Shown here: positions 1 to 64,000 of the stretch, one piece after another
Layout of the letters: the number at the start of each line of letters is the position of its first letter
How positions within the stretch are numbered: position 1 is the stretch's first letter
Source of the DNA: a virus
DNA length: 64,000 nucleotides
Virus record (IMG/VR): IMGVR_UViG_3300033153_009093
Span: 116,375-180,374 of that record
Direction: 5' to 3' (one strand)
Position numbers and translations under genes: made by a program
The notes under the pieces: model-generated
The model's input: the letters and a program-made list of their open reading frames with translations, nothing else
Told to the model about the DNA's origin: nothing
The model's database searches: none

Positions 1-729
1 CTCATCAGAATGCCAATAACTGCCATTAAATTCAATCGCAAAACTCTTTGAGGGTATTACTATATCCAGTTCATAAGGCTTGATTATAGACCTATTGGAC
101 TGTTCATAATCAATATTTAAAGAGTCAAGAAAAGAACATATTTCTTTTTCCGGTTTTGAAACTTGATTTGAGCATTTTGGACAACTTCTTCCGCTTAAAT
201 GACTATTTGGTGTTTGTTTAAATATACCATGCTTAGGGCAAATTATTTTTATTTTAACCAGACTACCTTTATATTTTATTAATGAGTAGTCGTATTTATT
301 ATTATGTAATTTATTTGATTTATTAATAAAAGTATCATCTGTTATAGTTCGTCTATTACATTTTGGACAACCTGAGCCATATAAATGAGAATTTGCTTCT
401 TGCTAAAATATACCATGAACTTTACAAATAATTTTAATCTTTTTATGAATGGTTATATAATTAACTAACTTATAATTATATTTCTAACAATGTACTTTAA
501 TTGCTTTTTCAATAAATTCTTCTGTAGTTAATTTTTGAAAACCTGAACACTTTAGACAACCTTGTCCGCGTAAGTGTTTATTAGGAGTTTGATTAAATTC
601 TCCATGAATAGGGCAAAGTATTTTAACTTTTACATGAGCATTTACATACTTAACTAATTTATAATTATATTTCTAACCATGAACATTTATAGCTCGTTCT
701 ATAAATTTTTCAGTCGTTAATCTCTTCAT
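1..729 (-). CDS. Homing-endonuclease-like protein with 3 zinc-binding repeats (DUF723/CapR-like) and a C-terminal PD-(D/E)xK (Vsr-like) domain; 3 in-frame TAG; runs off the window edge
   Basis: Hand translation from ATG 729: three repeats of F(I)..A..VHG*KYNY..V.Y......IICP.HG.F.Q.PN.HL.G.GCPKC, then ELDIVIPSKSFAIEFNGSYWHSDE. TAG at 673-675, 484-486, 403-405; no TAA/TGA. Missing from the ORF track. Confidence 0.85.
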
Positions 730-735
730 TATTAA

Positions 736-1461
736 TTATTCTCCGCAACTTGCACTTAAATTAACAGGTTCGGTATTTCCGGTGATTTTTTCTAATATTA
801 TATCCACTGTCATAATTCTAGCAGTTAATTGAATAGAAAGACTTCCTCCGTCCTTTTTACATTCCAAATTAAAACTTTCTAAAAATTGCTGATTATCATA
901 TAATGGTAAAGAATCAAATTGAAATAATTCCTATTTTCTTAATTTTTTATACGTCATTACTCCGCTGTTAATATCCATTGTTTGATATAATTTATCATTA
1001 TAAATAACTGAAAGATTAGACATTACACCTATAGCAATATTATAAATAGTATCAACTATAGGGTTCATGTCTTCTGTTAATGTCGCAGCTAATAAAATTT
1101 CATCCAATATATAATCAAAGTGTATAAGTTCTTCCATGCAATCTATATATGAAAAAGTTTCATTCAATGAAATTTTATTAATAAATGCTCTTATGCACTT
1201 TTCATCTACATTTCCATCTTGATCCGCTATCTAATTTAAATTATGGTATGCTTTCATTTGAGCTTGATAACTCGAAGGTAAACTAGTTACATTTAATATA
1301 GTATCATCGTCATCATAACAACCTTCTAATTTAAATGATACTTCGCATACAATTGTATCATTAATATGCTATATATCAAACATATTATATTTTAATGCTC
1401 TTGTCATATACGCAGGAGTTTTATTAGTATTGACATCATCTGATATTACAACTATATCCAT
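736..1461 (-). CDS. Hypothetical protein (241 aa with TAG read as sense), possibly structural; 3 in-frame TAG
   Basis: ATG 1461 to TAA 736, open apart from TAG at 1369-1371, 1231-1233, 931-933. Fills the gap between its neighbours and subsumes track ORF 931..1167. Confidence 0.8.
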
Positions 1462-1472
1462 ATACCTTACCT

Positions 1473-2465
1473 TTATACAATTTTCTTAATTAATACATCT
1501 GTCAATTTATAATTATTATTAATATATTGATCATTTAAATCTATAAAATTTTTACTAGGGATAATGGCATACACATTATTATATAATTTATATTTATATA
1601 TTTTTTTATTATTAGATAATGTATTGATAATATTGGTAATAAACTTTAACTTATTAATATCATTATCAATAATTAAATATATATTATCATAAAAAAACTT
1701 TCCTGTATTCAATAAAAAATGAAATAATTTTTTATAATTCTTGCTACATAAAGCTAAATAATTTGAACTGGTTCCGTTTTGTAAAATGTCAGATACATTA
1801 ATAGTTATTAAATCAAACAAGCTTTCAGATATATATAAGTTCGAAAATCTATAATCATTTATCAAATAATAATAATCCAATTTATCATTATTTAATATTG
1901 AATAATTTATTTCTTTTATCTTTTTATAAGAATTCTTAGATTTAATATCATATTTATATAAAAATTTTGAATAAAAACTTTTATATATTAAAGTATTTTC
2001 AATGCAATCAATATTATAATTCTTTAATATATTATATGTCCTATTATCATTGCATCCTAATCGATACTTTACAAAATGATAGGCAATGCAATCAGTATTT
2101 ATAGTATTTTCATTGTTAAATATATTTACAATATCATATTTATAATCAACATTTATTTTTATTTTATTTCCTTTTTTAGAGAAATCGTAAGTATAAAAAT
2201 TAAAATACTGATCTAATAAAGTATTTATGTATTCTTTATTATTACCACTTTTTAATTCTTTTAATAGATTATAAACTATTCCACCTTCATTACATTTATA
2301 ACAATAAAAAAATCCATTATTATAATCTATTCTCATATGAGGTTTATTGTTTTTACTTCTACCACATAGAACGCAATTATATTGATTTACATTATCGCTG
2401 ATTTCCTTTTTATTATCTAAATATTGTTCTATAAAGGAAATTACCTGATATATATATTCATTCAT
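1473..2465 (-). CDS. DNA primase (Zn finger + TOPRIM)
   Basis: CVLC..CYKC zinc-binding domain; ISESLFD and LIIDND TOPRIM motifs. Confidence 0.8.
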   Translation of the reverse strand: MNEYIYQVISFIEQYLDNKKEISDNVNQYNCVLCGRSKNNKPHMRIDYNNGFFYCYKCNEGGIVYNLLKELKSGNNKEYINTLLDQYFNFYTYDFSKKGNKIKINVDYKYDIVNIFNNENTINTDCIAYHFVKYRLGCNDNRTYNILKNYNIDCIENTLIYKSFYSKFLYKYDIKSKNSYKKIKEINYSILNNDKLDYYYLINDYRFSNLYISESLFDLITINVSDILQNGTSSNYLALCSKNYKKLFHFLLNTGKFFYDNIYLIIDNDINKLKFITNIINTLSNNKKIYKYKLYNNVYAIIPSKNFIDLNDQYINNNYKLTDVLIKKIV

Positions 2466-3565
2466 ATTAAATATTTTTTAACAACGGATATTACATTTTC
2501 TACATCTATAGTAGACGTATTTCTATTTTCAAACATGACCATTAATAATGTCATTAATACTTCCATCTTTTCGCTATTATTTGTATCAATAAATTCATCT
2601 AACGTTATATCAAATTTTTCACATATATCATCAATTGATAAAGTTGAATCCATATCATTATTATTTTTTGCCAATTTTAATAATGAATTCAGTTCATATT
2701 CTATTTGTATTTCGCCTATAGAATAATCTTTATATAGCTCTTCTTTAAAAGTATTATCTATAACTACTGAAGGATCATGAATAATAAATTTTACATATGA
2801 ATGGTTATTAATATTCAATTTTGCAATATTATGATAGACATCACTATCTTTCCAAATATGAAAAGTATAATACTTTATAGAGTACTTATTTTGTAATATT
2901 TTAATATTATTCTTTTCTATTAATAAAAAATTATTGTTATCATAAGAATCATTATAATTCGAATTTATAGCACTGCCTATATTTAATATATTAAAATTAT
3001 TCCTATTTTTAAAAAAAGGAACATGATTATGTCCATTTATTAAATAGACAATTTTATCAACCTTTTCAAATATAGGAATTATATTAAAAAAAGTTGATCG
3101 GAATTTATATATTTCAGAAAAATCATTATGAGAATACAAATAATAATTCTTATATGATGTATCATTTATATATTCTTTAACATTATTAAATAAGATAGAA
3201 TAATCTATACTGTTAAAAATATAAGGAATATAGATATTATTATTTTCAAAAGTTAATTCATTATATATTTTTATGTTATCATTTAATAATAATAATTCAT
3301 AAATACTTTCTGTTTTAGTTATTAAATCATGATTACCAACTAAGATATTAATATCTTTAATATCTTTGTATATCAATATCAACTCTTTAAATAATTTTAA
3401 AGAGGCATTATCTATTGTAGACGATGTAAAAATATCCCCTAAAAAAACAACTGAATCAATATCATATAACCGATTCATTTGTTTAAGAAAAGGATATAGT
3501 AATTTTGAATAAAAACTAACATTATTTTTATTTAAATGAACATCGCCTATAATTAATTTACTCAT
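2462..3565 (-). CDS. sbcD: SbcD/Mre11-like (T4 gp47-like) recombination nuclease subunit
   Basis: IGDVH, LGDIF, VGNHD, SHND, GHNH metallophosphoesterase motifs. Confidence 0.85.
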   Translation of the reverse strand: MSKLIIGDVHLNKNNVSFYSKLLYPFLKQMNRLYDIDSVVFLGDIFTSSTIDNASLKLFKELILIYKDIKDINILVGNHDLITKTESIYELLLLNDNIKIYNELTFENNNIYIPYIFNSIDYSILFNNVKEYINDTSYKNYYLYSHNDFSEIYKFRSTFFNIIPIFEKVDKIVYLINGHNHVPFFKNRNNFNILNIGSAINSNYNDSYDNNNFLLIEKNNIKILQNKYSIKYYTFHIWKDSDVYHNIAKLNINNHSYVKFIIHDPSVVIDNTFKEELYKDYSIGEIQIEYELNSLLKLAKNNNDMDSTLSIDDICEKFDITLDEFIDTNNSEKMEVLMTLLMVMFENRNTSTIDVENVISVVKKYLI

Positions 3566-3582
3566 ATTTTTAATATTTTATT

Positions 3583-3894
3583 TTATATTATAATTTCTAC
3601 TAATGTAGCAATATTCATACCATCAATCTTAATATGATACAGCGGTTTATACTTTTTGTCAACTATGAATATGTTTTTAATTCCTAATAGTATGTAATTA
3701 AAAAAATTAAATAATTGTTGTTTATTGATCATTCTATTATTGATAAACTTATTATATTCCACTTGTTTCCATTCTGTTAATATATGCTCTAAAAAAATAT
3801 AAATATCATCAATATTTGACATATCGTTATAAATATTAATAATTATATAAATATCATTATCATATAAACTTATAGTGTTATCAGAAACATTCAT
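3583..3894 (-). CDS. Hypothetical protein
   Basis: 103-aa ORF packed in the replication operon. Confidence 0.65.
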   Translation of the reverse strand: MNVSDNTISLYDNDIYIIINIYNDMSNIDDIYIFLEHILTEWKQVEYNKFINNRMINKQQLFNFFNYILLGIKNIFIVDKKYKPLYHIKIDGMNIATLVEIII

Positions 3895-3902
3895 TTATAT
3901 CT

Positions 3903-5036
3903 TTACCTTTTTTTAGCACCTTCATCTATCTTATCGATAATAGTTTCTATATCTTGTGATTCTGATGCATTTTCTGAAATTTTCATTGCGGTTGAAATTG
4001 ATGTAAACCTATCTAATTGAATCTTATCATTTTCAAAATAATAATTAAAAATTCTTTCTTTTGATTCTTCTACAAATTTTTTATCATCATCGGGGTAAAA
4101 CTCATTGAAGATGCTATTAATAGCATACTTCCATTTATTGACACATTTATCGGTTAATAAATATTGATAAAAATCTTTTAATCGATGTTTATTATCTTTA
4201 TCATCTGCAAAGAAATACCAACCTGACCTTGATCCTATATCCTTTTTTGATTTCAAATAATTAATAAGTGTCAACGGGGAGTCGTATCCTGAAGTATTTG
4301 TAACTTCGAATTCTATTTTTCTATGCGGTGATATTATTTTACTTTTTTTAGTTTGTATAGTTGACACAAATCCAAATTCAGGATTAATCAATTTTGACTT
4401 CTTTCTTGTTGCATATAATGTCAAAAATGATTTATGTTTTACAGCATTACAAGAAGGTGGTTCAACGGGCATATATTGACCTTGCATACTTTCCCTATGC
4501 TGATTCAAAGCAAACATAGTTAAATTATTATCATAAAATTTTGTAATTCTAAATAATTTAGTAAATGCTCTTGCTTGCATCCCTATCTTTTCATATCCAT
4601 CCAACTCTTCATTGGCGGGAGTTTGTTGTAATGTATCCCATATAATAAATAAATCTACTCCGGGATTATTTTCTTTAACCTCGAAAATAATTTGTCCCGC
4701 TCTTTCAATTGATTCGGGATTAAGAATTATAACATTATCTAGGTTTTCTATTCCTAATGATTTTAATCTCATACCTGTTACTGATTCTTCTGTATCAAAA
4801 TACAAAGCGATATATTCTTTTGATTGTTTTATATATGATGATAATATTTGTATTGCCAATGTCGATTTTCCAACTGATGAAGTTGCCCAAATATATTCCA
4901 ATTGATATTTTGGCATACCACCTGAACCAATAAAAGCATCAAATATAGGATTTCCTGTTAAAAAGAAATCATAATTATCATCTATTTTTATAATGTCCTT
5001 TTTTAATGTTTTGCGCAAAGCATCTAAATTTACCAT
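3903..5036 (-). CDS. uvsX: RecA/UvsX-like recombinase
   Basis: Walker A ATSSVGKST, YFDTEES, Walker B IIWDTL, IGMQAR, ALNQHR. Confidence 0.9.
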   Translation of the reverse strand: MVNLDALRKTLKKDIIKIDDNYDFFLTGNPIFDAFIGSGGMPKYQLEYIWATSSVGKSTLAIQILSSYIKQSKEYIALYFDTEESVTGMRLKSLGIENLDNVIILNPESIERAGQIIFEVKENNPGVDLFIIWDTLQQTPANEELDGYEKIGMQARAFTKLFRITKFYDNNLTMFALNQHRESMQGQYMPVEPPSCNAVKHKSFLTLYATRKKSKLINPEFGFVSTIQTKKSKIISPHRKIEFEVTNTSGYDSPLTLINYLKSKKDIGSRSGWYFFADDKDNKHRLKDFYQYLLTDKCVNKWKYAINSIFNEFYPDDDKKFVEESKERIFNYYFENDKIQLDRFTSISTAMKISENASESQDIETIIDKIDEGAKKR

Positions 5037-5058
5037 TTCATATCCTTTTTATTTAATA

Positions 5059-5580
5059 TTATAGCGTATCAGGAGAAAGCATATTATCAATATCATCAAT
5101 ATCCTCACCTGATGATAAGTCCATTTTTATTCTATCATTATCTAATTTTTGTAATTTTAATAAATTATTGGTTATATCATTTAAAATTGTTCTTCGGTCT
5201 GATATAACTTGTCTAATTAAATCTAACATCTTTACAATATTTTCTTCATTAGTCATTTCATTATGACTATCAATATATTTTTTAAATAATAGTTTTTGAT
5301 ACTTATATTCCTTAATAGCCAATTTAAGCATTAGAATTATTGATCTGAATGTTATATTTTTAGACATTGAATCAGTGAGACTTGTTATATTATCTATATC
5401 AGAAATTACATCATCTGCATAAATATTTAATTCATCATTCTCTTTTAATAAATCAAAAAAGAGTTTAACGCTAGATGTATTATTATAACTGTTACTGTTA
5501 ACATTTTGTTCGGGCCTTAAATTTTGAATATTATTTTTTATATTTTCAAAATTCGTTAGTGGTATATTTTTTTGTTCCAT
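5059..5580 (-). CDS. Hypothetical coiled-coil protein
   Basis: 173-aa ORF with RBS-like AGGT upstream. Confidence 0.65.
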   Translation of the reverse strand: MEQKNIPLTNFENIKNNIQNLRPEQNVNSNSYNNTSSVKLFFDLLKENDELNIYADDVISDIDNITSLTDSMSKNITFRSIILMLKLAIKEYKYQKLLFKKYIDSHNEMTNEENIVKMLDLIRQVISDRRTILNDITNNLLKLQKLDNDRIKMDLSSGEDIDDIDNMLSPDTL

Positions 5581-5649
5581 GTTTATTTACCTATAATAAA
5601 ATTATATATAATTAATTTCATAATCTAATACATAAAAAGGATTATTATA

Positions 5650-6144
5650 ATGCTTCGGATACCTAATATATTTATAGAAAATATTACCCATATATCAGCT
5701 AAACCTTTCTTTGATATAAAATTTGATTCCATAAAAGGAGTTAATATAAATAATGATTTTTTAGACATCATTTTTTACAGGTCATTAATAGGAAAAGTAT
5801 CTTCTAAAAAAAATGGAATCAAAATAAGATACTTTGATGAAAATAATAATATATTACATAATTCTAATATTTCAAAATTTAAAAAAACTATTTATGAAAA
5901 CAAAAAAATAGTATCAAATAAAAATAGTATCAAAATTAAAAAAAGTAATAATTGTAAATACCTAACTCGATTAGAAATTATTTTTACATATAATAGTATA
6001 GACACTATTATATTTGATACTAAAATTCCACAGAATACAATATTTTCTGAAAACACTAATGGAACTATTAAAAGTGGCATAGCTATTCCTTTAAATGAAA
6101 CTAATATTGAATTGTATAATAAATTTCAAATAATATATAAATAA
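5650..6144 (+). CDS. Hypothetical protein upstream of the TnpB-like gene
   Basis: 164-aa ORF with AAGGA upstream; stop abuts ATG 6146. Confidence 0.65.
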   Translation: MLRIPNIFIENITHISAKPFFDIKFDSIKGVNINNDFLDIIFYRSLIGKVSSKKNGIKIRYFDENNNILHNSNISKFKKTIYENKKIVSNKNSIKIKKSNNCKYLTRLEIIFTYNSIDTIIFDTKIPQNTIFSENTNGTIKSGIAIPLNETNIELYNKFQIIYK

Positions 6145-6145
6145 T

Positions 6146-7477
6146 ATGAAAAAGTGTATAAAAAATTATTCTATAAACATATCATCATCTAATTATAATA
6201 AATTAACCAATTATTTATTATACTATAATAAGTGTAAAAATTTATTTTATAATAAATATTAGAATGATATCGGTACAATATATTTACCATATAAATATGA
6301 ACTACGAGATACATTAGTTTCAAATATAAAAAATAATGATTTGAATATTAATGAATTGGATTTATTAAAAAGCGTTCCCGCTAAATTATAGAAAAACGCA
6401 TTAACTGAATCTATAACTAATTTAAAATCTAATTAGTCTAATACAAAAAATAGAATTAGACAAAAAATAAAAAAGAACAAAAATTTTTCTGAAAAAGATA
6501 CTCATTATTTATATTATGTACTTAAATCAAATAACATATTACATAATATAAATAATGGAGATTTGAATATAACCTTAGAAAAATTTGATGTAAATTATAA
6601 AAAACTTAATTCATATTTATATCGACAAATAAAAAAAGAAAAAAGAAAACCTTATTCTAAAAGTAATAGTTATATTATAGATAGTAGCTCGCAAATATTA
6701 TACAAACAAATAGATAATAATTTAATTTGTTTCCTATCAACATTAAAAAAACGAGAAAGGATTTTAATCCGTTTATCAAATAGTATAAAATATAAAGGCG
6801 ATATTCGTATAGTATTAAAAAATAATAAAATGGAACTACATAAAGTTATTAATATTAAACCTCAATTAAATAACAACAATTCTATTACTGGAATTTATAT
6901 TGATTTTAATAATTTATTCACAACCCAAAATAATATTTATGGTAAAAATTTCGATAAACTATTAAAAAAATTTGCACATATTATTCACTGTAAATCAAAT
7001 AAAAGGGAAATCCTTAAATCAATGAATAATATACTAATACAAAAAAATAACTTAGGTACAAAAAAATAGCACAGTAAAAAAAGAAAATTTATTAATGAAT
7101 TAAATTCCTTTATAAATTTGAATTTGAATTTATTAATTAAAGAAGAGCGGCCTAAAACTATTATTATAAAAAAAATAAATAAATATTTATTATATAATAA
7201 TAGAGATAATTTATTTAATATTCCAAACCATCATTTATAGATCTTAAATAATTATATAATAAATTACATTTATAAACGATTAGAATACAAAACACAATTA
7301 AATCAAATTAATATAATATTAGATAGTTCAAATTATACAATCAAAGTATGTAATAATTGTAAAAGTAGAAATACTATTATTACAAAAGGGTACTTTAAAT
7401 GTAATAATTGCATGGTTAGTATAACTAAAACATCTAATACAATAAACAATATGATTGAGCATCACGGTGTTAATTAA
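6146..7477 (+). CDS. tnpB: TnpB (IS200/IS605 OrfB)-like protein with degenerate RuvC, 443 aa; 5 in-frame TAG
   Basis: Open from ATG 6146 to TAA 7477 except TAG at 6260, 6389, 6434, 7067, 7238. N-terminal HTH-like region, RuvC-I-like GIYIDFNNL, KRLEYK, NYTIKVCNNC..FKCNNC zinc finger, terminal N..NNM. Confidence 0.75.
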
Positions 7478-7587
7478 TGTTGTTTACCTAACTGGTTTTT
7501 GGAAAATGTATATTTATATACATTACTGGTTTAACCTAACTTCACGGAAAGAGAAATTTAAATTCAGTTAATAGTAAATTCCCTTAT

Positions 7588-7618
7588 ACCGGAGAAGATT
7601 TTCTTCTCCGGTTTTTTT
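7588..7618 (+). terminator. Intrinsic terminator between convergent tnpB-like and DUF5662-like genes
   Basis: 11-bp stem ACCGGAGAAGA/TCTTCTCCGGT plus T-tract. Confidence 0.85.
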
Positions 7619-8069
7619 ATAGATACTTTTCAATTTTTTTATTAGTACTTTCATGTAAAATCATATCACTTTTATTTTTATTAAAATATGATTTTGGTGT
7701 GCCTTCAAATTTTCTCGACATTCCCCTCTAATCGGCAATCATTTGAAGTATGTATTTTTTTGGCATTTCAATAGGAATTATTTCATTTTTCCTTGTTACA
7801 GATACCTAGTAATTCTAATGATGTTTATTTCTTTTTTGATGTTTATTCTACCCTTGTTGAAATAATTTATCGTTTCCATCAGATTTACAATAATTATTTA
7901 AGCTATCTTTCTTTTCAAAAAAGATAGCAGATGGTATAAATTCGGATGGTAAAAATTTTGATAAGTCATGAGTAATTGCATGATAATATAGTCCCATGTT
8001 GATACATTCTATTCCTACATTCTTTTTATGCTCAATAATATATTTAAAATATTTCTAATATTTATTCAT
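7617..8069 (-). CDS. DUF5662-like (HD-related) protein, 150 aa; 5 in-frame TAG
   Basis: MNKY*KYFKYIIEHK..HDLSKFLPSEF..G*NKHQKRNKHH*NY*V..MPKKY..MIAD*RGM. TAG at 8055, 7848, 7815, 7806, 7728. Missing from the ORF track. Confidence 0.85.
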
Positions 8070-8079
8070 TTTTTAACCT

Positions 8080-9084
8080 TTAATTAAATAATTTATTATT
8101 TAACTTAATAATTTTTGATTTCATATTAGCAATAGAAAAGTTTATACTTTTACTTATATCTTTTTCAACGAATATATAATAATACATTACCATTGACATA
8201 AATATATCTCCGCATCCTGAAGTAGTATTTATATTATTTATAATAGTATGACTTATATCTATTTTAAATTCTTTTATTTCTTTTTCATTACTATTATCAA
8301 AATAAATAATATCTTTAATGCCTCTAGTTATAATAAGGTACTTATAATCATACGCATATATTAAATCTTTTACCGGTTCATATTCTTTTTCATTTAGTTG
8401 TATTATAGTTTCGGTATTATATACGCTCTTTAATTTAGAAATCAATTCTTTAAAATATAATATCTTATGAGGTTTTGTATTTAAAAATAATGTATCTATT
8501 TTCCATTCATTATAAATAATATCATTTAATAAATTTTTTATAGATTCTTCAGTAAAGTACCCCTTATCATAATCTATAAGTATTAAAGAATTATTTTTTT
8601 CTTTAAACGCATAATTACAATTGATATGTTTCATTTTTATATCATTATCAATATCAAACCGATAAAAAATTTTGTTTTGTTTTTTTGAATAGAATCTAAA
8701 TTTTACTGTCGGTTTAATAGTATCATTAAGATAATATATCGGCCTCATTTTAATTATATCAAAATGGCGATAGTTCTTATTGCTTAGATATTTTATACTT
8801 CTATCAAATATCTCTTGTAAATTAAATCCATGCAATTTATCGTCATAGTTCACGTAATTAAAATTTGGTAATAAGTATTTAACATTATAGTCAAAATTTA
8901 AATCGTTGTTGATAATATCTAATAAATTTTCTAATATAAATCCACAACCACCGGGGTATACCGATAATGAATTATAATAACCTTTATATGATTCACTATT
9001 TACAATTTCTTGATTTTGTGATATATTTACATTATCAATATAAACATCTGCAATATAGTCACCTAAAATTACACTATTATTCAT
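8080..9084 (-). CDS. PfkB-family sugar kinase (HldE/RfaE kinase-domain-like)
   Basis: PGGCG, DYDKG, LIITRG and NTTSGCGDIF match the PGGAAN / DY.KG / DT.GAGD patterns. Confidence 0.7.
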   Translation of the reverse strand: MNNSVILGDYIADVYIDNVNISQNQEIVNSESYKGYYNSLSVYPGGCGFILENLLDIINNDLNFDYNVKYLLPNFNYVNYDDKLHGFNLQEIFDRSIKYLSNKNYRHFDIIKMRPIYYLNDTIKPTVKFRFYSKKQNKIFYRFDIDNDIKMKHINCNYAFKEKNNSLILIDYDKGYFTEESIKNLLNDIIYNEWKIDTLFLNTKPHKILYFKELISKLKSVYNTETIIQLNEKEYEPVKDLIYAYDYKYLIITRGIKDIIYFDNSNEKEIKEFKIDISHTIINNINTTSGCGDIFMSMVMYYYIFVEKDISKSINFSIANMKSKIIKLNNKLFN

Positions 9085-9282
9085 TTAATTCTCTTTCTTC
9101 TTTTAATAAATTATCATGTCGCTGAGAAATATTCTTTTCACATTCTTTAAAATTGGTGATTAATAGTTTCAATATTTCTTTTTTTTTATTTACATTATCT
9201 ATTACATCATATTCTTGTATTAACTTAATAATGACATCAATGTCTATCATAATATATTTATATCATTTTTTATCTTAATAAA

Positions 9283-9314
9283 TAAAAAAGGCTGCGCTAA
9301 AAGCACAACCTTTT
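9283..9314 (-). terminator. Intrinsic terminator after the H1-like gene
   Basis: Minus strand AAAAGGTTGTGCT-TTT-AGCGCAGCCTTTTTT hairpin with G-U pairs. Confidence 0.7.
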
Positions 9315-9341
9315 CATCTTTAATTATTTTTCTGTCTTAGT

Positions 9342-9536
9342 TCAGAATGTTTTACAATCAGCAACTGATTGACTTCTAAAATCTTTAAACAACTTTGCCA
9401 ATTCTAAAGTTTGTTTTCTAGCTCGCTTCGCTGCCACCTTTTTCTTTTTTATCGCATAATCGTCCAGTTCAGCAACTAATTCTTCAATAAGACCTTTAAT
9501 ACCACTTACGATTTCGACAGATTTTAATTCTTCCAT
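9342..9536 (-). CDS. Histone H1-like (Hc1-family) small basic DNA-binding protein
   Basis: KKVAAKRARKQTLELAKLFKDFRSQS resembles the NKAAG.RARK.SLEL.KL.KEFRK.S pattern. Confidence 0.7.
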   Translation of the reverse strand: MEELKSVEIVSGIKGLIEELVAELDDYAIKKKKVAAKRARKQTLELAKLFKDFRSQSVADCKTF

Positions 9537-9573
9537 AAATATATCACCTTCCTTTCTATTTTAATAAGTTAAT

Positions 9574-12039
9574 TTAATCACATCTTGAATATCCACAGGA
9601 TATACATTTTATACAGCCGCCTTCATCTAATAATATTTCCTTACAATTGGGACAGTTATTACTATTATTAGAATATACATTTTCATTTATATATACCTTT
9701 AATACCCTTGAAACTACAGCTACAAAATCACTAACAAAATTACTAGATTTTTTAAGTTGTTTTATAATGAATTCATGATATACTCCATGTCTCAATGATA
9801 ATGAAATCATCCTTGTTAATGCTTTATATTCATCATTCATGAATAATTCAGTTATTTCATTATATTCAATATATGAGTTTCTAAATGGAATTTTTAAAGT
9901 ATAATTCCCATGATTTTTTATTATTATTCCTTTTTTAACATTTTGCGAAATATTAAAAAATTCATTTTTCTTCCCGGCAAATATTTCATATGGAGCATCG
10001 TTTAATATTCCTATAAGAACTATCCACTTTTCTCCAGCCACTGAACAGTGATGTATTTTACAACTTAATTCCTTTGGCCTCTTCGGTGCGCATTGATAAG
10101 TGATACTATCAGGTCTATATAATTTATCAATGCAACTTTTTACTTTTTTCTTATCATATTTTAATTTATGCTCTATTGGATTTTCAAAAATCAAGATACC
10201 TTCTCTTGAACCTTCACGATACACTGACAACGCTTTTAAGCCTTTATTAAAGGCATCGGAGTATATATCCCCTATTTTTTGAAAATCAAAATCAAAGGGC
10301 AAATTATACGTTACAGAGATGGCGGCATCAACCCATCTTTGAACCTTGCTCATTAATTCTACCTTTTTAAAGGGGTCAATTTCATGAGCAGGTGATAATA
10401 AATCAGTATCGATATATTTATTTACAATATTAATTATTTTTTCACCAATTTTACCATCTGTATCTAACTCTGATCCGCTAAAATTATTAATTAAATTATA
10501 ATCAAATACATCACATTTCCCTATTTCTTTCATTTTGCTTAATACTATTTTTTTAATAACACTTGGTAAAACAAAATAGTAATCATATTCATTTTTAGAA
10601 ACTGCTCTTGTTTTTCTCCAATAAGCAAACCCTATAGTTGGTTCTATGCCAGATGATAGGCAATCATTCGGAAATGTCATTGAAATTGAACCAGTGGGGG
10701 CTACTGATAATAAAGCTCCATTTCTAATTCCAGTATTGTAAAATAAATCTTTTAAATCACTAAACTCGTTAAATAAATTTTTTAAAAATTTAGTTTCTTT
10801 TAATGTTCCTGTTTCTTTTCCACGTATCCAAGCAGAACATGGCCCTCTTTCGATGGCTAATTCGCAAGAAGCTTTAAATGCATAATATTGATAATATTTA
10901 AAAAATAAATCAACTGCCATAATAGCTTCATCTGAATCATATTTAATATTATTATTATAAAACCACATATGAAGGTTTGTTACACCTAATCCAATTTCTC
11001 TTAAATCTTTAACAATTTTTAATTGTTCTGGTAATGGAGATTTATAATCATTGTCAATTTCAAATTGAATTACATTATCCATAAACCTAACCAATGAATA
11101 AGTTTTCTCTTTCATAAAATCATGAAAATTATTAGTATCAATAAAAGGCACTTCTTCCATATTTAAAGATGCCAATGCACATACTCCATAATTAGGTAAA
11201 GGTTTTTCAGAACAAGCATTTGTTCCTATAATTTCATAACCTAACGCTTCTTGAATAGAGCCGTCTTTCATCCTATCAATGAATTGTATACCCGGTTCAG
11301 CATGATCATACGATTGCTTACATAATAAATTAAATATATAAGATGCATCTACAAATTTTGAAATCTTATGATCTTTTAAATCGAAATATAATTCCCATTT
11401 TTCATTATTATGAACTGCCTTCATAAAATTATCTGATATTTGCACAGATATATTCATATTTTTTAAAGTATCTAAATCACTTTTAGCTGTAATAAAATCA
11501 ATTACATCAGGATGAGAATCTTTAATAGCACTAAGAATGGCCGGTCTTCTACCTTTCTGACCGACCTCATCCGCAATAGAATCAAAAGATTTCATCCAAT
11601 TAATAACACCTTCTGATACTTCAGAACTATTATTAACCGCAGTTCCTTTAGGTCTTAATTTTGAAAATTCTATACCAAGGCCTTGTCTATATGCCGCCAT
11701 TTTAGCACATTCATATCTAGCTTTATAAATAGCTTCTAAAGTATCATCACCTATAACTACACTAGTACAATTAAATAAACTGATTTTTTTAGATTTATTA
11801 TTAATACCGGATATAATAGAACCACCGGGCCGCCAAATGCCTTTTAATAAATCCTCTTTCCAGTTATTTTTCCATGAAGTTTCTTCAGTTTCAATTGAAA
11901 CTGAAGAAACTTCAGTCGCAATATTATCAAAACATTGTCTAACTGTTTGGGTTTTATTTTTTAAATACTTAGATTTAAAAATATCTATTCTCATTTGATC
12001 ATTATTAAAATAATCATTTATAGCTGTATTATCTTTCAT
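9574..12039 (-). CDS. nrdJ: Class II (adenosylcobalamin-dependent) ribonucleotide reductase with C-terminal TSCPD/Zn-ribbon
   Basis: PGGSII, LFNC, TNACSEKPL, VAPTGSIS; C-terminal CPNC..GGC.KC..CGYSRC; no nrdB nearby. Confidence 0.9.
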   Translation of the reverse strand: MKDNTAINDYFNNDQMRIDIFKSKYLKNKTQTVRQCFDNIATEVSSVSIETEETSWKNNWKEDLLKGIWRPGGSIISGINNKSKKISLFNCTSVVIGDDTLEAIYKARYECAKMAAYRQGLGIEFSKLRPKGTAVNNSSEVSEGVINWMKSFDSIADEVGQKGRRPAILSAIKDSHPDVIDFITAKSDLDTLKNMNISVQISDNFMKAVHNNEKWELYFDLKDHKISKFVDASYIFNLLCKQSYDHAEPGIQFIDRMKDGSIQEALGYEIIGTNACSEKPLPNYGVCALASLNMEEVPFIDTNNFHDFMKEKTYSLVRFMDNVIQFEIDNDYKSPLPEQLKIVKDLREIGLGVTNLHMWFYNNNIKYDSDEAIMAVDLFFKYYQYYAFKASCELAIERGPCSAWIRGKETGTLKETKFLKNLFNEFSDLKDLFYNTGIRNGALLSVAPTGSISMTFPNDCLSSGIEPTIGFAYWRKTRAVSKNEYDYYFVLPSVIKKIVLSKMKEIGKCDVFDYNLINNFSGSELDTDGKIGEKIINIVNKYIDTDLLSPAHEIDPFKKVELMSKVQRWVDAAISVTYNLPFDFDFQKIGDIYSDAFNKGLKALSVYREGSREGILIFENPIEHKLKYDKKKVKSCIDKLYRPDSITYQCAPKRPKELSCKIHHCSVAGEKWIVLIGILNDAPYEIFAGKKNEFFNISQNVKKGIIIKNHGNYTLKIPFRNSYIEYNEITELFMNDEYKALTRMISLSLRHGVYHEFIIKQLKKSSNFVSDFVAVVSRVLKVYINENVYSNNSNNCPNCKEILLDEGGCIKCISCGYSRCD

Positions 12040-12042
12040 AAA

Positions 12043-12654
12043 TTAAATACCAAAAAATTTATCAACATCTTCATATAACTGCAATAACCCATTATTCTTA
12101 TTAATAAATTTATATTTAAATCTTATTTTATCCAATTCAATTTCTGATACATGTTCGTCCCATTTTTTTGTTGTAGGATTTTCTATCTTGGCGCATGTAG
12201 ATTCTTTTTGATTATTAACGTAAGTAAATTCATTAATAAATCTTATATCATCTACTATATAAGATTTGTCTAAATGATAAGCGTTTCTAAAACAAGTAAC
12301 CCAATGATAAGAGTTTCTAACTCTAAAAATATCTGTTCCTATATATTGTAATAAATATCTATAAATATCGCAAATTTTACAATATTCTATAGCTTTAATG
12401 CTGTCTATATTTTCAATTGTTAATTTATCATACTTAAATTTTTTTAATTCCCTTTTTAAAGGGTCAAGATTTAATACCTTCCCAGTATAAAAATTGTTAT
12501 TAGTTTTATCAATATCGGTTAATCCTGAGATATTATATACTAGCCTTTTCAATGGTGTAGCAAAAGAATAAATTGGTATATTTAATCGTCTTGATAAATA
12601 TTTTGATATCTCAGTTTTTCCTGATCTCTTTTTTCCCGCTAATCCTATAATCAT
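12043..12654 (-). CDS. Deoxynucleoside monophosphate kinase
   Basis: IIGLAGKKRSGKT, SFATPLK, LQYIGTD, DDIRF.NE, HVSE. Confidence 0.9.
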   Translation of the reverse strand: MIIGLAGKKRSGKTEISKYLSRRLNIPIYSFATPLKRLVYNISGLTDIDKTNNNFYTGKVLNLDPLKRELKKFKYDKLTIENIDSIKAIEYCKICDIYRYLLQYIGTDIFRVRNSYHWVTCFRNAYHLDKSYIVDDIRFINEFTYVNNQKESTCAKIENPTTKKWDEHVSEIELDKIRFKYKFINKNNGLLQLYEDVDKFFGI

Positions 12655-12698
12655 ACTTTATCCTATAATTATATTTAATTTTTCTTTTTTCAATAATA

Positions 12699-13169
12699 TT
12701 ATTTTAAACCAGTACTGCCTATACCACCACCTCTATCGTTTCCTAATTCTTTTAATTGTTTAACAGAATGAGCAACAATATATTTAACTGGTATTACTCT
12801 GTCAATAATTGCTTGTGCTACTCTATCGCCCTTTTTAAAACTAACAACTTCACCGCCAAGATTATACCACATGACAAAGATTTCTCGACCCCTATAATCG
12901 GAGTCAATTATACCTGTTGTATTTTTAAAAATTAGCTCAGTTTTAGCCGAAAGGCCTGATCTAGGATATATCTTCATACAATAACCATCAGGTATTGATA
13001 TAAATAATCCCGTTTTAATCATTTTATTTTCAAATGGAGTTATTGTAAAATCTTCCGAACACCTAATATCTACAGCGGCAGAATTAATAGTTGCGTAATT
13101 CATGTCTTGTATATCATCGCCATTGTCATTTTTTTCTGACCAAAAATGTACTTCTACAGTTTCTTGCAT
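12699..13169 (-). CDS. dut: dUTPase (trimeric)
   Basis: AAVDI, PRSGL, GIIDSDYRG, GDRVAQ, RGGGIGSTG. Confidence 0.95.
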   Translation of the reverse strand: MQETVEVHFWSEKNDNGDDIQDMNYATINSAAVDIRCSEDFTITPFENKMIKTGLFISIPDGYCMKIYPRSGLSAKTELIFKNTTGIIDSDYRGREIFVMWYNLGGEVVSFKKGDRVAQAIIDRVIPVKYIVAHSVKQLKELGNDRGGGIGSTGLK

Positions 13170-13277
13170 AATATTTTTTTGTTAATATTTATAGTAAATT
13201 TCTAATAATATATTGGTAAGTGTCCCAATCAATAATATTATTTAAAGTTAATTTAATTAGTATTTTTTCTGACACCT

Positions 13278-14252
13278 TCATTTTTCTACCTTTTCAAATA
13301 AAAAGCATTTGACATTATCGTAATCATTTTTATAAATACCATAATATTGTACAATGTTATTAACTTTTTCAGTATATAAATCTTGTATAATATAATCTCT
13401 TATTTGTTTTATAGATTTAGGTATAGCAGAAGGCTTTCTTTTCTTAAAATCTATATCATTTTTTATTCGATATTCTATATCTTTTAATGAGATGTCATCG
13501 ATATGATATAAATAATTTCCTATTTTCACTGTTTCGTAAACTTTACTTTTTATTTTATGACCTAAAGCTGATACAACTTTATATTTACAACATCTTAATT
13601 TAGCATTATCGTAATCATAAGGAACGGATACTACATCAGCAGGATTTATTTTAACTTGTATTAAAATTCCTTCATCTGATCCATAAAAATTTTTAGCATA
13701 TGAATATGACGCTGCATGAAGTCCAACAGAACAAGTAACTTTTCTATCCGAACAAACTTCAGCTCTGTCCATTTCGACAATTGAACCGACCGAATTATTA
13801 AAAGTGTTTGTTGCAAAATCTTTAAAATTAGAAGTAACTTTTTTATAAGCTATAAAATGTCCATCGACTGTTAAGGGATATTTATTATGTTCTAAAAATA
13901 AATATAATTCGGAAATAGAATCTTCTGATTTATTATTTATTAAATTATTCCAAAAATTTAATAAATTATCAAAGGGTAATCCGTTATTATGAAAATCTAC
14001 AATTTTATTAGAAATATAATCGCTTACTTTCCGACCATATGAATATACTGAACCATTTAATATACAAAATTTATCATTACTTTCGGCTTCAATAAAATCC
14101 TTTACATCTACAAGCTTTCTAATCTTTTTAAAATCGCCATCTTTTATTAATTTTAAAATCTTATCATATAATGCAGTTTTTTTATTTACATCAAAAACTT
14201 CGTCTTCGTATGATATTACAATGCCATTTTTTAATATATGGTAATTAAACAT
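13278..14252 (-). CDS. rIIB: rIIB-like protein (start reassigned to ATG 14252, overlapping the rIIA stop)
   Basis: LYLFLEH..PLTVDG.FIAYKKV, CSVGLHAAS..Y, VKINPADVVSVPYDY..KLRCCKY. Confidence 0.9.
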   Translation of the reverse strand: MFNYHILKNGIVISYEDEVFDVNKKTALYDKILKLIKDGDFKKIRKLVDVKDFIEAESNDKFCILNGSVYSYGRKVSDYISNKIVDFHNNGLPFDNLLNFWNNLINNKSEDSISELYLFLEHNKYPLTVDGHFIAYKKVTSNFKDFATNTFNNSVGSIVEMDRAEVCSDRKVTCSVGLHAASYSYAKNFYGSDEGILIQVKINPADVVSVPYDYDNAKLRCCKYKVVSALGHKIKSKVYETVKIGNYLYHIDDISLKDIEYRIKNDIDFKKRKPSAIPKSIKQIRDYIIQDLYTEKVNNIVQYYGIYKNDYDNVKCFLFEKVEK

Positions 14253-16389
14253 TTTCTTTTTTCGCCTCATTATAGATATTAATATAATCAACAAAATTAT
14301 ATATTTCATCATCGCTATTAGTATAATACTTTATATAATCTAATAAAGGATATTTTATGAAAAATATATCAATTCCTTTACTAAACTTTTTTATTTTTCT
14401 TTTTATAAAATTTTGTTTGATCTCTACTTCGTTTATTTTTTTTCTACTAATTCGTCTAAATAATCTAAAAAAATTATACATATGAGCGTTATAATCTAAA
14501 ATATTTTTATCATTTATTTTAAGATAATAAGAATCATAATCTAAAATAAATTTTTTAAATTTATTATCTTCTATCAATTCAAAATATTCTTTTAGATTAT
14601 ATATTTTTTTCAATCTATTAACATAATCGATATCATTAGACCTACATCCTACATTATTATTACAATAATAATAAAAATTTATTTGATTAATATTATCAAT
14701 CAAATGCTGTTGAAATAAATTAGTTAAATCTTCTAATGAAAGTATCTCTTTTCCATCTAAAATTTCCGGTTGATATTTATTATACTTTAAAATAATTATA
14801 GTATCTTCTGTTAAATAGTTATATATATTTGTTAATTCTACATAATTACCTATATCATCTTTCCTGCCTTTATATAAAATATAATGAGTGTAATTATTTT
14901 GTAAATCTATTTGATTACAATACTTTAATTCTACCTTTTTAGAATAGCTTTGATACTCATAATAATAGTTACTACGATTTGATACCGTTGTAGTTTTCGC
15001 AAACATGTCAGAGTAACTATAAACATTTTCTAAAGTACTCAGGGATTTAAATAATTGTAATATTTCTTTAGTTTTTCTACGTTTTGTATCTATTGATGCC
15101 GTAATAATAGTAACATTTTCTATATTATTACTATTGCAAAATTGTTTTATCTTTGATTTATTTATTATTTTGGTAAATTTATCATTAATGATTATAACAT
15201 CTACCATCAGTGGTTTAGATATATACATGCTATTGGAATAATTAATAGCATTCAAACGATTATGTATTCTATTAATTTTATATTGCGTTAAAATATATCC
15301 ATAATCTCTTAAATCGATATAAAAATTAGTATTAGAATAGTAAATAGAAAAGAAATTATTTGAAATTTGGAATTTAGTTAAAAAATAAAAAAGTTCTAAA
15401 TCTTTTTCTTTAATTATATTATATAAATCTTTAATATATTCTACATCTGAAATGTCAATACTTTTTGAAATTTTTTTACATATAATATCTATTTTGGAAT
15501 TTAAAACATCATGCGTATTATTATCATTAAATATAGCTTCTCTATTAATAACTGGAAATAATTCCCCGGTATTAAAAAATAAATATACCGCCATTCTATA
15601 TTTTGTATTTATTTTATTATGAGGTATATAGTTATTAACACTATCATATATTATACCATCTATAACTATAATAACATCATTATTATCTTCTTTTAAATAA
15701 CCCTCATATCTTGAAGTATCTACAATAGCGGCAGACTTATTTTGAATATACTTAATTGTATAATCTTCAAATGAAAATGTATTATTATTATCAATAATAT
15801 TAGGTCTTACTTTCCAAAAGAAAGAAGTTCTAAAAACACATTTAGCAGCTTTTGATAAATCTTTAGAATTGATATTAACTTTTATTATAGTACCATTACA
15901 TTTATCAACTTCTTTCTTTGATAACAAATCCAATTTACCTATATTATTATCAAGATATGCAATATATTTATATTCTATTTTATTATATACAGTCGTTATA
16001 TTAAAAGAATCGGTATAACTCCATGCAGTTTTAGCACCTATACCAAATCCTCCGGTTTCATTATTATTAGTTGATTTAGTGCTATTGCCAAGTTTAACAA
16101 ATACTTTAGCAATTCTGTCAGAAGAAAGACCTATGCCATAATCTATAAACCGAATATATGGATCAATAGGTGTAGGTAATATGACATCTATAGGAATTTC
16201 CGATTTTAATGCTTCTCTATGGGAATCCCTTGCATTGCTCATATACTCTTGTATTAGTATTTTTAATGGGTTCTTATAAAGTTTAGTGGAAAGTATATCA
16301 AATATAATTGCTTCATTTTCAATACCAAATTTCATAGTATCAACACAATCGGATTTTTTTACTTTGAACGAATCGTAATCAATCTTCAT
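14245..16389 (-). CDS. rIIA: rIIA-like protein (N-terminal HATPase)
   Basis: LYKNPL..IQEYMSNARDSH, DYGIGLS, STK..N.TGGFGIGAK; adjacent to rIIB. Confidence 0.9.
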   Translation of the reverse strand: MKIDYDSFKVKKSDCVDTMKFGIENEAIIFDILSTKLYKNPLKILIQEYMSNARDSHREALKSEIPIDVILPTPIDPYIRFIDYGIGLSSDRIAKVFVKLGNSTKSTNNNETGGFGIGAKTAWSYTDSFNITTVYNKIEYKYIAYLDNNIGKLDLLSKKEVDKCNGTIIKVNINSKDLSKAAKCVFRTSFFWKVRPNIIDNNNTFSFEDYTIKYIQNKSAAIVDTSRYEGYLKEDNNDVIIVIDGIIYDSVNNYIPHNKINTKYRMAVYLFFNTGELFPVINREAIFNDNNTHDVLNSKIDIICKKISKSIDISDVEYIKDLYNIIKEKDLELFYFLTKFQISNNFFSIYYSNTNFYIDLRDYGYILTQYKINRIHNRLNAINYSNSMYISKPLMVDVIIINDKFTKIINKSKIKQFCNSNNIENVTIITASIDTKRRKTKEILQLFKSLSTLENVYSYSDMFAKTTTVSNRSNYYYEYQSYSKKVELKYCNQIDLQNNYTHYILYKGRKDDIGNYVELTNIYNYLTEDTIIILKYNKYQPEILDGKEILSLEDLTNLFQQHLIDNINQINFYYYCNNNVGCRSNDIDYVNRLKKIYNLKEYFELIEDNKFKKFILDYDSYYLKINDKNILDYNAHMYNFFRLFRRISRKKINEVEIKQNFIKRKIKKFSKGIDIFFIKYPLLDYIKYYTNSDDEIYNFVDYINIYNEAKKENV

Positions 16390-16439
16390 AATTTTTTATT
16401 ATTAGTTTAATTTTATTTAAAAAAGTATAAGTTATATAA

Positions 16440-16468
16440 ATTATAACACATTATGAAGATAAAATCAA
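16440..16468 (-). promoter_or_regulatory. Sigma70-type promoter upstream of rIIA
   Basis: TTGATT-N17-TATAAT with extended TG. Confidence 0.7.
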
Positions 16469-16476
16469 CACAAATA

Positions 16477-17712
16477 TTATGTCAATGTTTCAAGAATATA
16501 ATTTTTAAAATTATCAACAATTTGTTTTTTAACTGTAATATTCCATTCATTACAACAGCACGGAGCATAATCTTTATATCTCATATCATAGTCTTCAGAT
16601 TCATGTAACGATTTTTGAAAATCGCAAATATCGTCCGCCTTCTTTACATGAATAAAACAAGGAGAAGTTGGACAATCGGATTTTATGTTTAAAGATTTTG
16701 TATATTTATAATATTTAGTTCTGCATTCATATGGAAATGGGCCGTATAACCCAATAGCAGGCTTTTCAATACCTTCACGAAAATGAAATAGTGCAGTATC
16801 AACACTAATACAAAGAGTAGCATCATATGCATCAAGAAAAAATTCATCAAGATTTTTAGCTGCTATAATTTTAATTCTGTCATCTTTTAAATTATTAATA
16901 TAATTTATATCTTCGATTCTTAAATTCAATTCATGGATATATATATTTACATCCTTATTATTAATACATTCAATTACGGATTCATAAATATCCTGAAATC
17001 TCATAGACCTAATTATAGCAGTAGATCTAGGATTAATTAAAATACTAGGTTTATCAGAATCTATATTAGATTTATTATTATTTATTCTTGCTGTTTTTAA
17101 TTGAGGTCTTCCCCATTCAAAGTCAAACTCATCAATCCCGATAGTTTTATATTGTAATTCATACCAATTATCTTTACTATTTTCAATAACACCTTCATAA
17201 TAAATAGTCTTATACCTACTATTTACTCGTTTTTTTTCTAAAGAGTTATTACTTTTATATCTTACAATTGGCGAAAAATAAGATATAAATGTCACTGGTT
17301 CTCGATACCATTTAAACACGCTTCTATATTTTTCTTGAGAAATGAATTTTAAATTTTTAGATTTCTTATTTAAAAATTGTACTATATTCATTGAAATAGA
17401 AGATAAAGCGATTAAATCGCCTATGCCTCCGGTTCTTAATATAATAGGAAATACCATTTTATTTTCTTTTGTAAAATCTAATTTATCTATAACATCGTCA
17501 ATATTTTTTTCATATTTAACAATTTTATTATAAATATTTTTTACTTGAGATGCTATCATATGTCTATCAGAAGTTCTAATAACTTCTATTAACCTTTCTT
17601 TAAATGTTAACCATATAGTATCAGCGAATAAATACATATGTTTAGGTTGTATTTTTATATCATTATCATTAATATTGATAGAAATACTTTTTTTAAATTC
17701 AACAATTTTCAT
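16477..17712 (-). CDS. Glycosyltransferase family 9 (heptosyltransferase-like)
   Basis: RTGGIGDLI and ISVDTALFH..GIEKPAIGLYGP match the GT9 GIGD / I.VDTG..H.A..L..P...L.GP motifs. Confidence 0.8.
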   Translation of the reverse strand: MKIVEFKKSISININDNDIKIQPKHMYLFADTIWLTFKERLIEVIRTSDRHMIASQVKNIYNKIVKYEKNIDDVIDKLDFTKENKMVFPIILRTGGIGDLIALSSISMNIVQFLNKKSKNLKFISQEKYRSVFKWYREPVTFISYFSPIVRYKSNNSLEKKRVNSRYKTIYYEGVIENSKDNWYELQYKTIGIDEFDFEWGRPQLKTARINNNKSNIDSDKPSILINPRSTAIIRSMRFQDIYESVIECINNKDVNIYIHELNLRIEDINYINNLKDDRIKIIAAKNLDEFFLDAYDATLCISVDTALFHFREGIEKPAIGLYGPFPYECRTKYYKYTKSLNIKSDCPTSPCFIHVKKADDICDFQKSLHESEDYDMRYKDYAPCCCNEWNITVKKQIVDNFKNYILETLT

Positions 17713-18649
17713 TAATATTACACCTTATATTATTTATTTTTTTTAATAGATAATTATAATTATCTATTATATTTTTTTCATTAACAATATTTAATGATAT
17801 ATTATCATCAAAATTATTAATATATAACTTCATTATTTTTAATAGTTCTGTTATATTAAATTGCTTACAATTATAACAAGCATCTTCTATACAGTTTATA
17901 TCATCAAAATTTATATTGAAGTATTTTATAAAATACTTCAATAAATTATTATACAAATGACATTCAGTACCAGTTTTATATTTAATGATATACTTTTTCA
18001 TATTATCTATATCATCAAAATTAATAAAATTATTTAATGATTTTGACATTTTTTCTTTTTCATTGCTTCCATAAATAACATTATTAGAAATATTAATTTT
18101 TATATTTTTTATATTTAATTTTTTATAAATATCTTTCATAATGTTAATATTTGATTTTTGATCATTTGCTAAAAAAACAGTTGTTATTTCATTATCATTA
18201 TGATATAATAATACATCAAAAGTTTGTAAAACTGGATATAATAAAAATCCCAAAGATTTATTCTTACTATTTTTAAATGTAGGATTTTTTAATAATTTTG
18301 ATGTATTTATTAACGGAAGATATTTATATGTTAAAGAAGTATGATAATTATTAATGTTTTTATTATTTTGAAATATAAATAATAATTTATTAATATTATT
18401 ATCAATGTTTTTATTATTATATATTAAATATGTTTTATATAATGAATAAATCTTTTTTGCTAGTAAAATAGAATTATTATTTATTTTATTAGCTGAAATA
18501 TTAGATAATTCTGAATGAGTTTCAGCTAGTAAAATAAATATTTTATTAACATTTTTAAACATTATATTATCAAACATATTTAAAATTGTCATAACATGTC
18601 CAATATGTAAATTATTTCCCGTTGATCTAATTCCAAAATATATATTCAT
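17699..18649 (-). CDS. trpS: Tryptophanyl-tRNA synthetase (divergent, Thermotoga-type-like)
   Basis: GIRSTG..LHIGH (HIGH), GFLLYPVLQTFDVLLY, NDQK....KDIYKKLN, KMSKS; C-x22-C-x4-C-x2-C near the C-terminus. Confidence 0.8.
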   Translation of the reverse strand: MNIYFGIRSTGNNLHIGHVMTILNMFDNIMFKNVNKIFILLAETHSELSNISANKINNNSILLAKKIYSLYKTYLIYNNKNIDNNINKLLFIFQNNKNINNYHTSLTYKYLPLINTSKLLKNPTFKNSKNKSLGFLLYPVLQTFDVLLYHNDNEITTVFLANDQKSNINIMKDIYKKLNIKNIKINISNNVIYGSNEKEKMSKSLNNFINFDDIDNMKKYIIKYKTGTECHLYNNLLKYFIKYFNINFDDINCIEDACYNCKQFNITELLKIMKLYINNFDDNISLNIVNEKNIIDNYNYLLKKINNIRCNINENC

Positions 18650-18670
18650 AAATTATTCCCTTTTAAAATA

Positions 18671-18718
18671 TATTTATATATATCATATTTTTTTAAAAAA
18701 ATATGATATATATAAATA
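18671..18718. repeat. Perfect 48-bp palindrome in the divergent intergenic region
   Basis: TATTTATATATATCATATTTTTTT followed directly by its reverse complement. Confidence 0.95.
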
Positions 18719-18759
18719 AATATAAGAAATAGAATTAATATTAACCAATAAAAAAATTT

Positions 18760-19116
18760 ATGAATTTCATTAATTATTTTGATAATATATCAGAATTTAA
18801 ATATAAAAAAGATATTATAAAAGAAATCAATATGATATATCATATTGATTTATCAGATAAAGATTATAAAAATAATATTAATAATTTATTAAAGAAGGAA
18901 ATTATTGATAAATCTTCTAAAAAAGGAAAATGTGGCTACATATCTGTTTCATTTTTAAAAAGTAAAAATTTTTCGGATGGAGCATTGTATTTTAATTCAT
19001 TAAAAAACAAAAAACACAATGCTCAGGATTTTAATAAAAAACATGATATAGAAGTTATAATACCTTTTAATAAAAACGATTGTATTATAGAATTAAATTT
19101 AATGGATGAATTATAA
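18760..19116 (+). CDS. Hypothetical protein
   Basis: 118-aa ORF abutting the next gene. Confidence 0.6.
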   Translation: MNFINYFDNISEFKYKKDIIKEINMIYHIDLSDKDYKNNINNLLKKEIIDKSSKKGKCGYISVSFLKSKNFSDGALYFNSLKNKKHNAQDFNKKHDIEVIIPFNKNDCIIELNLMDEL

Positions 19117-20166
19117 ATGTGTAAATTTATTACTAATTTAAATTATAAAAAAAATTTTAATAATAAGAAGTATGATTATATTCTTATTGATATAAACAGT
19201 TTGACTTTAGTGCCTTATCTTAATAGTGAAAAATATTTTTCAAAAGATAACATTAACATTACTCCTTTTATTGAAACTATAAAGTTATATGCTAATTATA
19301 AAAAATATTTTCCGAAAGCAAAATTTATATTTGCTATTGACGGGGGTATATCTCCTACAATTTTAAAAGTTTACCCTGATTATAAAAAAAATAGAAATTC
19401 AAAAAAATATACATCAAAACATTATAATTCAACAATTTGTAAAAATATATATGATTACAATGTAGGATTATTAATAGCTTTATTTGATAAATTGCAAGAG
19501 TTTTTTATTTATGATATTAGAAGAAATGAAGCTGATTTTATTATTGGCTATATAGCCAATAAATTATCAAAAAATAATAAATGTTTGATATTATCTCATG
19601 ATAAAGATTTATTATTTGCATATAATAAAAACAATAATATTGATATAATTTATAAATATATCAATATGAAATATAATAAAGTTTTATATTATTATGTTGA
19701 TTCATTTGAATGTTTATTACATATAATAGATTTCAGATATTTAAAAAATGAAATAGAATTGCTCTATTACCGGTCTTTAGTTGGCGATACAAGTGATAGT
19801 ATTAAAAAACCTTTCGGTTTAAAATCAAAAAAAATTGTTAATAATATGTTTGAAAATTGTTATTTAGAAAATATCAATGTTACTTATGAATATATTATTG
19901 GATATTTTTCAGAAAAATTTAATAATAAAAAAGTATTAGATAATTTTATTGTTGATTTTCGAAGAAATTTATTGATAATGAATATTTTCAATGAAAATAT
20001 TATATTGCAAAATGATAAAATAAAATTGAATGCATATATTGATGATGTAAAATATAAAAACAATGAAAAAATTGAAATTAATTCAATACATAGTTTATTT
20101 TCTAAATATGGATTGTATTTAGAAAAAGATAATATTAATAAAATGTTTAAATATTTAAAAGGTTAA
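19117..20166 (+). CDS. 5'-3' exonuclease / RNase H (FEN1/T4 Rnh-like), paralog 1, TAG-free
   Basis: LIDIN, FAIDG, YKKNR, NEADF, SHDKD, LVGDTSD. Confidence 0.85.
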   Translation: MCKFITNLNYKKNFNNKKYDYILIDINSLTLVPYLNSEKYFSKDNINITPFIETIKLYANYKKYFPKAKFIFAIDGGISPTILKVYPDYKKNRNSKKYTSKHYNSTICKNIYDYNVGLLIALFDKLQEFFIYDIRRNEADFIIGYIANKLSKNNKCLILSHDKDLLFAYNKNNNIDIIYKYINMKYNKVLYYYVDSFECLLHIIDFRYLKNEIELLYYRSLVGDTSDSIKKPFGLKSKKIVNNMFENCYLENINVTYEYIIGYFSEKFNNKKVLDNFIVDFRRNLLIMNIFNENIILQNDKIKLNAYIDDVKYKNNEKIEINSIHSLFSKYGLYLEKDNINKMFKYLKG

Positions 20167-20174
20167 TAGCTACA

Positions 20175-20930
20175 ATGAAAAATAAAACTTACATTAAAAC
20201 CCCAAAAAAAGAAAATACTACAACATCATTATCAAATTCTAAATTTGATGAATCTCTATCATTAAATAATATTTAGTTTGGTGGCAATTCGAAAGTATCA
20301 AATACTTCTGAAGAAATAGAAGAAACATCGAATACAGAAGAAACGGCAGATTCCCCGGAAAATTTTTTCTTTGATATGGGAAATGTTTCATTAAAAGATA
20401 ATTTCACTATATATTTTGACTCGCCAGTATATTCTAATTCTGTAAATATGGCAATGGATTTATTAAAACAGGTTAATAGAAATATTGCAATGACAGAATT
20501 AGAATATCCTGAATTGAAAGGTTTATTAAATGTAAAATTTATTATCAATTCAGGTGGCGGTGAAATTATTCAAGGTTTGAGATTATTCGATTCTATAAGA
20601 AATAATGCGTTTCCTGTAAATACTATTGCATCTGGAATGGCCGCAAGTATGGGAATAATTTTATTAGTAGCAGGACATAAAGTTCAAGCGGTAGAAAATA
20701 GCGTATTAATGATTCATCAGTTATCTGCTGGAATGGGTGGAAAATTTTTTGAATTAAGAGATCATATGAAATTTTATACAGAATTGCAGAATAAATTGTC
20801 TGCAATTTTAATAGAAAATTCAAAAGCGAAAAAAGAAGACGTACTTAATTTTATGAAAGGTGAATCGTTTATATTAACTAAAGACGCTTTAAAATTAGGT
20901 ATCATAGACGAAATAGTAAAATCTATATAA
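20175..20930 (+). CDS. clpP: ClpP-like serine protease with an acidic N-terminal extension revealed by TAG readthrough
   Basis: INSGGGE..GL.LFD, GMAASMG, MIHQ, ALKLGIIDEI. ATG 20175 is in frame with track ORF 20376 through one TAG at 20274-20276. Confidence 0.8.
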
Positions 20931-20941
20931 TCGGAGTTATA

Positions 20942-21322
20942 ATGAAAAAAAATGTAAGTGCATCATCATTACTGAAAAATATAATTGGCGATAATGATTT
21001 TAAAAAGTATATTGACGAACATTCAATTGATTTAAATCAATTAGTTGAATTATTATCAATTGATTTAAATTATATTTATAGAAATATAATTGATTCTTTT
21101 GATATAGATATGGAGTATAATAAATCAAAAGAATTGAGCATTTCTATAAATTTTATTCAAAGTTCATCTATACTAAATGATGACCTTTTTGATAAAGCCA
21201 TATATTATTATGATAAATATGAACAATACTTAATTGATAATGAGTTATATGATATATCAGTAGATTTTAATGTTACTACTGAAAATGAAAACGTTAAAAT
21301 AATAACAGTATATTCTACTTAA
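20942..21322 (+). CDS. Hypothetical acidic protein
   Basis: 126-aa ORF with GGAG RBS. Confidence 0.65.
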   Translation: MKKNVSASSLLKNIIGDNDFKKYIDEHSIDLNQLVELLSIDLNYIYRNIIDSFDIDMEYNKSKELSISINFIQSSSILNDDLFDKAIYYYDKYEQYLIDNELYDISVDFNVTTENENVKIITVYST

Positions 21323-21336
21323 TTATCGGTGATGTA

Positions 21337-21840
21337 ATGGCTAAAAGAACAAATAATTATAAAAGAACATCAGAAAGAAGAGATTATAAAAAATCTAAAA
21401 ATGTATAGAAAACTCTAGATTTTTTACAAACTAATGGCAGATTGCCACTTAAAAGTAATTTATCACATTCAGAAGTAAATAGTAGATGTTTATTCTATTA
21501 TAATAGAATTCAAGAAATAAACATTTTTTTTATTGAAAATAAATATGATAAAACTTTATTGAAAAAAAGGAAATCAGAGTATCAGGATTATATAATAAAT
21601 TTGGTTAGTATTGTTATTAGTTCTGTTATAAAACGATTTAAAACTTTATATCCAGCTTATTACGATGATGTATTTACAGACTGCGTTGTAGATATTCTTA
21701 TTAAAATAGAAAAAAATAAATATGATAATAAGAAGTCATCATAGCATAGTTATTGTTATGAGACTTCTTATTAGGCATGTATAAAATATATACATGCTAA
21801 AGCTCAATATGAAAATAATACTGTACAGTTAATTCAATAA
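21337..21840 (+). CDS. Sigma-factor-like protein (region 2-like), probable late transcription factor; 3 in-frame TAG
   Basis: DDVFTDCVVDILIKIEKNKYDNKKSS*HSYCYETSY*ACIKYI resembles sigma region 2.2-2.4. TAG at 21406, 21742, 21772. Confidence 0.6.
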
Positions 21841-21845
21841 TTATA

Positions 21846-22538
21846 ATGAAAAAATTTATAACTTCATATAGTAATAAAAAAATAAAACCATAGAAGGATG
21901 ATATTTGTAATTTAAAAGAGAATGGACTACTTCTTCCTTATTACAATAAAAGATATAAAAACTTTATGTATAATATTGATAATACTTTAATACATAAAGT
22001 TTTTTATTATAATAAAGATAGGAAAATTTCTGGTTTTTATTTTGATAAATATAAAAAAATATCATTTGATATGTTAGACAATTTACCATTTGATACTGAT
22101 CATTTTATTACCTATGAAATTATAGGATATTCCATTTTTGTAATTAGTAATAATAAAACTATTTATTCATTTAATAAGTATAAAAAATGTGACAATGAAT
22201 TAAATAATTATATTGATAATAATTATAAATTAAAATATTTAATAAATAAATATGATAAATATATTTTTGAATTTAAATTATTCGACAATGAATTATTTTT
22301 AATAAGTATTTTTAATAATATTGAAATTAAGAATTATACATTTATTAAAAATGTTTCAAATATGTATGATATAAAAATTCCGAAGTTGGTTAATTCTAAT
22401 TTATATAAATTCGGAAATGGTATGATGGATGTATTTTATAATGATTACTATTGGAATAATTCAATTTTTTTAAAGAATAGAAACTATTATTTAACTTTTA
22501 TGTTTCAAAATAATAAATATCTATTATATAAGTTATAA
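21846..22538 (+). CDS. Hypothetical protein with weak RNA-ligase-1-like fold but no KxDG lysine; 1 in-frame TAG
   Basis: ATG 21846 joins track ORF 21966 through TAG 21891; HKVFYYN..ITYEIIGYSIFV..FEF. Confidence 0.5.
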
Positions 22539-22571
22539 TTTCATGTAACTTATATAATAGATATTATACTA

Positions 22572-23300
22572 TTAAGATACCGCTTCTATACCATATTTGG
22601 TAGCCGTGACTCGTTTCATAGGTACATCGCCTTGTCTGAAATTTATTTCAACTTCTACAGTTGAAACATCAGGGTTAAATGGATCGGTGACATCAAAATA
22701 AGTATCAATGTCAACAAGATAAGCATTTCTTGTAGTTCCATCTGGATAATTTACTTTTTTACGGTATGTGATAGTTCTTGAACCAAAATCATCCGTTGGC
22801 TGATCTACAGATTTAGAAGTTACAATCTAATTACCTTCTGCCGGTATAGCTATTTCATTAGATATAGTATATAGACCATCAGCAGTAGTTACAGCCAATA
22901 AATTAGCAGGGGTAGGGGTAACATCCAAATCTTTCCAAGTGGCGTTTATTTCCACCGTACAGCTTTTAATTTTAAGGGGTGTACATGCTAAGGTAGTGAC
23001 TGCTGTACCATCGATAGCCAAGCCAGCTAAAAATGATGCATCTTGACCTTTAGCTAATTCGGTCGGTTTATATTTTGGCATAGCTTCTTCTGTTAATTTA
23101 ACAGAAACGTTTTCATAACATAAGTTAGGATCGGATAATACACCTATAGAACAAATAGAAAATTCATCTTCAAAAGAATAAGATTTTTCTATATTTTTTA
23201 TAAACATATGAACGGTATCACCACAATCTAATTCACCTTCAGAAATTCTGAAGTCTGTTTTAGTTTTATAACCGGAGGTTGTCCCGAAACGTATTGACAT
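22572..23300 (-). CDS. Probable virion structural/decoration protein (242 aa with readthrough); 1 in-frame TAG
   Basis: Track ORF ends at TAG 22827-22829, but the frame continues for 84 sense codons to TAA 22572. T/A/G/D-rich beta-type composition, higher GC than neighbours. Confidence 0.7.
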
Positions 23301-23446
23301 AATTTTTACCTTTATTAAAAATATAATATAATTATTTTCATTTATGAAATTAATTTAAATTTTTATAATTATAGAATAAAAATAATAAATGTCACATTTT
23401 CATTAAAAACTGTAATTAATATATATAATTAAATAGGATAAGATAT

Positions 23447-24049
23447 ATGAACAATGGATATATTGTACAAGGTGTAGGTGAATCTACAGGGTGTAGAATG
23501 ATGACAGAAATTTTAATTCAGTCAGGATGTATTGGTAAATTTGGACATGAACAGGAATTTCAAAAATATATTCATAATAAGAAACAATTTATAACATGGT
23601 TAAAAAGTAAACAATATAATAATTTTGTTGTAAGATTTAGTTTTCCACACGGACAATATTTACCAGATTTACATGATTGGTATTTAAAATTAAAAACAGT
23701 ATATGATAATGTATATATAATACTTACGACACGTTCTTGGATATGTCAAGAAATTGGGACAATAGGCGGAAACCATTTAAAAAATAATCCTAATATACTA
23801 ATACCTACGTTAAATGATAGAATTACAAAGAGTTATAAAAAGATATTTTCAGATTTAGATAAAATAGAAAATGGCAATTATACTAAATTTACCGTTATGA
23901 ATATGGGCGATTTGATCAAATATCCAAAAGAGCATATAGAATATTTATTTAATAGATTAAATTTAACTATTCCATTAGATTTTAATTATAATTTTATCAG
24001 AAAAGACTCAGATGAAAAAAGAATATTACAATATATAAAACAAAGATAA
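23447..24049 (+). CDS. Sulfotransferase-family P-loop protein
   Basis: QGVGESTGCRMM (PAPS-binding-loop-like), ILTTRSW, MGDLIKYPKEHIEYLFNRL (YEDL...P...L...FL-like). Confidence 0.6.
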   Translation: MNNGYIVQGVGESTGCRMMTEILIQSGCIGKFGHEQEFQKYIHNKKQFITWLKSKQYNNFVVRFSFPHGQYLPDLHDWYLKLKTVYDNVYIILTTRSWICQEIGTIGGNHLKNNPNILIPTLNDRITKSYKKIFSDLDKIENGNYTKFTVMNMGDLIKYPKEHIEYLFNRLNLTIPLDFNYNFIRKDSDEKRILQYIKQR

Positions 24050-24050
24050 A

Positions 24051-24251
24051 ATGAATAAATGTAAAAATTGCGGTAATGAATTAAGTAAAGGTATATACAA
24101 AAATAATTTAATTAATTTTTGTAAAGCATGCGGATATGGATTGAATAATGAAAATGATAATATAATAAATCTTACAAATTGTAATTTTTGCAATTTGTGG
24201 TTTTTTAAAAAAACAGAAACATTGTGTAAATGTAGACAATTAACTGAGTGA
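24051..24251 (+). CDS. Small Zn-finger protein
   Basis: CKNC..CKAC..CNFC..CKC. Confidence 0.6.
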   Translation: MNKCKNCGNELSKGIYKNNLINFCKACGYGLNNENDNIINLTNCNFCNLWFFKKTETLCKCRQLTE

Positions 24252-24257
24252 TTAAAT

Positions 24258-24494
24258 ATGAATAATAGTATAATTTAGTTTAAAAAAGAAAATAATATTT
24301 GTAAAGTTATAAAATATGAATCGGAATTAAATTTAGATCACATTGTCAAATTAAATGATATTGTTTTTGAAAAATATTCTATATTATCAAAAATGGTACA
24401 AAAAAATAAAGTATATAAGTAGATAGGTATTTTAGAAAAAAAAAGAGTAAGAATATATGCAATAAAAACAAAATCGATAATTGGTATTTCATGA
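24258..24494 (+). CDS. Hypothetical protein (78 aa); 2 in-frame TAG
   Basis: ATG 24258 to TGA 24494, TAG at 24276 and 24420; fills an otherwise empty gap. Confidence 0.65.
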
Positions 24495-24506
24495 TGGTAT
24501 ATATTA

Positions 24507-25145
24507 ATGAGCAATGATAATATAACGATAATATTTGATAAAAAATTTTTATTTTATACAGATAAAATGTTTGGGGATTTAGATTTTTTTAATGATAAAT
24601 TTTAGATGATATTTAAGTCTTTTTCTTTCATTAAAACAAATATAAATAGAAACTTTAAGTATAGTGATAAAATGGGAGTAATGTCACTGGCAAATAAAGT
24701 ATTTAAAGAAGTATCAAGAGATTTAAAATTATTTAATAATTATATATATAATCCAGAAGATAATATACAGGTTAGTATATCGTATTTTAAATCTCTTTAT
24801 GATGCTTTTAATATATATGATATTGATTTCGTTAATAGAATTAAATTAATGATATTGGCATATGAATAGAATATTATTTCGGTAAATTCATTATTGAAAT
24901 CTAATACTTATAAACATTATTTAAATAAAGAACATGATATACTTGAAATAATAAAAAATAATACTACTGATAAAAATTTATTAGAACATATTCGGACAAT
25001 AAATGAAGTAATGAAAATATATAAAGAATTGTCCGAATATAACTTAAAAGATGATATAGATAATTCGAGAACCATTTACCGAAATAATATTATTTCTATG
25101 GTAAAAGATTATAATGATAAATATCAAGAAGATATTATATTATAG
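24507..25145 (+). CDS. Lytic transglycosylase (SLT)-like protein, divergent; 2 in-frame TAG
   Basis: TAG 24603 and 24867 join two track ORFs. GVMSL..YNPEDNIQVSISYFKSLYDAF..LMILAYE* resembles GLMQL..DP..NI..G..YL..L..F..ALAAYN.G. Confidence 0.55.
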
Positions 25146-25170
25146 AATATTGATAAATAAAAGGAAAATC

Positions 25171-25479
25171 ATGAGCGAAAGTTTTGAAAATGTAATTGAT
25201 AAATATCTTGGATATAGAGTAAAAGATCGTGTAACAGGTATAGAAGGGGTTGTAACTTCTGTTTGTTTTGATTTATATGGTTGCATCCAATGTATACTAC
25301 ATCCGGGATTAAACGAAAGCGGAGAAATCAGAGATACTAATTGGTTTGATCTTAATAGAATGATTATAATATCCGATGACCCTGTAATGGAGTCGCCTCA
25401 CCATTCATTAAAAAGAGATGCTAAAAAAAATCGCATATACGACAAAGGGCCGACTAATAAACCAATGCAAAAAATCTAA
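25171..25479 (+). CDS. Conserved phage hypothetical protein
   Basis: AAGGA RBS before ATG 25171; LG.RVKDRVTG.EGVVT..FDLYGC.Q. Confidence 0.7.
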   Translation: MSESFENVIDKYLGYRVKDRVTGIEGVVTSVCFDLYGCIQCILHPGLNESGEIRDTNWFDLNRMIIISDDPVMESPHHSLKRDAKKNRIYDKGPTNKPMQKI

Positions 25480-25490
25480 TTAAAATAATT

Positions 25491-26477
25491 ATGAATTTAC
25501 CTATATCATATTCCAAATTCAATACATTTTGCTTTTGTCCATTGAAATATTGTCATCAATATGTAATAAAAACTCCATCAGAGTTTAAAATACAATATCC
25601 TTTAGTATTAGGCCAATTGACTCATTTATTTATACAATTATTCAATGATGAAAAATTTGATAAAGGAGATATTTTAAATTTAAAAAACGATTTAGATCAA
25701 TTATACGATTTAATAGATTTAAAATATCCCGCTTTTTACAATGATCAATATAAAATAAAACAAATTGATATATCGAAAAATGTAAGTAATTTAATAAATT
25801 TCATAAATGAAAGCCCGGCAGTATTTTTTCATGCGGTGAAATTATTTAATGTATATAATTCTACATTTTTTCCGAAAATAAATATGTCATCTGGTATATT
25901 ATCAGAAATGACATTTCATAATATTATACCAGTATCAGATGAATTTACGGTATGTTTATATGGAAGTATAGATATATTTTTCTATAATTTAATTGATGGG
26001 ATATTAAATTATATTTATATTAGTGATATAAAAAGTGGTAAGAGATTATATGATCATTACTTTGATCAATTATTTTTTTATTTATTTAATATACGTGATT
26101 ATAATATTGAACTAGGTAAAAAAATAATTGATAATACTGATAATATTAAAGTTATTAGTACTTTAAAAGATAAAATAACCGATGAAAATAGTAAGTTAGT
26201 ACTTTTTTCACTGCAAGAAAATTTACATGTTAAGAAAGATTTTAAAGTAATTAAAAATGAATATGAAGATTTTATAAGTAAGTTGTATAGAATATTACAA
26301 AATGATATTTATTTTTTACATAAAGATAAAGATTTTATAGTATTAAGTGAAATTTTTAATAAATATAAAGAAGAATATAATTTGAAGAGTATGACTGAAT
26401 GCCAAAAGAAAGATGTTAGTTATCTTTGTAACTTTTGTGATTTTATAGAAGTTTGTGAGTATAGAAAATTGAAATAA
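25491..26477 (+). CDS. PD-(D/E)xK nuclease (RecB/Cas4-like exonuclease)
   Basis: SYSKF..F..CPLKY, LYGSID..SDIKSG, C-terminal C..C.F..VC. Confidence 0.8.
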   Translation: MNLPISYSKFNTFCFCPLKYCHQYVIKTPSEFKIQYPLVLGQLTHLFIQLFNDEKFDKGDILNLKNDLDQLYDLIDLKYPAFYNDQYKIKQIDISKNVSNLINFINESPAVFFHAVKLFNVYNSTFFPKINMSSGILSEMTFHNIIPVSDEFTVCLYGSIDIFFYNLIDGILNYIYISDIKSGKRLYDHYFDQLFFYLFNIRDYNIELGKKIIDNTDNIKVISTLKDKITDENSKLVLFSLQENLHVKKDFKVIKNEYEDFISKLYRILQNDIYFLHKDKDFIVLSEIFNKYKEEYNLKSMTECQKKDVSYLCNFCDFIEVCEYRKLK

Positions 26478-26493
26478 TTGGAGATAGTTTTTA

Positions 26494-26712
26494 ATGGTTA
26501 ATATAACAGTTGAAAAAAAATCATATGAATCATTATATGGAATGATAAGTAGATTTAATAAAAAGGTAGAGGATGAAGGTATTTTAAAAGATTATAAATT
26601 ATCCCAAATGAGAAAACAAGATAGACTGACTTTTAAAAAATTTACTGCGGAAAGAAGAAGAGAAAAGCAACAAAAAAGAATTCAGTTAGCTATGAATTCA
26701 TCTCGATCATGA
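26494..26712 (+). CDS. rpsU: Ribosomal protein bS21 homolog
   Basis: ITVEKKSYESLYGMISRFNKKVEDEGILKDY plus basic C-terminal tail; 72 aa. Confidence 0.7.
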   Translation: MVNITVEKKSYESLYGMISRFNKKVEDEGILKDYKLSQMRKQDRLTFKKFTAERRREKQQKRIQLAMNSSRS

Positions 26713-27620
26713 AAACTACATACAAAATATCAAAGAATTTTTTAAAAAATAAAGATTATAAAATTTGTATATTTGATGTTAATTCTTTATTTTTATTTAA
26801 TGGCAAAAATAGTATAAGGTTAATGTACGATTTTATAGCTAATTTAAGAAAAACATTCCCTGACTTATTAATAATAAACGTAATAGATAATGGTATTAGT
26901 AATATTTTATTAAATAAATATCCATATTATAAAGCGAACAGAAATCATTCAATAAAAAGTAATAATATTATTATTAATAAATTTGGAACAATAAATAGTT
27001 TTAAGGCAAAAATCGGCAGAATACATAAGTTAGATGAATCATTCAATAAAAATTTAACGTTTTATTATCCAGGTGAAAGTGATTTTAAAATAGGATAGAT
27101 TTTAAAATATATAAATAAATATACATCGTTATCTAGCGATAATATATTGACGGTTTCATTAGATAAAGATTTTTTATTAACAACGATATTAAGTGATTTT
27201 TTATTAAAAAGAAGAATAAATAAGAAGACACATTATTGTTTGATAGACAGTAATGTTAATATTGAACAAGTGAAAAGTGTTTTTGGAATAGAAAAATTGA
27301 ATATTAAAAATCCATATGATTATTTTTATTTCTTAATATTAAATGGCGATAGAATAGATAATATAAAAAAATTATTTACAAAAGGTCAATCGATAAAAAT
27401 TTTGAATAATATATTAGATGATTTTGACGATATTAATTTAAACTTATTATTAAAATATTCAAAAAAAATATCAAATGAGATTGATACGAAATCTATTTAT
27501 GACAATGGTTATTTAGTCGATTTATTTAATGATGATATTTTTACAATAACGGAAAAAAATATAATGAAATGGATTATGAATTATTTTTTTCAAAACAATA
27601 ATATAAATATTTTATTATGA
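26709..27620 (+). CDS. 5'-3' exonuclease / RNase H (FEN1-like), paralog 2; 1 in-frame TAG
   Basis: IFDVN, VIDNG, YKANR, ESDF..G*..SLDKDF, LNGDRIDNI; TAG 27096-27098 joins two track ORFs in frame. Confidence 0.85.
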
Positions 27621-28060
27621 GAACATTAAAATATATAAATTTAACTGATACAGATATAGATTCTACATTAGAATCTTTTAATGCAATTTATCAATCGATA
27701 GATGATGATAAATTTATTGATTATATTAATAATTATTATAAAAATGATCAAAAAATTTATCCTTATAACATTGAGGAATTGCAACATTTTTGTAATAGTA
27801 TTATAAAATTTATTACTTTAAAAAGAAATAAATTAAGAATTAAAACAAATTTGAAACTTAATAAAGTTGATTTATTTTCTAATATTTTTGAAGATGGATA
27901 CACAATTTCTATTAATGTATATTTTTGGATAAATATATTATTTGAATATAATTTTTCAAAGTATGAAATATATGATAATATTGATGACATGGAAGACGCA
28001 TATAGAGGAATGTACACTGATTATTTGATGGAACATGACAGAAATAAAGCAAATAGTTGA
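27617..28060 (+). CDS. Hypothetical protein
   Basis: 147-aa ORF overlapping the upstream stop (ATGA). Confidence 0.65.
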   Translation: MRTLKYINLTDTDIDSTLESFNAIYQSIDDDKFIDYINNYYKNDQKIYPYNIEELQHFCNSIIKFITLKRNKLRIKTNLKLNKVDLFSNIFEDGYTISINVYFWINILFEYNFSKYEIYDNIDDMEDAYRGMYTDYLMEHDRNKANS

Positions 28061-28090
28061 TTAATTAATAAACTTCGTGGTTAATTTTAT

Positions 28091-29863
28091 ATGAAATTAA
28101 AAAGTAATAATATTAAATTAAATTTAGCAAATAGAAATAGTATAAAAAAAAATACATCAACTCCTAGTAAAAATTAGGATAGTATTACTGATAATCCTGC
28201 CATTAGAGATAAAATATTATCAAATACTAAATATGATATTCTTAATGAATCAGGATCAGAAATTAATAACGCTGCAATGAAAGCGTTTACTGATATGGGA
28301 ATAGCTGTCAGTGATGTAAATGTAAATGATCCGTTATCTCATAAAAATGTTATTAAGAGAGTTAATTTATATTTAAAAAGATTTCCGGAAGTCGAATATA
28401 TTGTAGATATGATAGCATCATCCGTGATATATTCATCATCCAGTAATACTAAAAAAATACAATGTACGTTAAGAGGAGATTATAAAACGTTAAATGGTTC
28501 GGACAGCACAATATCAGACAGTACAGAAAATGTCGATATCAGTGTCGATATCAATGATATAAAAGTTAAAAAAATAGATTCATAGTATGATGATTTAAAT
28601 TTACAAATTGGTAATTTATTTAAAAAGAATAATATTAAATTAGCTCTATATGATTTTATAAAGTCTATAGTAAATTATGGATGTAGTATATTTTATATCA
28701 ATGATACTGCAAAATACGAAGATGTTTCATTTTATAGTTTGGATGAATTAGATTTTTCATTTGAAAAAGATGAGGTTCATACTAATGCACTTTTGAATGA
28801 ATTGAAAAGAGAAGATAGTAAAATATTTGAAATATCAGAATTAAATAATGAAATTAAAAAGTTTAATTCAAATATAGTAACTGCAAAATTAAAAGAAGAC
28901 GATACAGAGTTGGATATATCAAAAATGTATTTTATTTCCGAAAAAGGTATTTTTGGAAAATCTAAGGTAATGAAAATAATTCATTATTTAAAGACTGTTG
29001 AGTTATTGGAGCTATCTTTACTTATTGAAAGATTATCAAAAACGAAAACTACACATGTATAGAAACTGGATTTAGATAAAGTTGAAGAAGAAGATTTATC
29101 TTCAACATTATTATTATATAGAAATTTATTAAAATCAAAGGTAGCACTGAATTACGATGAAGAAAATGATAATATGCAATTTGATTTTGTAAAAAATCTA
29201 GTTGATAATAATATTTTGGTACCTACAGAAAATGATAACTTAACAATTGATACATTAAAATCTGATTTTAAGCCATTATTAGATGATGTAAGTTATTATT
29301 AGGATAAAATATATTTATCAATGGGACTACCTTCGTATTACAGAAACTCCGATTCAAAGACGTATACAAACAATAATATGTTAATAATGCATGATAATGT
29401 ATATTCTATGAAAATTAGACATTATCAACTTATAATAAATAATTTATTAACATTTTAGATTGAGAATTGGTTAAAAGTTAATTTTTCAAAAATATCAGTT
29501 AAATACTTAAATATAAATATACCAGAATTTATTCCTTTAAGTGAGCGGAAAGAAACAGATATCGATAAATCTGGAAAATTTATCAATATGTTTTCGCAAT
29601 TAGAAAGTACTTTAGGTGTAAAATTAAAAAGAGAATTTGTATTAAATAAATTATTTCCTAATGATATTATATCCGATATGGTAGAAGTGGAAGAAATGGA
29701 TATTAAAAATGATATAGATTCTAATGAAAATAAAAAAGATGAAATAATGTCAATGTTTGAAGAAGGTGAAAACAAAAAAGAAAGCCTAAAGTTTTTTAGT
29801 ATCACTAAACAAGATAATATAGATATTATTAGGTATGATTTAAATTTAAGTATAAATTGGTGA
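28091..29863 (+). CDS. Portal vertex protein (T4 gp20-like), 590 aa; 5 in-frame TAG
   Basis: TAG at 28175, 28583, 29060, 29300, 29456 join three track ORFs. LELSLLIERLSK..HV*KLD and LDDVSYY*DKIYLSMGLP align with gp20 [18 protein letters not shown] and EDIRWFRQALYMALRVP (recalled). Confidence 0.8.
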
Positions 29864-30339
29864 AAATGATGGATTTAAAAAAATATAAAAACTGTTATGT
29901 TAAGTTGATAAATATCAATAATATGGCGGAAATTTATGGTACATTGGTCGATTTTGATTCTAAGGGAAATATTTGTTTATCAAGGTCAATAATTTCAGTA
30001 AATAAATTAATTGCTGATCCCGCATCAACAGTTAATAAAATTATTAAATATAATTATGCAGAACGTGAAGGAAGTACTATATCAAGTATTTTAGGGCCGA
30101 TGTATAATAACGTTAACAATGATACAATAGTTTGGCTGAATATTAATAATTTTGCATTTATTCCTATCCACGATAATGCTTCAGTTTTAATTGAGGATGC
30201 GGAAAATTCGAAAAAGTTAATTTCAGAATGGATAGATAATGTATACAGTAATTACAATGAAATGTATGAATTATTAAATAATTCAGAAGATGAAAACTCA
30301 GAATCTTTAAATGATACAGAAAAGGAAAAAGAAAAATGA
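29857..30339 (+). CDS. Hypothetical protein (Sm-like fold possible)
   Basis: YVKL..EIYGTLV..ICLSR; acidic tail. Confidence 0.6.
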   Translation: MVKMMDLKKYKNCYVKLININNMAEIYGTLVDFDSKGNICLSRSIISVNKLIADPASTVNKIIKYNYAEREGSTISSILGPMYNNVNNDTIVWLNINNFAFIPIHDNASVLIEDAENSKKLISEWIDNVYSNYNEMYELLNNSEDENSESLNDTEKEKEK

Positions 30340-30680
30340 TAAGAGAATTAACAACTAGATACGGGTTAACGTATATTGGCGCATATGAAAAATCAGATGA
30401 TAAATATCATTATTATAAAGATGTTATGATGGTTTCTATGAAACCTGTAAAAGTTAATGATGAAAAATATAACATGGTACCTGCGGTAGATGTTATAAAT
30501 ATATTTTCAAATGATAGCGACTTTAAGTTTAAAGTCGGAGATGTAATTTATCAAGGGGAAGTTGAATATGAAAATTTTATCAAATTATATCTTGATACTC
30601 TTCAAATGTATCAAAGTGCGAAAATTAAACATGGTACATTTAAAGAAGATGATACAAATATAAGCATTCAAAAAAAGTAA
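30336..30680 (+). CDS. Hypothetical protein (Sm-like, T4-type)
   Basis: RELTTRYGLTYIG..YKDVMMV. Confidence 0.6.
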   Translation: MIRELTTRYGLTYIGAYEKSDDKYHYYKDVMMVSMKPVKVNDEKYNMVPAVDVINIFSNDSDFKFKVGDVIYQGEVEYENFIKLYLDTLQMYQSAKIKHGTFKEDDTNISIQKK

Positions 30681-31021
30681 TGGTTTATCAAAATTAGAAA
30701 GAAATAAAATCCGATGATATTATAGAATTAATAACCGTAAATTTTCTTAGATTAATAGGATTAGTTAAGTATAATAAAAAAAACCACATATTACTAATTG
30801 ATCCTTGTATTGTTGATGTAAAAAAAGTAGAAAATATTGAAAATAATACCGTACATTTTATTACAAATATGTTACCGTTTAGATTAACAGGAGATAATAA
30901 TGAGGCATTATTTAATTATAAAAAATTAAGTAGTATATCTATAGTATCATCAGATAAATTTATAAATATGTAGGATATGAATGTAACCGAATTTGCAAAA
31001 CTTTATTTACATTCTAAATAA
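30680..31021 (+). CDS. Hypothetical protein (Sm-like paralog possible); 2 in-frame TAG
   Basis: ATG overlaps the upstream TAA; TAG at 30695 and 30971; ends TAA 31021. Missing from the track. Confidence 0.7.
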
Positions 31022-31040
31022 AAAATAAGGAAATTGAAAA

Positions 31041-31742
31041 ATGTATAATTATTTAAATGAGTTAGCTTTTTACAAAGGCAAATCGGTCATGATCATTGAA
31101 ACTTCTATCGGAGTTTCTTATGGTAAATCCAGTCCATTTTTAAAGTTTAAATTTGCTCCAAGAAATGATTATAAATCGCCCGGTCAATGGAATGATGAAA
31201 ACGTATTTTGGGTAACTTCGTATGTCGATCTGTGTTTGTTTGTAAAAGGAATTAAGGATGTCGCAAGTGGAAATGAGCAAAAATATGAATTGAAAAATCC
31301 TTCAAAAGGTGTAACTGTAAGTATATATTCTTCTAAGAATGATAAGGACGGGACAGAGTATATAAATTTTGCTTTTTATAAAGGTGAAACTAAAATTCAT
31401 GTATCACTTATTAAATCAACTGAGTTTTTTGCTTTGTATACATATTATAAAAACTTACTTGATAATTATAATATAGTTTCGCAAACTGCGTTATTGAAAT
31501 ATGACGTTTGGTACGAATATGTTGGTAAGAAAGCACAAGGAAATGGTTCATATAATAATAACAAAAAAACATCATATACTAACGATAATAATAACAAAAA
31601 TCAGTCATATACTAACGATAATAATAATTATAAACCATCAAAAAATAATTCAACAATGAATACTGCTATGAATTCGATGGAAAATGATATAAAATCTTCT
31701 CAAAATAATTTTGATTTTAGTGATAATGATGTACCCTTTTAA
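31041..31742 (+). CDS. Single-stranded DNA-binding protein (probable)
   Basis: N/S-rich linker and C-terminal FDFSDNDVPF SSB-type acidic tail; AAGGA RBS. Confidence 0.6.
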   Translation: MYNYLNELAFYKGKSVMIIETSIGVSYGKSSPFLKFKFAPRNDYKSPGQWNDENVFWVTSYVDLCLFVKGIKDVASGNEQKYELKNPSKGVTVSIYSSKNDKDGTEYINFAFYKGETKIHVSLIKSTEFFALYTYYKNLLDNYNIVSQTALLKYDVWYEYVGKKAQGNGSYNNNKKTSYTNDNNNKNQSYTNDNNNYKPSKNNSTMNTAMNSMENDIKSSQNNFDFSDNDVPF

Positions 31743-31802
31743 CAAAAAGTCGGCAGGTATATAATTGATAAATTAATATAATAAATTCTGTTAGGAAATT
31801 GT

Positions 31803-32900
31803 ATGCCAAAAACAAAAAAATTAATAGTTACCCGCCCTACTAAAGGGGGCGGGTTATCGACATATTCGCAATCGTATAATGTCAATAACACTCCAAGTAA
31901 AGAATCTGATAATATAATAAATTCTATAAAAATACAACATGCTATAAATGAAAGATATTTATTAAAAGATTATCTTAGAAGTTTAAAACTTTCCAATTTT
32001 GCAACATTTGATATAAAATTAATAATATCAAAAGTAAAAAACTTAAATGATATAGAAGAGTTATCAAAATTCATTATTGATAATATTGATCATTTAAATT
32101 TAATGGTAATATGTGGAATTTTTAATAATATACCTAATAAATATGAATACTATGAAATAATATTTAGGCATATTATTGATAATTTGAATATCTCAGATGA
32201 TAAATTATATTCTTTGATATATTCTTTGAATGATCATGATATGGTCTTAGGTTTATTACGGAAATCAAATAAATTAAAAACAGAAATATCAAATATTATT
32301 AATCCTTGTAATATTATACGCTTGTATTATAGTAATATAAATCCCGAATGCATATACTCAGCTATTAACAGTTTTAATAATAATGATAATATATTAAAAT
32401 ATTTATCTAATAATATAAAATTATCAACAGTAGAAAATAGAATTCTAGGTAGTTTTATTAAATATAATAATAATACTACAAAAGATACTAACTTATATTT
32501 AACATCTTTTGTAAATATATCACCTTATATAGCTGCCGATATTTATAAAAGAGACATTGATATTGATATAGGATTATATTCTAGTGGAGTATATGAATTA
32601 AGTAATAAGAAAAAGGATATTGATAAATTTTATTATAAAATAAAAGATATAAATGTTAATAACAATTCCAATTTTATAATTAATAATATTGGTTATTATT
32701 TAGATAATAATAATAAATGTTATTTAATAATGTTATTAGAAATAAATAGTTCAAATATGCACAATTTTAATTTCATCGCCTTGCCATCAAAATTTACAGA
32801 TATTAAAATAATTAATAAAATTATGAAAACTAATGGTGTAAAAAATAAAACGCAGATGATAAATTATAATTATAAAAAATATTTAGTGTGCAATAAATGA
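31803..32900 (+). CDS. Hypothetical protein
   Basis: 365-aa ORF. Confidence 0.65.
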   Translation: MPKTKKLIVTRPTKGGGLSTYSQSYNVNNTPSKESDNIINSIKIQHAINERYLLKDYLRSLKLSNFATFDIKLIISKVKNLNDIEELSKFIIDNIDHLNLMVICGIFNNIPNKYEYYEIIFRHIIDNLNISDDKLYSLIYSLNDHDMVLGLLRKSNKLKTEISNIINPCNIIRLYYSNINPECIYSAINSFNNNDNILKYLSNNIKLSTVENRILGSFIKYNNNTTKDTNLYLTSFVNISPYIAADIYKRDIDIDIGLYSSGVYELSNKKKDIDKFYYKIKDINVNNNSNFIINNIGYYLDNNNKCYLIMLLEINSSNMHNFNFIALPSKFTDIKIINKIMKTNGVKNKTQMINYNYKKYLVCNK

Positions 32901-33811
32901 ATAATATAATACCTTTTATTATACCAAAAGATATAAATTTTTATTTAAATAAAAATAAATATTATTTAATTATTGATTCTGATTATTTTGGTAAAGTTAT
33001 CCGTTTCGGTGATTTTGTAATGTTGTCAAATTTATTATTTATTATTAAAATAAATTTAATAGAGCAATATGAAAATTTAAATATTGATAATTTTTATTTT
33101 TATTTAAATAATAAAAATAATATTACTTTAAATAATCTTAATAGATTATTTAAATTATTTAAAAATTTATATGACCATAAAGTTAATATAAATAAAACTC
33201 AATATCATATTTATAATTTTAATCAAATATTACCAAAAGGCAATTTATGGTTTTATAAATGTTATTTAGATAATTGTAATTATAAATTATCAAATAAATA
33301 TAAAATGATATTACTTGATATTATCCCAGAAGATATAAATAAGAATACAGTATATATACTTCCTGTTATAAATAAAACTTATAACATTGAGCGAAATTGG
33401 AATATGCCTATGTTAAAGAATATTATAAAAATTATAGATAAGCGGGATAATATAAAGATTATTTCAGTTGATAATTATCAACTGAGCGAAACAAATGAAA
33501 GATTACTAAAACAAGTTAGAAGTGATATAATTTTCTTGAAAAACGTTAATTGGTATGATATAATTAATGGAATATCATTAACATGTAAAGAATTTATTGG
33601 AGGTGATTGCGGTATGATGCATTTTGTTTCGGCTCTATCTGAACCTTATTCGCCTAATAAAATAACATGTTATTATAATACCCGAAATTGTAAAGAAGGA
33701 ATAAAAGTATTTTATAAATATTTAACTAATCATGATAATATATCAAGTGCAGTGGATTTTAAACCATTAGCACTATACAAAACTACTAATATAATTATAA
33801 AGAAATTTTAA
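32897..33811 (+). CDS. Glycosyltransferase family 9-like, second copy
   Basis: RFGDFVML, RNWNMPM, FIGGDCGMMHFVSAL (FIG.DSG..H.A.AL-like). Confidence 0.65.
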   Translation: MNNIIPFIIPKDINFYLNKNKYYLIIDSDYFGKVIRFGDFVMLSNLLFIIKINLIEQYENLNIDNFYFYLNNKNNITLNNLNRLFKLFKNLYDHKVNINKTQYHIYNFNQILPKGNLWFYKCYLDNCNYKLSNKYKMILLDIIPEDINKNTVYILPVINKTYNIERNWNMPMLKNIIKIIDKRDNIKIISVDNYQLSETNERLLKQVRSDIIFLKNVNWYDIINGISLTCKEFIGGDCGMMHFVSALSEPYSPNKITCYYNTRNCKEGIKVFYKYLTNHDNISSAVDFKPLALYKTTNIIIKKF

Positions 33812-34159
33812 ATGAAAAAGAAAAAAATCATAAGTCCTTTAGAAGAAAGTATAATTAAATATTTAAAACAAAATAGAAAATTTAGTAGAACGGTCAAAAT
33901 AGAAAATCAAGAAAATTATTATAATTTTATTTTGAATAAATTAGACAATTTATCAAATATTAATTATATTATTTTTCAAGATAGAATATATGAAAAAAGG
34001 CTGGAACGATTTTTATATACTGAAGACACTTATGTTTTTATCATAAATGATAATGAGTTATTGAATAAATTAAAAGAAGTGAATTTTAATATATATAGTT
34101 ATACCAATATATTATGTATTGAAAATGACGAAGTTATATATTTAATGAACAGGAGTTAA
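33812..34159 (+). CDS. Hypothetical protein
   Basis: 115-aa ORF. Confidence 0.6.
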   Translation: MKKKKIISPLEESIIKYLKQNRKFSRTVKIENQENYYNFILNKLDNLSNINYIIFQDRIYEKRLERFLYTEDTYVFIINDNELLNKLKEVNFNIYSYTNILCIENDEVIYLMNRS

Positions 34160-34207
34160 ATATAGAAAATATTAACAAAACTAATTAAATAAAATATTAA
34201 ATATTTA

Positions 34208-34723
34208 TTGGAGTATAAAATAACTATGTACAATATAGCACAATTTGAAAAAGTTTTAGATTCATTATTAAGCGGTGATATAATACTTTGCGGAGGAAAT
34301 GGCGGATCAATTTGTGATTCGATGCACTTTGTAGCCGAGCTAACGGGAAGGTTTGATGGTAATACCAAAGAATATCCTGCTATTGCACTGGGTAGTAATC
34401 AAGCTGAAATAACGGCTTTTGGGAATGATTATGGATATGAAAATATATTTATTCCATATATTAATGCATTTAAAAAAATTAATCCGTCATATTTATTTAT
34501 TTCAACTTCAGGTACTTCAAAAAATATATTAACGGCAATAAAATATATTAAAGATACATATAGTAATTATCACATTTCGTTATTAACAGGAGATGTTAAT
34601 ATTTCCGATACTGTTTATGATAATGTAAATTCCATACAAGTAAAATCAAAAAATACACAAATTATTCAAGAAAATCATATTGCAATTTTACATAAATTAG
34701 CTAAAAAAATAAAAGAGATATAA
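34208..34723 (+). CDS. gmhA: Phosphoheptose isomerase (SIS domain)
   Basis: ILCGGNGGSICDSMHFVAELTGRF, NDYGYE.IF, ISTSGTSKNIL, QIIQENH. Confidence 0.9.
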   Translation: MEYKITMYNIAQFEKVLDSLLSGDIILCGGNGGSICDSMHFVAELTGRFDGNTKEYPAIALGSNQAEITAFGNDYGYENIFIPYINAFKKINPSYLFISTSGTSKNILTAIKYIKDTYSNYHISLLTGDVNISDTVYDNVNSIQVKSKNTQIIQENHIAILHKLAKKIKEI

Positions 34724-34726
34724 AGA

Positions 34727-35119
34727 ATGTTTAATAAGGCGGCATATAAACATTCTGATCCTGTAAAATATAAAGTGGTCGATTATTTAAATAAAAAGGG
34801 AACGTATACTATTTGTATCGAAGATAAATCGACTGAAGATATTAAAGCTTTGGTTCCTTTTAATATTGAAGTGGAACATAGGACAGTGTGGAAAGGGGAA
34901 CGATTTCCATATCAATCAATCAGTGTCCCTTATAGAAAGTATAGACATAAAAAGAAAAATACCTTTTTTTATGTAGTAAATAATGAAATGACTTATGCTT
35001 ATATTATTAATAGTATTTTATTATCGCAAGATTATTTAGTTATAAAAAATACTACTCGTGTTAAAAAAGAAAAGTTTTTTCATATACCTATAAATAAATG
35101 TAAAAAGATAAAATTATAA
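34727..35119 (+). CDS. Hypothetical protein, PD-(D/E)xK-like
   Basis: NIEVEHRTVWKG.RFPY. Confidence 0.55.
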   Translation: MFNKAAYKHSDPVKYKVVDYLNKKGTYTICIEDKSTEDIKALVPFNIEVEHRTVWKGERFPYQSISVPYRKYRHKKKNTFFYVVNNEMTYAYIINSILLSQDYLVIKNTTRVKKEKFFHIPINKCKKIKL

Positions 35120-35180
35120 AAAGGTTAATGGTATGATGTAGTATTTTTATGATATAAGTAATGAAAGACATCAGGATATA

Positions 35181-35501
35181 TTGGAGTATTCAATACAAAA
35201 TTTTGATAATGATAATAAAATACATTTACAAAATACATTAACTGAAAATGAATTTGTAAATAATTATAAAAATATTGGAATAGATGTTTTAGTATTAAAT
35301 TATAATAAAAAATTCCTTACAAGAATAAGAAATGAAAGTATAAATTTAATAATTATTTGTAATGAGTATTTAGAAATAGAAAGATGTATTGATATTTTTG
35401 AAAAATCAAAACCAGCTAATTATCAAATTATATTAACACCTAAAATGACTTCAACGGAAGTCATTATGAACTTAACAAATATACTTAACAATGAAAATTA
35501 A
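35181..35501 (+). CDS. Hypothetical protein
   Basis: 106-aa ORF with TTG start. Confidence 0.5.
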   Translation: MEYSIQNFDNDNKIHLQNTLTENEFVNNYKNIGIDVLVLNYNKKFLTRIRNESINLIIICNEYLEIERCIDIFEKSKPANYQIILTPKMTSTEVIMNLTNILNNEN

Positions 35502-35503
35502 TT

Positions 35504-35725
35504 ATGCCTATATATGAATATGAATGTCCAGAGTGTAATACAGTCTGTGAAAAATTATTAACAATTTCTAATACTACTAACCCGAAAATGTTACACTGTG
35601 ATACTTGTAAAAAAGACCAACTTATGAATAAGTGTATATCGCTATCAACATTTAAGTTAGTTGGTAGAGGGTGGGGTAAAGATGGTTACGTAGATACTTA
35701 TGAACAAACAAAGGATTTAATATAA
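35504..35725 (+). CDS. FmdB-family Zn-ribbon protein
   Basis: MPIYEYECPEC..CDTC..F.L.G.GW. Confidence 0.9.
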   Translation: MPIYEYECPECNTVCEKLLTISNTTNPKMLHCDTCKKDQLMNKCISLSTFKLVGRGWGKDGYVDTYEQTKDLI

Positions 35726-36729
35726 TGTCAGTAGAAATAATAACGCCAATAGTGAACGTTGTAGATTTTGATAAAATAATAAGCGAAAAAACTACTGAAA
35801 CGCCCTCGGCTTATGTAATGGAATATGTTTGTAGAGTTTGTTATAATTCATATGATAAAATTAAAGCAGATTCTTATATTAAATTATTATCTGATGCCGC
35901 TAAACGAGGGCATAGGTCTATATTTGATTTTTCAAATGTACAATTTGTTTTTCATATAAATGATCATCAAACATTTATAAGTTTAGATCATTTTTTTGAA
36001 AGTGAAAAATATTTAAATCATGAAGCATATACACTTAATAGTAACAGTAATGCTATAATGGTAACAGGTTCAATAAGATCATTTATTGAACTATTAGAAA
36101 GATATACTTATTTAAGTTTTGAATATACCTTTGTTTTTTCACAGATATTTTCCGCACTATATGATAATTACGAATATATTATAACTAATTGGCCTTCATG
36201 TCCAGAGCTTCTAAATTTTTATAACAAAATTGTAGGCGAGTGTGATTATAATGAAAGAATACTTTTTACTGATATTATAGATAAAGTAAATGTAAAGCAA
36301 GACAAAATCCACCGAAAAATTTTAGTCGAATTAACAACTGATAGAGGATTACATAATGAACTGGTTAGACATAGACCTGCTGAACATATGGCAGAGTCAC
36401 AAAGGTATGTTCGATATGGTACAGATAAAAATCCGCTAAAAATTTGCATTGATTCTAAACGGTTTTCAGATGAAGATTATGTTACGATATTAAAAGAATC
36501 TAGTGAGGTTTGTTATGGTGCTTATAAAAAGCTTTTAGACGGCAAATACGCCCCGCAAGTTGCAAGGGCGACCTTGCCTATGGGCACCGCTTTAAAGTCG
36601 TTTATATATTGCAATATGGAAGAATGGGAGCATGTCGTGAGACTTCGCTATGCGAAAGATGCTTTACCCATGGCACAGGAAGTTACTGGAGAAATATTTA
36701 AACAAATGGTAAATAAAAAATTATTTTGA
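35725..36729 (+). CDS. thyX: FAD-dependent thymidylate synthase
   Basis: RGHRSIF, LHNELVRHR..AESQRYV, ARATLP. Confidence 0.9.
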   Translation: MSVEIITPIVNVVDFDKIISEKTTETPSAYVMEYVCRVCYNSYDKIKADSYIKLLSDAAKRGHRSIFDFSNVQFVFHINDHQTFISLDHFFESEKYLNHEAYTLNSNSNAIMVTGSIRSFIELLERYTYLSFEYTFVFSQIFSALYDNYEYIITNWPSCPELLNFYNKIVGECDYNERILFTDIIDKVNVKQDKIHRKILVELTTDRGLHNELVRHRPAEHMAESQRYVRYGTDKNPLKICIDSKRFSDEDYVTILKESSEVCYGAYKKLLDGKYAPQVARATLPMGTALKSFIYCNMEEWEHVVRLRYAKDALPMAQEVTGEIFKQMVNKKLF

Positions 36730-36730
36730 T

Positions 36731-37009
36731 ATGATTTTTAAATTTAAAGAAGATCAACAATATAGCAATGAAATTAATATTGATTTTGATGACATATCAT
36801 CAAAATCAATATATTGTTTATATTATAAACAATACAATGTTGCAGTAAATTGTATTCTGATTGAAAAATTAGATAGCATGATAGCATACGGTGATAATGA
36901 AAAAGAAGTAATTGATTATAGAAATGAACTGGTAGAAAATAAAAAATATATACCAGTTCATTTATATATTAAAAATATTCCAAATATTGTAAGTTATAAA
37001 TGTCAATAA
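36731..37009 (+). CDS. Hypothetical protein
   Basis: 92-aa ORF. Confidence 0.55.
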   Translation: MIFKFKEDQQYSNEINIDFDDISSKSIYCLYYKQYNVAVNCILIEKLDSMIAYGDNEKEVIDYRNELVENKKYIPVHLYIKNIPNIVSYKCQ

Positions 37010-38709
37010 AATCAATAAAAATAGATAAAATAAAATTATCAAATTTTATGACCTTTAATAATTATCAAATTGATAATTTATCAAAATATAAAATAATTTT
37101 TATATGCGGTCATAATGCACAAGGTAAATCGACAATTACAAGCGAAGCCCCTTATTTTACGTTCTTTAATAAACCATTAAGATATAGCAAAATAGAAGAA
37201 TTATTAGCATGGGGTTATGATCATAATTCTAAAGATAAAGCCTTTGCAGAATTATCTTTAAATATTATAGATGATAATAATAATTCTTCAGATTTAATAA
37301 TTAAAAGAAATATTATTGGTAGTCGTTATAAGTTCGATGTAAGTAATAATGATAATCATTTATATGATGATTTATATTCCGCTAAAAATATTACATCCTT
37401 TAATAATTCGTTAAAAGATTTATTAGATATTAATGAATCTATATTTTCTATACTATATTTAAAAAGTCCCTTCAGTCAAGTTATCTTTGATAGTAATAGC
37501 GAACTACTATCAAAGATAACTAAATCGGAATATATAAATGAATTACGAAATGATTTTAGAAAAACGTGCAATGAATTAAAAATAAATATTGACAATTTAA
37601 AAGGGACTATTGAAAAGCAAAATCAACTTACATCTTCAATAAAAAAACAACTAAATAAAATTCTTGATAACTCGGAATATCAAGAAAATAAATCAGATAT
37701 AAAAAGAATAGTTTCTAGTATTGAAAAAATAGAAAATGAATTAAATCTTTTAACAGAAAAAACTAAGAAAAATAAATTAGAACATAATAAATATTCTAAT
37801 AAAAAGAATGAATTAAAAGATTTAATAAATAAAATAAATTTGTTCATTAGACAATTGGAAGAGGAAAGAAAAAAAATGCTAGACCTTATAAACAAAGGTC
37901 AGTGCTATACATGCAAGCAACCAATAGAACAAAATTTATACAATAATCAAATAGATATTATTGAAAAGAAGATAAAAGAATACAGAGATTATTTATTAAA
38001 AAATTCATCTAGTATGAAGTCTATTAGTGATATCGTTAATAGAATTTCTAATAATGTTAATACATTTCAAAACGATAAAGATTCTCTTTATCAAAATATA
38101 AGAAAATTATCTAATTTAAAAGCTTCATTAAATCAATCAATTATTAATCATGATCAAAATAAAAAAAATAATCACGATATTTTAAAGAAAATACGAGAGA
38201 CTATTATTAATTTGAATGATGAGTTATCAATAATAAGTGCTGATTATAAAATAATCAGCGGCATTTCAAAATTATTACTGGCAAAAAATTCTGAATATAT
38301 TAATGAATTTTATAATAAAAAAATTTATAATTTTAATTTGGTTTTTAAATCTATATTAACTAAGTTGACAAATAATAAATTTAATGACGTTAAGATATTA
38401 TTGAATAATAAACCTATTTTAAATGACGGCATACAATATAAAGCATTATCAACGAGCGAGAGAAAATTTATAGATATATCATTTGTTATTGCATACATTG
38501 TATATTTATCAACAAATTTAAAATTTAAAACATTTATTTTGGATGAATTTTTTGATAATTATGATAAGAAAAATATTATTCATATTTATAATACAATGTA
38601 TGAAATTGCAAAAGAGTATGATTTACAACTACTCATAACAACAAATAAATCGGATTATTTATTTAATGAAATTGAAAAACGAGAAGATATAAAAATTATT
38701 ACTTTATAA
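37000..38709 (+). CDS. sbcC: SbcC/Rad50-like (T4 gp46-like) ATPase
   Basis: GHNAQGKST, coiled coil with CYTC hook, LSTSERK, ILDEFFD. Confidence 0.9.
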   Translation: MSIKSIKIDKIKLSNFMTFNNYQIDNLSKYKIIFICGHNAQGKSTITSEAPYFTFFNKPLRYSKIEELLAWGYDHNSKDKAFAELSLNIIDDNNNSSDLIIKRNIIGSRYKFDVSNNDNHLYDDLYSAKNITSFNNSLKDLLDINESIFSILYLKSPFSQVIFDSNSELLSKITKSEYINELRNDFRKTCNELKINIDNLKGTIEKQNQLTSSIKKQLNKILDNSEYQENKSDIKRIVSSIEKIENELNLLTEKTKKNKLEHNKYSNKKNELKDLINKINLFIRQLEEERKKMLDLINKGQCYTCKQPIEQNLYNNQIDIIEKKIKEYRDYLLKNSSSMKSISDIVNRISNNVNTFQNDKDSLYQNIRKLSNLKASLNQSIINHDQNKKNNHDILKKIRETIINLNDELSIISADYKIISGISKLLLAKNSEYINEFYNKKIYNFNLVFKSILTKLTNNKFNDVKILLNNKPILNDGIQYKALSTSERKFIDISFVIAYIVYLSTNLKFKTFILDEFFDNYDKKNIIHIYNTMYEIAKEYDLQLLITTNKSDYLFNEIEKREDIKIITL

Positions 38710-38750
38710 TAAAAAATTAATATAATAGCAGGATTGTTGGAATATCTAAC

Positions 38751-38779
38751 TTGACATCATATAGTAAATATGATAAGGT
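38751..38779 (+). promoter_or_regulatory. Sigma70-type promoter starting the accessory block
   Basis: TTGACA-N17-TAAGGT with extended TG. Confidence 0.5.
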
Positions 38780-38826
38780 ATAAAAAAACTTATATAAACT
38801 TTTAAATTAAACTTAATGAATTATAT

Positions 38827-39096
38827 ATGAAGAAAAAAACTTTTAGTAAAAAAATTATTTATTTAAATATTTTTATTATTATTGTATATATTTGCGAATA
38901 TATGGCACCTGAAAGTATTATGAATTATATAAATAACCCATATACAAATGAAAGGTTATTGTTATTATTTAATAATAGTGAAAATTTTTCACTTAAACCA
39001 TTATTGAATATAGAATTTGATACATTGTATGGTTTTGTATTTTTATGCGTTGATGTTATAATAGTGAGTATTTATAAATATAGAATTGAAAAATAA
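38827..39096 (+). CDS. Small membrane protein
   Basis: Two hydrophobic segments. Confidence 0.55.
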   Translation: MKKKTFSKKIIYLNIFIIIVYICEYMAPESIMNYINNPYTNERLLLLFNNSENFSLKPLLNIEFDTLYGFVFLCVDVIIVSIYKYRIEK

Positions 39097-39106
39097 TTAA
39101 AATACT

Positions 39107-39667
39107 ATGAAAAATAATAAAGGAATTTCATTAATAGAAATATTAATAGTTTTAGCTATTTTAGGAATCTTCTCAGCGATATCATATCCTCATTTTAATA
39201 AGAAACGGTATATTATTAAATCAGATGCAATGAATTTATGGACTATATGCAGTAGAGCAAAGAGCGAAGCTGTAAAACGAAATAGAATTTTATACGTAGG
39301 CATTGATGGAAAGGATGTCGATTTTTATACAGATAATCAACTAGTTAATTCGTATTATTTAAATTATTTTAATATTCATACGGATAGCGTAACAGGGGGA
39401 GAATTAGGAGGAAAAGAAGTTCCTAAAATAATACCCGATGAAGTTATACAACAATGCGGAGGGATTCTTCCGGGTTGTCAATCTATTGAAGATTGGTATA
39501 AGTCATTTGAAGGCAAATATTATGAATATATTTTTTCATTTAATCAAATGGGAATAACTAATGCAGAAATATTATTAAAATTAGAAGTCGATAATGAGTT
39601 ATTAGATACTTTAAATATTAACTTTATAGGAACAATTAAAACGGTATTATATACTAATGAAATCTAA
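39107..39667 (+). CDS. Type IV prepilin-like protein (FimT/GspH-like)
   Basis: NKG|ISLIEILIVLAILGIFSAISYP cleavage/methylation motif with E+5; ARSEA-like RAKSEAVKRN. Confidence 0.85.
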   Translation: MKNNKGISLIEILIVLAILGIFSAISYPHFNKKRYIIKSDAMNLWTICSRAKSEAVKRNRILYVGIDGKDVDFYTDNQLVNSYYLNYFNIHTDSVTGGELGGKEVPKIIPDEVIQQCGGILPGCQSIEDWYKSFEGKYYEYIFSFNQMGITNAEILLKLEVDNELLDTLNINFIGTIKTVLYTNEI

Positions 39668-40115
39668 AAAAGAAATGTCACCTTGCCCTCTTTGCGGATG
39701 TGTTAAATTTGAAATGTTGGATGATAATGATAATGACAATAATCAAGTGGCAGCTATTTATTGCACTAAATGCCCTTATGGGGTAGAAGATAGCAGTAAA
39801 ACCTTATCAAAATTAATAGATATTCATAATCATAGACTAACGATTTGTCCAGTTTGCGAAGGTGATTCAATAACCGCTGATATAGCTAAACGAATGGGTC
39901 ACAGACCCGATATAGCATTTTTAAAAATACTTAAATTAGAAAATCGTTTAATTGAATTAGGGGAATTGAATAATTCTCCTTGTTTTATCTGCGGGTATAA
40001 AGGTGAAAATTATTTTAATCCTTTATTTCATAACTGCATGTCTCGAAGAAAAGATAGTAATTATATGAAAAATGACTCTTTAACCTGCGATGATGTATAT
40101 GAAATGTATGAATAA
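39657..40115 (+). CDS. Lar-like Zn-finger protein
   Basis: SPCPLCG..AIYCTKC. Confidence 0.55.
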   Translation: MKSKKEMSPCPLCGCVKFEMLDDNDNDNNQVAAIYCTKCPYGVEDSSKTLSKLIDIHNHRLTICPVCEGDSITADIAKRMGHRPDIAFLKILKLENRLIELGELNNSPCFICGYKGENYFNPLFHNCMSRRKDSNYMKNDSLTCDDVYEMYE

Positions 40116-40539
40116 TGGCGATATAAAAATTTTTATTTCAGGATCAATTTCAATTAAAAAATTAGATGCCAATATAATCAAAAGATTAAATAATATTATT
40201 GAAAAAAGATATCATATTATTATAGGTGACGCTGGCGGAATAGATTATTTGGTTCAAGAATTTTTATTTAAAAGAAAGTATGAAAATGTTACAGTTTATT
40301 CAACCGGTAATCCAAGAAATAATATAGGGTTATGGGAAAATGTTTGTGTATATTCAAATAAAGTTTTTGGAACAAGAGAATATTTTACAGAAAAAGATAA
40401 AGTATTAACAAATGATTGCACTTATGGTTTTGTTATTTGGGATTATAAGAGCAAAGGAACATTAAATAATATAAATAGATTACAACGATTGAAAAAGAGA
40501 GTGTTAGTTTATTTTAATAATAAATTTATTATTAAATAA
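40090..40539 (+). CDS. SLOG-family (YspA/DprA-related) protein
   Basis: IIGDAGGID..VQEFL, PRNN.G.W, WDYKSKGT. Confidence 0.7.
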   Translation: MMYMKCMNNGDIKIFISGSISIKKLDANIIKRLNNIIEKRYHIIIGDAGGIDYLVQEFLFKRKYENVTVYSTGNPRNNIGLWENVCVYSNKVFGTREYFTEKDKVLTNDCTYGFVIWDYKSKGTLNNINRLQRLKKRVLVYFNNKFIIK

Positions 40540-40541
40540 TT

Positions 40542-41066
40542 ATGGAATCATTTTTAATTGCTATCCAAGGTATGCTCCAGTTTTTATTTTTATTAGGTAT
40601 AATAAAATACATTTTACTTAGTAACAAATATAATATATTGAATATTAAATACATTAATATTGTTACTAAGTGGAATAATTTAGTATTACGTGTTAATGAG
40701 AGTAATAAGTCAAATAATACTAATATACCTTTTACGAGCAAAGAATTAAAGCTAATAATGAAAAGGTGTCATCCTGATAAAAATAGTAATGACTTAGATA
40801 ATAAAAAATTAATACAAGATAGTAATAATGACACTTTGGAAGAAGTGGCAAATAATTTAAAGCATAAAAGTGATAAAGAAAATATATTGCCAGATGAAGG
40901 CATTGGGGTTGTAGCAGAAATATAGTCTATATCATGTATAGGCAAATCTAACTGGTATGAAGTTGTATATAGGCTAAATGATGAATGGCATTCTTATATA
41001 GGTAGTAAAACCTTTGAAGATGGAGAAAAGGTTATAAGGTGGAAATATCCCGAAAGTTGTTTTTAA
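40542..41066 (+). CDS. Membrane-anchored protein with a J-domain-like HPD motif; 1 in-frame TAG
   Basis: N-terminal TM, KRCHPDKN; frame continues past TAG 40923 to TAA 41066 (SNWYEVVY..EWHSY..DGEKVIRWKY). Confidence 0.65.
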
Positions 41067-41141
41067 TAGACACTTTAGAAATGTTATGCCCTAATTGACA
41101 TTCTCAAATGAAAACTTCCATGGAGAGGACAAAAGAGATAA

Positions 41142-41663
41142 ATGTACTTCTTTACAAGCGATGAACATCTAGGCCATGCGAATATTATTAAGTACTGCAA
41201 TAGGCCATTTAATTCAGTTCAAGAAATGGATGCTCATTTAATTCAGTGTCATAATAGAGTGGTATCTAAAGGGGATACCGTAGTTCACGCTGGCGATTTT
41301 ACGTTAATAAAAGATTTTAGAAAAATAAAAAGAAATTACATTGATAAATTGAATGGTAATCATATTTTTTTAAAAGGAAGTCATGATTATTGGTTAGAAA
41401 ATGACCATCTTGTTATTTTTCAAAAAACTATAAAATCGCAATTTTTAGTTGTTTGTCATTATGCTATGAAGACTTGGCATAGATCGCATTATAATAGTTG
41501 GCAATTGCACGGGCATTCTCATGGTACATTAAAATCAGAGGGAAAGCAATTAGATATTGGAGTGGATAATAATAATTATTATCCCTTTTCTTTTGATGAT
41601 ATTTTAATAATTATGAATACGTTAAAAAATAATTTTAATTATACTGATAGAAGTAAAGGTTGA
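41142..41663 (+). CDS. Calcineurin-like metallophosphoesterase
   Basis: TSDEHLGH, AGDF, KGSHD, CHYA, HGHSH. Confidence 0.9.
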   Translation: MYFFTSDEHLGHANIIKYCNRPFNSVQEMDAHLIQCHNRVVSKGDTVVHAGDFTLIKDFRKIKRNYIDKLNGNHIFLKGSHDYWLENDHLVIFQKTIKSQFLVVCHYAMKTWHRSHYNSWQLHGHSHGTLKSEGKQLDIGVDNNNYYPFSFDDILIIMNTLKNNFNYTDRSKG

Positions 41664-41946
41664 TAATAAAAAATGATAGAATGTCACCAATGCGGTAATG
41701 AAATTCCTGAACATATAAATGATACATGGAATGAATTTTCAAAATTAACAAAAGATGAAGTATGTCAGTTAATTAAATATAAAAGATAAAAAATTATGTC
41801 AGAAAAAAATAAAAAAATAGATAAATATCATTATCATGAATTTTTAGATAGATGCGCAGTGATTCAAGATAATATAGAATATTTTTTAAGAGAGCATCCT
41901 GTTGCGAATAAAACTGTAATAAAAAAAATTATAAGGAAAAATGAAT

Positions 41947-42255
41947 ATGGTCATTGATTATTATGATTGTGATGTCTGTAATAAAAACGGAGTTTATGAA
42001 GAATATATAAGTTAGTGTAATAATTGCTAGAAAAATATATGCAGTAGTTGTACATTAAAAGAAAGCAAAGATGTTCCTTATATAGGATCTGATATTAGAG
42101 AAGATGTTGCTGGTTATATAAAAAGTGAATTTTGTCCATTTTGTAACGGTGATAAAATATCAGACAATCAAAGGCTAATTTTTTTATTAGATATTGTAAA
42201 TATGCCAATAGAAGATCTTGATAAAAGCATTTTAGAAAAAACAAAACATAAATAA
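41947..42255 (+). CDS. Cys-rich Zn-finger protein; 2 in-frame TAG
   Basis: CDVC..S*CNNC*KNICSSC..CPFC; TAG at 42013 and 42028. Missing from the track. Confidence 0.75.
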
Positions 42256-42262
42256 TTAATCA

Positions 42263-42961
42263 ATGAAATATATGGGTAGTAAAAATCGGATATCAAAATT
42301 TATTTTACCAATTATATTAAAAGATAATTTACCTAATCAGTGTTACGTAGAACCTTTTGTCGGAGGCGGTAATATGATTGATAAAGTTACAGGTAATAGA
42401 ATCGGTTCAGATATAAATAAGTATGTTATAGATGCATTAATTTCGATTAGAGATGAAGTGGATAATTTTCCGAAAACTAATAAAGATTTTACAGAAGCTG
42501 ACTATATTAGTTTAAAGAAAAGTGATAACTATAAATATAAAGGATATGCAGGGTTTTCGTTTAGTTACGGAGGTAAATGGTTAGGAGGATGGAGAAGAGA
42601 TAGAGAAAAAAAGAGAGATTATATAAATGAATCATATAGGAATGCAAAAAAACAAAGTAAATTTCTTCAGGATATCGTATTTATAAATATTAGTTATGAA
42701 AATTTAGAAATACCAAAAAATAGTATAATTTATTGCGATCCACCTTATATAAATACTACTACTTATAAAAATAAATTTAATCATGATATATTTTGGCAAT
42801 GGTGTAGAAATAAAAGTATTGAGGGACATAATGTTTTTATAAGTGAATATGTTGCGCCTATTGATTTTGAATGTATTTGGGAAAAAGAAATAACTTCTAG
42901 TTTAACAAAAAATACTGGCAGTAAAAAAGGAGTAGAGAAATTATTTAAATATAAATATTAA
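42263..42961 (+). CDS. DNA adenine methyltransferase (Dam/D12 class)
   Basis: YMGSK, YVEPFVGGG, YCDPPY. Confidence 0.9.
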   Translation: MKYMGSKNRISKFILPIILKDNLPNQCYVEPFVGGGNMIDKVTGNRIGSDINKYVIDALISIRDEVDNFPKTNKDFTEADYISLKKSDNYKYKGYAGFSFSYGGKWLGGWRRDREKKRDYINESYRNAKKQSKFLQDIVFINISYENLEIPKNSIIYCDPPYINTTTYKNKFNHDIFWQWCRNKSIEGHNVFISEYVAPIDFECIWEKEITSSLTKNTGSKKGVEKLFKYKY

Positions 42962-43020
42962 TTTTTAATATACATGGATTCAATTTATTAGTCAAATAAA
43001 TAAGATACGTGAGCATTTAA

Positions 43021-43470
43021 ATGAAAGTGATTAAAGGTGATTTAATTAAGTTAGCGAAAGAAAGGAAATTTGATGTCATAACGCACGGCTCGAACTGTTA
43101 TAATTGTATGGGTGCCGGAATTGCTAAACAAATTAAACAAGAATTTCCTGAAGCATATAAAGCTGATTTGAAAACAAAAAAAGGCGATAGATTAAAATTA
43201 GGTTCATATTCAGAAGCTTATGTTAAAAAATATAATTTAATAATTATTAATGCGTATACTCAATATGGTTATTGGGGAAAAGGCGGAAAACCGAACGCGG
43301 ATTATATGGCAATTGAAAAAGTATTTAAAAAAATAAAAGAAAATTATAATGCTAAACAGATTGGCATTCCTTTGATTGGTACTGGATTAGCAGGCGGTGA
43401 TTGGAATAAAATTTCTAATATTATTGATAGTATGAATTTTAATAATATAACATTAGTTGAATATGAATAA
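43021..43470 (+). CDS. Macro domain protein (ADP-ribose processing)
   Basis: KGDL, HGSNC..MGAGIA, PLIGTGLAGGDW. Confidence 0.9.
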   Translation: MKVIKGDLIKLAKERKFDVITHGSNCYNCMGAGIAKQIKQEFPEAYKADLKTKKGDRLKLGSYSEAYVKKYNLIIINAYTQYGYWGKGGKPNADYMAIEKVFKKIKENYNAKQIGIPLIGTGLAGGDWNKISNIIDSMNFNNITLVEYE

Positions 43471-43505
43471 AGAATCTGAAATCTAAAATATATAAAATAA
43501 AAGCT

Positions 43506-43862
43506 ATGAGTTATGATATAGATTTAAATTGTCCGGTTACAAATAAAGTAATAGGATTTGAGTTTAAACACGATATAAAAGGTGGCACATATGCTATAGG
43601 TGGCAGCGATGAAGCTTCATTGAATATTACTTATAATTATGCGCCTATTTTTTATAAACTCTTTCCTAAGAACGGTATACGTACTTTATATAATATGTCA
43701 GGTGCCGAAAGCATTCCATTGATTACAGGTGCAATAGATAAATTATCCGATAATACTTCAGCTAATTATTGGGAATGCACAGAAGGTAATGTTAAAAAAT
43801 CATTATATCAATTATTATCATTTGCAAAATTAAGACCAGATGGAGTATGGAATGGAGATTGA
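43506..43862 (+). CDS. Conserved phage hypothetical protein
   Basis: MSYDIDL..NITYNY..YWECTEGN..RPDGVW. Confidence 0.75.
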   Translation: MSYDIDLNCPVTNKVIGFEFKHDIKGGTYAIGGSDEASLNITYNYAPIFYKLFPKNGIRTLYNMSGAESIPLITGAIDKLSDNTSANYWECTEGNVKKSLYQLLSFAKLRPDGVWNGD

Positions 43863-44244
43863 GTTTAGTGTAAATGAACAGGATATTATATTAGCTGCAA
43901 TGGAAAATTATAAGTACGCAAGAACATCAGTTGTCGCTTACATTGAACAGGGCGGAAAAAAATCAATAGGTACTGGTTTTTCGATAGATGATTATAGATG
44001 TGCAAAAAAAAGATCAATAGCAGTTAATAATTTATTGCTAAAATTGCAAAATATTATTATGGAAATAAAACCTTGTCCATTTTGCAAAGATGTACCTGAA
44101 CCGGAATCATTTTGCCATAATTCTATAAAAGAGGATTCATGGTATATAATATGCGATTGCGGTAAAGCTCAGGTTAAAGATCATACTACTAGATTGCAAG
44201 CTATATTTGAATGGAATGATCAATATATGTTAAAAGGAAATTAA
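43840..44244 (+). CDS. Hypothetical protein with C-terminal Lar-like Zn finger
   Basis: IKPCPFC..YIICDC..AIFEWN. Confidence 0.6.
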   Translation: MEYGMEIEFSVNEQDIILAAMENYKYARTSVVAYIEQGGKKSIGTGFSIDDYRCAKKRSIAVNNLLLKLQNIIMEIKPCPFCKDVPEPESFCHNSIKEDSWYIICDCGKAQVKDHTTRLQAIFEWNDQYMLKGN

Positions 44245-44248
44245 ACTA

Positions 44249-44440
44249 ATGAAATGTACCATTATACCATATGATAAAAGATTAAAGCAATTAATTGCAG
44301 AATATGGAACAATTTGGTATAACGTTTCTGGTATACAAACGCCCTTATGCTTTCTTGGCGAAAAGGGCGTATTAGTAGAATCTTTATGTCGTAATCATAA
44401 AAGATGGGTAAAGTATCCTTCTCAAATAAAAATGAATTAA
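44249..44440 (+). CDS. Hypothetical protein
   Basis: 63-aa ORF. Confidence 0.55.
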   Translation: MKCTIIPYDKRLKQLIAEYGTIWYNVSGIQTPLCFLGEKGVLVESLCRNHKRWVKYPSQIKMN

Positions 44441-44769
44441 CTATGTTGCTACAAATAAAAATACCTTATGTAAATGGAAAGAAAGTACTTATAGAAGAAA
44501 TATATTTTGAATATTTTCCTACTAAACAAGAAGTAATTACTATTATGCAAAAAAAGCATAATAGGTGCAAAGATAATGAACTTTATAGTAAATTATATTT
44601 CGATTCATGGTTAAAGTGTATTAATACATTAACTAATACTTTAAAATGGTATGATATAGATTTAATGATGGAATTTCAAGACTATTCTATTTTAGTTAAT
44701 TATTTTGCATTCAAACATTTAATACAATTTAGAATTTTATATATTCATAAAGATGAGGACAAACAATAA
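44404..44769 (+). CDS. Hypothetical protein (start uncertain)
   Basis: ORF in tight packing. Confidence 0.55.
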   Translation: MGKVSFSNKNELTMLLQIKIPYVNGKKVLIEEIYFEYFPTKQEVITIMQKKHNRCKDNELYSKLYFDSWLKCINTLTNTLKWYDIDLMMEFQDYSILVNYFAFKHLIQFRILYIHKDEDKQ

Positions 44770-45841
44770 TAATATGTTAAATGTTCAGCGTTATTTATCA
44801 GAATATTCGGTAAGTCAACTTAAATCAGAATATTTTATTAAGGTTGCAGAATATTCAGATCTAATGTCATTAAATTATTCTCAAATAGAATCTCCTAAAA
44901 ATAATCCTATAACAAATGAATGCAGAGGGTTAATTTTAGAAAAAAATCCACCGTATAAAATAATATGTAGATCATTTGATAGATTTTATAATTATGGCGA
45001 AAATGACAGTTTTCCTGATAACTTTCAAGATTATAAATGTTTTGAAAAGAGAGATGGGTCATTAATAAATGTTTATAATTATAATAGTAATTGGGTTGCT
45101 GCTACAAGGAAAATGATTTATGCAGAAGGTATAAATTTACAAGGTTATAATTTTAGCGATTTATTTTTTTCTTGTTTTAATAAATCGTCATTAAATTTTG
45201 TTGATCCAAATTTTACTTTAATATTTGAATTGACTAGCCCAAATAATAGAATAGTTACTAACTATAAAAAAACAGATTATAGATTGCTAACTGTAAGAAA
45301 TAGATTTACGGGAAAGGAATTAAATTATGATCAATTAGTAAAATTTTCTAAAGAATACAATTTTCCACTAGCAAATGAATATTATTTTAAAAATTATGAT
45401 GATGTTGTAAATAGTTATAATACTTTAAATGAATTAGAAGAAGGTTATGTTTTTATAAATTATGATACAATGCATAGATTTAAAATGAAAAATCCTTCTT
45501 ATTTGGCTGCTGCTCATATTAGATGCAACGGTTCTATTTCTCCAAAGAATATTATTAATTTGATATTTTTAAATGATTATGAAGAATATTTATTAATGTT
45601 TCCTGAAGATATAATTCATTTTGAAAAATATATCGAAGCATATAATAAAATGATAATCGATGTAATGGAATTATATAATAAATATAAATTCATTGAAAAT
45701 CGAAAAGAATTTGCTTTAACAATAAAGAACGAGAAATGTAAAAATTTATTATTTGGATTACGAAATAATAAAGTATTAACTGATTTATTTTCTAACTTAA
45801 CAAACAATTCAAAAGTATCATTAATTAATAATTATTTATAA
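44753..45841 (+). CDS. RNA ligase (T4 Rnl1-like)
   Basis: ECRGLIL, SFDRFYNYGE, EKRDGS, FEL.SP.NRIV, EEGYV, FKMK. Confidence 0.9.
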   Translation: MRTNNNNMLNVQRYLSEYSVSQLKSEYFIKVAEYSDLMSLNYSQIESPKNNPITNECRGLILEKNPPYKIICRSFDRFYNYGENDSFPDNFQDYKCFEKRDGSLINVYNYNSNWVAATRKMIYAEGINLQGYNFSDLFFSCFNKSSLNFVDPNFTLIFELTSPNNRIVTNYKKTDYRLLTVRNRFTGKELNYDQLVKFSKEYNFPLANEYYFKNYDDVVNSYNTLNELEEGYVFINYDTMHRFKMKNPSYLAAAHIRCNGSISPKNIINLIFLNDYEEYLLMFPEDIIHFEKYIEAYNKMIIDVMELYNKYKFIENRKEFALTIKNEKCKNLLFGLRNNKVLTDLFSNLTNNSKVSLINNYL

Positions 45842-45842
45842 T

Positions 45843-46550
45843 ATGATAAATTTAATATTTGGAGATTGTTTAGTTGAAATGAAATCAATAGCTGATAATA
45901 GCATTGATTTCATTTGCTGCGATTTACCTTATGGCGTTACGGCTTCTAACTGGGATAGTATTATTGATTTTAATAAACTATGGTTAGAATATAATAGATT
46001 GATAAAGAGCACGGGAACTATTGCACTATTTTCAAGCCAGCCATTTACTACTAAGTTAATTAATAGCAATATAAAAAATTTTAGATACTGTTGGTATTGG
46101 TTAAAAAATCAAGGCACAAATTTTTTTCATGCAAAAATAATGCCCATACGAAAAATAGAAGAGATTTGTATTTTTAATAAAGGGAAATACTATCCACAAA
46201 TAACTGATGGACATATACCTACTAATTCAGCTAAGGGAATTAGTAAAGGTAAAGTTTATCATGGAAAAAATGAAAGAAATTCCAAAGGAAAAAAAACCAC
46301 AAGGTATCCTGTAAATGTATTAGAATTTAAATGTGTTGATAACTATTCACGGTTGCACCCTAATCAAAAACCTATAGATCTAATAAGTTATTTAATAAAT
46401 ACATATACAGATGAAAATGACGTTGTGTTAGATAATACAATGGGGGTAGGTACCGTTGGTATAGCCTGTAAAAAATTAAATAGAAAATTTATAGGTATTG
46501 AAAATAATAAAAAATATTTTAAAATTGCTGAAGATATTATTATTCATTAA
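45843..46550 (+). CDS. DNA methyltransferase (N4/N6, beta class)
   Basis: GDCL, CDLPYG, HPNQKP, VLDNTMGVGT. Confidence 0.9.
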   Translation: MINLIFGDCLVEMKSIADNSIDFICCDLPYGVTASNWDSIIDFNKLWLEYNRLIKSTGTIALFSSQPFTTKLINSNIKNFRYCWYWLKNQGTNFFHAKIMPIRKIEEICIFNKGKYYPQITDGHIPTNSAKGISKGKVYHGKNERNSKGKKTTRYPVNVLEFKCVDNYSRLHPNQKPIDLISYLINTYTDENDVVLDNTMGVGTVGIACKKLNRKFIGIENNKKYFKIAEDIIIH

Positions 46551-46603
46551 TTAATTAAATAATTATAATTAATTTATAAATATTTAATTATAGGTTAATT
46601 TTT

Positions 46604-47200
46604 ATGAGTACTTTAGAAAAATATGTTTCGGGTATCTTGCAATAGGCTTTAATTATAGGCGTTGTTATCGCAGGTTCGTATTACTATACAAAGATTCCCG
46701 CAGATTTAGAATGGATAAAGATGGTGGCTTATGGTGCTATTGGTACTATGATTTCTACAACTTTACCACTGTATTTAATTAGACGGAGGCGGTCAAAAAC
46801 AAGACCGTTTATGAATAGCGAAAATACATTTGATGTATCATATCATACTAATCCATCTTCTGGCGGCAAAAAATTACAAGTATATATTGATAGAAAAGTG
46901 CCTTCGTTAATATACGAACCAATAAATCATTATTTCTTACCTTGGTAGTTAGAAATTTGCGATGTCGATCTTATCAGAGGGTTATTTGAATTTGGTGACA
47001 TTACAATGAATTCAAACGTTAATGATGGTAATAATTTAAAGAAAGTACCAAGAGGTTTAGAAGTCAGAGGCGGCCCTGCGAGAAATATTCTTGGCGAAAA
47101 GCAAAAAATTGAAAATAGAAAAAAATTATCTTCTTGTGATAAAAAACATTTAGATGTATTTTATGCAATTAAAGATGCTGGAGTTTTAGTAAAGGAATAA
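46604..47200 (+). CDS. Two-TM membrane protein (holin-like candidate), 198 aa; 2 in-frame TAG
   Basis: TAG 46643 and 46946 join two track ORFs; TM segments ALIIGVVIAGSYYY and VAYGAIGTMISTTLPLYLI followed by RRRRSK. Confidence 0.6.
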
Positions 47201-47229
47201 TAATTATTTCTTTTAAAGTAATGTGGTAC

Positions 47230-47266
47230 AAAAACCCGTTGTTGTTTGGCAACGGGTTTTTTATTT
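47230..47266 (+). terminator. Intrinsic terminator
   Basis: AAAACCCGTTG/CAACGGGTTTT stem plus T-tract. Confidence 0.85.
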
Positions 47267-47290
47267 TGAGAATATAACAGTTAATTTTTC

Positions 47291-47319
47291 TTGACAGAAT
47301 AAAAATTAACTGTTATATT
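47291..47319 (+). promoter_or_regulatory. Sigma70-type promoter
   Basis: TTGACA-N17-TATATT. Confidence 0.75.
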
Positions 47320-47387
47320 CTTATTTATTCAATGAGGGTCTAATTATTAGACCCTTTTTATTAACTCATTTATTGAGGATATTTTTT

Positions 47388-48110
47388 ATGAACCGGAAAT
47401 ATATTTTGATTGGTTCGGTAGCTTTTGCGTTAATGTCAACTAGTGTATATGCAAGGACTTTCGATAGTAATGTTACTGAAACAGGTAATGTAATGGGAGC
47501 GGCTGATAAACAAAATAAATGCTTTCTTTACAAGATGTCGGTTAAAGGTTCGAATAGTTTTTTTGGCGGAAACAAAAAATCTATTGAAGCTACTTGTCAA
47601 GATGCAGGCGGAGAAGATTTTAAATTTTCCGCCAATGGTAAGTTTCATAAAGATCTTGTAAATTATGCTGCTCAAGAAGTTATTATTATTACTGCACCTA
47701 ATAAAGGGGATAATAAAGTCGATGGCGCAAAAACAAATAATATTTTGATTTCAATTAAACCTGTTCGTGATAACGAAGTTAATGAACATAAAGTTTGTGG
47801 GCCGGATAATCCAACCAATATTGATTATGGCGTAAATACCTCTAAGATTTATTCTTCTGGTTATCGGGTTACTCGGCCTGTTTCATTTAATAAGAATAAA
47901 AAGCAGTGGCATATGAACTCATATGTAGGTATTGTAGATGATAGTGAGTGGAAGGTAGGTAAAAAAGATCACTCTAATGTGACATTTACAAGAGGTTGCG
48001 CTATGGCGGTTAATTCAATGTTGATCACTGATACTCCTTTGATTTTTGATTATATGCAAATGAAAGAAGGTGGTACATATACTATTGGTCGGGCCGCAGT
48101 GATTGAATAA
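47388..48110 (+). CDS. Secreted/periplasmic hypothetical protein
   Basis: GAGGA RBS; signal peptide MNRKYILIGSVAFALMSTSVYA; higher GC. Confidence 0.7.
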   Translation: MNRKYILIGSVAFALMSTSVYARTFDSNVTETGNVMGAADKQNKCFLYKMSVKGSNSFFGGNKKSIEATCQDAGGEDFKFSANGKFHKDLVNYAAQEVIIITAPNKGDNKVDGAKTNNILISIKPVRDNEVNEHKVCGPDNPTNIDYGVNTSKIYSSGYRVTRPVSFNKNKKQWHMNSYVGIVDDSEWKVGKKDHSNVTFTRGCAMAVNSMLITDTPLIFDYMQMKEGGTYTIGRAAVIE

Positions 48111-48136
48111 TAGTACATTACTGTATTAGTTTTATT

Positions 48137-48165
48137 AAAGTCGGCCTTTTGGTCGGCTTTTTTTT
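48137..48165 (+). terminator. Intrinsic terminator
   Basis: AAAGTCGGCC-TTTT-GGTCGGCTTT plus T-tract. Confidence 0.85.
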
Positions 48166-48177
48166 ATTCAAAAGCTA

Positions 48178-48206
48178 TTGACAATTATTATCAATAATGG
48201 TATAAT
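48178..48206 (+). promoter_or_regulatory. Consensus sigma70 promoter
   Basis: TTGACA-N17-TATAAT with extended TG. Confidence 0.85.
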
Positions 48207-48250
48207 ATTGATTATATAATTTATAAATACCAACTTAAAAAAAAAGGAAT

Positions 48251-48973
48251 ATGAAGATTTTAATATGCGGTGACACTCACATGGAATTCGGTAAACTTAA
48301 TCAATTACTTTCCAAAAAGCAACCAGATATGGTTATAGTTGTAGGGGACTTTGGTTACTGGCCGTCTTTAATGGAAGTGAGACTTAATTATGGGTGGGGG
48401 GGAAGTACTACTAATTATATAAAAAAAGAAACAAATTGTTTATCAAAAATAAAACCCGGTAAAACTAAAATATATTGGGTAGATGGTAATCATGAGCAAC
48501 ATTCGGAGTTGAATAAATATCAGAATGGTAAGATTCATGAACTGGAAAAAAATATATTCTTTTGTTCAAGGGGTAGTAGTTTAACTTTGTCAGATGGTAG
48601 AAATGTTTTATTTATAGGCGGTGCATATTCTATAGATAAAAATCAAAGAACAGAAAGAGTTGATTGGTTTCATGAAGAAACTATTTCAAATAAAGACTAT
48701 GATAAAGCTATATCGCATGAAAAAATTGATATAGTTATATCACATACCGCCCCTGAATATTTTGCGCCTGATTTAATGAATGGTAATATGGCTAAAATAT
48801 ATGATCCTTCGTGCAAAGCATTGAATGGTATATTTGATAAATATAAACCTCCGCTTTGGTATTTTGGACATTGGCACTTTTATAAAGAAGCGGTGTTTAA
48901 AGGATGTTATTGGACTTGTTTAAATTATGTCGGTAATCAAGTAGGTGGCCGACAATGGGATTGGTTAAAGTAA
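48251..48973 (+). CDS. Metallophosphoesterase
   Basis: GDTH, VGDFG, DGNHE, SHTAP, FGHWH. Confidence 0.9.
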   Translation: MKILICGDTHMEFGKLNQLLSKKQPDMVIVVGDFGYWPSLMEVRLNYGWGGSTTNYIKKETNCLSKIKPGKTKIYWVDGNHEQHSELNKYQNGKIHELEKNIFFCSRGSSLTLSDGRNVLFIGGAYSIDKNQRTERVDWFHEETISNKDYDKAISHEKIDIVISHTAPEYFAPDLMNGNMAKIYDPSCKALNGIFDKYKPPLWYFGHWHFYKEAVFKGCYWTCLNYVGNQVGGRQWDWLK

Positions 48974-48995
48974 TAATTACTAAAAAAGGAAACTT

Positions 48996-49520
48996 ATGAA
49001 AGAAATAAAATTAAAATTGCATAGCATTGTTGATCTGATTACTAATTCATCTACAGTCATTTATACTTATTCTCATGGCTGCGATGTCGTTTTAGAAAAG
49101 TTATTTAATGAACTAAGAGATGTTTTTAATATCAAAGAAAGTATAAATGACATGTTTTATATTTCAACACTTTGCGATGATGACGGATATTATAGTTATT
49201 TATCAGAAAAATTAGATAACGATGATTGGGAAAATAAAGAATTAGAAATTTCCGAAGAGTTATTATTAATTTTAAAAGATGAAAATGCAGATTGGAAAGC
49301 GTTAAGTAATGCCGTTAACGAAGCGAAAGAAGATGTAAAATATAATAGAACAGAGAAACCAAAATGGATGCATGAAGCGGAAAAAGATTCTGGTTGGGAC
49401 GGTTTCGCATCATCTACATATATTAATATTATTCCGAAAGAAGAGAAGTACGAAAAGGTGGCAACTTTATTTTATAATTTAATTTATAGCACTGACCATG
49501 AAGCTACAAGAGATGGTTGA
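48996..49520 (+). CDS. Hypothetical protein (DLITNSST family), paralog A
   Basis: First 62 nt identical to 50191 gene. Confidence 0.75.
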   Translation: MKEIKLKLHSIVDLITNSSTVIYTYSHGCDVVLEKLFNELRDVFNIKESINDMFYISTLCDDDGYYSYLSEKLDNDDWENKELEISEELLLILKDENADWKALSNAVNEAKEDVKYNRTEKPKWMHEAEKDSGWDGFASSTYINIIPKEEKYEKVATLFYNLIYSTDHEATRDG

Positions 49521-49546
49521 TTAGCGGTAAATATAAAAAATAGTAT

Positions 49547-49576
49547 ATAGGAGACTAATAATCTCCTATTTTTTTT
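49547..49576 (+). terminator. Intrinsic terminator
   Basis: ATAGGAGA/TCTCCTAT stem plus T-tract. Confidence 0.7.
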
Positions 49577-49585
49577 AATAAAATT

Positions 49586-50070
49586 ATGAAAGAATATAAA
49601 AAAATAGTTGAATATATTAATACTGATATAAAAGAAATAGTACTTAATGACAATTAGAAAAAAGTTATTAAATATATTGAAAGAAATAATAATAATAATA
49701 TTATTATATTTAAAGATAGACAAGTAGGATTTACTACTTTGACAAATTTATATATATATTGTATAAATTTTTATATGAAAAAGAAAGTAGCGTGATAGCT
49801 TGTCATAGTCAAAGAATGGTAAATTGTTGCAAAGATGACATTATAAAAATTATTAGTAGACAAAAAACTTTACAAGATATTCTGATTACTAATAATAAAA
49901 TTTCATATCATGATCGCAATGATGAAATTACTATAAGATTTATTACTAATTCATATGAGTATAAAAGTTGCAGTATTAATAATTTAATAATAAACGATTC
50001 TGATTATATAGAAAATTTTAGATACACATTTACAACTTATTATACATCTATAATGTACAATAAGTTGTAA
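49586..50070 (+). pseudogene. Short terminase-ATPase-like gene with 1 TAG and a frameshift in an (AT)n tract
   Basis: LNDN*KKVI..IIIFKDRQVGFTTL (Q-motif and RQ.G.TT Walker-A-like); frame shifts at 49749-49760 into track ORF 49759. Confidence 0.5.
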
Positions 50071-50190
50071 AATTATACTATCTATAGATAGTATACATTG
50101 TGAATTTATAAAAGATTTACTAATGAAATACGGAGCTATATTTTTATTAAACACTTCAGTATAATAATAATTAATAAGGAAAAAAATAAT

Positions 50191-50655
50191 ATGAAAGAAA
50201 TAAAATTAAAATTGCATAGCATTGTTGATCTGATTACTAATTCATCTACAGTTTTATATACTGACAGTAGAAAATCCGAAGAAGCTTTGATAAATGTTAT
50301 GGGAGAAATTTTTAAATTACATAATATTGATAAAAAAGTAAAAGACGTATTTGATATTTCAGTAACCGTTGAAGATCTCGATGAACATATTTATAGTTAT
50401 ATTTATGATAATCCTGATGAGTTTGAACTTGAATATGATGATGATCTAGGTTCAAAAGTAAATGATTTGACTATTCAATATATGGAAGATTTTAAATCTG
50501 GTAAGATTAAAATGCCTGATTGGATGGATGGTTTAGGCGAAGATTCTGCAAGTAATTGGATTTCTATTGTATCAAAAGAAAAAGAGTACGAATATTTAGC
50601 AGGATTATTAGAAAAATTAATTTATAGTATTGATGTAGAAGAAGGAATTGAATAA
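50191..50655 (+). CDS. Hypothetical protein (DLITNSST family), paralog B
   Basis: Shares MKEIKLKLHSIVDLITNSSTV and a C-terminal I..KE..YE..A..L..LIYS motif with paralog A. Confidence 0.75.
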   Translation: MKEIKLKLHSIVDLITNSSTVLYTDSRKSEEALINVMGEIFKLHNIDKKVKDVFDISVTVEDLDEHIYSYIYDNPDEFELEYDDDLGSKVNDLTIQYMEDFKSGKIKMPDWMDGLGEDSASNWISIVSKEKEYEYLAGLLEKLIYSIDVEEGIE

Positions 50656-50845
50656 TTGAATATGATAGTTATCTTAAGTTGTCTATATAAGATTTAAGCT
50701 ACTTTTTATAGTTTTATATAGACAACTACCTAAATTATGTCATCGGTTTAAATTAGAGGCTATTCTGTTACGCTATTAAAGAACTATTGTCTATTATTCA
50801 ATTAAGAAATAGGGGCAATTATTAATGTTACCGAGTCCCTATTTT

Positions 50846-51137
50846 TTATATAGCTACAAGCTTTCTGCCGCTATTTTCATCTATAAATATCTTAACAGTT
50901 GGTACATATGTTAATGCTTCTGCAACAGCGTAGGTATTATTAGAATTTTTATGTTGCGTAGTGACTTGCACGATACATCCACCATGTACTTGACATGCTT
51001 TAGTACTTTTCATCTATCCTTCATTTTCACTTGATGCTTTGTATAGTAGTTGAAACATATCACCATTTCCTTATTATTTCAACATCTTTTACATTTTTTC
51101 TTGTACCGTTTACATTGGAATTATTAAGTGTCTTCAT
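50846..51137 (-). pseudogene. Conserved phage hypothetical protein (KASS..EGWMKSTKA family) with one +1 frameshift and 1 TAG
   Basis: MKTLNNSNVNGTRKNVKDVEII/GNGDMFQLLYKASSENEG*MKSTKA..VQVTTQ..VAEALTYVP; extra base near 51071; TAG 51014-51016. Confidence 0.7.
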
Positions 51138-51322
51138 TGTTATATTAACCCATTTGTAATGTTTTAATATTACTTCAGAATTAATGAGTATTTTTCTATA
51201 TCATAAGCAATATAAATTAAGTGGTATAGAAAAAGGTTATAAATTATTACACATCTTTGAGGAAAATTAGATTAAAGATAAATGAAAACAATTAGATAGA
51301 ATTTACTCTTTTTGTTAAACAA

Positions 51323-51349
51323 TAAAAAACCGGGAAATTACTCCCGGTT
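51323..51349 (-). terminator. Intrinsic terminator
   Basis: Minus strand AACCGGGAG-TAAT-TTCCCGGTT plus T-tract. Confidence 0.8.
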
Positions 51350-51355
51350 ATATCA

Positions 51356-51697
51356 TTATTTATTTTCCATTTTATATTTTAAAAAATCAAATAATTCCCC
51401 TGCATCAAGAAGGGAGAACTTTTTATTATTATATTCGACCCATGCATATTCTTTATTAATACCATCTGCCGCTGACGGACTGTCATATAGCCACCAATCG
51501 AGCATTGTATAATTATCTTCTGGTTCATCTTCAAACTCTTTAGATAATGATTCAATAATTCTATCAACAAACTTATGAGTTATATTAAATAATACCGGTT
51601 CCTCAAAACAAACAGATATTGATTTCGATAATTTATTTTCTAATTCTAATTGATTAATAGTTTCATTAATTAAAGTTACGAAAGTTTCCCTTTTCAT
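51356..51697 (-). CDS. Hypothetical protein
   Basis: 113-aa ORF (LDWWLYD motif). Confidence 0.7.
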   Translation of the reverse strand: MKRETFVTLINETINQLELENKLSKSISVCFEEPVLFNITHKFVDRIIESLSKEFEDEPEDNYTMLDWWLYDSPSAADGINKEYAWVEYNNKKFSLLDAGELFDFLKYKMENK

Positions 51698-51702
51698 ATA
51701 AT

Positions 51703-51924
51703 TTACCCTTTAAATTTAGTTAATACTTTTGATAGCAACGTTTGATATTCATTTAAAATATTATTAGTATATTCATTTGTGCAGCATATACCTGTTTCGG
51801 TGTATGCCATATAGTTACTTCCTATGTAACTATATGGACTTGTACAATTTTTATTATATGCAACTATTTTAACAATATCGCCATTATTTGTTAAATACTC
51901 TTTATTATACTTTAAACTAATCAT
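51703..51924 (-). CDS. Hypothetical protein
   Basis: 73-aa ORF. Confidence 0.6.
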   Translation of the reverse strand: MISLKYNKEYLTNNGDIVKIVAYNKNCTSPYSYIGSNYMAYTETGICCTNEYTNNILNEYQTLLSKVLTKFKG

Positions 51925-52345
51925 TTTTTATTTGTAAGGCTTTTAGATTGCTCATATCTTGCTTTAGCCCATCAATACATTGTTGGAAATATTTATCAAG
52001 TTCATTGACATGATTATTTATAAGCTCATTCCATTTTTCAGTGCAATCTTTTTTATTATCAAAAATATATAATTCATTTCCACAATACCCCCTCCAACCA
52101 GTATTATCAACTGGAGACAAGACTTTTTTTGACGGTTGATCATTCTTTTTTAAAACAAGAAAATGAGATGTAGAATAATGTATTGTTTTATTTGATGGTA
52201 ATTTTTCATTAGAAATAATAATACATTTACTAGGTGTTACTTTTCTTAATGGTTTTTTATGAAAGTCCGGTTGATTATAATCACAAATCCACACAATTTT
52301 ATTATCATGTTTACCTTCTCTCATTTCTTTTGTTGATATTTGCAT
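51917..52345 (-). CDS. Hypothetical protein (ends at TAG 51917, or at TAA 51905 on readthrough)
   Basis: 142-aa ORF. Confidence 0.7.
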   Translation of the reverse strand: MQISTKEMREGKHDNKIVWICDYNQPDFHKKPLRKVTPSKCIIISNEKLPSNKTIHYSTSHFLVLKKNDQPSKKVLSPVDNTGWRGYCGNELYIFDNKKDCTEKWNELINNHVNELDKYFQQCIDGLKQDMSNLKALQIKND

Positions 52346-52351
52346 AACTAT

Positions 52352-52675
52352 TTAATTCCTTTTATTCATTTGATTAATTGCAAAGCCGATAGCTCCTCCA
52401 ATCGATTCCCCTCCGTTATAATATTGAACAAGGAACTCAATATCGCCATTGGGTAATTTGTTTGCTTGATAAATATTCTCATATGTCACATCTTCTTCTT
52501 TTTTTATTTCATATATTTTATCACCCGCTAAAATATATAATTCATCGTATTTTTCGTAAAAATTATCCAATAAATCATCTTCATCTTCAATTTTATGACC
52601 TTTTAAATACATAAATTCTTTTAAAGAATTAGCCACTAAAGTTATAACACCCTTTCGAGTTTCTGTTTCGCTCAT
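52352..52675 (-). CDS. Hypothetical protein
   Basis: MSETETRKG..QYYNGG. Confidence 0.7.
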   Translation of the reverse strand: MSETETRKGVITLVANSLKEFMYLKGHKIEDEDDLLDNFYEKYDELYILAGDKIYEIKKEEDVTYENIYQANKLPNGDIEFLVQYYNGGESIGGAIGFAINQMNKRN

Positions 52676-52830
52676 AATAAATATTTCCCTTTTTTGTTTT
52701 ATGATATAATATATTATAATATTGTTTAATGTTCATACATTCCACTATATGATTATCTTTAATAAAATCATATAAAGAATTATTCACTAAAGTTATTACT
52801 CCTTTATATGTATGAGTTTTGTTAATCGGT

Positions 52831-53298
52831 TTATAAAACATTTTCCTTTTCCGCCAATGTTTTATAGTATATAAACTGATTAACAATTTGTTTAATATTT
52901 CCGATATTAAGATTATTATCTAAACTATAAAACTTTTCTAATAATTCAGTTTTGTTAAAAATTTCAGGCGACCAATGAGAAACTTTTTTAAGAGGAATTG
53001 ATATTAGTTTTACAGTGTCAATAGTATAAAAAAATCCCTTATAATAATATGCAGAATATCTAAAATTTTCAATAGTATAAATAGATACTACTTCGCAATT
53101 TTTAGGTAGTATAATAGCTTTTATACTATTCCATGTATTATTAGGAGTATTTTCATTGATGGATTCTTTTAATATATCAGTGAAAATTGGATTGTTTATA
53201 TATCCTTTAAGTAATTGGGTCATTTCTATAATATCAGAATAAGGTAAACAAGAAAGTTTTTTAGCTATTTCATCTATTGAAAATTTTAGGTTTATCAT
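52831..53298 (-). CDS. Hypothetical protein
   Basis: 155-aa ORF. Confidence 0.6.
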   Translation of the reverse strand: MINLKFSIDEIAKKLSCLPYSDIIEMTQLLKGYINNPIFTDILKESINENTPNNTWNSIKAIILPKNCEVVSIYTIENFRYSAYYYKGFFYTIDTVKLISIPLKKVSHWSPEIFNKTELLEKFYSLDNNLNIGNIKQIVNQFIYYKTLAEKENVL

Positions 53299-53325
53299 AT
53301 TTATTCTTTTCTTTTTTAATAATTA

Positions 53326-53538
53326 TTAAAAATAACATAAACTGCAAATAACGCTATCATCGTTCTTACTACATTTTTCATTTTCAAGAACAGGCCTTGA
53401 ACACCATTCACAGTATCCTATAACATCTTTACCGTTAATAGTATCAATAGTTGCGCCTTGTGGTACATCCCTTAAATAATCACATGTACCGTAATTTGTA
53501 ATATGCCATTCGATTATATGTTTTTTTAATTGATCCAT
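53326..53538 (-). CDS. Small Zn-finger protein
   Basis: CEWC..CSLC. Confidence 0.6.
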   Translation of the reverse strand: MDQLKKHIIEWHITNYGTCDYLRDVPQGATIDTINGKDVIGYCEWCSRPVLENEKCSKNDDSVICSLCYF

Positions 53539-53546
53539 GATATTTT

Positions 53547-53744
53547 TTAATAATTTTTATATTTAGTAAATATTAATTGATCCTGTATTTCTTTCCGAAT
53601 TTCTTGTTTTTCTTGCCCCCTAGAAAAAGGAGCAGTTTGAATATCTTCCATGACTTCGCAAAAACAATTTTGACCATGACCTTGAACGGTACATCTTCCG
53701 AATTGTTTTCTGTTTCTTAATAATTTATTTCTTGCATTGCTCAT
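53547..53744 (-). CDS. Small hypothetical protein
   Basis: 65-aa ORF. Confidence 0.55.
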   Translation of the reverse strand: MSNARNKLLRNRKQFGRCTVQGHGQNCFCEVMEDIQTAPFSRGQEKQEIRKEIQDQLIFTKYKNY

Positions 53745-53794
53745 ATATAATCCAAGATAATATTAACAAATAATATATAAACTTTTCTTTTTAA

Positions 53795-54022
53795 TTATAA
53801 AATAACTATTTTTTCAATGATATAATAAGTGTTAATTTCAGGCGAGTATTTAGATATTTCTTCATGATATTTTAGCAATGGAAATATGGTAGATTTATAA
53901 TCTCTATAATATGTAAATAGCTTGTTTTCTGAATGGGATAAAGCAATATTTTTTTGAATATTAGTTTCAACCCTATATAATGCATAAATATCTTTTTGTT
54001 TTTTAAATAATTTTAAACACAT
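53795..54022 (-). CDS. Small hypothetical protein
   Basis: 75-aa ORF. Confidence 0.5.
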   Translation of the reverse strand: MCLKLFKKQKDIYALYRVETNIQKNIALSHSENKLFTYYRDYKSTIFPLLKYHEEISKYSPEINTYYIIEKIVIL

Positions 54023-54813
54023 TTTAATTTATTAAGTTTTTTAGATGGTATAAATTGTAAGATTATTTTGTTTTTAAAATTTTCTATAACATAATTATAT
54101 TTTGGATGATAGAAAATATCAGTTTTATGAAGCTTTTTTATAACATCTTTAGATAAAGTATAACATTTATTTTCTAAGTTATCTATAAAATAATAGTCAA
54201 GAATTAAAAGTTCTTCTGTATTAATAAGATAAAATATAAAAATAGATAATAACGCTGTACTAATTGTATTATCTACATTTTTTAAATCATTAAAATCTAA
54301 ATGATCATAGTCATTATATAAAACATGATGAAGAATTTTAGAATAAACTTTAAAAGTATTTCCAAATCCCGGAAGTTGCCAATGAGTTAATATTTTTTTA
54401 TATAAGATATATAATTCATTATTGGAAGATTTTTTATTTAATTTTTTTTATAAAATTTATCCAATCTTAATGAATCAGCATCAAAACATTTTCCATCATT
54501 TCTATTACCGCTTTTATCATAAGTAAACATGAATTATATAATTGTTATATTATTTTTATTTTTGAAATAATTTTCCATGATAAATATTTTACCATTACCA
54601 TAGGCGGGTATTAATCCGTAGCCTTCAGATTCAAAAATCAATAAATCATTTTTTTTTTAGTTTTTTAACAAAATAAAAAATTTTATTACCAAAATCACAT
54701 TTCCATTTTGAAAAATCTTGATAATTACAATTAGTATAAATTTACTTTTTTTCTTTTTTTTATATTTCATTATATTTGAATGATATTAAAGAAATTTGGA
54801 ATTTGTAAATAAT

Positions 54814-54996
54814 TTAAACAGGTCTCCAGTCTATATCAGGTCGCCTTTTTACGAAATCGTCAAAGCAAATTGTAGCTTCTTGAGATTCGTAACTTTCGCC
54901 AGTATCGCAGTATACTTTATTATTCATTACAAAAAAACAATAATCCGTATCGTGTAAAACTCTGCCAGTTTTCTTTTTATAAAATTCTATTTTCAT
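54814..54996 (-). CDS. Small hypothetical protein
   Basis: 60-aa ORF, start overlaps the upstream stop. Confidence 0.6.
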   Translation of the reverse strand: MKIEFYKKKTGRVLHDTDYCFFVMNNKVYCDTGESYESQEATICFDDFVKRRPDIDWRPV

Positions 54997-55526
54997 TAAT
55001 TTAATCCTTTAATTATATCGAAGAAATTAAATAAATATTTTTCATCAAATTTATTTTTTGCATAATTACACATTAATGAAATGAATTGTACATTATCTTT
55101 TACATACCCTTTAGAACTATCTATACGGTCAAGGGAAGCAGTATATAAAGGATCTGTTACAGCTTTATTAGTTCTATGATTTAATTTAATTTTAAGATAA
55201 GAACAAACACCCTTTTGATTGTCCCATATTTCTTTTAGATATTTTTCATCAATATTAATTTTTTTAGTAACTCTATTACGTACCGACTTCATATGAATTC
55301 TAAAAGGAGAATATTCATCTTTTTTAGAACCTTGCACAAGGTTAGAAGTATATAAACGATTACCTTTAGACGTAATAAAATTTTTTACATTTACACCTTT
55401 CCCGGTACAAGTTCTTGAACAATAAAATTTATAATTAGAATTCTTTTTAATTTGTCTATTATATTCTTTTAATTGTTTTTCAAATTCTTTATTACAGTGA
55501 TTACATTTTAAAGTTATGATTTTCAT
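54996..55526 (-). CDS. HNH (His-Me finger) homing endonuclease
   Basis: CNHC..YCSRTC, QKGVCSY, ASLDRIDSSKGYVKDNVQF..CNYAK. Confidence 0.85.
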   Translation of the reverse strand: MKIITLKCNHCNKEFEKQLKEYNRQIKKNSNYKFYCSRTCTGKGVNVKNFITSKGNRLYTSNLVQGSKKDEYSPFRIHMKSVRNRVTKKINIDEKYLKEIWDNQKGVCSYLKIKLNHRTNKAVTDPLYTASLDRIDSSKGYVKDNVQFISLMCNYAKNKFDEKYLFNFFDIIKGLN

Positions 55527-55606
55527 AAAAAAACTCCACTAAGTTATATTTTTAATATTTATATCATATTAATTCAAACTTAGTGGAGTTCGCTAGAATA
55601 AAGTGG

Positions 55607-55965
55607 TGGTGGAGATGGAGGGAGTCGAACCCTCGTCATGAATATAGTCCCTCTATATAATTATTTACATGCATAGCTCTATTTAATCAGGTTTCATACT
55701 TTAGAGCTAAATAAAGCAAACACTCTATAGGATATATCCCGTTAAATTCATCGTTGATTACAGGTATGTTTCAACAACTATCAGATGAAGTCGATGGAAT
55801 GTTTAAATTATCTGAGTCAAATAATCATTCCAGCAAAGCTGATCAAGCAGCCATTGCAATTGCGTAATCGTCAGCAATTATATTTACAGTAAACCAAATA
55901 ACGCATTGATTAAAAGCGACATGTTATACAAACTTTCTATACCATTCGATACCTTGTTCATCCCC
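55607..55965 (-). ncRNA. ssrA: tmRNA
   Basis: Acceptor stem GGGGATG/CATCTCC-A-CCA with G3-U Ala wobble, T-arm GAGGGTTCGACTCCCTC, tag ORF ADDYAIAMAA-TGA; 359 nt. Confidence 0.95.
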
Positions 55966-56044
55966 ATGTATATTATATTAATAATTTTTTTGATAATTCA
56001 TATAATTAATTATATCATATTTTTATTCAGAATACAAGTTATTT

Positions 56045-56311
56045 TTAACTATTTAACAACTTATTTTTATTCAGAATACAATCTTTACATAATTTTTGTG
56101 CGTCATGAAATCCATAAGGTTGAGTTTCAACCATTACATCTTTCACATTCAATGAATTGCACTCTTGACAACGCCCTTTATTTTTTACAGTTATAACTTT
56201 CCTTTTTATAACTAATATTCTATCAAAAATACTTTGAGGAATTTTTTTAATATTCCCTTTTTTAATATCATTATCAAGAAAATCAAGAAATAATTTTTTT
56301 ATATTATCCAT
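56045..56311 (-). CDS. Hypothetical protein with CxxC pairs
   Basis: GRCQEC..LCKDC. Confidence 0.6.
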   Translation of the reverse strand: MDNIKKLFLDFLDNDIKKGNIKKIPQSIFDRILVIKRKVITVKNKGRCQECNSLNVKDVMVETQPYGFHDAQKLCKDCILNKNKLLNS

Positions 56312-56317
56312 AATAAT

Positions 56318-56737
56318 TTATATTATTACTATTTTATTACAACATTTACAAATGCCCGTTGATTTATTAGGTGAGGAATATTTACAAGAACAGCTACCGG
56401 CCATGCCAAGATACATTTCTTCAAAATCTTTTATATTAATAATAATGTTACTATAAAAAGAAGATACCACTTTTACTTTTTGTAGAATATCATTTAATGT
56501 ATTATTCTTTTTACTAACACCTAACAGTATACAAAGCTCGCAAATTATTTTGTTTTCAGTTTTTTGCTGTGCAATATACTTATTTGCTAATTTTGCAGTA
56601 ATATCAAATATCCATGTGGAATTATATATAATATCTTCTTTTAAAAAATACTCAGGCCATGTTCCATTATGCATAAGGTATTCATAAGCTTTTAAGTGGT
56701 CATCATCATCTTCATTAAAATATTCCGATATATTCAT
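56318..56737 (-). CDS. Hypothetical protein
   Basis: 139-aa ORF. Confidence 0.65.
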   Translation of the reverse strand: MNISEYFNEDDDDHLKAYEYLMHNGTWPEYFLKEDIIYNSTWIFDITAKLANKYIAQQKTENKIICELCILLGVSKKNNTLNDILQKVKVVSSFYSNIIINIKDFEEMYLGMAGSCSCKYSSPNKSTGICKCCNKIVII

Positions 56738-56746
56738 TTTTATATT

Positions 56747-56971
56747 TTACCTTCTGAAATTATCTATTTTGTACCAAGAATTCCCGCAACCTTTTAGATA
56801 GTATGCAGTGCAGCCGGGTCTTTTACATTTTAAACTTTGTAACGTTTTCATATTACCATAATCAAAATATCCTTCTTCCCAATCATGAAGACTAAAAAAA
56901 CAAAAAATATGGGGACATTTATAAAATCTATAAATGCATAATATTAATAAGAGTGTATATACATAGATCAT
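56747..56971 (-). CDS. Small membrane/Zn-finger protein
   Basis: N-terminal TM, C..HDW..CKRPGC. Confidence 0.6.
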   Translation of the reverse strand: MIYVYTLLLILCIYRFYKCPHIFCFFSLHDWEEGYFDYGNMKTLQSLKCKRPGCTAYYLKGCGNSWYKIDNFRR

Positions 56972-56973
56972 AC

Positions 56974-57246
56974 TTAACCTTCCTCCATTAAATACATAGT
57001 TCCATCAGTACCTTGTTTTTTAGGATTAACCCACATTAATTCTTGATGGGATTCAGAATGTATGTCAACTGGAACTTGAATCATTCCCGCTTTTATAGCA
57101 CTAACATTTAATTTAATTTTATTTTCTAATTTTATTTTATTTAATTTATAATTAGAAAAAATTAAAGAGGTTAGAATAATAGTTAAGCAAATACTTAAAA
57201 TCGCTATAAATGCAGTGTTGGTCATTTTTTTCATAGAAATATACAC
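56974..57246 (-). CDS. Small membrane protein
   Basis: N-terminal hydrophobic helix. Confidence 0.6.
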   Translation of the reverse strand: MYISMKKMTNTAFIAILSICLTIILTSLIFSNYKLNKIKLENKIKLNVSAIKAGMIQVPVDIHSESHQELMWVNPKKQGTDGTMYLMEEG

Positions 57247-57293
57247 TAGTTGAATTTAATTTATAATTACAAAAAAAAATATAATAATTATGA

Positions 57294-57698
57294 TTAAGTA
57301 ATAGGTACAATTTGTACATTATGATTTGATCTGCCATAATCAATTTTATTTTCAAAATTTAATAATTTCTGAATTTCGGAATATTCTTTAAAAAATTTAT
57401 TTTTTGTAATTATATTAAATTGCCCTTTATGATCTTCGATAAATTTTTTAATTTTAAATTTATAACCCATTGAATGTATATCACCGATTTTAAAATTTAA
57501 ATCTATCAAAAAATCATAGAACTTAAATTCAACAGTATAAATATTTCCATAATTTTTGAATTGGGCGAAATAAGTACTAATATGTCTATTCATTCCACCT
57601 TTATCATATTGAGATAAAAGAAAACAATTTTTAACATCATCAATTTCAATTTCCTCAATCCAATTTTTAAAACAATATTTATTTATTTTAATTAACAT
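57294..57698 (-). CDS. Hypothetical protein
   Basis: 134-aa ORF. Confidence 0.6.
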   Translation of the reverse strand: MLIKINKYCFKNWIEEIEIDDVKNCFLLSQYDKGGMNRHISTYFAQFKNYGNIYTVEFKFYDFLIDLNFKIGDIHSMGYKFKIKKFIEDHKGQFNIITKNKFFKEYSEIQKLLNFENKIDYGRSNHNVQIVPIT

Positions 57699-57747
57699 TT
57701 TAATTTTTTCTAATTATAAAAATATTTAATTTGATGATTTATTTATT

Positions 57748-57933
57748 CTAACAACAATATTCAACTAATCGATCTTTGATTTCTTTTTTCCCAAATATTC
57801 TCATGGATTTATTACATTGCTTTCTTGTAAAATTTCTCGCTGCTTTCCCTGCTCCTGACCCTTTTTGAAATCTATGTCTATATTCAAATCCAAATGTTCT
57901 CCAATAACTTTCTCGTTTAGATTTTGGTTTCAT
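57748..57933 (-). CDS. Small basic protein (TAG followed two codons later by TAA)
   Basis: 61-aa ORF. Confidence 0.55.
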   Translation of the reverse strand: MKPKSKRESYWRTFGFEYRHRFQKGSGAGKAARNFTRKQCNKSMRIFGKKEIKDRLVEYCC

Positions 57934-57936
57934 TTT

Positions 57937-58140
57937 TTATAAATATTGTAGTAGTTTTTTCATTTCAGGTTTAAAAAAATATAACATATCAGGATCATGT
58001 TCTAGTGTGAATATAATTGATTCTATTATAAGAACTGCATTTTTGATTCTCAATTGACGGATTTCCTCAATGGCACTTTGTAATAATTGAGAACTGTCAT
58101 TAATATCTTTTATCAAAATAAGTCCCATTGGTTTTACCAT
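57937..58140 (-). CDS. Small hypothetical protein
   Basis: 67-aa ORF. Confidence 0.55.
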   Translation of the reverse strand: MVKPMGLILIKDINDSSQLLQSAIEEIRQLRIKNAVLIIESIIFTLEHDPDMLYFFKPEMKKLLQYL

Positions 58141-58201
58141 TAAATAAAAATAAAGAACTATAAAAAATTATTAGATACATTTTATTTAGTATTAATGATT
58201 G

Positions 58202-58528
58202 TTATAATTCTGGTACTTCTATTCCTAAAGAAGTTTCTATCCACTCAGCAACAATTCTTCTATGACAAAATTTTCCTGACTTTTCCCAACAGAGCAGAAC
58301 CATTCCGTTTAAATTAGCATATACTTCTTCGGGATTTAATTTTGATAATATCTCTTTATTATAAGCAAATATATAATCAGATTCATTTTTATCTTTAAAA
58401 TATTGTTTTAAAAAATTCCAATGAGGAAATAATAAAGGATAAGTATTGCCATCAAACCAGTTAGGTGATTTTATAGCAATACTTATACCATTTTTAGCTT
58501 TATATTTAGCAAAGTAAGAAGTGAACAT
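58202..58528 (-). CDS. DUF488-like protein
   Basis: TSYFA..ISIA..P.WF.G..LFPHW, LLCWEK..FCHRRIVAEW. Confidence 0.75.
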   Translation of the reverse strand: MFTSYFAKYKAKNGISIAIKSPNWFDGNTYPLLFPHWNFLKQYFKDKNESDYIFAYNKEILSKLNPEEVYANLNGMVLLCWEKSGKFCHRRIVAEWIETSLGIEVPEL

Positions 58529-58536
58529 TATATTTA

Positions 58537-58743
58537 TTAATCCTTTTGAGTATCTGATTTAGTATCATCTTCTATTAGCCCATCTTTAATTAATGAGAGA
58601 TAATAGACATCTCCCTCATCTGGTTTAGTTTTAATAATGGATGGAATTGGTACATTATCACATCCGCAATCAGTGGACTCTTTGTTTATATCTATACCAC
58701 TAATAGTAAAATGGAAAAACAATATTATATATAAATTTAACAT
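58537..58743 (-). CDS. Small hypothetical protein
   Basis: 68-aa ORF. Confidence 0.5.
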   Translation of the reverse strand: MLNLYIILFFHFTISGIDINKESTDCGCDNVPIPSIIKTKPDEGDVYYLSLIKDGLIEDDTKSDTQKD

Positions 58744-58778
58744 GTTTATATTATCTTTAATTTGTTTAATGAAAAATA

Positions 58779-59054
58779 TTATAAGTTATTGTCGATTATT
58801 ATAATACATTCCGCCCAATTTTGAATATCGTTCCAGTGGAAATGATTCCAATGTTCAATTACATAACTCCAAAAAGTATCTAATTTATATAATTTAACAG
58901 CGGCATTTGCTGCATCGATATGAGATAATTTATAGGTTTTTTTATCAGAAAATGAATTTTCGCGAATATCTTGCGCTGTTAAAACTGCATGAGCAATTTT
59001 ATTTTTTACTTCATCATCAATACAATTTTCAATAATAATCAATTCTGTATGCAT
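58779..59054 (-). CDS. Hypothetical protein
   Basis: 91-aa ORF. Confidence 0.65.
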   Translation of the reverse strand: MHTELIIIENCIDDEVKNKIAHAVLTAQDIRENSFSDKKTYKLSHIDAANAAVKLYKLDTFWSYVIEHWNHFHWNDIQNWAECIIIIDNNL

Positions 59055-59429
59055 TTATTTCTTACCTTTTAAATTATTAATACCAAATCCGTTATCAATT
59101 ATACCTAACAATACATTGATGTTATAAGATTGTTCAATGTCCCAATTAGAATAATCGTCCTTATTAATAATATTTTTTGTTTTCATTAAAGTTAAATACT
59201 CACCTTTACGTCTCATAGGAATTTTATTTCTTTCTAATAAAAAAGAATCATTATCAATTTTATACTCTTCATCATATCCCTTAAGAATACGAACAAACCA
59301 AAAATCAAAAACATCAGCGCATATAAAAAATCTTATATAACCTTCTTTTTTATATTCTGGCTTATCTTTTAAAGCTATATCAGTAATTTCAGTGTATTTT
59401 CCAAAATTAAATTTTAGTATATTATTCAT
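59055..59429 (-). CDS. Hypothetical protein
   Basis: 124-aa ORF. Confidence 0.65.
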   Translation of the reverse strand: MNNILKFNFGKYTEITDIALKDKPEYKKEGYIRFFICADVFDFWFVRILKGYDEEYKIDNDSFLLERNKIPMRRKGEYLTLMKTKNIINKDDYSNWDIEQSYNINVLLGIIDNGFGINNLKGKK

Positions 59430-59721
59430 AGATTTCTGATAATATTATTTCATTTATTTTACACATATCTATTTTAATTATAGATACATATTGATGTAAG
59501 TGAGTATTTATATATTTTTGATTATTATTTTTAATATATGTAGTTATATATTTTTCTTTAGCGTAATTTGCCCTTTTTTCAGTATTAAATATTCCTACAA
59601 TACTAGTAGTTGACCCATATTGACCATTTCTTCCCGGAATACAACTAATAACTATCCAACCTTTAGACGTAAAATGATACATTATTAATAATATTAAAGT
59701 AAAGTTACTATAGCTATCCAT
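59422..59721 (-). CDS. Hypothetical protein (start uncertain)
   Basis: 99-aa ORF. Confidence 0.5.
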   Translation of the reverse strand: MDSYSNFTLILLIMYHFTSKGWIVISCIPGRNGQYGSTTSIVGIFNTEKRANYAKEKYITTYIKNNNQKYINTHLHQYVSIIKIDMCKINEIILSEIYE

Positions 59722-60026
59722 AATAAATGAAAGCTATTATCTACTGCAAAAAATGACCAAGGAGAAAGTGGAGGTTTTGTAAATTCCTTTTTTCCAAATT
59801 TATTCATATACCATATTATAAAATTACCTCTATCTTGTAAATGATGTTGTCCAAGTATCAAAAATAATTGATACCAATCTAAACCACAAAATACAAAAGG
59901 TGTGGTATATAATATGCTATGTATTGCGCAAATTAATGAAGATTTTTTCTTTCCTGCGGCCATCCAATCATTTTGAATGATGTAATCACCTATACAATGA
60001 GCTACTAATAAATAAAATCCTATCAT
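59694..60026 (-). CDS. DUF3307-like membrane protein
   Basis: AHCIGDYIIQNDWMA..H..Y..QHHLQDR..DNSFH. Confidence 0.8.
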   Translation of the reverse strand: MIGFYLLVAHCIGDYIIQNDWMAAGKKKSSLICAIHSILYTTPFVFCGLDWYQLFLILGQHHLQDRGNFIIWYMNKFGKKEFTKPPLSPWSFFAVDNSFHLLWIAIVTLL

Positions 60027-60077
60027 ATTATTATAATCCTAAAGGTAAACTTTTATCAGGTTTCAAATAGGATTTCA

Positions 60078-60404
60078 TTAATATAAACCTTCGCTATATA
60101 AAGTTGATACACTTCCTCCGCATCCTCTATAATCAATTTTTTGGCCTGCTCTTTGTGCTATAATCATAGCTTCTTCTCTTGTTAAAAAGTCGCCAAATTG
60201 ATTTATAAACCCTTGTTCCCAATCTACTCCATAAGGGGTAGGTTCATTCATTTTTTTAAACTGAGACCACATTACGTTATCAAAATGCCTTGCTCCTGCA
60301 ACAATAACAGAATCTTTTTTACAAGCAGCACAGACAACCACTTGTTGAGGCTTTTCAATATTATTATCTTTCCAATAATCAGACATTAAATTTTCTCTAT
60401 TCAA
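60078..60404 (-). CDS. Conserved phage hypothetical protein
   Basis: VVCAA..GARHFD..QGFINQFG.FLTREEA..LYSEGLY. Confidence 0.8.
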   Translation of the reverse strand: MNRENLMSDYWKDNNIEKPQQVVVCAACKKDSVIVAGARHFDNVMWSQFKKMNEPTPYGVDWEQGFINQFGDFLTREEAMIIAQRAGQKIDYRGCGGSVSTLYSEGLY

Positions 60405-60623
60405 TTATATTTTATAATATCCATAAACCGTATCAATGTTCTTTATCACATTACCAAGGTCATCGGTTATAATTCCATTAGAAGTAGACTCCGTGTTTTT
60501 AAATTTATTATCAATAGAAGTTTTATTTTTAAAATAACCTATAACTTCGCAACAGCCACAATTAAGATATATTTTAAATTTTGTACATTTCTTTTTTTTA
60601 TTTTTTCTACTTGTTTTACTCAT
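60405..60623 (-). CDS. Small hypothetical protein
   Basis: 72-aa ORF. Confidence 0.55.
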   Translation of the reverse strand: MSKTSRKNKKKKCTKFKIYLNCGCCEVIGYFKNKTSIDNKFKNTESTSNGIITDDLGNVIKNIDTVYGYYKI

Positions 60624-60841
60624 TCAACCTCAATAAATCCTCTGGGAAAAAATTTCATATCAGCGTGGTTAAATGTATTTTCTGGATATTCCATACAAAA
60701 TTTAGTATTAAAAATTTTAAAAGCTTTTTTTCTACCTTTTTCAGCAGAAGAAGATTCAATTACAGCAACACAATTTTTATCAAAAACTTTATTATTTATT
60801 TTATGAATATGACCTTGTCCAAAAGTAATAAAAGTTTTCAT
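60620..60841 (-). CDS. Conserved small phage protein
   Basis: FITFGQGH.H..GRKKAF..F..KFC.EY. Confidence 0.7.
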   Translation of the reverse strand: MKTFITFGQGHIHKINNKVFDKNCVAVIESSSAEKGRKKAFKIFNTKFCMEYPENTFNHADMKFFPRGFIEVE

Positions 60842-60922
60842 TAATATTCGTCCATTGCTTTGAATAAGATTAAGAGTATCAACAATTTGACTTGTATCAT
60901 TTCTAATGCTTTAATTTTCATA

Positions 60923-61297
60923 TTAATAATTATCTATTATTGTTTTAGGTATAAATTCATCTTTTCTATTTGGCATTTCTTTATGATATAAATTTTCATA
61001 TCCTAAAGAATACATTTTCTCGATACTATCATCGTGAACGATTATCATAGGTATATTTATATTGTGACCACAGCAGGAATTTACTGTAACGATATCCTGT
61101 TGCAATAACCATAATATTTCTTTTGCTATACATACATCTACTGAAAATTGCGCCCTGAATGTATAGCAACTATATTTTATTCCGATCAATTGCTCAGGAG
61201 TATTTATACATATAGTATTTCTATATGTTCCGAAACCTTCTTTTAAAAATGTATTAGGATTACAACAACAGCCGTTAAAGTTTTGTTTTCTTATCAT
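60923..61297 (-). CDS. Hypothetical Cys-rich protein
   Basis: VDVCIAKEI..L..GI.T.NSCCGH-like motif. Confidence 0.7.
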   Translation of the reverse strand: MIRKQNFNGCCCNPNTFLKEGFGTYRNTICINTPEQLIGIKYSCYTFRAQFSVDVCIAKEILWLLQQDIVTVNSCCGHNINIPMIIVHDDSIEKMYSLGYENLYHKEMPNRKDEFIPKTIIDNY

Positions 61298-61298
61298 T

Positions 61299-61574
61299 TT
61301 ATTTAATATAATGAATTTTAGTATAAATTTTAGTAGTTTTATGCCAATTTTTAAATTCTTCTATAATTTTCTTTGCGTCTATCATCGTATTGGTACAAGT
61401 TCCTAGCATATTAAATTCTGTATGTCGAAAAATAGTATCGGCAAATTTTGAATTTGATATGCTATGCCACAATATAAATTCTTGATATTGTGGCTTGAAG
61501 TATGTACTATGTAAATTTTTTATTTCGGTAATTCTAAAATTTACATAATGATCTTTTAAATTAATAAAATTCAT
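61299..61574 (-). CDS. Hypothetical protein
   Basis: 91-aa ORF. Confidence 0.55.
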   Translation of the reverse strand: MNFINLKDHYVNFRITEIKNLHSTYFKPQYQEFILWHSISNSKFADTIFRHTEFNMLGTCTNTMIDAKKIIEEFKNWHKTTKIYTKIHYIK

Positions 61575-61695
61575 TGTCAGTTTCTTTATAATTACAATAA
61601 GGATATTCCATCGACAATCCCATTTAATAAATTTTTATTTTATTATTCATTAAGCTACATGTCTATGCATTTATTCATACCAATTCTTAAATGCC

Positions 61696-61908
61696 TTAAC
61701 AATGCCAATTTTTATATAAGAATTGTGTAAATAATGATGTATAATAAATAGTATACAATGAAAAAGCGTACCAACTTAATAAACACCATATTATTTCATT
61801 TGGTCTTGTATATAAATTATGGCCCTTCCCGACAGCTTTATTAAAATATCTTGTTAAAAGTATGGTAGTAATTACGCCAATAATGTATATAATAAATAGT
61901 GTTATCAT
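61696..61908 (-). CDS. Small membrane protein
   Basis: Two hydrophobic segments. Confidence 0.55.
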   Translation of the reverse strand: MITLFIIYIIGVITTILLTRYFNKAVGKGHNLYTRPNEIIWCLLSWYAFSLYTIYYTSLFTQFLYKNWHC

Positions 61909-61920
61909 TTATCTACTCAG

Positions 61921-62178
61921 TTATTCGTTAATGTTATGGACATTTTCCTGAAATTCCTCCATGGCCTCTTGTACCAATTCATTATGTTCCGGTTTATATT
62001 TTTCACCTTGAATTATTTGACAAGGTTGATGGTAATTTGGATCTTCAATTCTCAAAATATCTTGATTCATTAATTCGATAAGTTTTTGAACCATAAGATC
62101 TTCAATTTTAATTGAAGGGTATAATTGTTGTAAAAATTGTTTACCATATGGATTCCATTGACAGGTTGCAAAATACAT
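61921..62178 (-). CDS. Hypothetical protein
   Basis: 85-aa ORF with AAGGA RBS. Confidence 0.65.
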   Translation of the reverse strand: MYFATCQWNPYGKQFLQQLYPSIKIEDLMVQKLIELMNQDILRIEDPNYHQPCQIIQGEKYKPEHNELVQEAMEEFQENVHNINE

Positions 62179-62190
62179 TATACGTCCTTA

Positions 62191-62382
62191 TTATTTAGTA
62201 ATAAAAGATCGGCAACTAAATGCCGCAATGGTCAATTCTCTTTCGCCTTCTATTGTTGGTAATTTTATCTCAAGTTCCTCCATAGAAGGAAATCCTAAAC
62301 ACTTGGTTGATTTTAAAACTTCGACAGGTAAATAAATAACATCACATTTTTTAACATCTTCTGCGTAAATTCTTCTTGTCAC
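62191..62382 (-). CDS. Small hypothetical protein
   Basis: 63-aa ORF. Confidence 0.55.
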   Translation of the reverse strand: MTRRIYAEDVKKCDVIYLPVEVLKSTKCLGFPSMEELEIKLPTIEGERELTIAAFSCRSFITK

Positions 62383-62394
62383 AATATTACCCTG

Positions 62395-62631
62395 TTATTT
62401 TCGTTTAATCTTGTCAACATTGTACATATTGATAAAAAAGCTTGCCATAATTACAATCAATCCAAATGGTAGCGATTTTACAATGTCGCTCAACCACAAC
62501 TCATCATGATGAGTTTTTACCCATGGTCGCAGTACGAAAAATTGATATGGTAAAATACCAATTAATGACCACCAAAACAAAAACTGTAGAATCTCCATAC
62601 AACCCTCACGAGTAAAAGGATAACAACCCAT
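62395..62631 (-). CDS. Small membrane protein
   Basis: Two hydrophobic segments. Confidence 0.55.
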   Translation of the reverse strand: MGCYPFTREGCMEILQFLFWWSLIGILPYQFFVLRPWVKTHHDELWLSDIVKSLPFGLIVIMASFFINMYNVDKIKRK

Positions 62632-62749
62632 TTCAGCGAAACAGAAAAAGTTACAGCCACTGAATTCAAATGTTAATTACTTATACTATTTTAGAAATTA
62701 TTTTATTTATTATTACTACCACAATTCCAGAAGAATCAATCAATAATAT

Positions 62750-62986
62750 TTAATTTTCATATTGAAAATTTGTAGAAGGATCAAGGCAGTAGTTTATATA
62801 TACTTGCTCTGTTCCACAAATTTCTTTACCTTCTTCGATAATATCCTGTTTACTCATAAGTATGCTAGGAATGGGTTTATCATATTGATAATAGTCATAA
62901 AGAAGATTTAATACATTCCTGCATAATTCTTCTTTTCCTATATACAAACATTCACCTTCTACTCTTACTTCGAAGTTTTTTTTCAC
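62750..62986 (-). CDS. Small hypothetical protein
   Basis: 78-aa ORF. Confidence 0.55.
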   Translation of the reverse strand: MKKNFEVRVEGECLYIGKEELCRNVLNLLYDYYQYDKPIPSILMSKQDIIEEGKEICGTEQVYINYCLDPSTNFQYEN

Positions 62987-63026
62987 AATATTACCTATAA
63001 TGTGGTCAATTTCGGATTTTCTAAAT

Positions 63027-63476
63027 TTAACTATTTTCTATCACTTTTGCCAGCTTTATAATCCTCTCCATGCAAACTTTTTCATGCACCTTTTTGGCAC
63101 ATATATAATTAAGATAGAAACTCTTTTGTTGATTATTTTCAATTTTGTTATATTCGATAATAATATATCCGCCCTTTTTCAAGATAATATTCAACCCATT
63201 TTCTCGTATCTTCAGCCCAATTACTGATAGTCTCTTTATCTCTGGTATTATATCATCGGTCACTCGATAAACTGTATCATTAATTCTCAATTCGCTAAAT
63301 GAGGTAGGTTCTATTGTTTCTGTCGATAATACAAGTCCATGTTCATCCATATACATATCCTTTGCCTTCGAACAATATAAACCTTCGCATACTGAACGGT
63401 TTATATTTCCCAGCTCTACAGTGTTCTCGCAAAACTTACATATAAATTCTTGACTAATTCCAAAATTCATCAACAT
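63027..63476 (-). CDS. Hypothetical protein
   Basis: 149-aa ORF with GAGAG RBS. Confidence 0.65.
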   Translation of the reverse strand: MLMNFGISQEFICKFCENTVELGNINRSVCEGLYCSKAKDMYMDEHGLVLSTETIEPTSFSELRINDTVYRVTDDIIPEIKRLSVIGLKIRENGLNIILKKGGYIIIEYNKIENNQQKSFYLNYICAKKVHEKVCMERIIKLAKVIENS

Positions 63477-63596
63477 TTCTCTCTTATTAAATATTTATAT
63501 TACCAATTAAGAGGGGCGAGGATCGACTTTTCCAATTTGCGACCTATAGCTTCTTTTTGTACTTTCTTAAGTAAATTATTAAAGACCCTTACATTT

Positions 63597-63893
63597 TTAT
63601 TTTGAATGATTAGTATTTGTAATATCAAACTCTTTTACATTAGACATATTTATAATGTTAGATATAGTATTATGATCATATTGATTATGGTAATAAATAT
63701 CATATAATGTATACACTAATTCATTTTTACTGTCAATAAAAAATGAAACTACTAAAACATCATTATAAAATAAATTAACAGACTTTAAATGTTCATGGTT
63801 TATTTTATAAGTCCATTTTTTATCAAGATATTCATTAGCATTAGTAATAACTATTTTCACAGTTTCTATTAACACCAATAATTTACAATCCAT
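63597..63893 (-). CDS. Hypothetical protein
   Basis: 98-aa ORF. Confidence 0.6.
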   Translation of the reverse strand: MDCKLLVLIETVKIVITNANEYLDKKWTYKINHEHLKSVNLFYNDVLVVSFFIDSKNELVYTLYDIYYHNQYDHNTISNIINMSNVKEFDITNTNHSK

Positions 63894-64000
63894 TATACCC
63901 CCGCCCCCTCAACGTTAAACATTTCTAAAATCCATCTCCACTAAATAATAACATATATAAAAATTAAATCAACATTTATTTTAATATTAACCCCTCCTTT

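Follow-up and report, generated by a model that had tools for sequence, protein, structure and literature searches.

Evidence that the amber codon is read as tryptophan in a large T4-like phage encoding its own CUA tRNA and tryptophanyl-tRNA synthetase

The reading frames of this locus are interrupted by TAG, which raises the question of whether the amber codon is translated and, if so, as which amino acid and by what means. The window analysed is a stretch of 64 kb at the end of a complete T4-like phage genome of 180,374 bp and 24% GC. The initial annotation had described 18 genes with 41 in-frame TAGs between window positions 1 and 51137; the 18 genes were recovered with a total of 42 TAGs and, as described, no internal TAA or TGA. 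In a non-overlapping gene set for the whole genome, 311 in-frame TAGs were located in 68 genes with no TAA or TGA interruptions, and the set with TAG as sense spanned 93.9% of the genome. When ORFs of at least 100 aa were counted over the whole genome, coverage was 115.6 kb with table 11 and 163.7 kb with TAG as sense, while TGA as sense gave little gain (127.1 kb). Thus, one stop codon alone interrupts genes and reading through it restores coding density, the pattern by which recoded phages are recognised. The TAG-as-sense ORFs of at least 100 aa ended in TAA in 147 cases and in TGA in 33, and both codons still act as stops.

Since TAA and TGA together are expected about once per 14 codons at the base composition of the genome, chance cannot account for frames that reach 1253 codons and contain 20 TAGs but neither of the other two stops. 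The TAGs could still be untranslated, the result of pseudogenes, assembly errors or rare leaky read-through, an explanation that is hardly credible given that the 311 TAGs are accompanied by zero TAA or TGA interruptions, are spread evenly along gene length, include six TAG-TAG doublets and coexist with a dedicated tRNA. Moreover, same-site TAGs recur in independent assemblies from other samples, with 89 sites in common between the phage and the relative G001, and are therefore not read or assembly errors. Two small genes at 51905-52345 and 57739-57933 each carry one TAG, located two to three codons ahead of TAA.

The TAG-bearing genes of the window include a TnpB-like gene (6146-7477, plus strand; five TAGs, no TGG), a DUF5662 gene (7617-8069, minus strand; five TAGs, no TGG) and an SLT-domain transglycosylase-like gene (24507-25160, plus strand; three TAGs), for each of which the earlier label was confirmed by family match. 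A ClpP-like head maturation protease (20175-20930, plus strand) carries one TAG. The window opens with the 3' part of a zinc-finger (DUF4379/DUF723) and Vsr-like nuclease gene (1-729, minus strand) that has three TAGs in the window; the complete gene, with its start at genome position 117103, has four. The 590-aa gene at 28091-29863 (plus strand; five TAGs) had been labelled portal, for which no match was obtained in Pfam, PHROG or PDB. As to the proposed TAG-bearing FEN-like nuclease, the clear 5'-3' exonuclease at 19117-20166 is TAG-free, and a weak exonuclease PHROG match was given only by the gene at 26709-27620 (plus strand; one TAG). Genes of unknown function are located at 736-1461 (minus strand; three TAGs, no TGG), 21337-21840 (plus strand; three TAGs), 21846-22538 (plus strand; one TAG), 22572-23300 (minus strand; one TAG) and 40542-41066 (phrog_23756, plus strand; one TAG). 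The remainder comprises small genes at 24258-24494 (plus strand; two TAGs) and 50846-51058 (minus strand; one TAG), together with genes on the plus strand at 30680-31021, 41941-42255 and 46604-47200 with two TAGs each and at 35133-35501 with one.

The identity of the amino acid was evaluated from conserved alignment columns. All five TAGs of the DUF5662 protein occupy family Trp positions, as the initial annotation had supposed, the columns being W in 91, 117, 120, 120 and 119 of 120 homologues. All conserved W columns of this family are TAG in the phage gene, whereas the conserved Q and Y columns are filled by ordinary Q (CAA) and Y codons. The terminase carries nine TAGs, of which those at 134, 276 and 286 align with W in 6/7, 7/7 and 7/7 distant homologues that use the standard code, and a standard-code homologue with 57% identity has TGG at seven of the nine sites. 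In TnpB, TAG encodes residues 97 and 82, where 91/100 and 57/100 homologues have W, and takes up two of the three W columns that are conserved. Thus, W dominates the conserved columns at TAG in all three proteins and Q is essentially absent, and the alignment of TAG with Trp expected of NCBI table 32 was found in DUF5662 (5/5), terminase (three columns) and TnpB (two columns). In the zinc-finger repeats, whose HG.FWQ motif had been offered as a further Trp column, HG.F is followed by N, TAG or K, and the column is not clearly Trp.

Orthologues from seven related loci or genomes gave a consistent result. The codon opposite TAG was most often TAG, with TGG next and TAT or TTT after it; CAA or CAG was never found opposite TAG in these alignments. 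Genetic code 15, in which TAG specifies Gln as in crAss-like and Lak phages with the host GlnRS loading the CUA tRNA, was rejected as a candidate since the conserved TAG columns are W-dominated with Q essentially absent. Public pipelines have given the terminases of relatives with TAG as Q, yet BLOSUM62 sums opposite TAG were 782 for W, 463 for Y and -321 for Q, and CAA is the codon at the Q positions conserved in DUF5662. A reading as Tyr, through a class Ic enzyme resembling TyrRS and a CUA tRNA resembling tRNA-Tyr, draws on the finding that TAT is the second most common sense codon opposite TAG and that about one-fifth of the opposite residues in relatives are Tyr. However, the pooled sense residues opposite TAG comprised W (33.5%), Y (21.9%) and F (10.3%), a profile typical of a Trp codon, while Y stood opposite 61% of the phage's own Tyr codons; in DUF5662, TAG fills the columns with invariant W, and the conserved Y positions have ordinary Tyr codons.

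Codon usage leads to the same amino acid. The share of TGG among codons was 0.17% in TAG genes versus 0.85% in TAG-free genes, while the frequencies of Gln and Tyr were unchanged between the two sets. The scarcity of TGG inferred earlier from a hand count of about 10 was borne out, with 12 TGG codons counted in the 18 TAG genes of the window. In TAG genes TAG/(TAG+TGG) was 0.87, and in the same genes AAA/(AAA+AAG) was 0.87, GAA/(GAA+GAG) 0.92 and CAA/(CAA+CAG) 0.84. TAG and TGG would accordingly be neutral synonyms inside TAG-using genes, at the A/G mutational equilibrium of the genome, with TAG having displaced 87% of TGG because of AT pressure. The similarity of the TAG:TGG ratio to those of other A/G synonymous pairs makes this a clean natural case of AT-driven codon takeover after reassignment.

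A search of the whole genome for a tRNA with anticodon CUA was successful. The gene, the only tRNA gene of the genome, is located on the minus strand at genome positions 108714-108787, outside the window and 7588 bases before window position 1 (7.6 kb upstream). It has C1-G72, U73 and an encoded CCA, and provides the phage-encoded suppressor tRNA typical of recoded phages; this single tRNA very probably reads TAG. Bacterial tRNA-Trp is identified by G73 as discriminator together with the weak pair A1-U72, and tRNA-Gln by U1-A72 and G73. The tRNA-Trp identity elements were not found on the phage tRNA, which has U73 and C1-G72 instead in all three phage genomes, and the same acceptor end is without the features of tRNA-Gln. 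No close sequence likeness was detected to any of the tRNA classes compared. The anticodon loop CU-CUA-AA fits the CU-NNN-AA of tRNA-Trp with one base difference, a property shared with E. coli su+7, a tRNA-Trp with CUA anticodon that is loaded mostly with Gln; U35 in a CUA anticodon draws GlnRS in E. coli. This precedent favors Gln, but the phage tRNA differs from su+7 at the acceptor end (C1-G72, U73), where it also departs from the U1-A72 and G73 of tRNA-Gln. Taken with the alignments and the codon frequencies, the Gln reading is very improbable. In favor of Tyr, C1-G72 together with a short variable loop is characteristic of archaeal or eukaryotic tRNA-Tyr, and the anticodon arm resembles that of E. 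coli tRNA-Tyr.

The synthetase encoded in the window bears directly on the choice between Tyr and Trp. The TrpRS gene noted earlier (17699-18649, minus strand; 316 aa, no TAG and no TGG) was verified by match to PF00579 (83.6 bits, cut-off 21.1), by PDB sequence match and by fold. The deduced protein contains HIGH and KMSKS, the Asp in YPVLQTFD and four cysteines arranged as C-x22-C-x4-C-x2-C (C230, C253, C258 and C261). In a family of 15 sequences, LHIGH, KMSKS and the four Cys are invariant, with Cys spacings of x22, x4-6 and x2. The Fe-S-subtype TrpRS of T. maritima has the motif C-x22-C-x6-C-x2-C near the anticodon-binding domain, and the phage enzyme fits this subtype by its four-Cys motif, a putative metal-binding site. 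The NCBIfam TrpRS equivalog model scored the phage enzyme at 32 bits, below the cut-off of 572, and the best NCBIfam match, slightly above the TrpRS model, was tyrS (40 bits, 2e-10), itself far under its cut-off of 114. Although that match favors Tyr, phmmer against PDB gave T. maritima TrpRS (2g36) as the best match (E 2e-7) and TrpRS as five of eight matches, with the best TyrRS at 1.5e-3. The AlphaFold model (pLDDT 86) gave TrpRS for all listed Foldseek PDB matches through rank 50, again with 2g36 the best. The enzyme is a very divergent bacterial-type class Ic TrpRS of the Thermotoga type, nearer to TrpRS than to TyrRS in both sequence and fold. With this enzyme, the four-Cys motif of the T. 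maritima type and no Tyr deficit in TAG genes, a Tyr reading is highly improbable. The column tallies, the CUA tRNA and the shared TAG sites support the earlier reading, and TAG is very likely a tryptophan codon in this phage, in effect NCBI table 32 with TAA and TGA as stops, as judged from sequence comparison.

The genes for the CUA tRNA and TrpRS are 25 kb apart in the phage genome. The phage TrpRS probably loads this tRNA with Trp, in which case C1-G72 and U73 would be the recognition marks of a private TrpRS/tRNA pair and would shield the tRNA from the GlnRS and TrpRS of the host. Alternatively, TAG is Trp but the host TrpRS loads the tRNA, and the phage TrpRS has some other role, such as boosting the supply of Trp-tRNA or replacing a shut-off host enzyme. 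It has been proposed that phage suppressors are usually loaded by the synthetases of their hosts (Borges et al., bioRxiv 10.1101/2021.08.26.457843), and the link of the phage TrpRS to the CUA tRNA is one that we infer. However, two relatives of 233 and 276 kb (G001 and G002) also carry TrpRS and a CUA tRNA with C1-G72/U73, so that TrpRS, this tRNA and TAG recoding occur together in three of three complete genomes despite TrpRS identities of 42-47%. Furthermore, tRNA-Trp(CCA) is absent from all three, leaving none for the phage TrpRS to serve. Bacterial TrpRS depends on C35 and G73, while the phage tRNA has U35 and U73. Loading by the host enzyme is therefore unlikely, although it is the least implausible of the alternatives to loading by the phage TrpRS.

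Release factors distinguish the genomes. In G001 and G002 an RF2 gene with SPF and GGQ motifs is located 0.4-1.1 kb from the tRNA, and no release-factor gene was found in the 180,374-bp genome.

The distribution of TAG suggests how the code may be used. The TAG-free set includes TrpRS, RNR, rIIB, dUTPase, two helicases, ligase and a CCA-adding-type enzyme, and TAG-rich genes comprise the terminase, the capsid protein, the head protease and a block at 20-105 kb of the genome. The pattern of recoded phages, with TAG concentrated in late and structural genes and early genes compatible with the standard code, was thus found here, the label late being partly inferred. Since no recognisable family match was obtained for most TAG-rich genes, that label rests on the terminase, capsid and protease and on position; no enrichment of a T4-type late-promoter motif was detected upstream of TAG genes. 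Most tryptophans of the late genes are written TAG. The replication and nucleotide-metabolism genes and TrpRS, being TAG-free, could be made under the code of the host, whereas translation of the terminase, capsid, protease and long virion-region genes could not be finished until both the tRNA and TrpRS were available. Because the TAG-filled late genes would need both and the TAG-free genes neither, a delay of late-gene translation may be the use of the code, a proposal with about even chances of being correct.

In phages whose code differs from that of the host, Borges et al. (bioRxiv 10.1101/2021.08.26.457843) state that they observed no reassignment besides TAG to Gln and TGA to Trp, which they explained by the ease with which host GlnRS and TrpRS are hijacked. 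The crAss-like, Lak, Jade and Agate phages recoded in this way (code 15 or code 4; bioRxiv 10.1101/2021.08.26.457843; Cook et al. 2024, PMC11210395) resemble the present phage in confining the sense use of a stop codon largely to structural and late genes, in keeping early and code-change genes readable in the standard code, in a phage-borne suppressor tRNA, and in a release factor and synthetase in some relatives. They differ in that TAG is Trp here, and the hijack explanation does not cover a Trp-loaded CUA tRNA. The code-change module of the Jade phages, which recode TGA, and the TrpRS:tRNA-UCA pairs of AP1 and HF2, of which AP1 was demonstrated to be self-contained and orthogonal (PMC12636597), likewise combine a phage TrpRS, a suppressor tRNA and a release factor, all written in the standard code, the factor in the present case being that of G001 and G002. 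In those systems UGA is read by a UCA anticodon, the tRNA carries G73 or A73 as discriminator and RF1 is the partner factor, whereas here the anticodon is CUA, U73 accompanies C1-G72, TrpRS has four cysteines and the partner in relatives is RF2; moreover, here the tRNA and TrpRS are 25 kb apart and this genome is without the factor.

UAG as Trp is not new to biology in general, since NCBI table 32 is the plastid code of Balanophoraceae (Balanophora; Su et al. 2019 as cited in PMC13128298), but the earlier statement, which concerned phages, agrees with the published reports found: published UAG as Trp was found for the plastid of a parasitic plant and for no phage. The plastid code shares UAG as Trp, TAA and TGA as stops, a reader with CUA anticodon, an AT-rich genome (extremely so in the plastid) and the change of TGG to TAG along the mutational bias. 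There, tRNA-Trp(CUA) is a duplicate of nuclear tRNA-Trp loaded by cytosolic TrpRS and the plastid RF1 is lost (PMC13128298), whereas here a virus has its own atypical tRNA and TrpRS, acts in a cell presumably with RF1 and uses the codon in part of its genome.

Public protein collections store the TAG of these phages as Gln, and gene callers of the prodigal-gv type with table 15 mistranslate the clade, late-gene Trp written TAG becoming Gln, to the detriment of homology searches and structure prediction for the whole clade. TAG as Trp would be a third stop-codon meaning in phage codes and would contradict the published view that phages are limited to TAG to Gln and TGA to Trp as side reactions of host synthetases. 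The balance of the results leans slightly toward a clade of large T4-like phages with a self-contained amber-to-Trp kit, in which an Fe-S-type TrpRS would have switched from CCA to CUA, a tRNA of private identity (C1-G72, U73) would be ignored by host GlnRS and TrpRS, RF2 would be added in the larger relatives and the whole would serve to time or lock the translation of late genes. The mechanism pointed to is a virus that brings both halves of an orthogonal synthetase/tRNA amber pair. If this reading is correct, the clade would have a genetic code new to phages and would supply, ready-made, an orthogonal TrpRS/tRNA-CUA pair with which to expand the genetic code, of direct use for tryptophan analogues at UAG.

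The window comprises bases 116375-180374 of a single 180,374-bp virus record that is rated complete in IMG/VR with annotated inverted terminal repeats. The genome has a G+C content of 24% and is T4-like, with genes encoding a gp17-type terminase, a gp23-type capsid protein and rIIB, together with one tRNA and one tmRNA in the whole genome. Open reading frames of at least 100 amino acids covered 115.6 kb under the standard code (table 11) and 163.7 kb with TAG read as sense, while reading TGA as sense gave only 127.1 kb. A greedy, non-overlapping set of 216 genes called with TAG as sense covered 93.9% of the genome and contained 311 in-frame TAGs in 68 genes. The initial annotation had counted 41 TAGs in 18 genes between window positions 1-51137, an observation confirmed by a recount of 42 TAGs in 18 genes. 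The codons were evenly spread along the genes (35, 33, 34, 28, 36, 31, 29, 19, 32 and 34 per successive tenth of gene length) and included six TAG-TAG doublets. Since TAA or TGA is expected about once per 14 codons at the base composition of the genome, chance is excluded as the origin of frames of 800-2200 codons in which TAG is the sole interruption. The genome ends (window 63887-64000; genome 1-114) are 114 identical inverted bases, a perfect inverted terminal repeat that may be genuine or may have arisen in assembly, whereas the terminal repeats are direct in two complete IMG/VR relatives of 276 kb (G001) and 233 kb (G002).

Four independent lines of evidence, namely conserved columns, relatives, codon usage and synonymy, agree that TAG is read as tryptophan, in support of the assignment proposed in the initial annotation. 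The five TAGs of the DUF5662 gene (window 7617-8069) were compared with 120 full-length homologues of 57-71% identity and fall in columns occupied by tryptophan in 91, 117, 120, 120 and 119 of these. Each conserved tryptophan column of the family is TAG in the phage gene, and the conserved glutamine and tyrosine columns are ordinary codons for those residues. The terminase contains nine TAGs and no TGG; at residues 134, 276 and 286 the TAGs coincide with tryptophan in 6/7, 7/7 and 7/7 distant standard-code homologues, and two further TAGs lie in aromatic F/Y columns. Two TAGs of the TnpB-like gene (window 6146-7477, plus strand) occupy columns that are tryptophan in 91/100 and 57/100 homologues; a third is in a Y/F/W column. 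This IS200/IS605-type gene has adopted the phage code, with five TAGs and no TGG, and a relative (L122) carries a 78%-identical copy, which indicates that the gene has long been resident in the phage and did not arrive recently.

In the database proteins closest to the terminase, glutamine and tryptophan are mixed exactly at its TAG sites. A DNA look-up of these homologues revealed that the protein records had been called "with TAG=Q", and thus each glutamine at these sites is itself a TAG; the Q/W alternation in the alignment results from late-gene tryptophan that is written as TAG and stored as glutamine. Public protein collections hold proteins of the clade translated with TAG as glutamine (L010:3880-5685 and L011:10001-11812; proteins P0121-P0133). 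Seven of the nine TAG sites are TGG in a terminase relative of 57% identity whose gene is readable under table 11. Across seven related loci or genomes, the codon opposite the phage's own TAG was most often TAG, followed by TGG and next by TAT or TTT; CAA and CAG never occurred there. The pooled sense residues opposite TAG were 33.5% tryptophan, 21.9% tyrosine and 10.3% phenylalanine, which is the substitution spectrum of a tryptophan codon; summed BLOSUM62 scores were 782 for tryptophan, 463 for tyrosine, 218 for phenylalanine and -321 for glutamine.

Codon usage gave the same result. TGG made up 0.17% and TAG 1.12% of codons in the 68 TAG-containing genes, compared with 0.85% TGG in the 148 TAG-free genes, and the densities of TAG and TGG were anticorrelated across genes (Spearman -0.47, p = 6e-8). 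Glutamine (2.09 versus 2.32%) and tyrosine (7.03 versus 6.65%) did not differ between TAG-containing and TAG-free genes. The ratio TAG/(TAG+TGG) in the TAG genes was 0.87, beside 0.87 for AAA/(AAA+AAG), 0.92 for GAA/(GAA+GAG) and 0.84 for CAA/(CAA+CAG), indicating that TAG and TGG share the A/G mutational equilibrium seen in synonymous pairs.

The single tRNA of the genome is a tRNA-CUA on the minus strand at genome 108714-108787, 7.6 kb before the window, with a score of 59.4 bits against the Rfam tRNA model. Its anticodon CUA sits in a CU-CUA-AA loop, its acceptor end has a C1-G72 pair, U73 and an encoded CCA, and its variable loop is short. The gene is flanked by TAG-free replication-type helicase genes and lies upstream of a TAG-rich block on the same strand. 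No isotype signal emerged when the tRNA body was compared pairwise with 191 phage tRNAs. A 15-nt anticodon-arm pattern retrieved >100 unrelated amber suppressor tRNAs from viral contigs, none resembling the phage tRNA-CUA, and the one match to a longer tRNA pattern in metagenome contigs was an unrelated tRNA with G1-C72 and A73. The tRNA-CUAs of G001 and G002 share C1-G72, U73, CCA and CU-CUA-AA with that of the 180-kb genome and differ in the remainder of the acceptor stem; the variable arm of the G001 copy (G001:112953-113043) is long, for a total tRNA length of 91 nt. A tRNA-Trp(CCA) is absent from all three complete genomes, including G001 with its 22 tRNAs. Recognition by bacterial TrpRS depends on C35 and G73, and recognition by GlnRS on G73 and a weak 1-72 pair. 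Set against these rules, U35 together with C1-G72 and U73, the latter proposed as identity marks from three tRNA-CUA sequences only, should exclude the host TrpRS and GlnRS and call for a dedicated enzyme.

A class Ic synthetase encoded at window 17699-18649 (minus strand) is identified as a TrpRS on the basis of its sequence and predicted structure. Of eight matches to PDB sequences, five were bacterial TrpRS, among them the top one (T. maritima 2g36, 2e-7), and the best TyrRS match was 1.5e-3. The AlphaFold model (pLDDT 86, pTM 0.88) retrieved only TrpRS among the Foldseek matches to the PDB listed through rank 50, with 2g36 first. The protein is very divergent, scoring 32 bits against an NCBIfam cut-off of 572 bits. 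Among 15 phage enzymes of the family, HxGH, KMSKS, the Asp of YP(V/I)LQxxD and a DQ pair are invariant, as are four cysteines with spacing x22, x4-6 and x2, a spacing that matches the 4Fe-4S motif adjoining the anticodon-binding domain of the T. maritima enzyme. The gene contains neither TAG nor TGG. Its surroundings, in the order 5'-3' exonuclease, small ORF, TrpRS, glycosyltransferase, rIIA/B, dUTPase, dNMP kinase and RNR, are common to contigs of several metagenomes.

In-frame TAGs numbered 412 in G001 and 302 in G002, and the terminase tryptophan columns of both are TAG or TGG. In both, an RF2 gene lies within 0.4-1.1 kb of tRNA-CUA (L211, G001:110633-113962; L212, G002:91712-95041); the products, of 370 and 380 aa, contain SPF and GGQ motifs. 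No release-factor gene was found in the 180-kb genome; the 374-aa ORF adjoining its tRNA-CUA (genome 107623-108747) is unrelated to RF2. A search of IMG/VR with a single terminase sequence as query returned no related locus. Genome contigs searched with the TrpRS family yielded one contig only (L210, JAOZRH010000017.1, 21.8 kb), with a TrpRS of 39% identity, binned in a Ca. Neomarinimicrobiota MAG. Since another contig of that bin carries a long array of about 20 tRNAs, the bin probably includes phage DNA; it is not a reliable host call and is at most a weak hint at a marine setting.

Most of the large TAG-rich proteins had no match in Pfam or PHROGs. The gene at window 28091-29863, initially annotated as a portal, had no Pfam, PHROG or PDB sequence match, and comparison of the SLT gene with the PDB gave no usable alignment. 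This SLT-like gene (24507-25160, plus strand) is in the same frame as a small gene with two TAGs (24258-24494, plus strand), with TGA and 12 bases between them. A tmRNA at window 55607-55965 (minus strand; Rfam RF00023, 100.7 bits), with the predicted tag peptide ADDYAIAMAA, is located in the TAG-free, TGG-rich early region. A TAG-free gene at genome 25022-26269 (minus strand; L002:10025-11269) belongs to the PolyA polymerase/CCA-adding enzyme family (PF01743, PF12627), possibly a further tRNA-related phage function.

TAG thus occupies sites where tryptophan belongs, the CUA tRNA and the TrpRS are encoded and conserved together, and neither the TrpRS nor the replication genes require TAG to be read for their translation. 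The tRNA-CUA would probably be loaded with tryptophan by the phage TrpRS. Accumulation of the two would then allow late proteins to be finished, and we give an even chance to these proteins being completed only after such a build-up. Gating of this kind is the timing model proposed by Borges et al. for other recoded phages (bioRxiv 10.1101/2021.08.26.457843). The T4 late-promoter motif TATAAATA was not enriched upstream of TAG genes (8/68 versus 12/148, p = 0.45). Two small genes of the TGG-using early region (window 51905-52345 and 57739-57933, both minus strand) each have one TAG 2-3 codons ahead of TAA; such TAGs may act as true stops backed up by the TAA, in which case TAG could still terminate translation in the early stage of infection.

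Phage papers describe TAG as glutamine and TGA as tryptophan, with TGA as glycine in phages thought to share the code of the host; the first two were the sole reassignments seen by Borges et al. where phage and host codes differ. In E. coli, orthogonality has been demonstrated for phage TrpRS:tRNA-UCA pairs that read UGA (PMC12636597). UAG is read as tryptophan, as in the phage studied here, in Balanophora plastids (NCBI table 32), where it is explained by a duplicated nuclear tRNA-Trp(CUA) and loss of plastid RF1 and is described by the authors as exceptionally rare (PMC13128298). A literature search, with incomplete journal coverage, found no report of UAG as tryptophan in a phage or prokaryote. 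The results indicate that this phage recodes a stop codon, giving it a new meaning, and is equipped with its own tRNA and its own TrpRS.

Follow-up and report, generated by a model that had tools for sequence, protein, structure and literature searches.

The window analysed here, a stretch of 64,000 nucleotides, forms the final 64 kb of a complete IMG/VR virus record of 180,374 bp, the genome of a distantly T4-like phage with inverted terminal repeats and a GC content of 24%. Within it, a gene of the DUF5662 family and a TnpB-like gene converge on a hairpin that lies between them:

6146–7477, plus strand: TnpB-like gene, with five in-frame TAG codons and no TGG; convergent neighbour of the DUF5662 gene
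7588–7612, plus strand: GC-rich hairpin with a T-run, between the two convergent genes
7617–8069, minus strand: DUF5662-family gene of 150 codons and a TAA stop, with five in-frame TAG codons and no TGG

The DUF5662 gene runs from an ATG at 8067–8069 to a TAA at 7617–7619 and follows, at a distance of 10 nt, a run of genes on the same strand that write only TGG, comprising a dUTPase, a dNMP kinase, a ribonucleotide reductase and an unknown ORF. The hairpin is the sole terminator-like site between positions 7300 and 8500, a region in which 0.1 such sites are expected from shuffled sequences. Besides its five TAG codons, which read cta on the plus strand, the gene has four CAA codons (71, 72, 78 and 109), no CAG and no TGA, and TAA occurs in it only as the terminator. 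The motifs THDLSKF, HQKRNKHH and QMIAD are unbroken, and an intact GGG glycine codon stands immediately before TAG codon 74.

With TAG translated as Trp, the protein matches the Pfam family PF18907 (DUF5662) at 114.1 bits, covering profile positions 2–153 of 156. The gathering cut-off of this family is 27 bits, which the gene exceeds even with TAG translated as Gln. Ten residues were tried at the TAG positions, and Trp gives the highest score, followed by F (101.6 bits), Y (98.9), L (96.3), C (95.1), S (92.7), Q (91.6), G (90.4), K (90.1) and E (88.6). Reading TAG as Gln rather than Trp thus costs the protein 22.5 bits.

To see which residues homologues carry at these positions, we searched a collection of 5.8 billion proteins with a deliberately unfavourable query in which every TAG was translated as Gln, and aligned the best 120 of the 200 homologues returned (57–71% identity). 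The five TAG codons fall on the following columns of this alignment:

8055–8057, minus strand: TAG codon 5; Trp in 91 of 120 homologues, the others having L, F or I
7848–7850, minus strand: TAG codon 74; Trp in 117 of the 120 homologues; all 20 homologous IMG/VR loci have TGG
7815–7817, minus strand: TAG codon 85; Trp in all 120 homologues; TGG in each of the 20 IMG/VR loci; the family-invariant W85, adjoining the invariant His83-His84
7806–7808, minus strand: TAG codon 88; Trp in all 120 homologues; TGG in each of the 20 IMG/VR loci
7728–7730, minus strand: TAG codon 114; Trp in 119 of the 120 homologues; TGG in each of the 20 IMG/VR loci; adjoining the invariant Asp113

These five columns, which are 76–100% Trp, are the only ones in the alignment with a Trp majority. 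None of the 120 homologues has Gln at any of the five, and the conserved Gln columns (71, 78 and 109) are spelled CAA in this gene. The chance that five random positions among 150 would match the Trp columns is 1/C(150,5), or 1.7 × 10^−9, which excludes coincidence and establishes that the TAG codons of this gene stand at Trp columns. A search of IMG/VR and metagenomes for recoded relatives of the gene, using the DNA pattern for NKHH-TAG-NY-TAG, returned three hits, all of them chance matches without DUF5662 homology.

A sequence-only reading of the window had singled out this gene, and its claims about it held. It had counted five TAG, no TGG, four CAA and no internal TAA or TGA, without stating the strand, which is the minus one; it had found the motifs HDLSKF, H..RNKHH and MIAD intact; and it had described the gene as DUF5662-like. 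The family pattern that it gave agrees with the real family consensus, GW..HQKRNKHHWNYW and ADW.G, and its claim that at least four of the TAG codons replace conserved Trp residues is borne out by the columns above. The check that it proposed, whether the corresponding columns of the Pfam model are dominated by Trp, came out for Trp (114.1 bits, against 91.6 for Gln). Its description of this gene as the cleanest single test of codon identity in the window also held, because most of the other TAG-bearing genes that we tested have no Pfam or PHROG match.

The DUF5662 protein retains all of the family-invariant residues H14, H34, D35, H77, H83, H84 and D113, and the conserved W85, W88 and W114 are written as TAG. 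In an alignment of 44 sequences, H30, H34-D35, H77, H83-H84 and D113 vary little or not at all. These residues include the His...His-Asp...Asp motif of the HD-superfamily metal-dependent phosphohydrolases, in which they would act as metal ligands, a role that remains putative here. The three TAG-encoded Trp residues 85, 88 and 114 adjoin the putative ligands His83-His84 and Asp113. An AlphaFold2 model built on the 44 sequences (pLDDT 90.3) is mainly helical with one short β-hairpin, and its top structural matches by VIA are PgpH (Z 6.3, 121 residues aligned, 4.0 Å), an HD-GYP domain (Z 6.1) and Bd1817 (Z 5.8), none of which reaches the caution level of the tool for helical proteins. Foldseek found no match to the model in the PDB at E ≤ 0.001, no PDB sequence was matched significantly by a profile made from the DUF5662 alignment, and the literature that we searched neither mentions the family nor describes a function for it. 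The protein resembles HD-superfamily phosphohydrolases such as PgpH and HD-GYP proteins in its series of invariant residues (His...His-Asp...His...His-His...Asp), and its mainly helical model finds HD-domain phosphodiesterases as its best structural matches, but it has no sequence-level match to a solved structure and a Z score of just 6.3. Our best guess, which we consider likely, is that it is a small HD-type metal-dependent phosphohydrolase; the structural match is middling, and enzymatic activity is inferred.

TAG codons at Trp columns recur in other genes of this phage. The terminase, which is distantly T4 gp17-like, has nine TAG codons, and we examined their columns in 150 cluster representatives retrieved with a query in which TAG was again translated as Gln. 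Four of these columns have Trp in 108 of 140, 127 of 142, 114 of 140 and 51 of 141 representatives (36–89%); of the remainder, one is a Phe column (96 of 123), one a Leu column (91 of 140) and three are variable. Among these non-Trp sites, TAGs 212, 281 and 309 face L, E/D/G and F, respectively. Pooled over all of its TAG columns, the terminase gives 40% Trp and 3% Gln. The alignment to the T4 gp17 structure in the PDB was, taken alone, too distant (around 25% identity) to inform on these codons. The TAG columns of the portal gene are likewise mostly Trp in homologues:

28091–29863, plus strand: portal gene, with five TAG and two TGG codons; its homologues carry Pfam PF07230

The TnpB-like gene, which matches the Pfam family Cas12f1-like_TNB at 23.9 bits, under the cut-off of 26.3 bits, could be compared with three homologues. 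Its five TAG columns show Y/H/W, W/L/W, W/W/W, Y/Y/L and H/gap/gap, and at the last of these both gapped sequences have a Trp one column further on; the columns are thus aromatic or Trp in this small sample. Not every TAG marks an ancestral Trp column, as a pair of homing-endonuclease-like paralogues has three TAG codons opposite N, N and K. Paralogues inside the genome otherwise offered too few TAG columns, ten large TAG-rich ORFs had no match in PHROGs, and Pfam searches of 20 further TAG-bearing ORFs identified only ClpP, SLT and zinc-finger/Vsr-like domains, with the lone TAG of the ClpP gene lying outside the region aligned to the PDB.

The usage of TAG and TGG across the whole genome supplies further evidence. 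When TAG is read through, 220 ORFs cover 93% of the genome and end in 182 TAA and 38 TGA stops, and in-frame TAG (303) is as abundant as TGG (292). Within a gene the two codons nearly exclude each other: TAG alone occurs in 40 genes, TGG alone in 98 and both in 28, where 88.7 with both are expected under random labelling. Taken together, TAG and TGG make up 1.26% of codons in the 66 TAG-dominant genes and 1.16% in the 100 TGG-dominant genes, with Gln at 2.09% and 2.33%, respectively. The approximately 66 TAG-writing genes include the portal, terminase, DUF5662, TnpB-like and homing-endonuclease-like genes, and we presume, by inference, that the large TAG-writing ORFs are virion genes. The identified members of the approximately 100 TGG-writing genes belong to replication, nucleotide metabolism and the neighbourhood of an aminoacyl-tRNA synthetase gene described below.

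This exchange of TGG for TAG is confined to the reading frame. In-frame TGG falls to 0.49 per kb in TAG-using genes from 3.81 per kb in TGG genes, whereas TGG in the other two frames is equally frequent in both sets (2.96 and 4.41 versus 2.71 and 4.66 per kb). The overall frequency of GG is not depleted in TAG-using genes, and TAG codons are evenly distributed along ORFs (Kolmogorov–Smirnov P = 0.56). Across 81 kb of TAG-using genes there is no in-frame TAA or TGA, although both triplets are abundant off-frame. The argument that neutral decay of the DUF5662 gene should also have produced TGA and TAA, made from its letters alone, thus holds for the genome as a whole.

The same code is used by related phages. 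Several homologues of the portal protein in public databases end exactly at the positions of TAG codons, and others show Gln where the family has Trp; in the contigs behind the latter, these Gln residues are TAG codons that had been translated by code 15. We compared the portal genes of five phages, namely the window phage, a 166-kb JGI contig (L032), two Logan contigs (L033 and L034) and a complete 276-kb IMG/VR phage (G001, also L036). TAG and TGG swap for each other at six columns, TAG never stands opposite CAA or CAG, and one column pairs TAG with TAC, TTT or TAT. Across 29 orthologue pairs with the JGI contig, the TAG codons of the window phage face 11 TAG, 7 TGG and 2 TAT and nothing else. 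Across 80 orthologue pairs with G001, TAG is partnered by TAG 146 times, Y 54 times, W 46 times, F 13 times and Q once, a profile that mirrors that of TGG.

In total, TAG is found at Trp columns in four independent assemblies of related phages from other samples, establishing that a clade, and not a single assembly, uses this TAG code and that TAG and TGG interchange within it. G001 alone has 418 in-frame TAG and 686 TGG codons. We searched G001 for a DUF5662 gene and found none, so the exchange of TAG and TGG is not visible in DUF5662 itself. Searches of IMG/VR with the synthetase and with the terminase recovered no close relatives of the window phage.

The phage carries candidate machinery for reading TAG as sense, consisting of a tRNA with a CUA anticodon, located 7.6 kb upstream of the window, and an aminoacyl-tRNA synthetase within the window:

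108714–108787 of the genome, minus strand: tRNA(CUA), identified by ARAGORN
17699–18649 of the window, minus strand: class Ic aminoacyl-tRNA synthetase, TrpRS-like and divergent, with no TAG and no TGG

That both genes are present is established. The tRNA is the only one that ARAGORN finds in the genome and is confirmed by Rfam at 59.4 bits; it has a C1-G72 pair, U73 and an encoded CCA. Bacterial tRNA-Trp has G73, unlike this tRNA. Rfam detected no theta ribozyme or other family beside it, and the only similarity that blastn detected in phages was to the anticodon arm of suppressor tRNAs from Acinetobacter T4-like phages, which is uninformative on its identity. The tRNA(CUA) of G001 agrees with that of the window phage in C1-G72, U73 and the encoded CCA but has a long variable arm; G001 also encodes a tRNA-Gln(UUG) and carries no tRNA-Trp(CCA).

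The synthetase matches the Pfam family tRNA-synt_1b at 83.6 bits and has HIGH and KMSKS motifs. Its sequence matches in the PDB are all TrpRS, whether searched as a single sequence (five of five) or as a two-sequence profile (nine of nine), the best being TrpRS from Thermotoga maritima (2g36). The NCBIfam models are less decisive, with scores under their cut-offs throughout: the window enzyme scores 40.3 bits with tyrS and 32.1 with TrpRS, both far under, whereas its orthologue in G001, which is 50% identical, scores 57.9 with trpS and 43.5 with tyrS. We infer that the tRNA(CUA) is charged by this TrpRS; aminoacylation has not been shown. A search for a release factor (PF00472) gave no match in the complete 180-kb genome and was positive in 10 of 14 control genomes, and we found no other means of countering host RF1.

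Taken together, these results make it very likely that the DUF5662 gene is intact and that its five TAG codons act as sense codons for Trp, a conclusion for which there is as yet no protein-level evidence of the inserted residue. Three alternatives merit discussion.

First, TAG could be read as Gln, as in the code-15 phages (crAss-like and Lak phages), leaving a DUF5662 protein with Gln at five former Trp sites. In favour of this reading, no meaning other than Gln has been reported for a reassigned TAG in phages that use a different code from their host, 28 of 29 phage tRNA(CUA) molecules inserted Gln in Escherichia coli extracts, and public pipelines already use TAG as Gln for the genes of this clade. 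Against it stand the absence of Gln from the five DUF5662 columns in all 120 homologues, the accompanying loss in Pfam score and the lack of CAA or CAG opposite any portal TAG. In addition, TAG faces Gln only once in 314 orthologue comparisons. If TAG were Gln, the 66 TAG-dominant genes would have 0.15% Trp and 3.2% Gln, compared with 1.15% and 2.3% elsewhere, leaving half of the proteome nearly without Trp. The phage also has a TrpRS-like enzyme (a GlnRS was not looked for). We therefore regard the Gln reading as very unlikely.

Second, TAG could be read as Tyr or another aromatic residue, with the class Ic enzyme being TyrRS-like and the tRNA an amber suppressor of the Tyr type. This reading is supported by the higher tyrS score of the window enzyme, by the long variable arm of the G001 tRNA(CUA), a feature of bacterial tRNA-Tyr, by the presence of TAT or TAC opposite TAG about as frequently as TGG in orthologues, and by the Pfam scores of F and Y, which come next after W. 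However, the PDB matches of the synthetase include no TyrRS at all, the G001 orthologue prefers trpS, and the four DUF5662 columns that are 97–100% Trp have essentially no Tyr. Further, among G001 orthologues, Trp is the partner of 14.6% of TAG codons and of only 0.9% of genuine Tyr codons, and the partner profile of TAG is like that of TGG. As with Gln, the TAG-dominant genes would be left at 0.15% Trp. The orthologue and portal pairings thus rule against both Gln and Tyr, and we consider a Tyr reading, too, to be very unlikely.

Finally, the gene could be dead or its TAG codons unreal, through pseudogene decay, GG-to-AG hypermutation, regional bias, miscalled modified bases or misassembly, a possibility favoured by the single G-to-A transition that separates TGG from TAG in a genome of 24% GC but, even without raw reads, all but excluded by the codon avoidance, even spread and frame specificity described above (with TAA and TGA absent from the frame over 81 kb and no depletion of GG or off-frame TGG), by the intact GGG that abuts TAG codon 74 and argues against hypermutation, by the retention of every invariant residue of the family, and by the same pattern in four independent assemblies from other samples together with a matching tRNA(CUA).

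Returning to TAG as Trp, we propose the following mechanism. The tRNA(CUA) and the TrpRS would be made from genes that are legible in the standard code; the divergent TrpRS would charge the tRNA; and this single tRNA would most likely decode UAG as Trp. Full-length protein from TAG-bearing genes such as DUF5662 would appear only after the tRNA and TrpRS had built up, and this dependence would delay the expression of those genes. TAG hardly occurs in the TGG-writing genes, including those identified as belonging to replication and nucleotide metabolism, from which we infer that TAG is not a sense codon for the host.

Evidence on timing is limited, and expression timing remains inferred. Regions upstream of TAG genes show no enrichment of the T4 late-promoter motif TATAAATA, and neither this motif nor 7- and 8-mers sought de novo in upstream regions separate TAG from TGG genes. 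Since the DUF5662 gene also lies behind a TGG-only run, its late expression is not shown. The DUF5662, TnpB-like and homing-endonuclease-like genes write only TAG amid TGG-only replication and nucleotide-metabolism genes, leaving the possibility that recoding restrains accessory or nuclease-like genes besides virion genes. If so, this phage offers a test case for recoding-gated expression, with nuclease-like accessory genes, situated amid replication genes that write only TGG, among those that are gated.

On balance, we lean towards a bolder reading, that of a natural code in which TAG specifies Trp, shared by large, AT-rich phages that are distantly T4-like and form a clade represented by at least five metagenomic assemblies. 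These phages would combine an orthogonal-looking, divergent TrpRS with a U73 tRNA(CUA), would use the recoded codon selectively in presumed virion genes and in accessory or mobile genes, and would be fragmented or mistranslated as code 15 by public pipelines. The practical consequence is that gene callers that offer only code 15 for TAG recoding place Gln at conserved Trp positions, an error already present in database proteins of this clade.

Stop-codon recoding in phages is itself already known; what is new here is the reading of TAG as Trp in a phage, of which, like the use of translation table 32 in phages, we found no description in the full-text literature that we searched. Where the code of a phage differs from that of its host, Borges et al. 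(preprint, 10.1101/2021.08.26.457843) report only two forms, TAG read as Gln and TGA read as Trp, and explain these known recodings by the easy hijacking of host GlnRS and TrpRS; the same study describes Jade phages with modules of TrpRS, tRNA(UCA) and RF1. If TAG is read as Trp, the phage described here breaks this two-form pattern. In E. coli su7, a CUA anticodon placed on a Trp tRNA attracts GlnRS, so a code in which TAG is Trp probably needs a dedicated synthetase, for which the phage carries a candidate. The result would be a natural, possibly orthogonal TrpRS:tRNA(CUA) pair that could interest those working on genetic-code expansion.

A hint of such a code comes from a study of theta ribozymes (PMC10879173), in which 19.4% of 180 phage suppressor tRNAs (tRNA-Sup) score as the Trp isotype and code 32 is called ‘rarely reported’. 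That study rests on tRNA isotype prediction only, without evidence from codons or proteins. A 2025 preprint, the source of the E. coli extract assays cited above, also characterized a phage TrpRS:tRNA(UCA) pair.

The window phage shares with the code-15 phages (crAss-like, Lak and Garnet phages, among others; Borges et al., 10.1101/2021.08.26.457843, and Peters et al., PMC9523058) the reassignment of the amber codon, a tRNA(CUA) and the restriction of the recoded codon to a subset of genes, with other genes remaining readable in the standard code. It differs from them in that the residue is Trp and not Gln, the exchange partner of TAG is TGG and not CAA or CAG, and a TrpRS accompanies the tRNA. 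Similarly, phages that read TGA as Trp also combine a phage TrpRS with a suppressor tRNA and have machinery genes that avoid the recoded codon; in contrast to these, the window phage uses TAG and a CUA anticodon instead of TGA and UCA, has no release factor that we could detect and has U73 in its tRNA. Finally, the reading of TAG as Trp corresponds to NCBI translation table 32, the code of the Balanophoraceae plastid, whose genome is also very AT-rich. Unlike that plastid, in which the code applies genome-wide, the phage described here is a bacterial virus that writes TAG in only part of its genes and brings its own tRNA and synthetase.

A TnpB-like mobile element that seems to have been adjusted to the phage's own genetic code lies beside the DUF5662 gene. 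Its TnpB-like gene contains five TAG codons and no TGG, and matches the Pfam family Cas12f1-like_TNB, at a score under the family cut-off; the 164-aa open reading frame ahead of it has no Pfam matches. A strong hairpin terminator (7588-7612) follows about 110 nt 3′ of the gene, and the intervening interval has space enough for a guide RNA, which remains a possibility only.

Window 5650-7612: TnpB-like element region (open reading frame, TnpB-like gene and hairpin terminator)
Window 6146-7477 (+): TnpB-like gene

Upstream of the TAG-only DUF5662 gene, immediately adjacent and on the same strand, is a block of ordinary type in which Trp codons are TGG only.

Window 9574-13169 (-): nucleotide-metabolism block (dUTPase, dNMP kinase and ribonucleotide reductase with a TSCPD domain)

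Codon choice also differs within a pair of homing-endonuclease-like paralogues sharing 54% identity (DUF723, DUF4379 and Vsr-like domains, given for the pair): one uses TGG and the other TAG. In the TAG-using copy, three of the TAGs align with N, N and K and not with W.

Window 1-729 (-): first paralogue
Genome 39814-41268 (L002:19814-L003:1268, in segments outside the window): second paralogue

Several genes carry TAG within their final 1-5 codons, with TAA shortly after; conceivably, such a TAG ends translation until the suppressor has been produced and is read as Trp from then on.

Window 51905-52345 (-), window 57739-57933 (-) and L003:15925-18711: genes with a near-terminal TAG

The related phage IMGVR_UViG_3300021166_000052 (G001, also L036; complete, 276-kb, 29.5% GC) encodes an orthologous TrpRS and 22 tRNAs, which include a tRNA(CUA) and lack tRNA-Trp(CCA). 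The ratio of TAG to TGG in this genome, 418:686, suggests that the codon swap has advanced less far there.

G001 112953-113043 (+): tRNA(CUA), 91-nt, long variable arm
G001 75293-76276 (+): orthologous TrpRS

Three cysteines (C230, C258 and C261) in the C-terminal part of the TrpRS-like enzyme (window 17699-18649, -) are common to both phages. The top PDB match of this enzyme is Thermotoga maritima TrpRS (2g36), which holds an iron-sulfur cluster close to its anticodon-binding domain.

Public annotation of related phages follows other codes. Portal proteins P0124, P0127, P0128, P0133 and P0134 (loci L033, L034 and L035) were called under code 15 and hold Q at conserved Trp columns; in both proteins examined at the DNA level (P0124 and P0128), these are TAG codons. 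Genes of the JGI relative were called under code 11 and are broken into fragments.

Only two structured RNA genes were identified in the phage genome by ARAGORN, a tmRNA among them.

Window 55607-55965 (-): tmRNA, tag peptide ADDYAIAMAA

Finally, in Acinetobacter T4-like phages of ~168 kb (MK278860.1, MT949699.1 and others), tRNA(CUA) genes are annotated under the names tRNA-Pyl or tRNA-TERM; their anticodon arm shares 86% identity over 37 nt with the tRNA of this phage.

Follow-up and report, generated by a model that had tools for sequence, protein, structure and literature searches.

What does a tryptophanyl-tRNA synthetase (TrpRS) do in the genome of a phage, and does it take part in a change of that phage's genetic code? 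The question is raised by a gene in a 64,000-nt stretch of DNA (hereafter the window), in which an earlier note had seen a divergent TrpRS that might charge an amber-reading tRNA. The source genome is a complete 180-kb phage with inverted terminal repeats, phage genes and a GC content of 24%. An endosymbiont origin, suggested by the low GC content, was excluded on the grounds of the complete virus genome, its inverted terminal repeats and its phage genes. The gene lies at 134–135 kb of this genome, with the following surroundings in the window:

17699..18649, minus strand: TrpRS gene, 316 amino acids, ATG start, TGA stop
18657..18662, minus strand: Shine-Dalgarno-like AAGGGA, 7 nt 5' of the TrpRS ATG (direct sequence reading)
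18671..18718, no strand: perfect 48-nt palindrome upstream of the TrpRS gene, within a divergent spacer of 110 nt
16477..17712, minus strand: glycosyltransferase family 9 (GT9) gene downstream of TrpRS, overlapping the TrpRS stop by 14 nt

The codon count found no TGG, no TAG and no internal TGA in the TrpRS gene, in agreement with what the earlier note had said of the absence of Trp and TAG, and the gene is therefore translatable by the host in the standard code. A check at the DNA level showed the TrpRS genes of six relatives to be likewise devoid of TGG and TAG. The locus as a whole forms a TAG-free block of nucleotide-metabolism and replication genes, and the gene order TrpRS-GT9-rIIA/rIIB-dUTPase-dNMP kinase-RNR is common to the relatives; given the overlap of the GT9 gene with the TrpRS stop, co-transcription of the two is probable. 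The palindrome is a candidate regulatory site, and the nearest relative has a palindrome of like form in which the changes compensate each other (L007, 9929-9980). A scan for sigma-70 promoters gave scores no higher than those of shuffled sequences in this AT-rich DNA.

The assignment of the product to TrpRS rests on motifs, profiles, predicted fold and phylogeny. Three features of the catalytic core are placed as follows:

18596..18610, minus strand: HIGH signature, L14-H-I-G-H18; H15, G17 and H18 invariant in 15 homologues
18215..18217, minus strand: D145, clade-invariant and aligned to Asp136 of the Thermotoga maritima TrpRS (residue 148 of the 2G36 chain)
18038..18052, minus strand: KMSKS signature, residues 200-204; K200, S202, K203 and S204 invariant, M201 nearly so

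All the motifs named by the earlier note (LHIGH, GFLLYPVLQTFD, DQK..KDI..LN and KMSKS) were found as given, GFLLYPVLQTFD at residues 134-145 and DQK..KDI..LN at residues 163-179. The alignment of the 15 homologues shows HIGH, KMSKS, D145, D163-Q164 and the columns of four cysteines to be invariant; H15 and G17 of the HIGH signature are also present in canonical TrpRS, and KMSKS is common to the phage enzyme and canonical TrpRS. Among the residues conserved in canonical TrpRS, 21 are retained, including HIGH, H45, YP.L..D145, DQ and KMSKS, and 23 are altered. The tryptophan pocket (Y138, P139, L141, D145, D163 and Q164) matches that of canonical TrpRS of the bacterial type, with GxDQ, and in the T. 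maritima enzyme Asp136 is a ligand of the indole N1 of tryptophan (PMC2954223). The catalytic core is intact.

Pfam PF00579 is matched with an E-value of 2e-23 (83.6 bits, cut-off 21.1), and this match and the motifs are far above chance level. Compared with solved structures, the profile of the clade to which the phage enzyme belongs gave 2G36, the T. maritima TrpRS, as its best match (3.5e-24, 88.8 bits, residues 1-305), with the first TyrRS structure at 28 bits only. An AF2 model covers the full length of the protein (pLDDT 86), and among the matches listed in a Foldseek search with this model all 41 top-ranked ones (ranks to 50) are TrpRS. The phylogenetic analysis recovered the phage clade as monophyletic with a support of 100 among the TrpRS carrying an Fe-S motif, and split off the TyrRS clade, likewise with a support of 100; for the ten nearest representatives from outside the clade, the best NCBIfam match was TrpRS in every case. 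The extreme divergence remarked upon by the earlier note is borne out by a branch length of 1.39 and by the 23 altered positions. The curated NCBIfam trpS cut-off is missed (PRK12283, 32 bits vs 572), TIGR00233 has no match to the protein in the NCBIfam search, and the nominal best match in that collection is tyrS, at 40 bits vs a cut-off of 113.8; the protein is thus a divergent TrpRS member rather than a standard equivalog. The product of 17699-18649 is thus a real, very divergent TrpRS with the Fe-S enzyme of T. maritima as its nearest relation, as the earlier note had proposed; it neither groups with TyrRS nor has a dead catalytic core. The gene is best explained as encoding an active, homodimer-type class Ic TrpRS of the Fe-S (Thermotoga-like) kind, strongly diverged within a single family of AT-rich jumbo phages.

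Treating TAG as a sense codon raises the coding cover of the phage genome from 0.735 to 0.905; TGA as a sense codon raises it to 0.763, and TGA recoding was dropped for this slight gain. Approximately 290 in-frame TAG codons occur in late genes, and the genes of the recoding kit are TAG-free. The most informative of the TAG-bearing genes is

7617..8069, minus strand: DUF5662 gene with five in-frame TAG codons (PF18907, E-value 1.8e-26)

in which all five TAGs fall on the five Trp-dominated columns of the family (W in 91, 117, 120, 120 and 119 of 120 homologues), fixing TAG as Trp. The large terminase (TerL) has nine TAG and no TGG; two of the TAGs stand at a W invariant in four T4-like TerL, and two more at a W of the best homologue. 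TGG makes up 0.17% of codons in TAG-bearing genes vs 0.76% in TAG-free ones, a 4.5-fold depletion; Gln and Tyr codons show no depletion in TAG-bearing genes, and the early genes keep TGG. The likelihood of W exceeds that of Y by 55 log units. TAG = Gln was dropped, given the undepleted Gln codons and the mere one to three Gln partners of TAG per genome. Ten large late open reading frames have no match in Pfam or PHROGs. Judged from its sequence, then, the phage reads TAG as tryptophan, with TGA and TAA staying stops; coding cover, the DUF5662 and TerL columns and the depletion of TGG all agree with the move to UAG = Trp that had been suggested before.

A phage-borne tRNA(CUA), anticipated by the earlier note, is present and is the sole tRNA of the genome (c[108714-108787] of the genome, 7.6 kb before the window; Rfam tRNA model score 59.4 bits). 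It lies in a TAG-free region 25 kb away from the TrpRS gene, the two being in separate operons, and carries C1-G72 and U73. Six relatives also have a tRNA(CUA), four of them with a long variable arm, a class II architecture that to our knowledge is not known for tRNA-Trp; these long-arm tRNAs (one of them at L179 12139-12229) could indicate a different synthetase. The loops of the arms read UUAAU and not CCA, and the idea of an arm serving as a second anticodon was dropped. C1-G72 is found in seven of the seven tRNA(CUA) of the clade and pyrimidine 73 in six, with a similarity among them of only 52-81%, whereas of 107 unrelated phage tRNA(CUA) eight have C1-G72 and one has pyrimidine 73. The background set stems from pattern scans of viral and metagenome contigs (approximately 170 unrelated tRNA(CUA), no relative). 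Body similarity to 284 phage tRNAs gave no isotype for the phage tRNA(CUA), and a blastn search returned nothing matching it in E. coli genomes. The search for a release factor returned no RF-1-domain match in the phage's own complete genome; three relatives encode an RF2, recognized by its SPF and GGQ motifs, and these RF2 genes are TAG-free.

The TrpRS clade comprises 20 proteins, with only 8 representatives at <1e-30 among 1.84 billion. All clade contexts longer than approximately 2 kb belong to one syntenic family of AT-rich jumbo phages. A search of the IMG/VR viral contigs gave no TrpRS relatives, tblastn of the TrpRS against 50,697 GenBank phages gave zero matches, and a search of metagenome contigs gave no relatives of the neighboring helicase. 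The earlier note had asked whether relatives with the gene show TAG at Trp columns: Their loci are TAG-recoded, with TAG and TGG swapping within the same columns. TrpRS and tRNA(CUA) occur together on one contig in three genomes (the phage's own, L007+L179 and L008+L180), and this is inferred for two more. Enzymes without any Trp make up 18 of the 20 clade members, vs 22% of other TrpRS. In contig C, a relative with only 27 informative sites, Tyr scored higher than Trp; the TAG in the ClpP of a relative lies in a variable column with no amino-acid signal.

The C-terminal domain of the enzyme contains a further motif on which the earlier note had built part of its argument:

17867..17962, minus strand: four-Cys motif C230-x22-C253-x4-C258-x2-C261 in the C-terminal tRNA-anticodon-binding domain, a putative [4Fe-4S] site

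The motif itself was confirmed at these four cysteines, which are invariant in 20 of 20 clade members and coincide with the cluster ligands of 2G36 in the profile alignment; the ligands in T. maritima TrpRS are Cys236, Cys259, Cys266 and Cys269, and its motif, correctly given in the earlier note, is C-x22-C-x6-C-x2-C (PMC2954223). Measured against the pattern used here for [4Fe-4S] TrpRS, C-x(21-24)-C-x6-C-x2-C, the x4 spacing is limited to the six closest clade members, the other 14 having x6 (13) or x5 (1). The segment equivalent to Arg224, beside the cluster, is likewise lost only in these six (P0122-P0127) and kept in the nine others of the 15-sequence alignment. Arg224 contacts the cluster in what is termed the R-FeS motif, proposed as a reader of C34, and in the published model the cluster touches C34 (PMC2954223, PMC4027196), a base that is identical in the CCA and CUA anticodons. 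The suggestion that the altered Cys spacing reflects a retuning for CUA is not supported, because the x6 members with contigs that could be read are TAG-recoded to the same degree as the x4 ones and because of the modelled contact with the unchanged C34.

Taking these observations together, we consider it probable that the tRNA(CUA) of the phage is charged by a dedicated TrpRS, expressed early, and that TAG = Trp is installed in this way. The enzyme would be made by the host under the standard code, its expression presumably early; its substrate would be the phage's only tRNA, with C1-G72 and U73; and the resulting Trp-tRNA(CUA) would decode the in-frame TAGs of the late genes as tryptophan. 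E. coli tRNA-Trp furnished with CUA loses recognition by TrpRS and is charged by GlnRS (PMC2965240), and for this reason a dedicated enzyme would be needed. We infer that the phage enzyme rather than a host enzyme is the charger of tRNA(CUA), and the C1-G72/pyrimidine-73 acceptor end would be the identity mark that it recognizes. On the other side of the balance we counted the 25-kb separation of tRNA and TrpRS, the long-arm tRNAs, the Tyr score of contig C and the isotype left unsettled by sequence comparison, as well as the shortfall in NCBIfam, the 23 altered residues, the deletion of the Arg224 segment and the lack of a release factor in the phage's own genome.

An auxiliary TrpRS would act differently: It would charge the host tRNA-Trp(CCA), upholding the supply of Trp-tRNA or replacing an inhibited host enzyme, and a host synthetase would charge the tRNA(CUA). 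Synthetases are also known from phages and giant viruses that have no recoded codons. The gene does not stand beside the tRNA, early genes still use TGG, and phage suppressor tRNAs are often charged by the host, as Borges et al. suggest (10.1101/2021.08.26.457843), all of which would suit such a role. However, bacterial TrpRS requires the CCA anticodon and G73 (PMC2965240), neither of which the phage tRNA has; the clade is confined to the TAG = Trp phage family, and the avoidance of Trp by nearly all its enzymes best fits a bootstrap part of a code switch, so that we regard an auxiliary role as unlikely.

The chance is smaller that Tyr or some other aromatic amino acid is loaded, either by the phage enzyme or, onto the long-arm tRNAs, by a host enzyme, so that TAG would not mean strictly Trp throughout the clade. 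TrpRS is a paralogue of TyrRS, and tyrS is the nominal best NCBIfam match; Tyr ranks second among the residues aligned with TAG across genomes and is the top reading in contig C, and four relatives have the long arm. Yet W>Y>F is the ordinary substitution spectrum of Trp, the depletion in TAG-bearing genes concerns W only, and the TAGs of DUF5662 and TerL in the phage's own genome stand at invariant W and not Y; the enzyme is a TrpRS by profile, fold and tree and keeps D145 and the bacterial Trp pocket, and the long-arm tRNAs have neither A73 nor G1-C72. A slighter chance still belongs to a TrpRS-derived paralogue with a role outside translation, in regulation or small-molecule synthesis; the long branch, the altered canonical positions and the scores under curated cut-offs speak for it, whereas the strict conservation of HIGH, KMSKS, GxDQ, the Asp that binds Trp and the entire four-Cys anticodon-binding domain, together with a predicted model that is full-length and TrpRS-like, speaks against it.

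Returning to the dedicated synthetase, a bolder version, to which we give somewhat less than an even chance, is that of a natural orthogonal pair, in which a Trp-free Fe-S TrpRS reads CUA and C1-G72/pyrimidine 73, accepts both short- and long-arm tRNA bodies and sustains a UAG = Trp code of jumbo phages. If so, UAG = Trp would extend across a jumbo-phage family, unreported for any virus or bacterium, and the need for an Fe-S cluster could tie the switch to the late code to the iron and redox state of the host. For phages, we found no report of TAG = Trp in the literature searched. Borges et al. state that TAG to Gln and TGA to Trp were the only recodings they saw, and surveys of recoded phages, which likewise report just these two, attribute the limit to the way in which GlnRS and TrpRS of the host naturally mischarge tRNAs (10.1101/2021.08.26.457843). 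The TAG = Trp phage family breaks this rule, with the phage supplying its own synthetase, and raises the question of how a CCA-dependent synthetase was re-aimed at CUA, with identity lying in C1-G72, in Y73 or in the extra arm. The pair is a candidate natural UAG-reading TrpRS/tRNA pair for genetic-code expansion, beside the UGA-reading AP1 pair, and translation tables 11 and 15 mis-annotate the genomes of this family.

The same codon change exists in the plastids of Balanophoraceae (NCBI table 32, TAG = Trp), which have an extremely AT-rich genome. There it is a genome-wide change of an organelle, whereas here a virus with TGG in early and TAG in late genes has its own synthetase. The TAG-to-Gln code 15 phages (crAss-like, Lak, phAss-1; PMC9523058, PMC10607447) resemble the present one in the concentration of TAGs in late and structural genes, a tRNA(CUA) and, in some, an RF2, but in them TAG occupies Gln columns and a dedicated synthetase has not been found, in contrast to the Trp columns, undepleted Gln and TrpRS seen here. 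The E. coli su+7 tRNA-Trp(CUA) likewise uses a CUA anticodon to read UAG in a tRNA-Trp setting; it is charged by GlnRS (PMC2965240), whereas the phage tRNA lacks the GlnRS-type end (U1-A72, G73) and is accompanied by its own TrpRS. For the enzyme, T. maritima TrpRS (2G36; PMC2954223) is closest in sequence and fold, with Asp136 and the four Cys ligands matched; the two differ in an identity of approximately 19%, in x6 versus x4, in the Arg224 segment deleted in the phage subclade, and in that the phage enzyme is phage-encoded, has no Trp residue and carries a putative cluster site. The closest parallel in design are the TGA-recoded Jade phages, whose code-change module consists of TrpRS, tRNA(UCA) and RF1 (10.1101/2021.08.26.457843), TrpRS:tRNA-Trp(UCA) pairs having been validated for AP1 and HF2 (PMC12636597). 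As here, that module combines its own TrpRS with a suppressor tRNA, a kit in the standard code, a late-gene stop turned to Trp and a release factor sparing the recoded codon, the last present here only in relatives. The Jade module, however, uses TGA and RF1 in one operon, whereas here TAG is recoded, RF2 occurs in relatives and the parts lie 25 kb apart; the phage TrpRS described here forms a separate, Fe-S-type and Trp-free lineage, and its tRNAs are set apart by C1-G72 with pyrimidine 73 and, in relatives, by the long variable arm.

The window forms the final 64 kb of the virus record, a single sequence of 180,374 bp (24% GC) that has inverted terminal repeats and is estimated to be 100% complete. 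Reading TAG as a sense codon raises the cover by ORFs of at least 100 aa from 0.735 to 0.905, with ORFs of up to ~2,200 aa; the gain from treating TGA likewise is close to nil. ORFs that carry TAG are nearly free of TGG, and conversely those that carry TGG are nearly free of TAG: TGG accounts for 0.17% of codons in TAG-bearing compared with 0.76% in TAG-free ORFs, the largest relative depletion among the amino acids in the TAG-bearing ORFs, with Gln and Tyr undepleted. Individual positions can be followed in a conserved gene:

Window 7617-8069: DUF5662 gene (PF18907, E 1.8e-26), five TAGs

When aligned with 120 homologues, these five TAGs coincide exactly with the five columns that Trp dominates (W in 91, 117, 120, 120, and 119 of 120). 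The terminase has nine TAG codons and no TGG; compared with four T4-like terminases, two TAGs are placed on an invariant W, two on a W of the best homologue, one on an invariant F, and none on Q. When the candidate readings were compared by likelihood across orthologue alignments between genomes, W came first, 55 log units above Y. The TGG depletion, the DUF5662 and terminase columns, and the likelihood together make the UAG = Trp code proposed in the earlier note well supported for this phage.

Further features of the genome concern its late code and its annotation:

Window 55607-55965, minus strand: full-length tmRNA gene (Rfam RF00023, 100.7 bits), tag peptide ADDYAIAMAA
Window 6146-7477, plus strand: TnpB/Cas12f-like ORF (TNB domain, E 5.6e-5), five in-frame TAGs
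L009 (locus of a relative) 18271-19599: TnpB/Cas12f-like ORF, 4 TAGs

Given its in-frame TAGs, the mobile-element nuclease gene has thus taken up the late code of the phage. Ten large late ORFs (423-1253 aa, 5-20 TAGs each; 47-104 kb of the whole record C1, stretches L003-L006) remained without a match in Pfam or PHROGs at E 0.01, and the family's virion module has practically no annotation.

The gene in question and its motifs are as follows:

Window 17699-18649, minus strand: TrpRS ORF, 316 aa, ATG start, TGA stop
TrpRS residues 14-18: LHIGH
TrpRS residues 134-145: GFLLYPVLQTFD
TrpRS residues 163-179: DQK..KDI..LN
TrpRS residues 200-204: KMSKS
Cys motif of TrpRS: C230-x22-C253-x4-C258-x2-C261

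The ORF is preceded by AAGGGA, overlaps the downstream gene by 14 nt, and matches Pfam tRNA-synt_1b (class I W/Y, E 2e-23). All motifs that had been noticed by eye were recovered, and the codon count (0 TGG, 0 TAG, 0 internal TGA) bears out the claim that the gene lacks Trp and TAG. For the single sequence the NCBIfam models are ambiguous, with tyrS at 40 bits and a TrpRS model at 32 bits, both well under their cut-offs. The database homologues form a small family of 39-68% identity, and comparisons based on this family decide between TrpRS and TyrRS. A 15-member family profile matched best, over nearly its full length, the Thermotoga maritima [4Fe-4S] TrpRS structure 2G36 (3.5e-24), followed by 12 further TrpRS before the first TyrRS (28 bits). 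An AlphaFold2 model (pLDDT 86, pTM 0.88) gave 2G36 as the top Foldseek match, the best 41 matches listed (ranks to 50) all being TrpRS. Across 1.84 billion representatives, an exhaustive profile search returned just 8 clade representatives below 1e-30, the next matches following after a gap at ~1e-29; TrpRS was the best NCBIfam model for all of the 10 best matches past the gap, seven of which pass the trpS cut-off. A quick maximum-likelihood tree unites the 20 phage proteins in a single clade (SH-aLRT 100; long branch of 1.39) among other four-Cys TrpRS-like proteins and sets TyrRS apart as a clade of its own (support 100). Residues conserved in canonical TrpRS are retained at 21 positions (including G6, T10, H15, G17, H45, Y138-P139-L141-D145, D163-Q164, KMSKS, and K262) and altered at 23; D145 aligns with T. 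maritima Asp136, which binds the indole nitrogen (PMC2954223). Profile, structure, tree, and retained residues all point to a real, very divergent TrpRS with predicted intact catalysis, in agreement with the identity first assigned to it.

In the short spacer between the TrpRS gene and its divergent neighbour, directly upstream of TrpRS, is a 48-nt perfect palindrome (window 18671-18718). A similarly built palindrome with compensating base changes occurs in the closest relative (L007 9929-9980), and other palindromes occupy this spacer in more distant relatives; the element may act as an operator or in bidirectional control. The cumulative GC skew of the window has its minimum at ~18 kb (about 16000-20000) and its maximum at ~51 kb (about 50000-52000); these turning points coincide with coding-strand switches, TrpRS lying at the first one in a divergent gene pair.

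The four Cys are unchanged in 20 of 20 clade members, and the profile alignment places them at the four positions of 2G36 described as cluster ligands of the T. maritima enzyme (PMC2954223). The x4 spacing is confined to the six closest members (P0122-P0127), the other 14 having x6 as in T. maritima (13) or x5 (one); the same six lack a segment of ~9 residues, which in nine other aligned members holds the equivalent of Arg224. The earlier note had taken the altered spacing as a retuning for CUA. This link is unsupported, because the x6 relatives whose contigs were examined are equally TAG-recoded, and because C34, beside which a published model and a theoretical study put the cluster (PMC2954223, PMC4027196), is the same base in the CCA and CUA anticodons.

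The anticipated amber-reading tRNA is the sole tRNA gene of the genome:

Genome c[108714-108787], 7.6 kb before the window, complement: tRNA(CUA), 74 nt, Rfam tRNA model 59.4 bits

Its anticodon loop reads CU-CUA-AA, its variable loop has 4 nt, its acceptor end has C1-G72 and U73, and its CCA is encoded; the gene is flanked by an HNH endonuclease gene on one side and a TAG-free helicase block on the other. The acceptor end of tRNA-Gln is U1-A72/G73, which this tRNA lacks. It also lacks both the CCA anticodon and the G73 on which E. coli TrpRS relies (PMC2965240).

Six relatives each encode one tRNA(CUA) near the helicase; two have a short variable arm, as has the studied phage, and four a long one (91-92 nt):

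L179 12139-12229: long-arm tRNA(CUA)
L184 11604-11694: long-arm tRNA(CUA)
L180 15507-15597: long-arm tRNA(CUA)
L181 14464-14555: long-arm tRNA(CUA)

The 4-bp stems of the long arms covary (AAGA/UCUU, GGGU/ACCC, AGGU/ACCU) with the loop UUAAU/UUAAC retained; by architecture these tRNAs, which apparently read TAG as Trp, belong to class II. The seven tRNAs of the clade, which are not fully independent sequences, have pairwise likeness of just 52-81%, with C1-G72 in 7 of 7 and U or C at position 73 in 6 of 7, compared with 8 and 1, respectively, of 107 unrelated phage tRNA(CUA). Since it is kept on such divergent, otherwise exchangeable bodies, this acceptor end can be read as the probable mark of a shared synthetase. 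The endonuclease gene directly adjoining the tRNA encodes a NUMOD4/HNH homing endonuclease (genome C1 108840-109379, L006 8840-9379, minus strand); one likewise adjoins tRNA(CUA) in the closest relative, though the two tRNAs differ in type, and it could provide a route for tRNA swapping.

The contigs that carry TrpRS homologues (166, 276, 134, and 160/232 kb, besides smaller ones) all share with our window the gene order FEN-like nuclease, small ORF, TrpRS, GT9, rIIA-like, rIIB, dUTPase, dNMP kinase, and RNR. At all these loci, reading TAG as sense raises cover, from 0.73-0.84 to 0.91-0.96. The earlier note had asked whether relatives with the gene show TAG at Trp columns; indeed the same alignment columns alternate between TAG and TGG across genomes (for example three genomes with TAG and a fourth with TGG, or vice versa), columns with TAG shared being the biggest class throughout. 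At the DNA level TAG and TGG are absent from 7 of 7 TrpRS genes checked, and 18 of the 20 clade proteins are Trp-free, as against 22% of other TrpRS representatives. In three relatives tRNA(CUA) adjoins a gene for an RF2, recognised by its SPF and GGQ motifs and free of a frameshift; no such gene was found in the complete genome of the studied phage.

L180 14000-15097: RF2 gene
L181 12741-13838: RF2 gene
L185 14458-15546: RF2 gene

The comparisons establish the family to which the enzyme belongs, the integrity of its active site, the meaning of TAG, the presence of the tRNA, and the fact that all of these occur together across the phage family. Probably it is the phage TrpRS itself that loads Trp onto the phage tRNA(CUA). 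This is inferred, as are the identity rules of the enzyme, an orthogonality to the host, and its timing. In the proposed mechanism, the TAG-free and Trp-free TrpRS gene would be translated by the host under the standard code, its product would then load Trp onto tRNA(CUA), and the loaded tRNA would make the late genes readable; in some relatives RF2 would assist, terminating at UAA and UGA while sparing UAG.

It is unlikely that the enzyme is an auxiliary TrpRS serving ordinary tRNA-Trp, with the suppressor charged by a host enzyme. Less likely again is that some members of the clade use another amino acid at TAG, for instance Tyr: of the relatives' contigs in the cross-genome alignments, A, B, and D were read best as W, whereas on contig C (27 informative sites) Y outscored W, but the partner spectrum of TAG (W>Y>F) equals that of TGG-encoded Trp. 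A non-translational paralogue seems the most improbable of these. We favor charging of tRNA(CUA) by the phage TrpRS.

The closest known system is the code-change module of the TGA-recoded Jade phages, consisting of TrpRS, tRNA(UCA), and RF1 (Borges et al., 10.1101/2021.08.26.457843), of which the AP1 and HF2 pairs are proven to insert Trp at UGA (PMC12636597). Here, in contrast, it is UAG that is recoded, RF2 (in relatives) takes the place of RF1, the components lie scattered, the enzyme represents a distinct lineage of putative Fe-S type, and the tRNAs have unusual features. Borges et al. observed only TAG→Gln and TGA→Trp (10.1101/2021.08.26.457843), and later phage papers likewise give TAG→Gln. 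A literature search found no report of TAG→Trp in a phage, and tblastn found no similar TrpRS among 50,697 GenBank phages. TAG = Trp is otherwise known from the plastids of Balanophoraceae (NCBI table 32).
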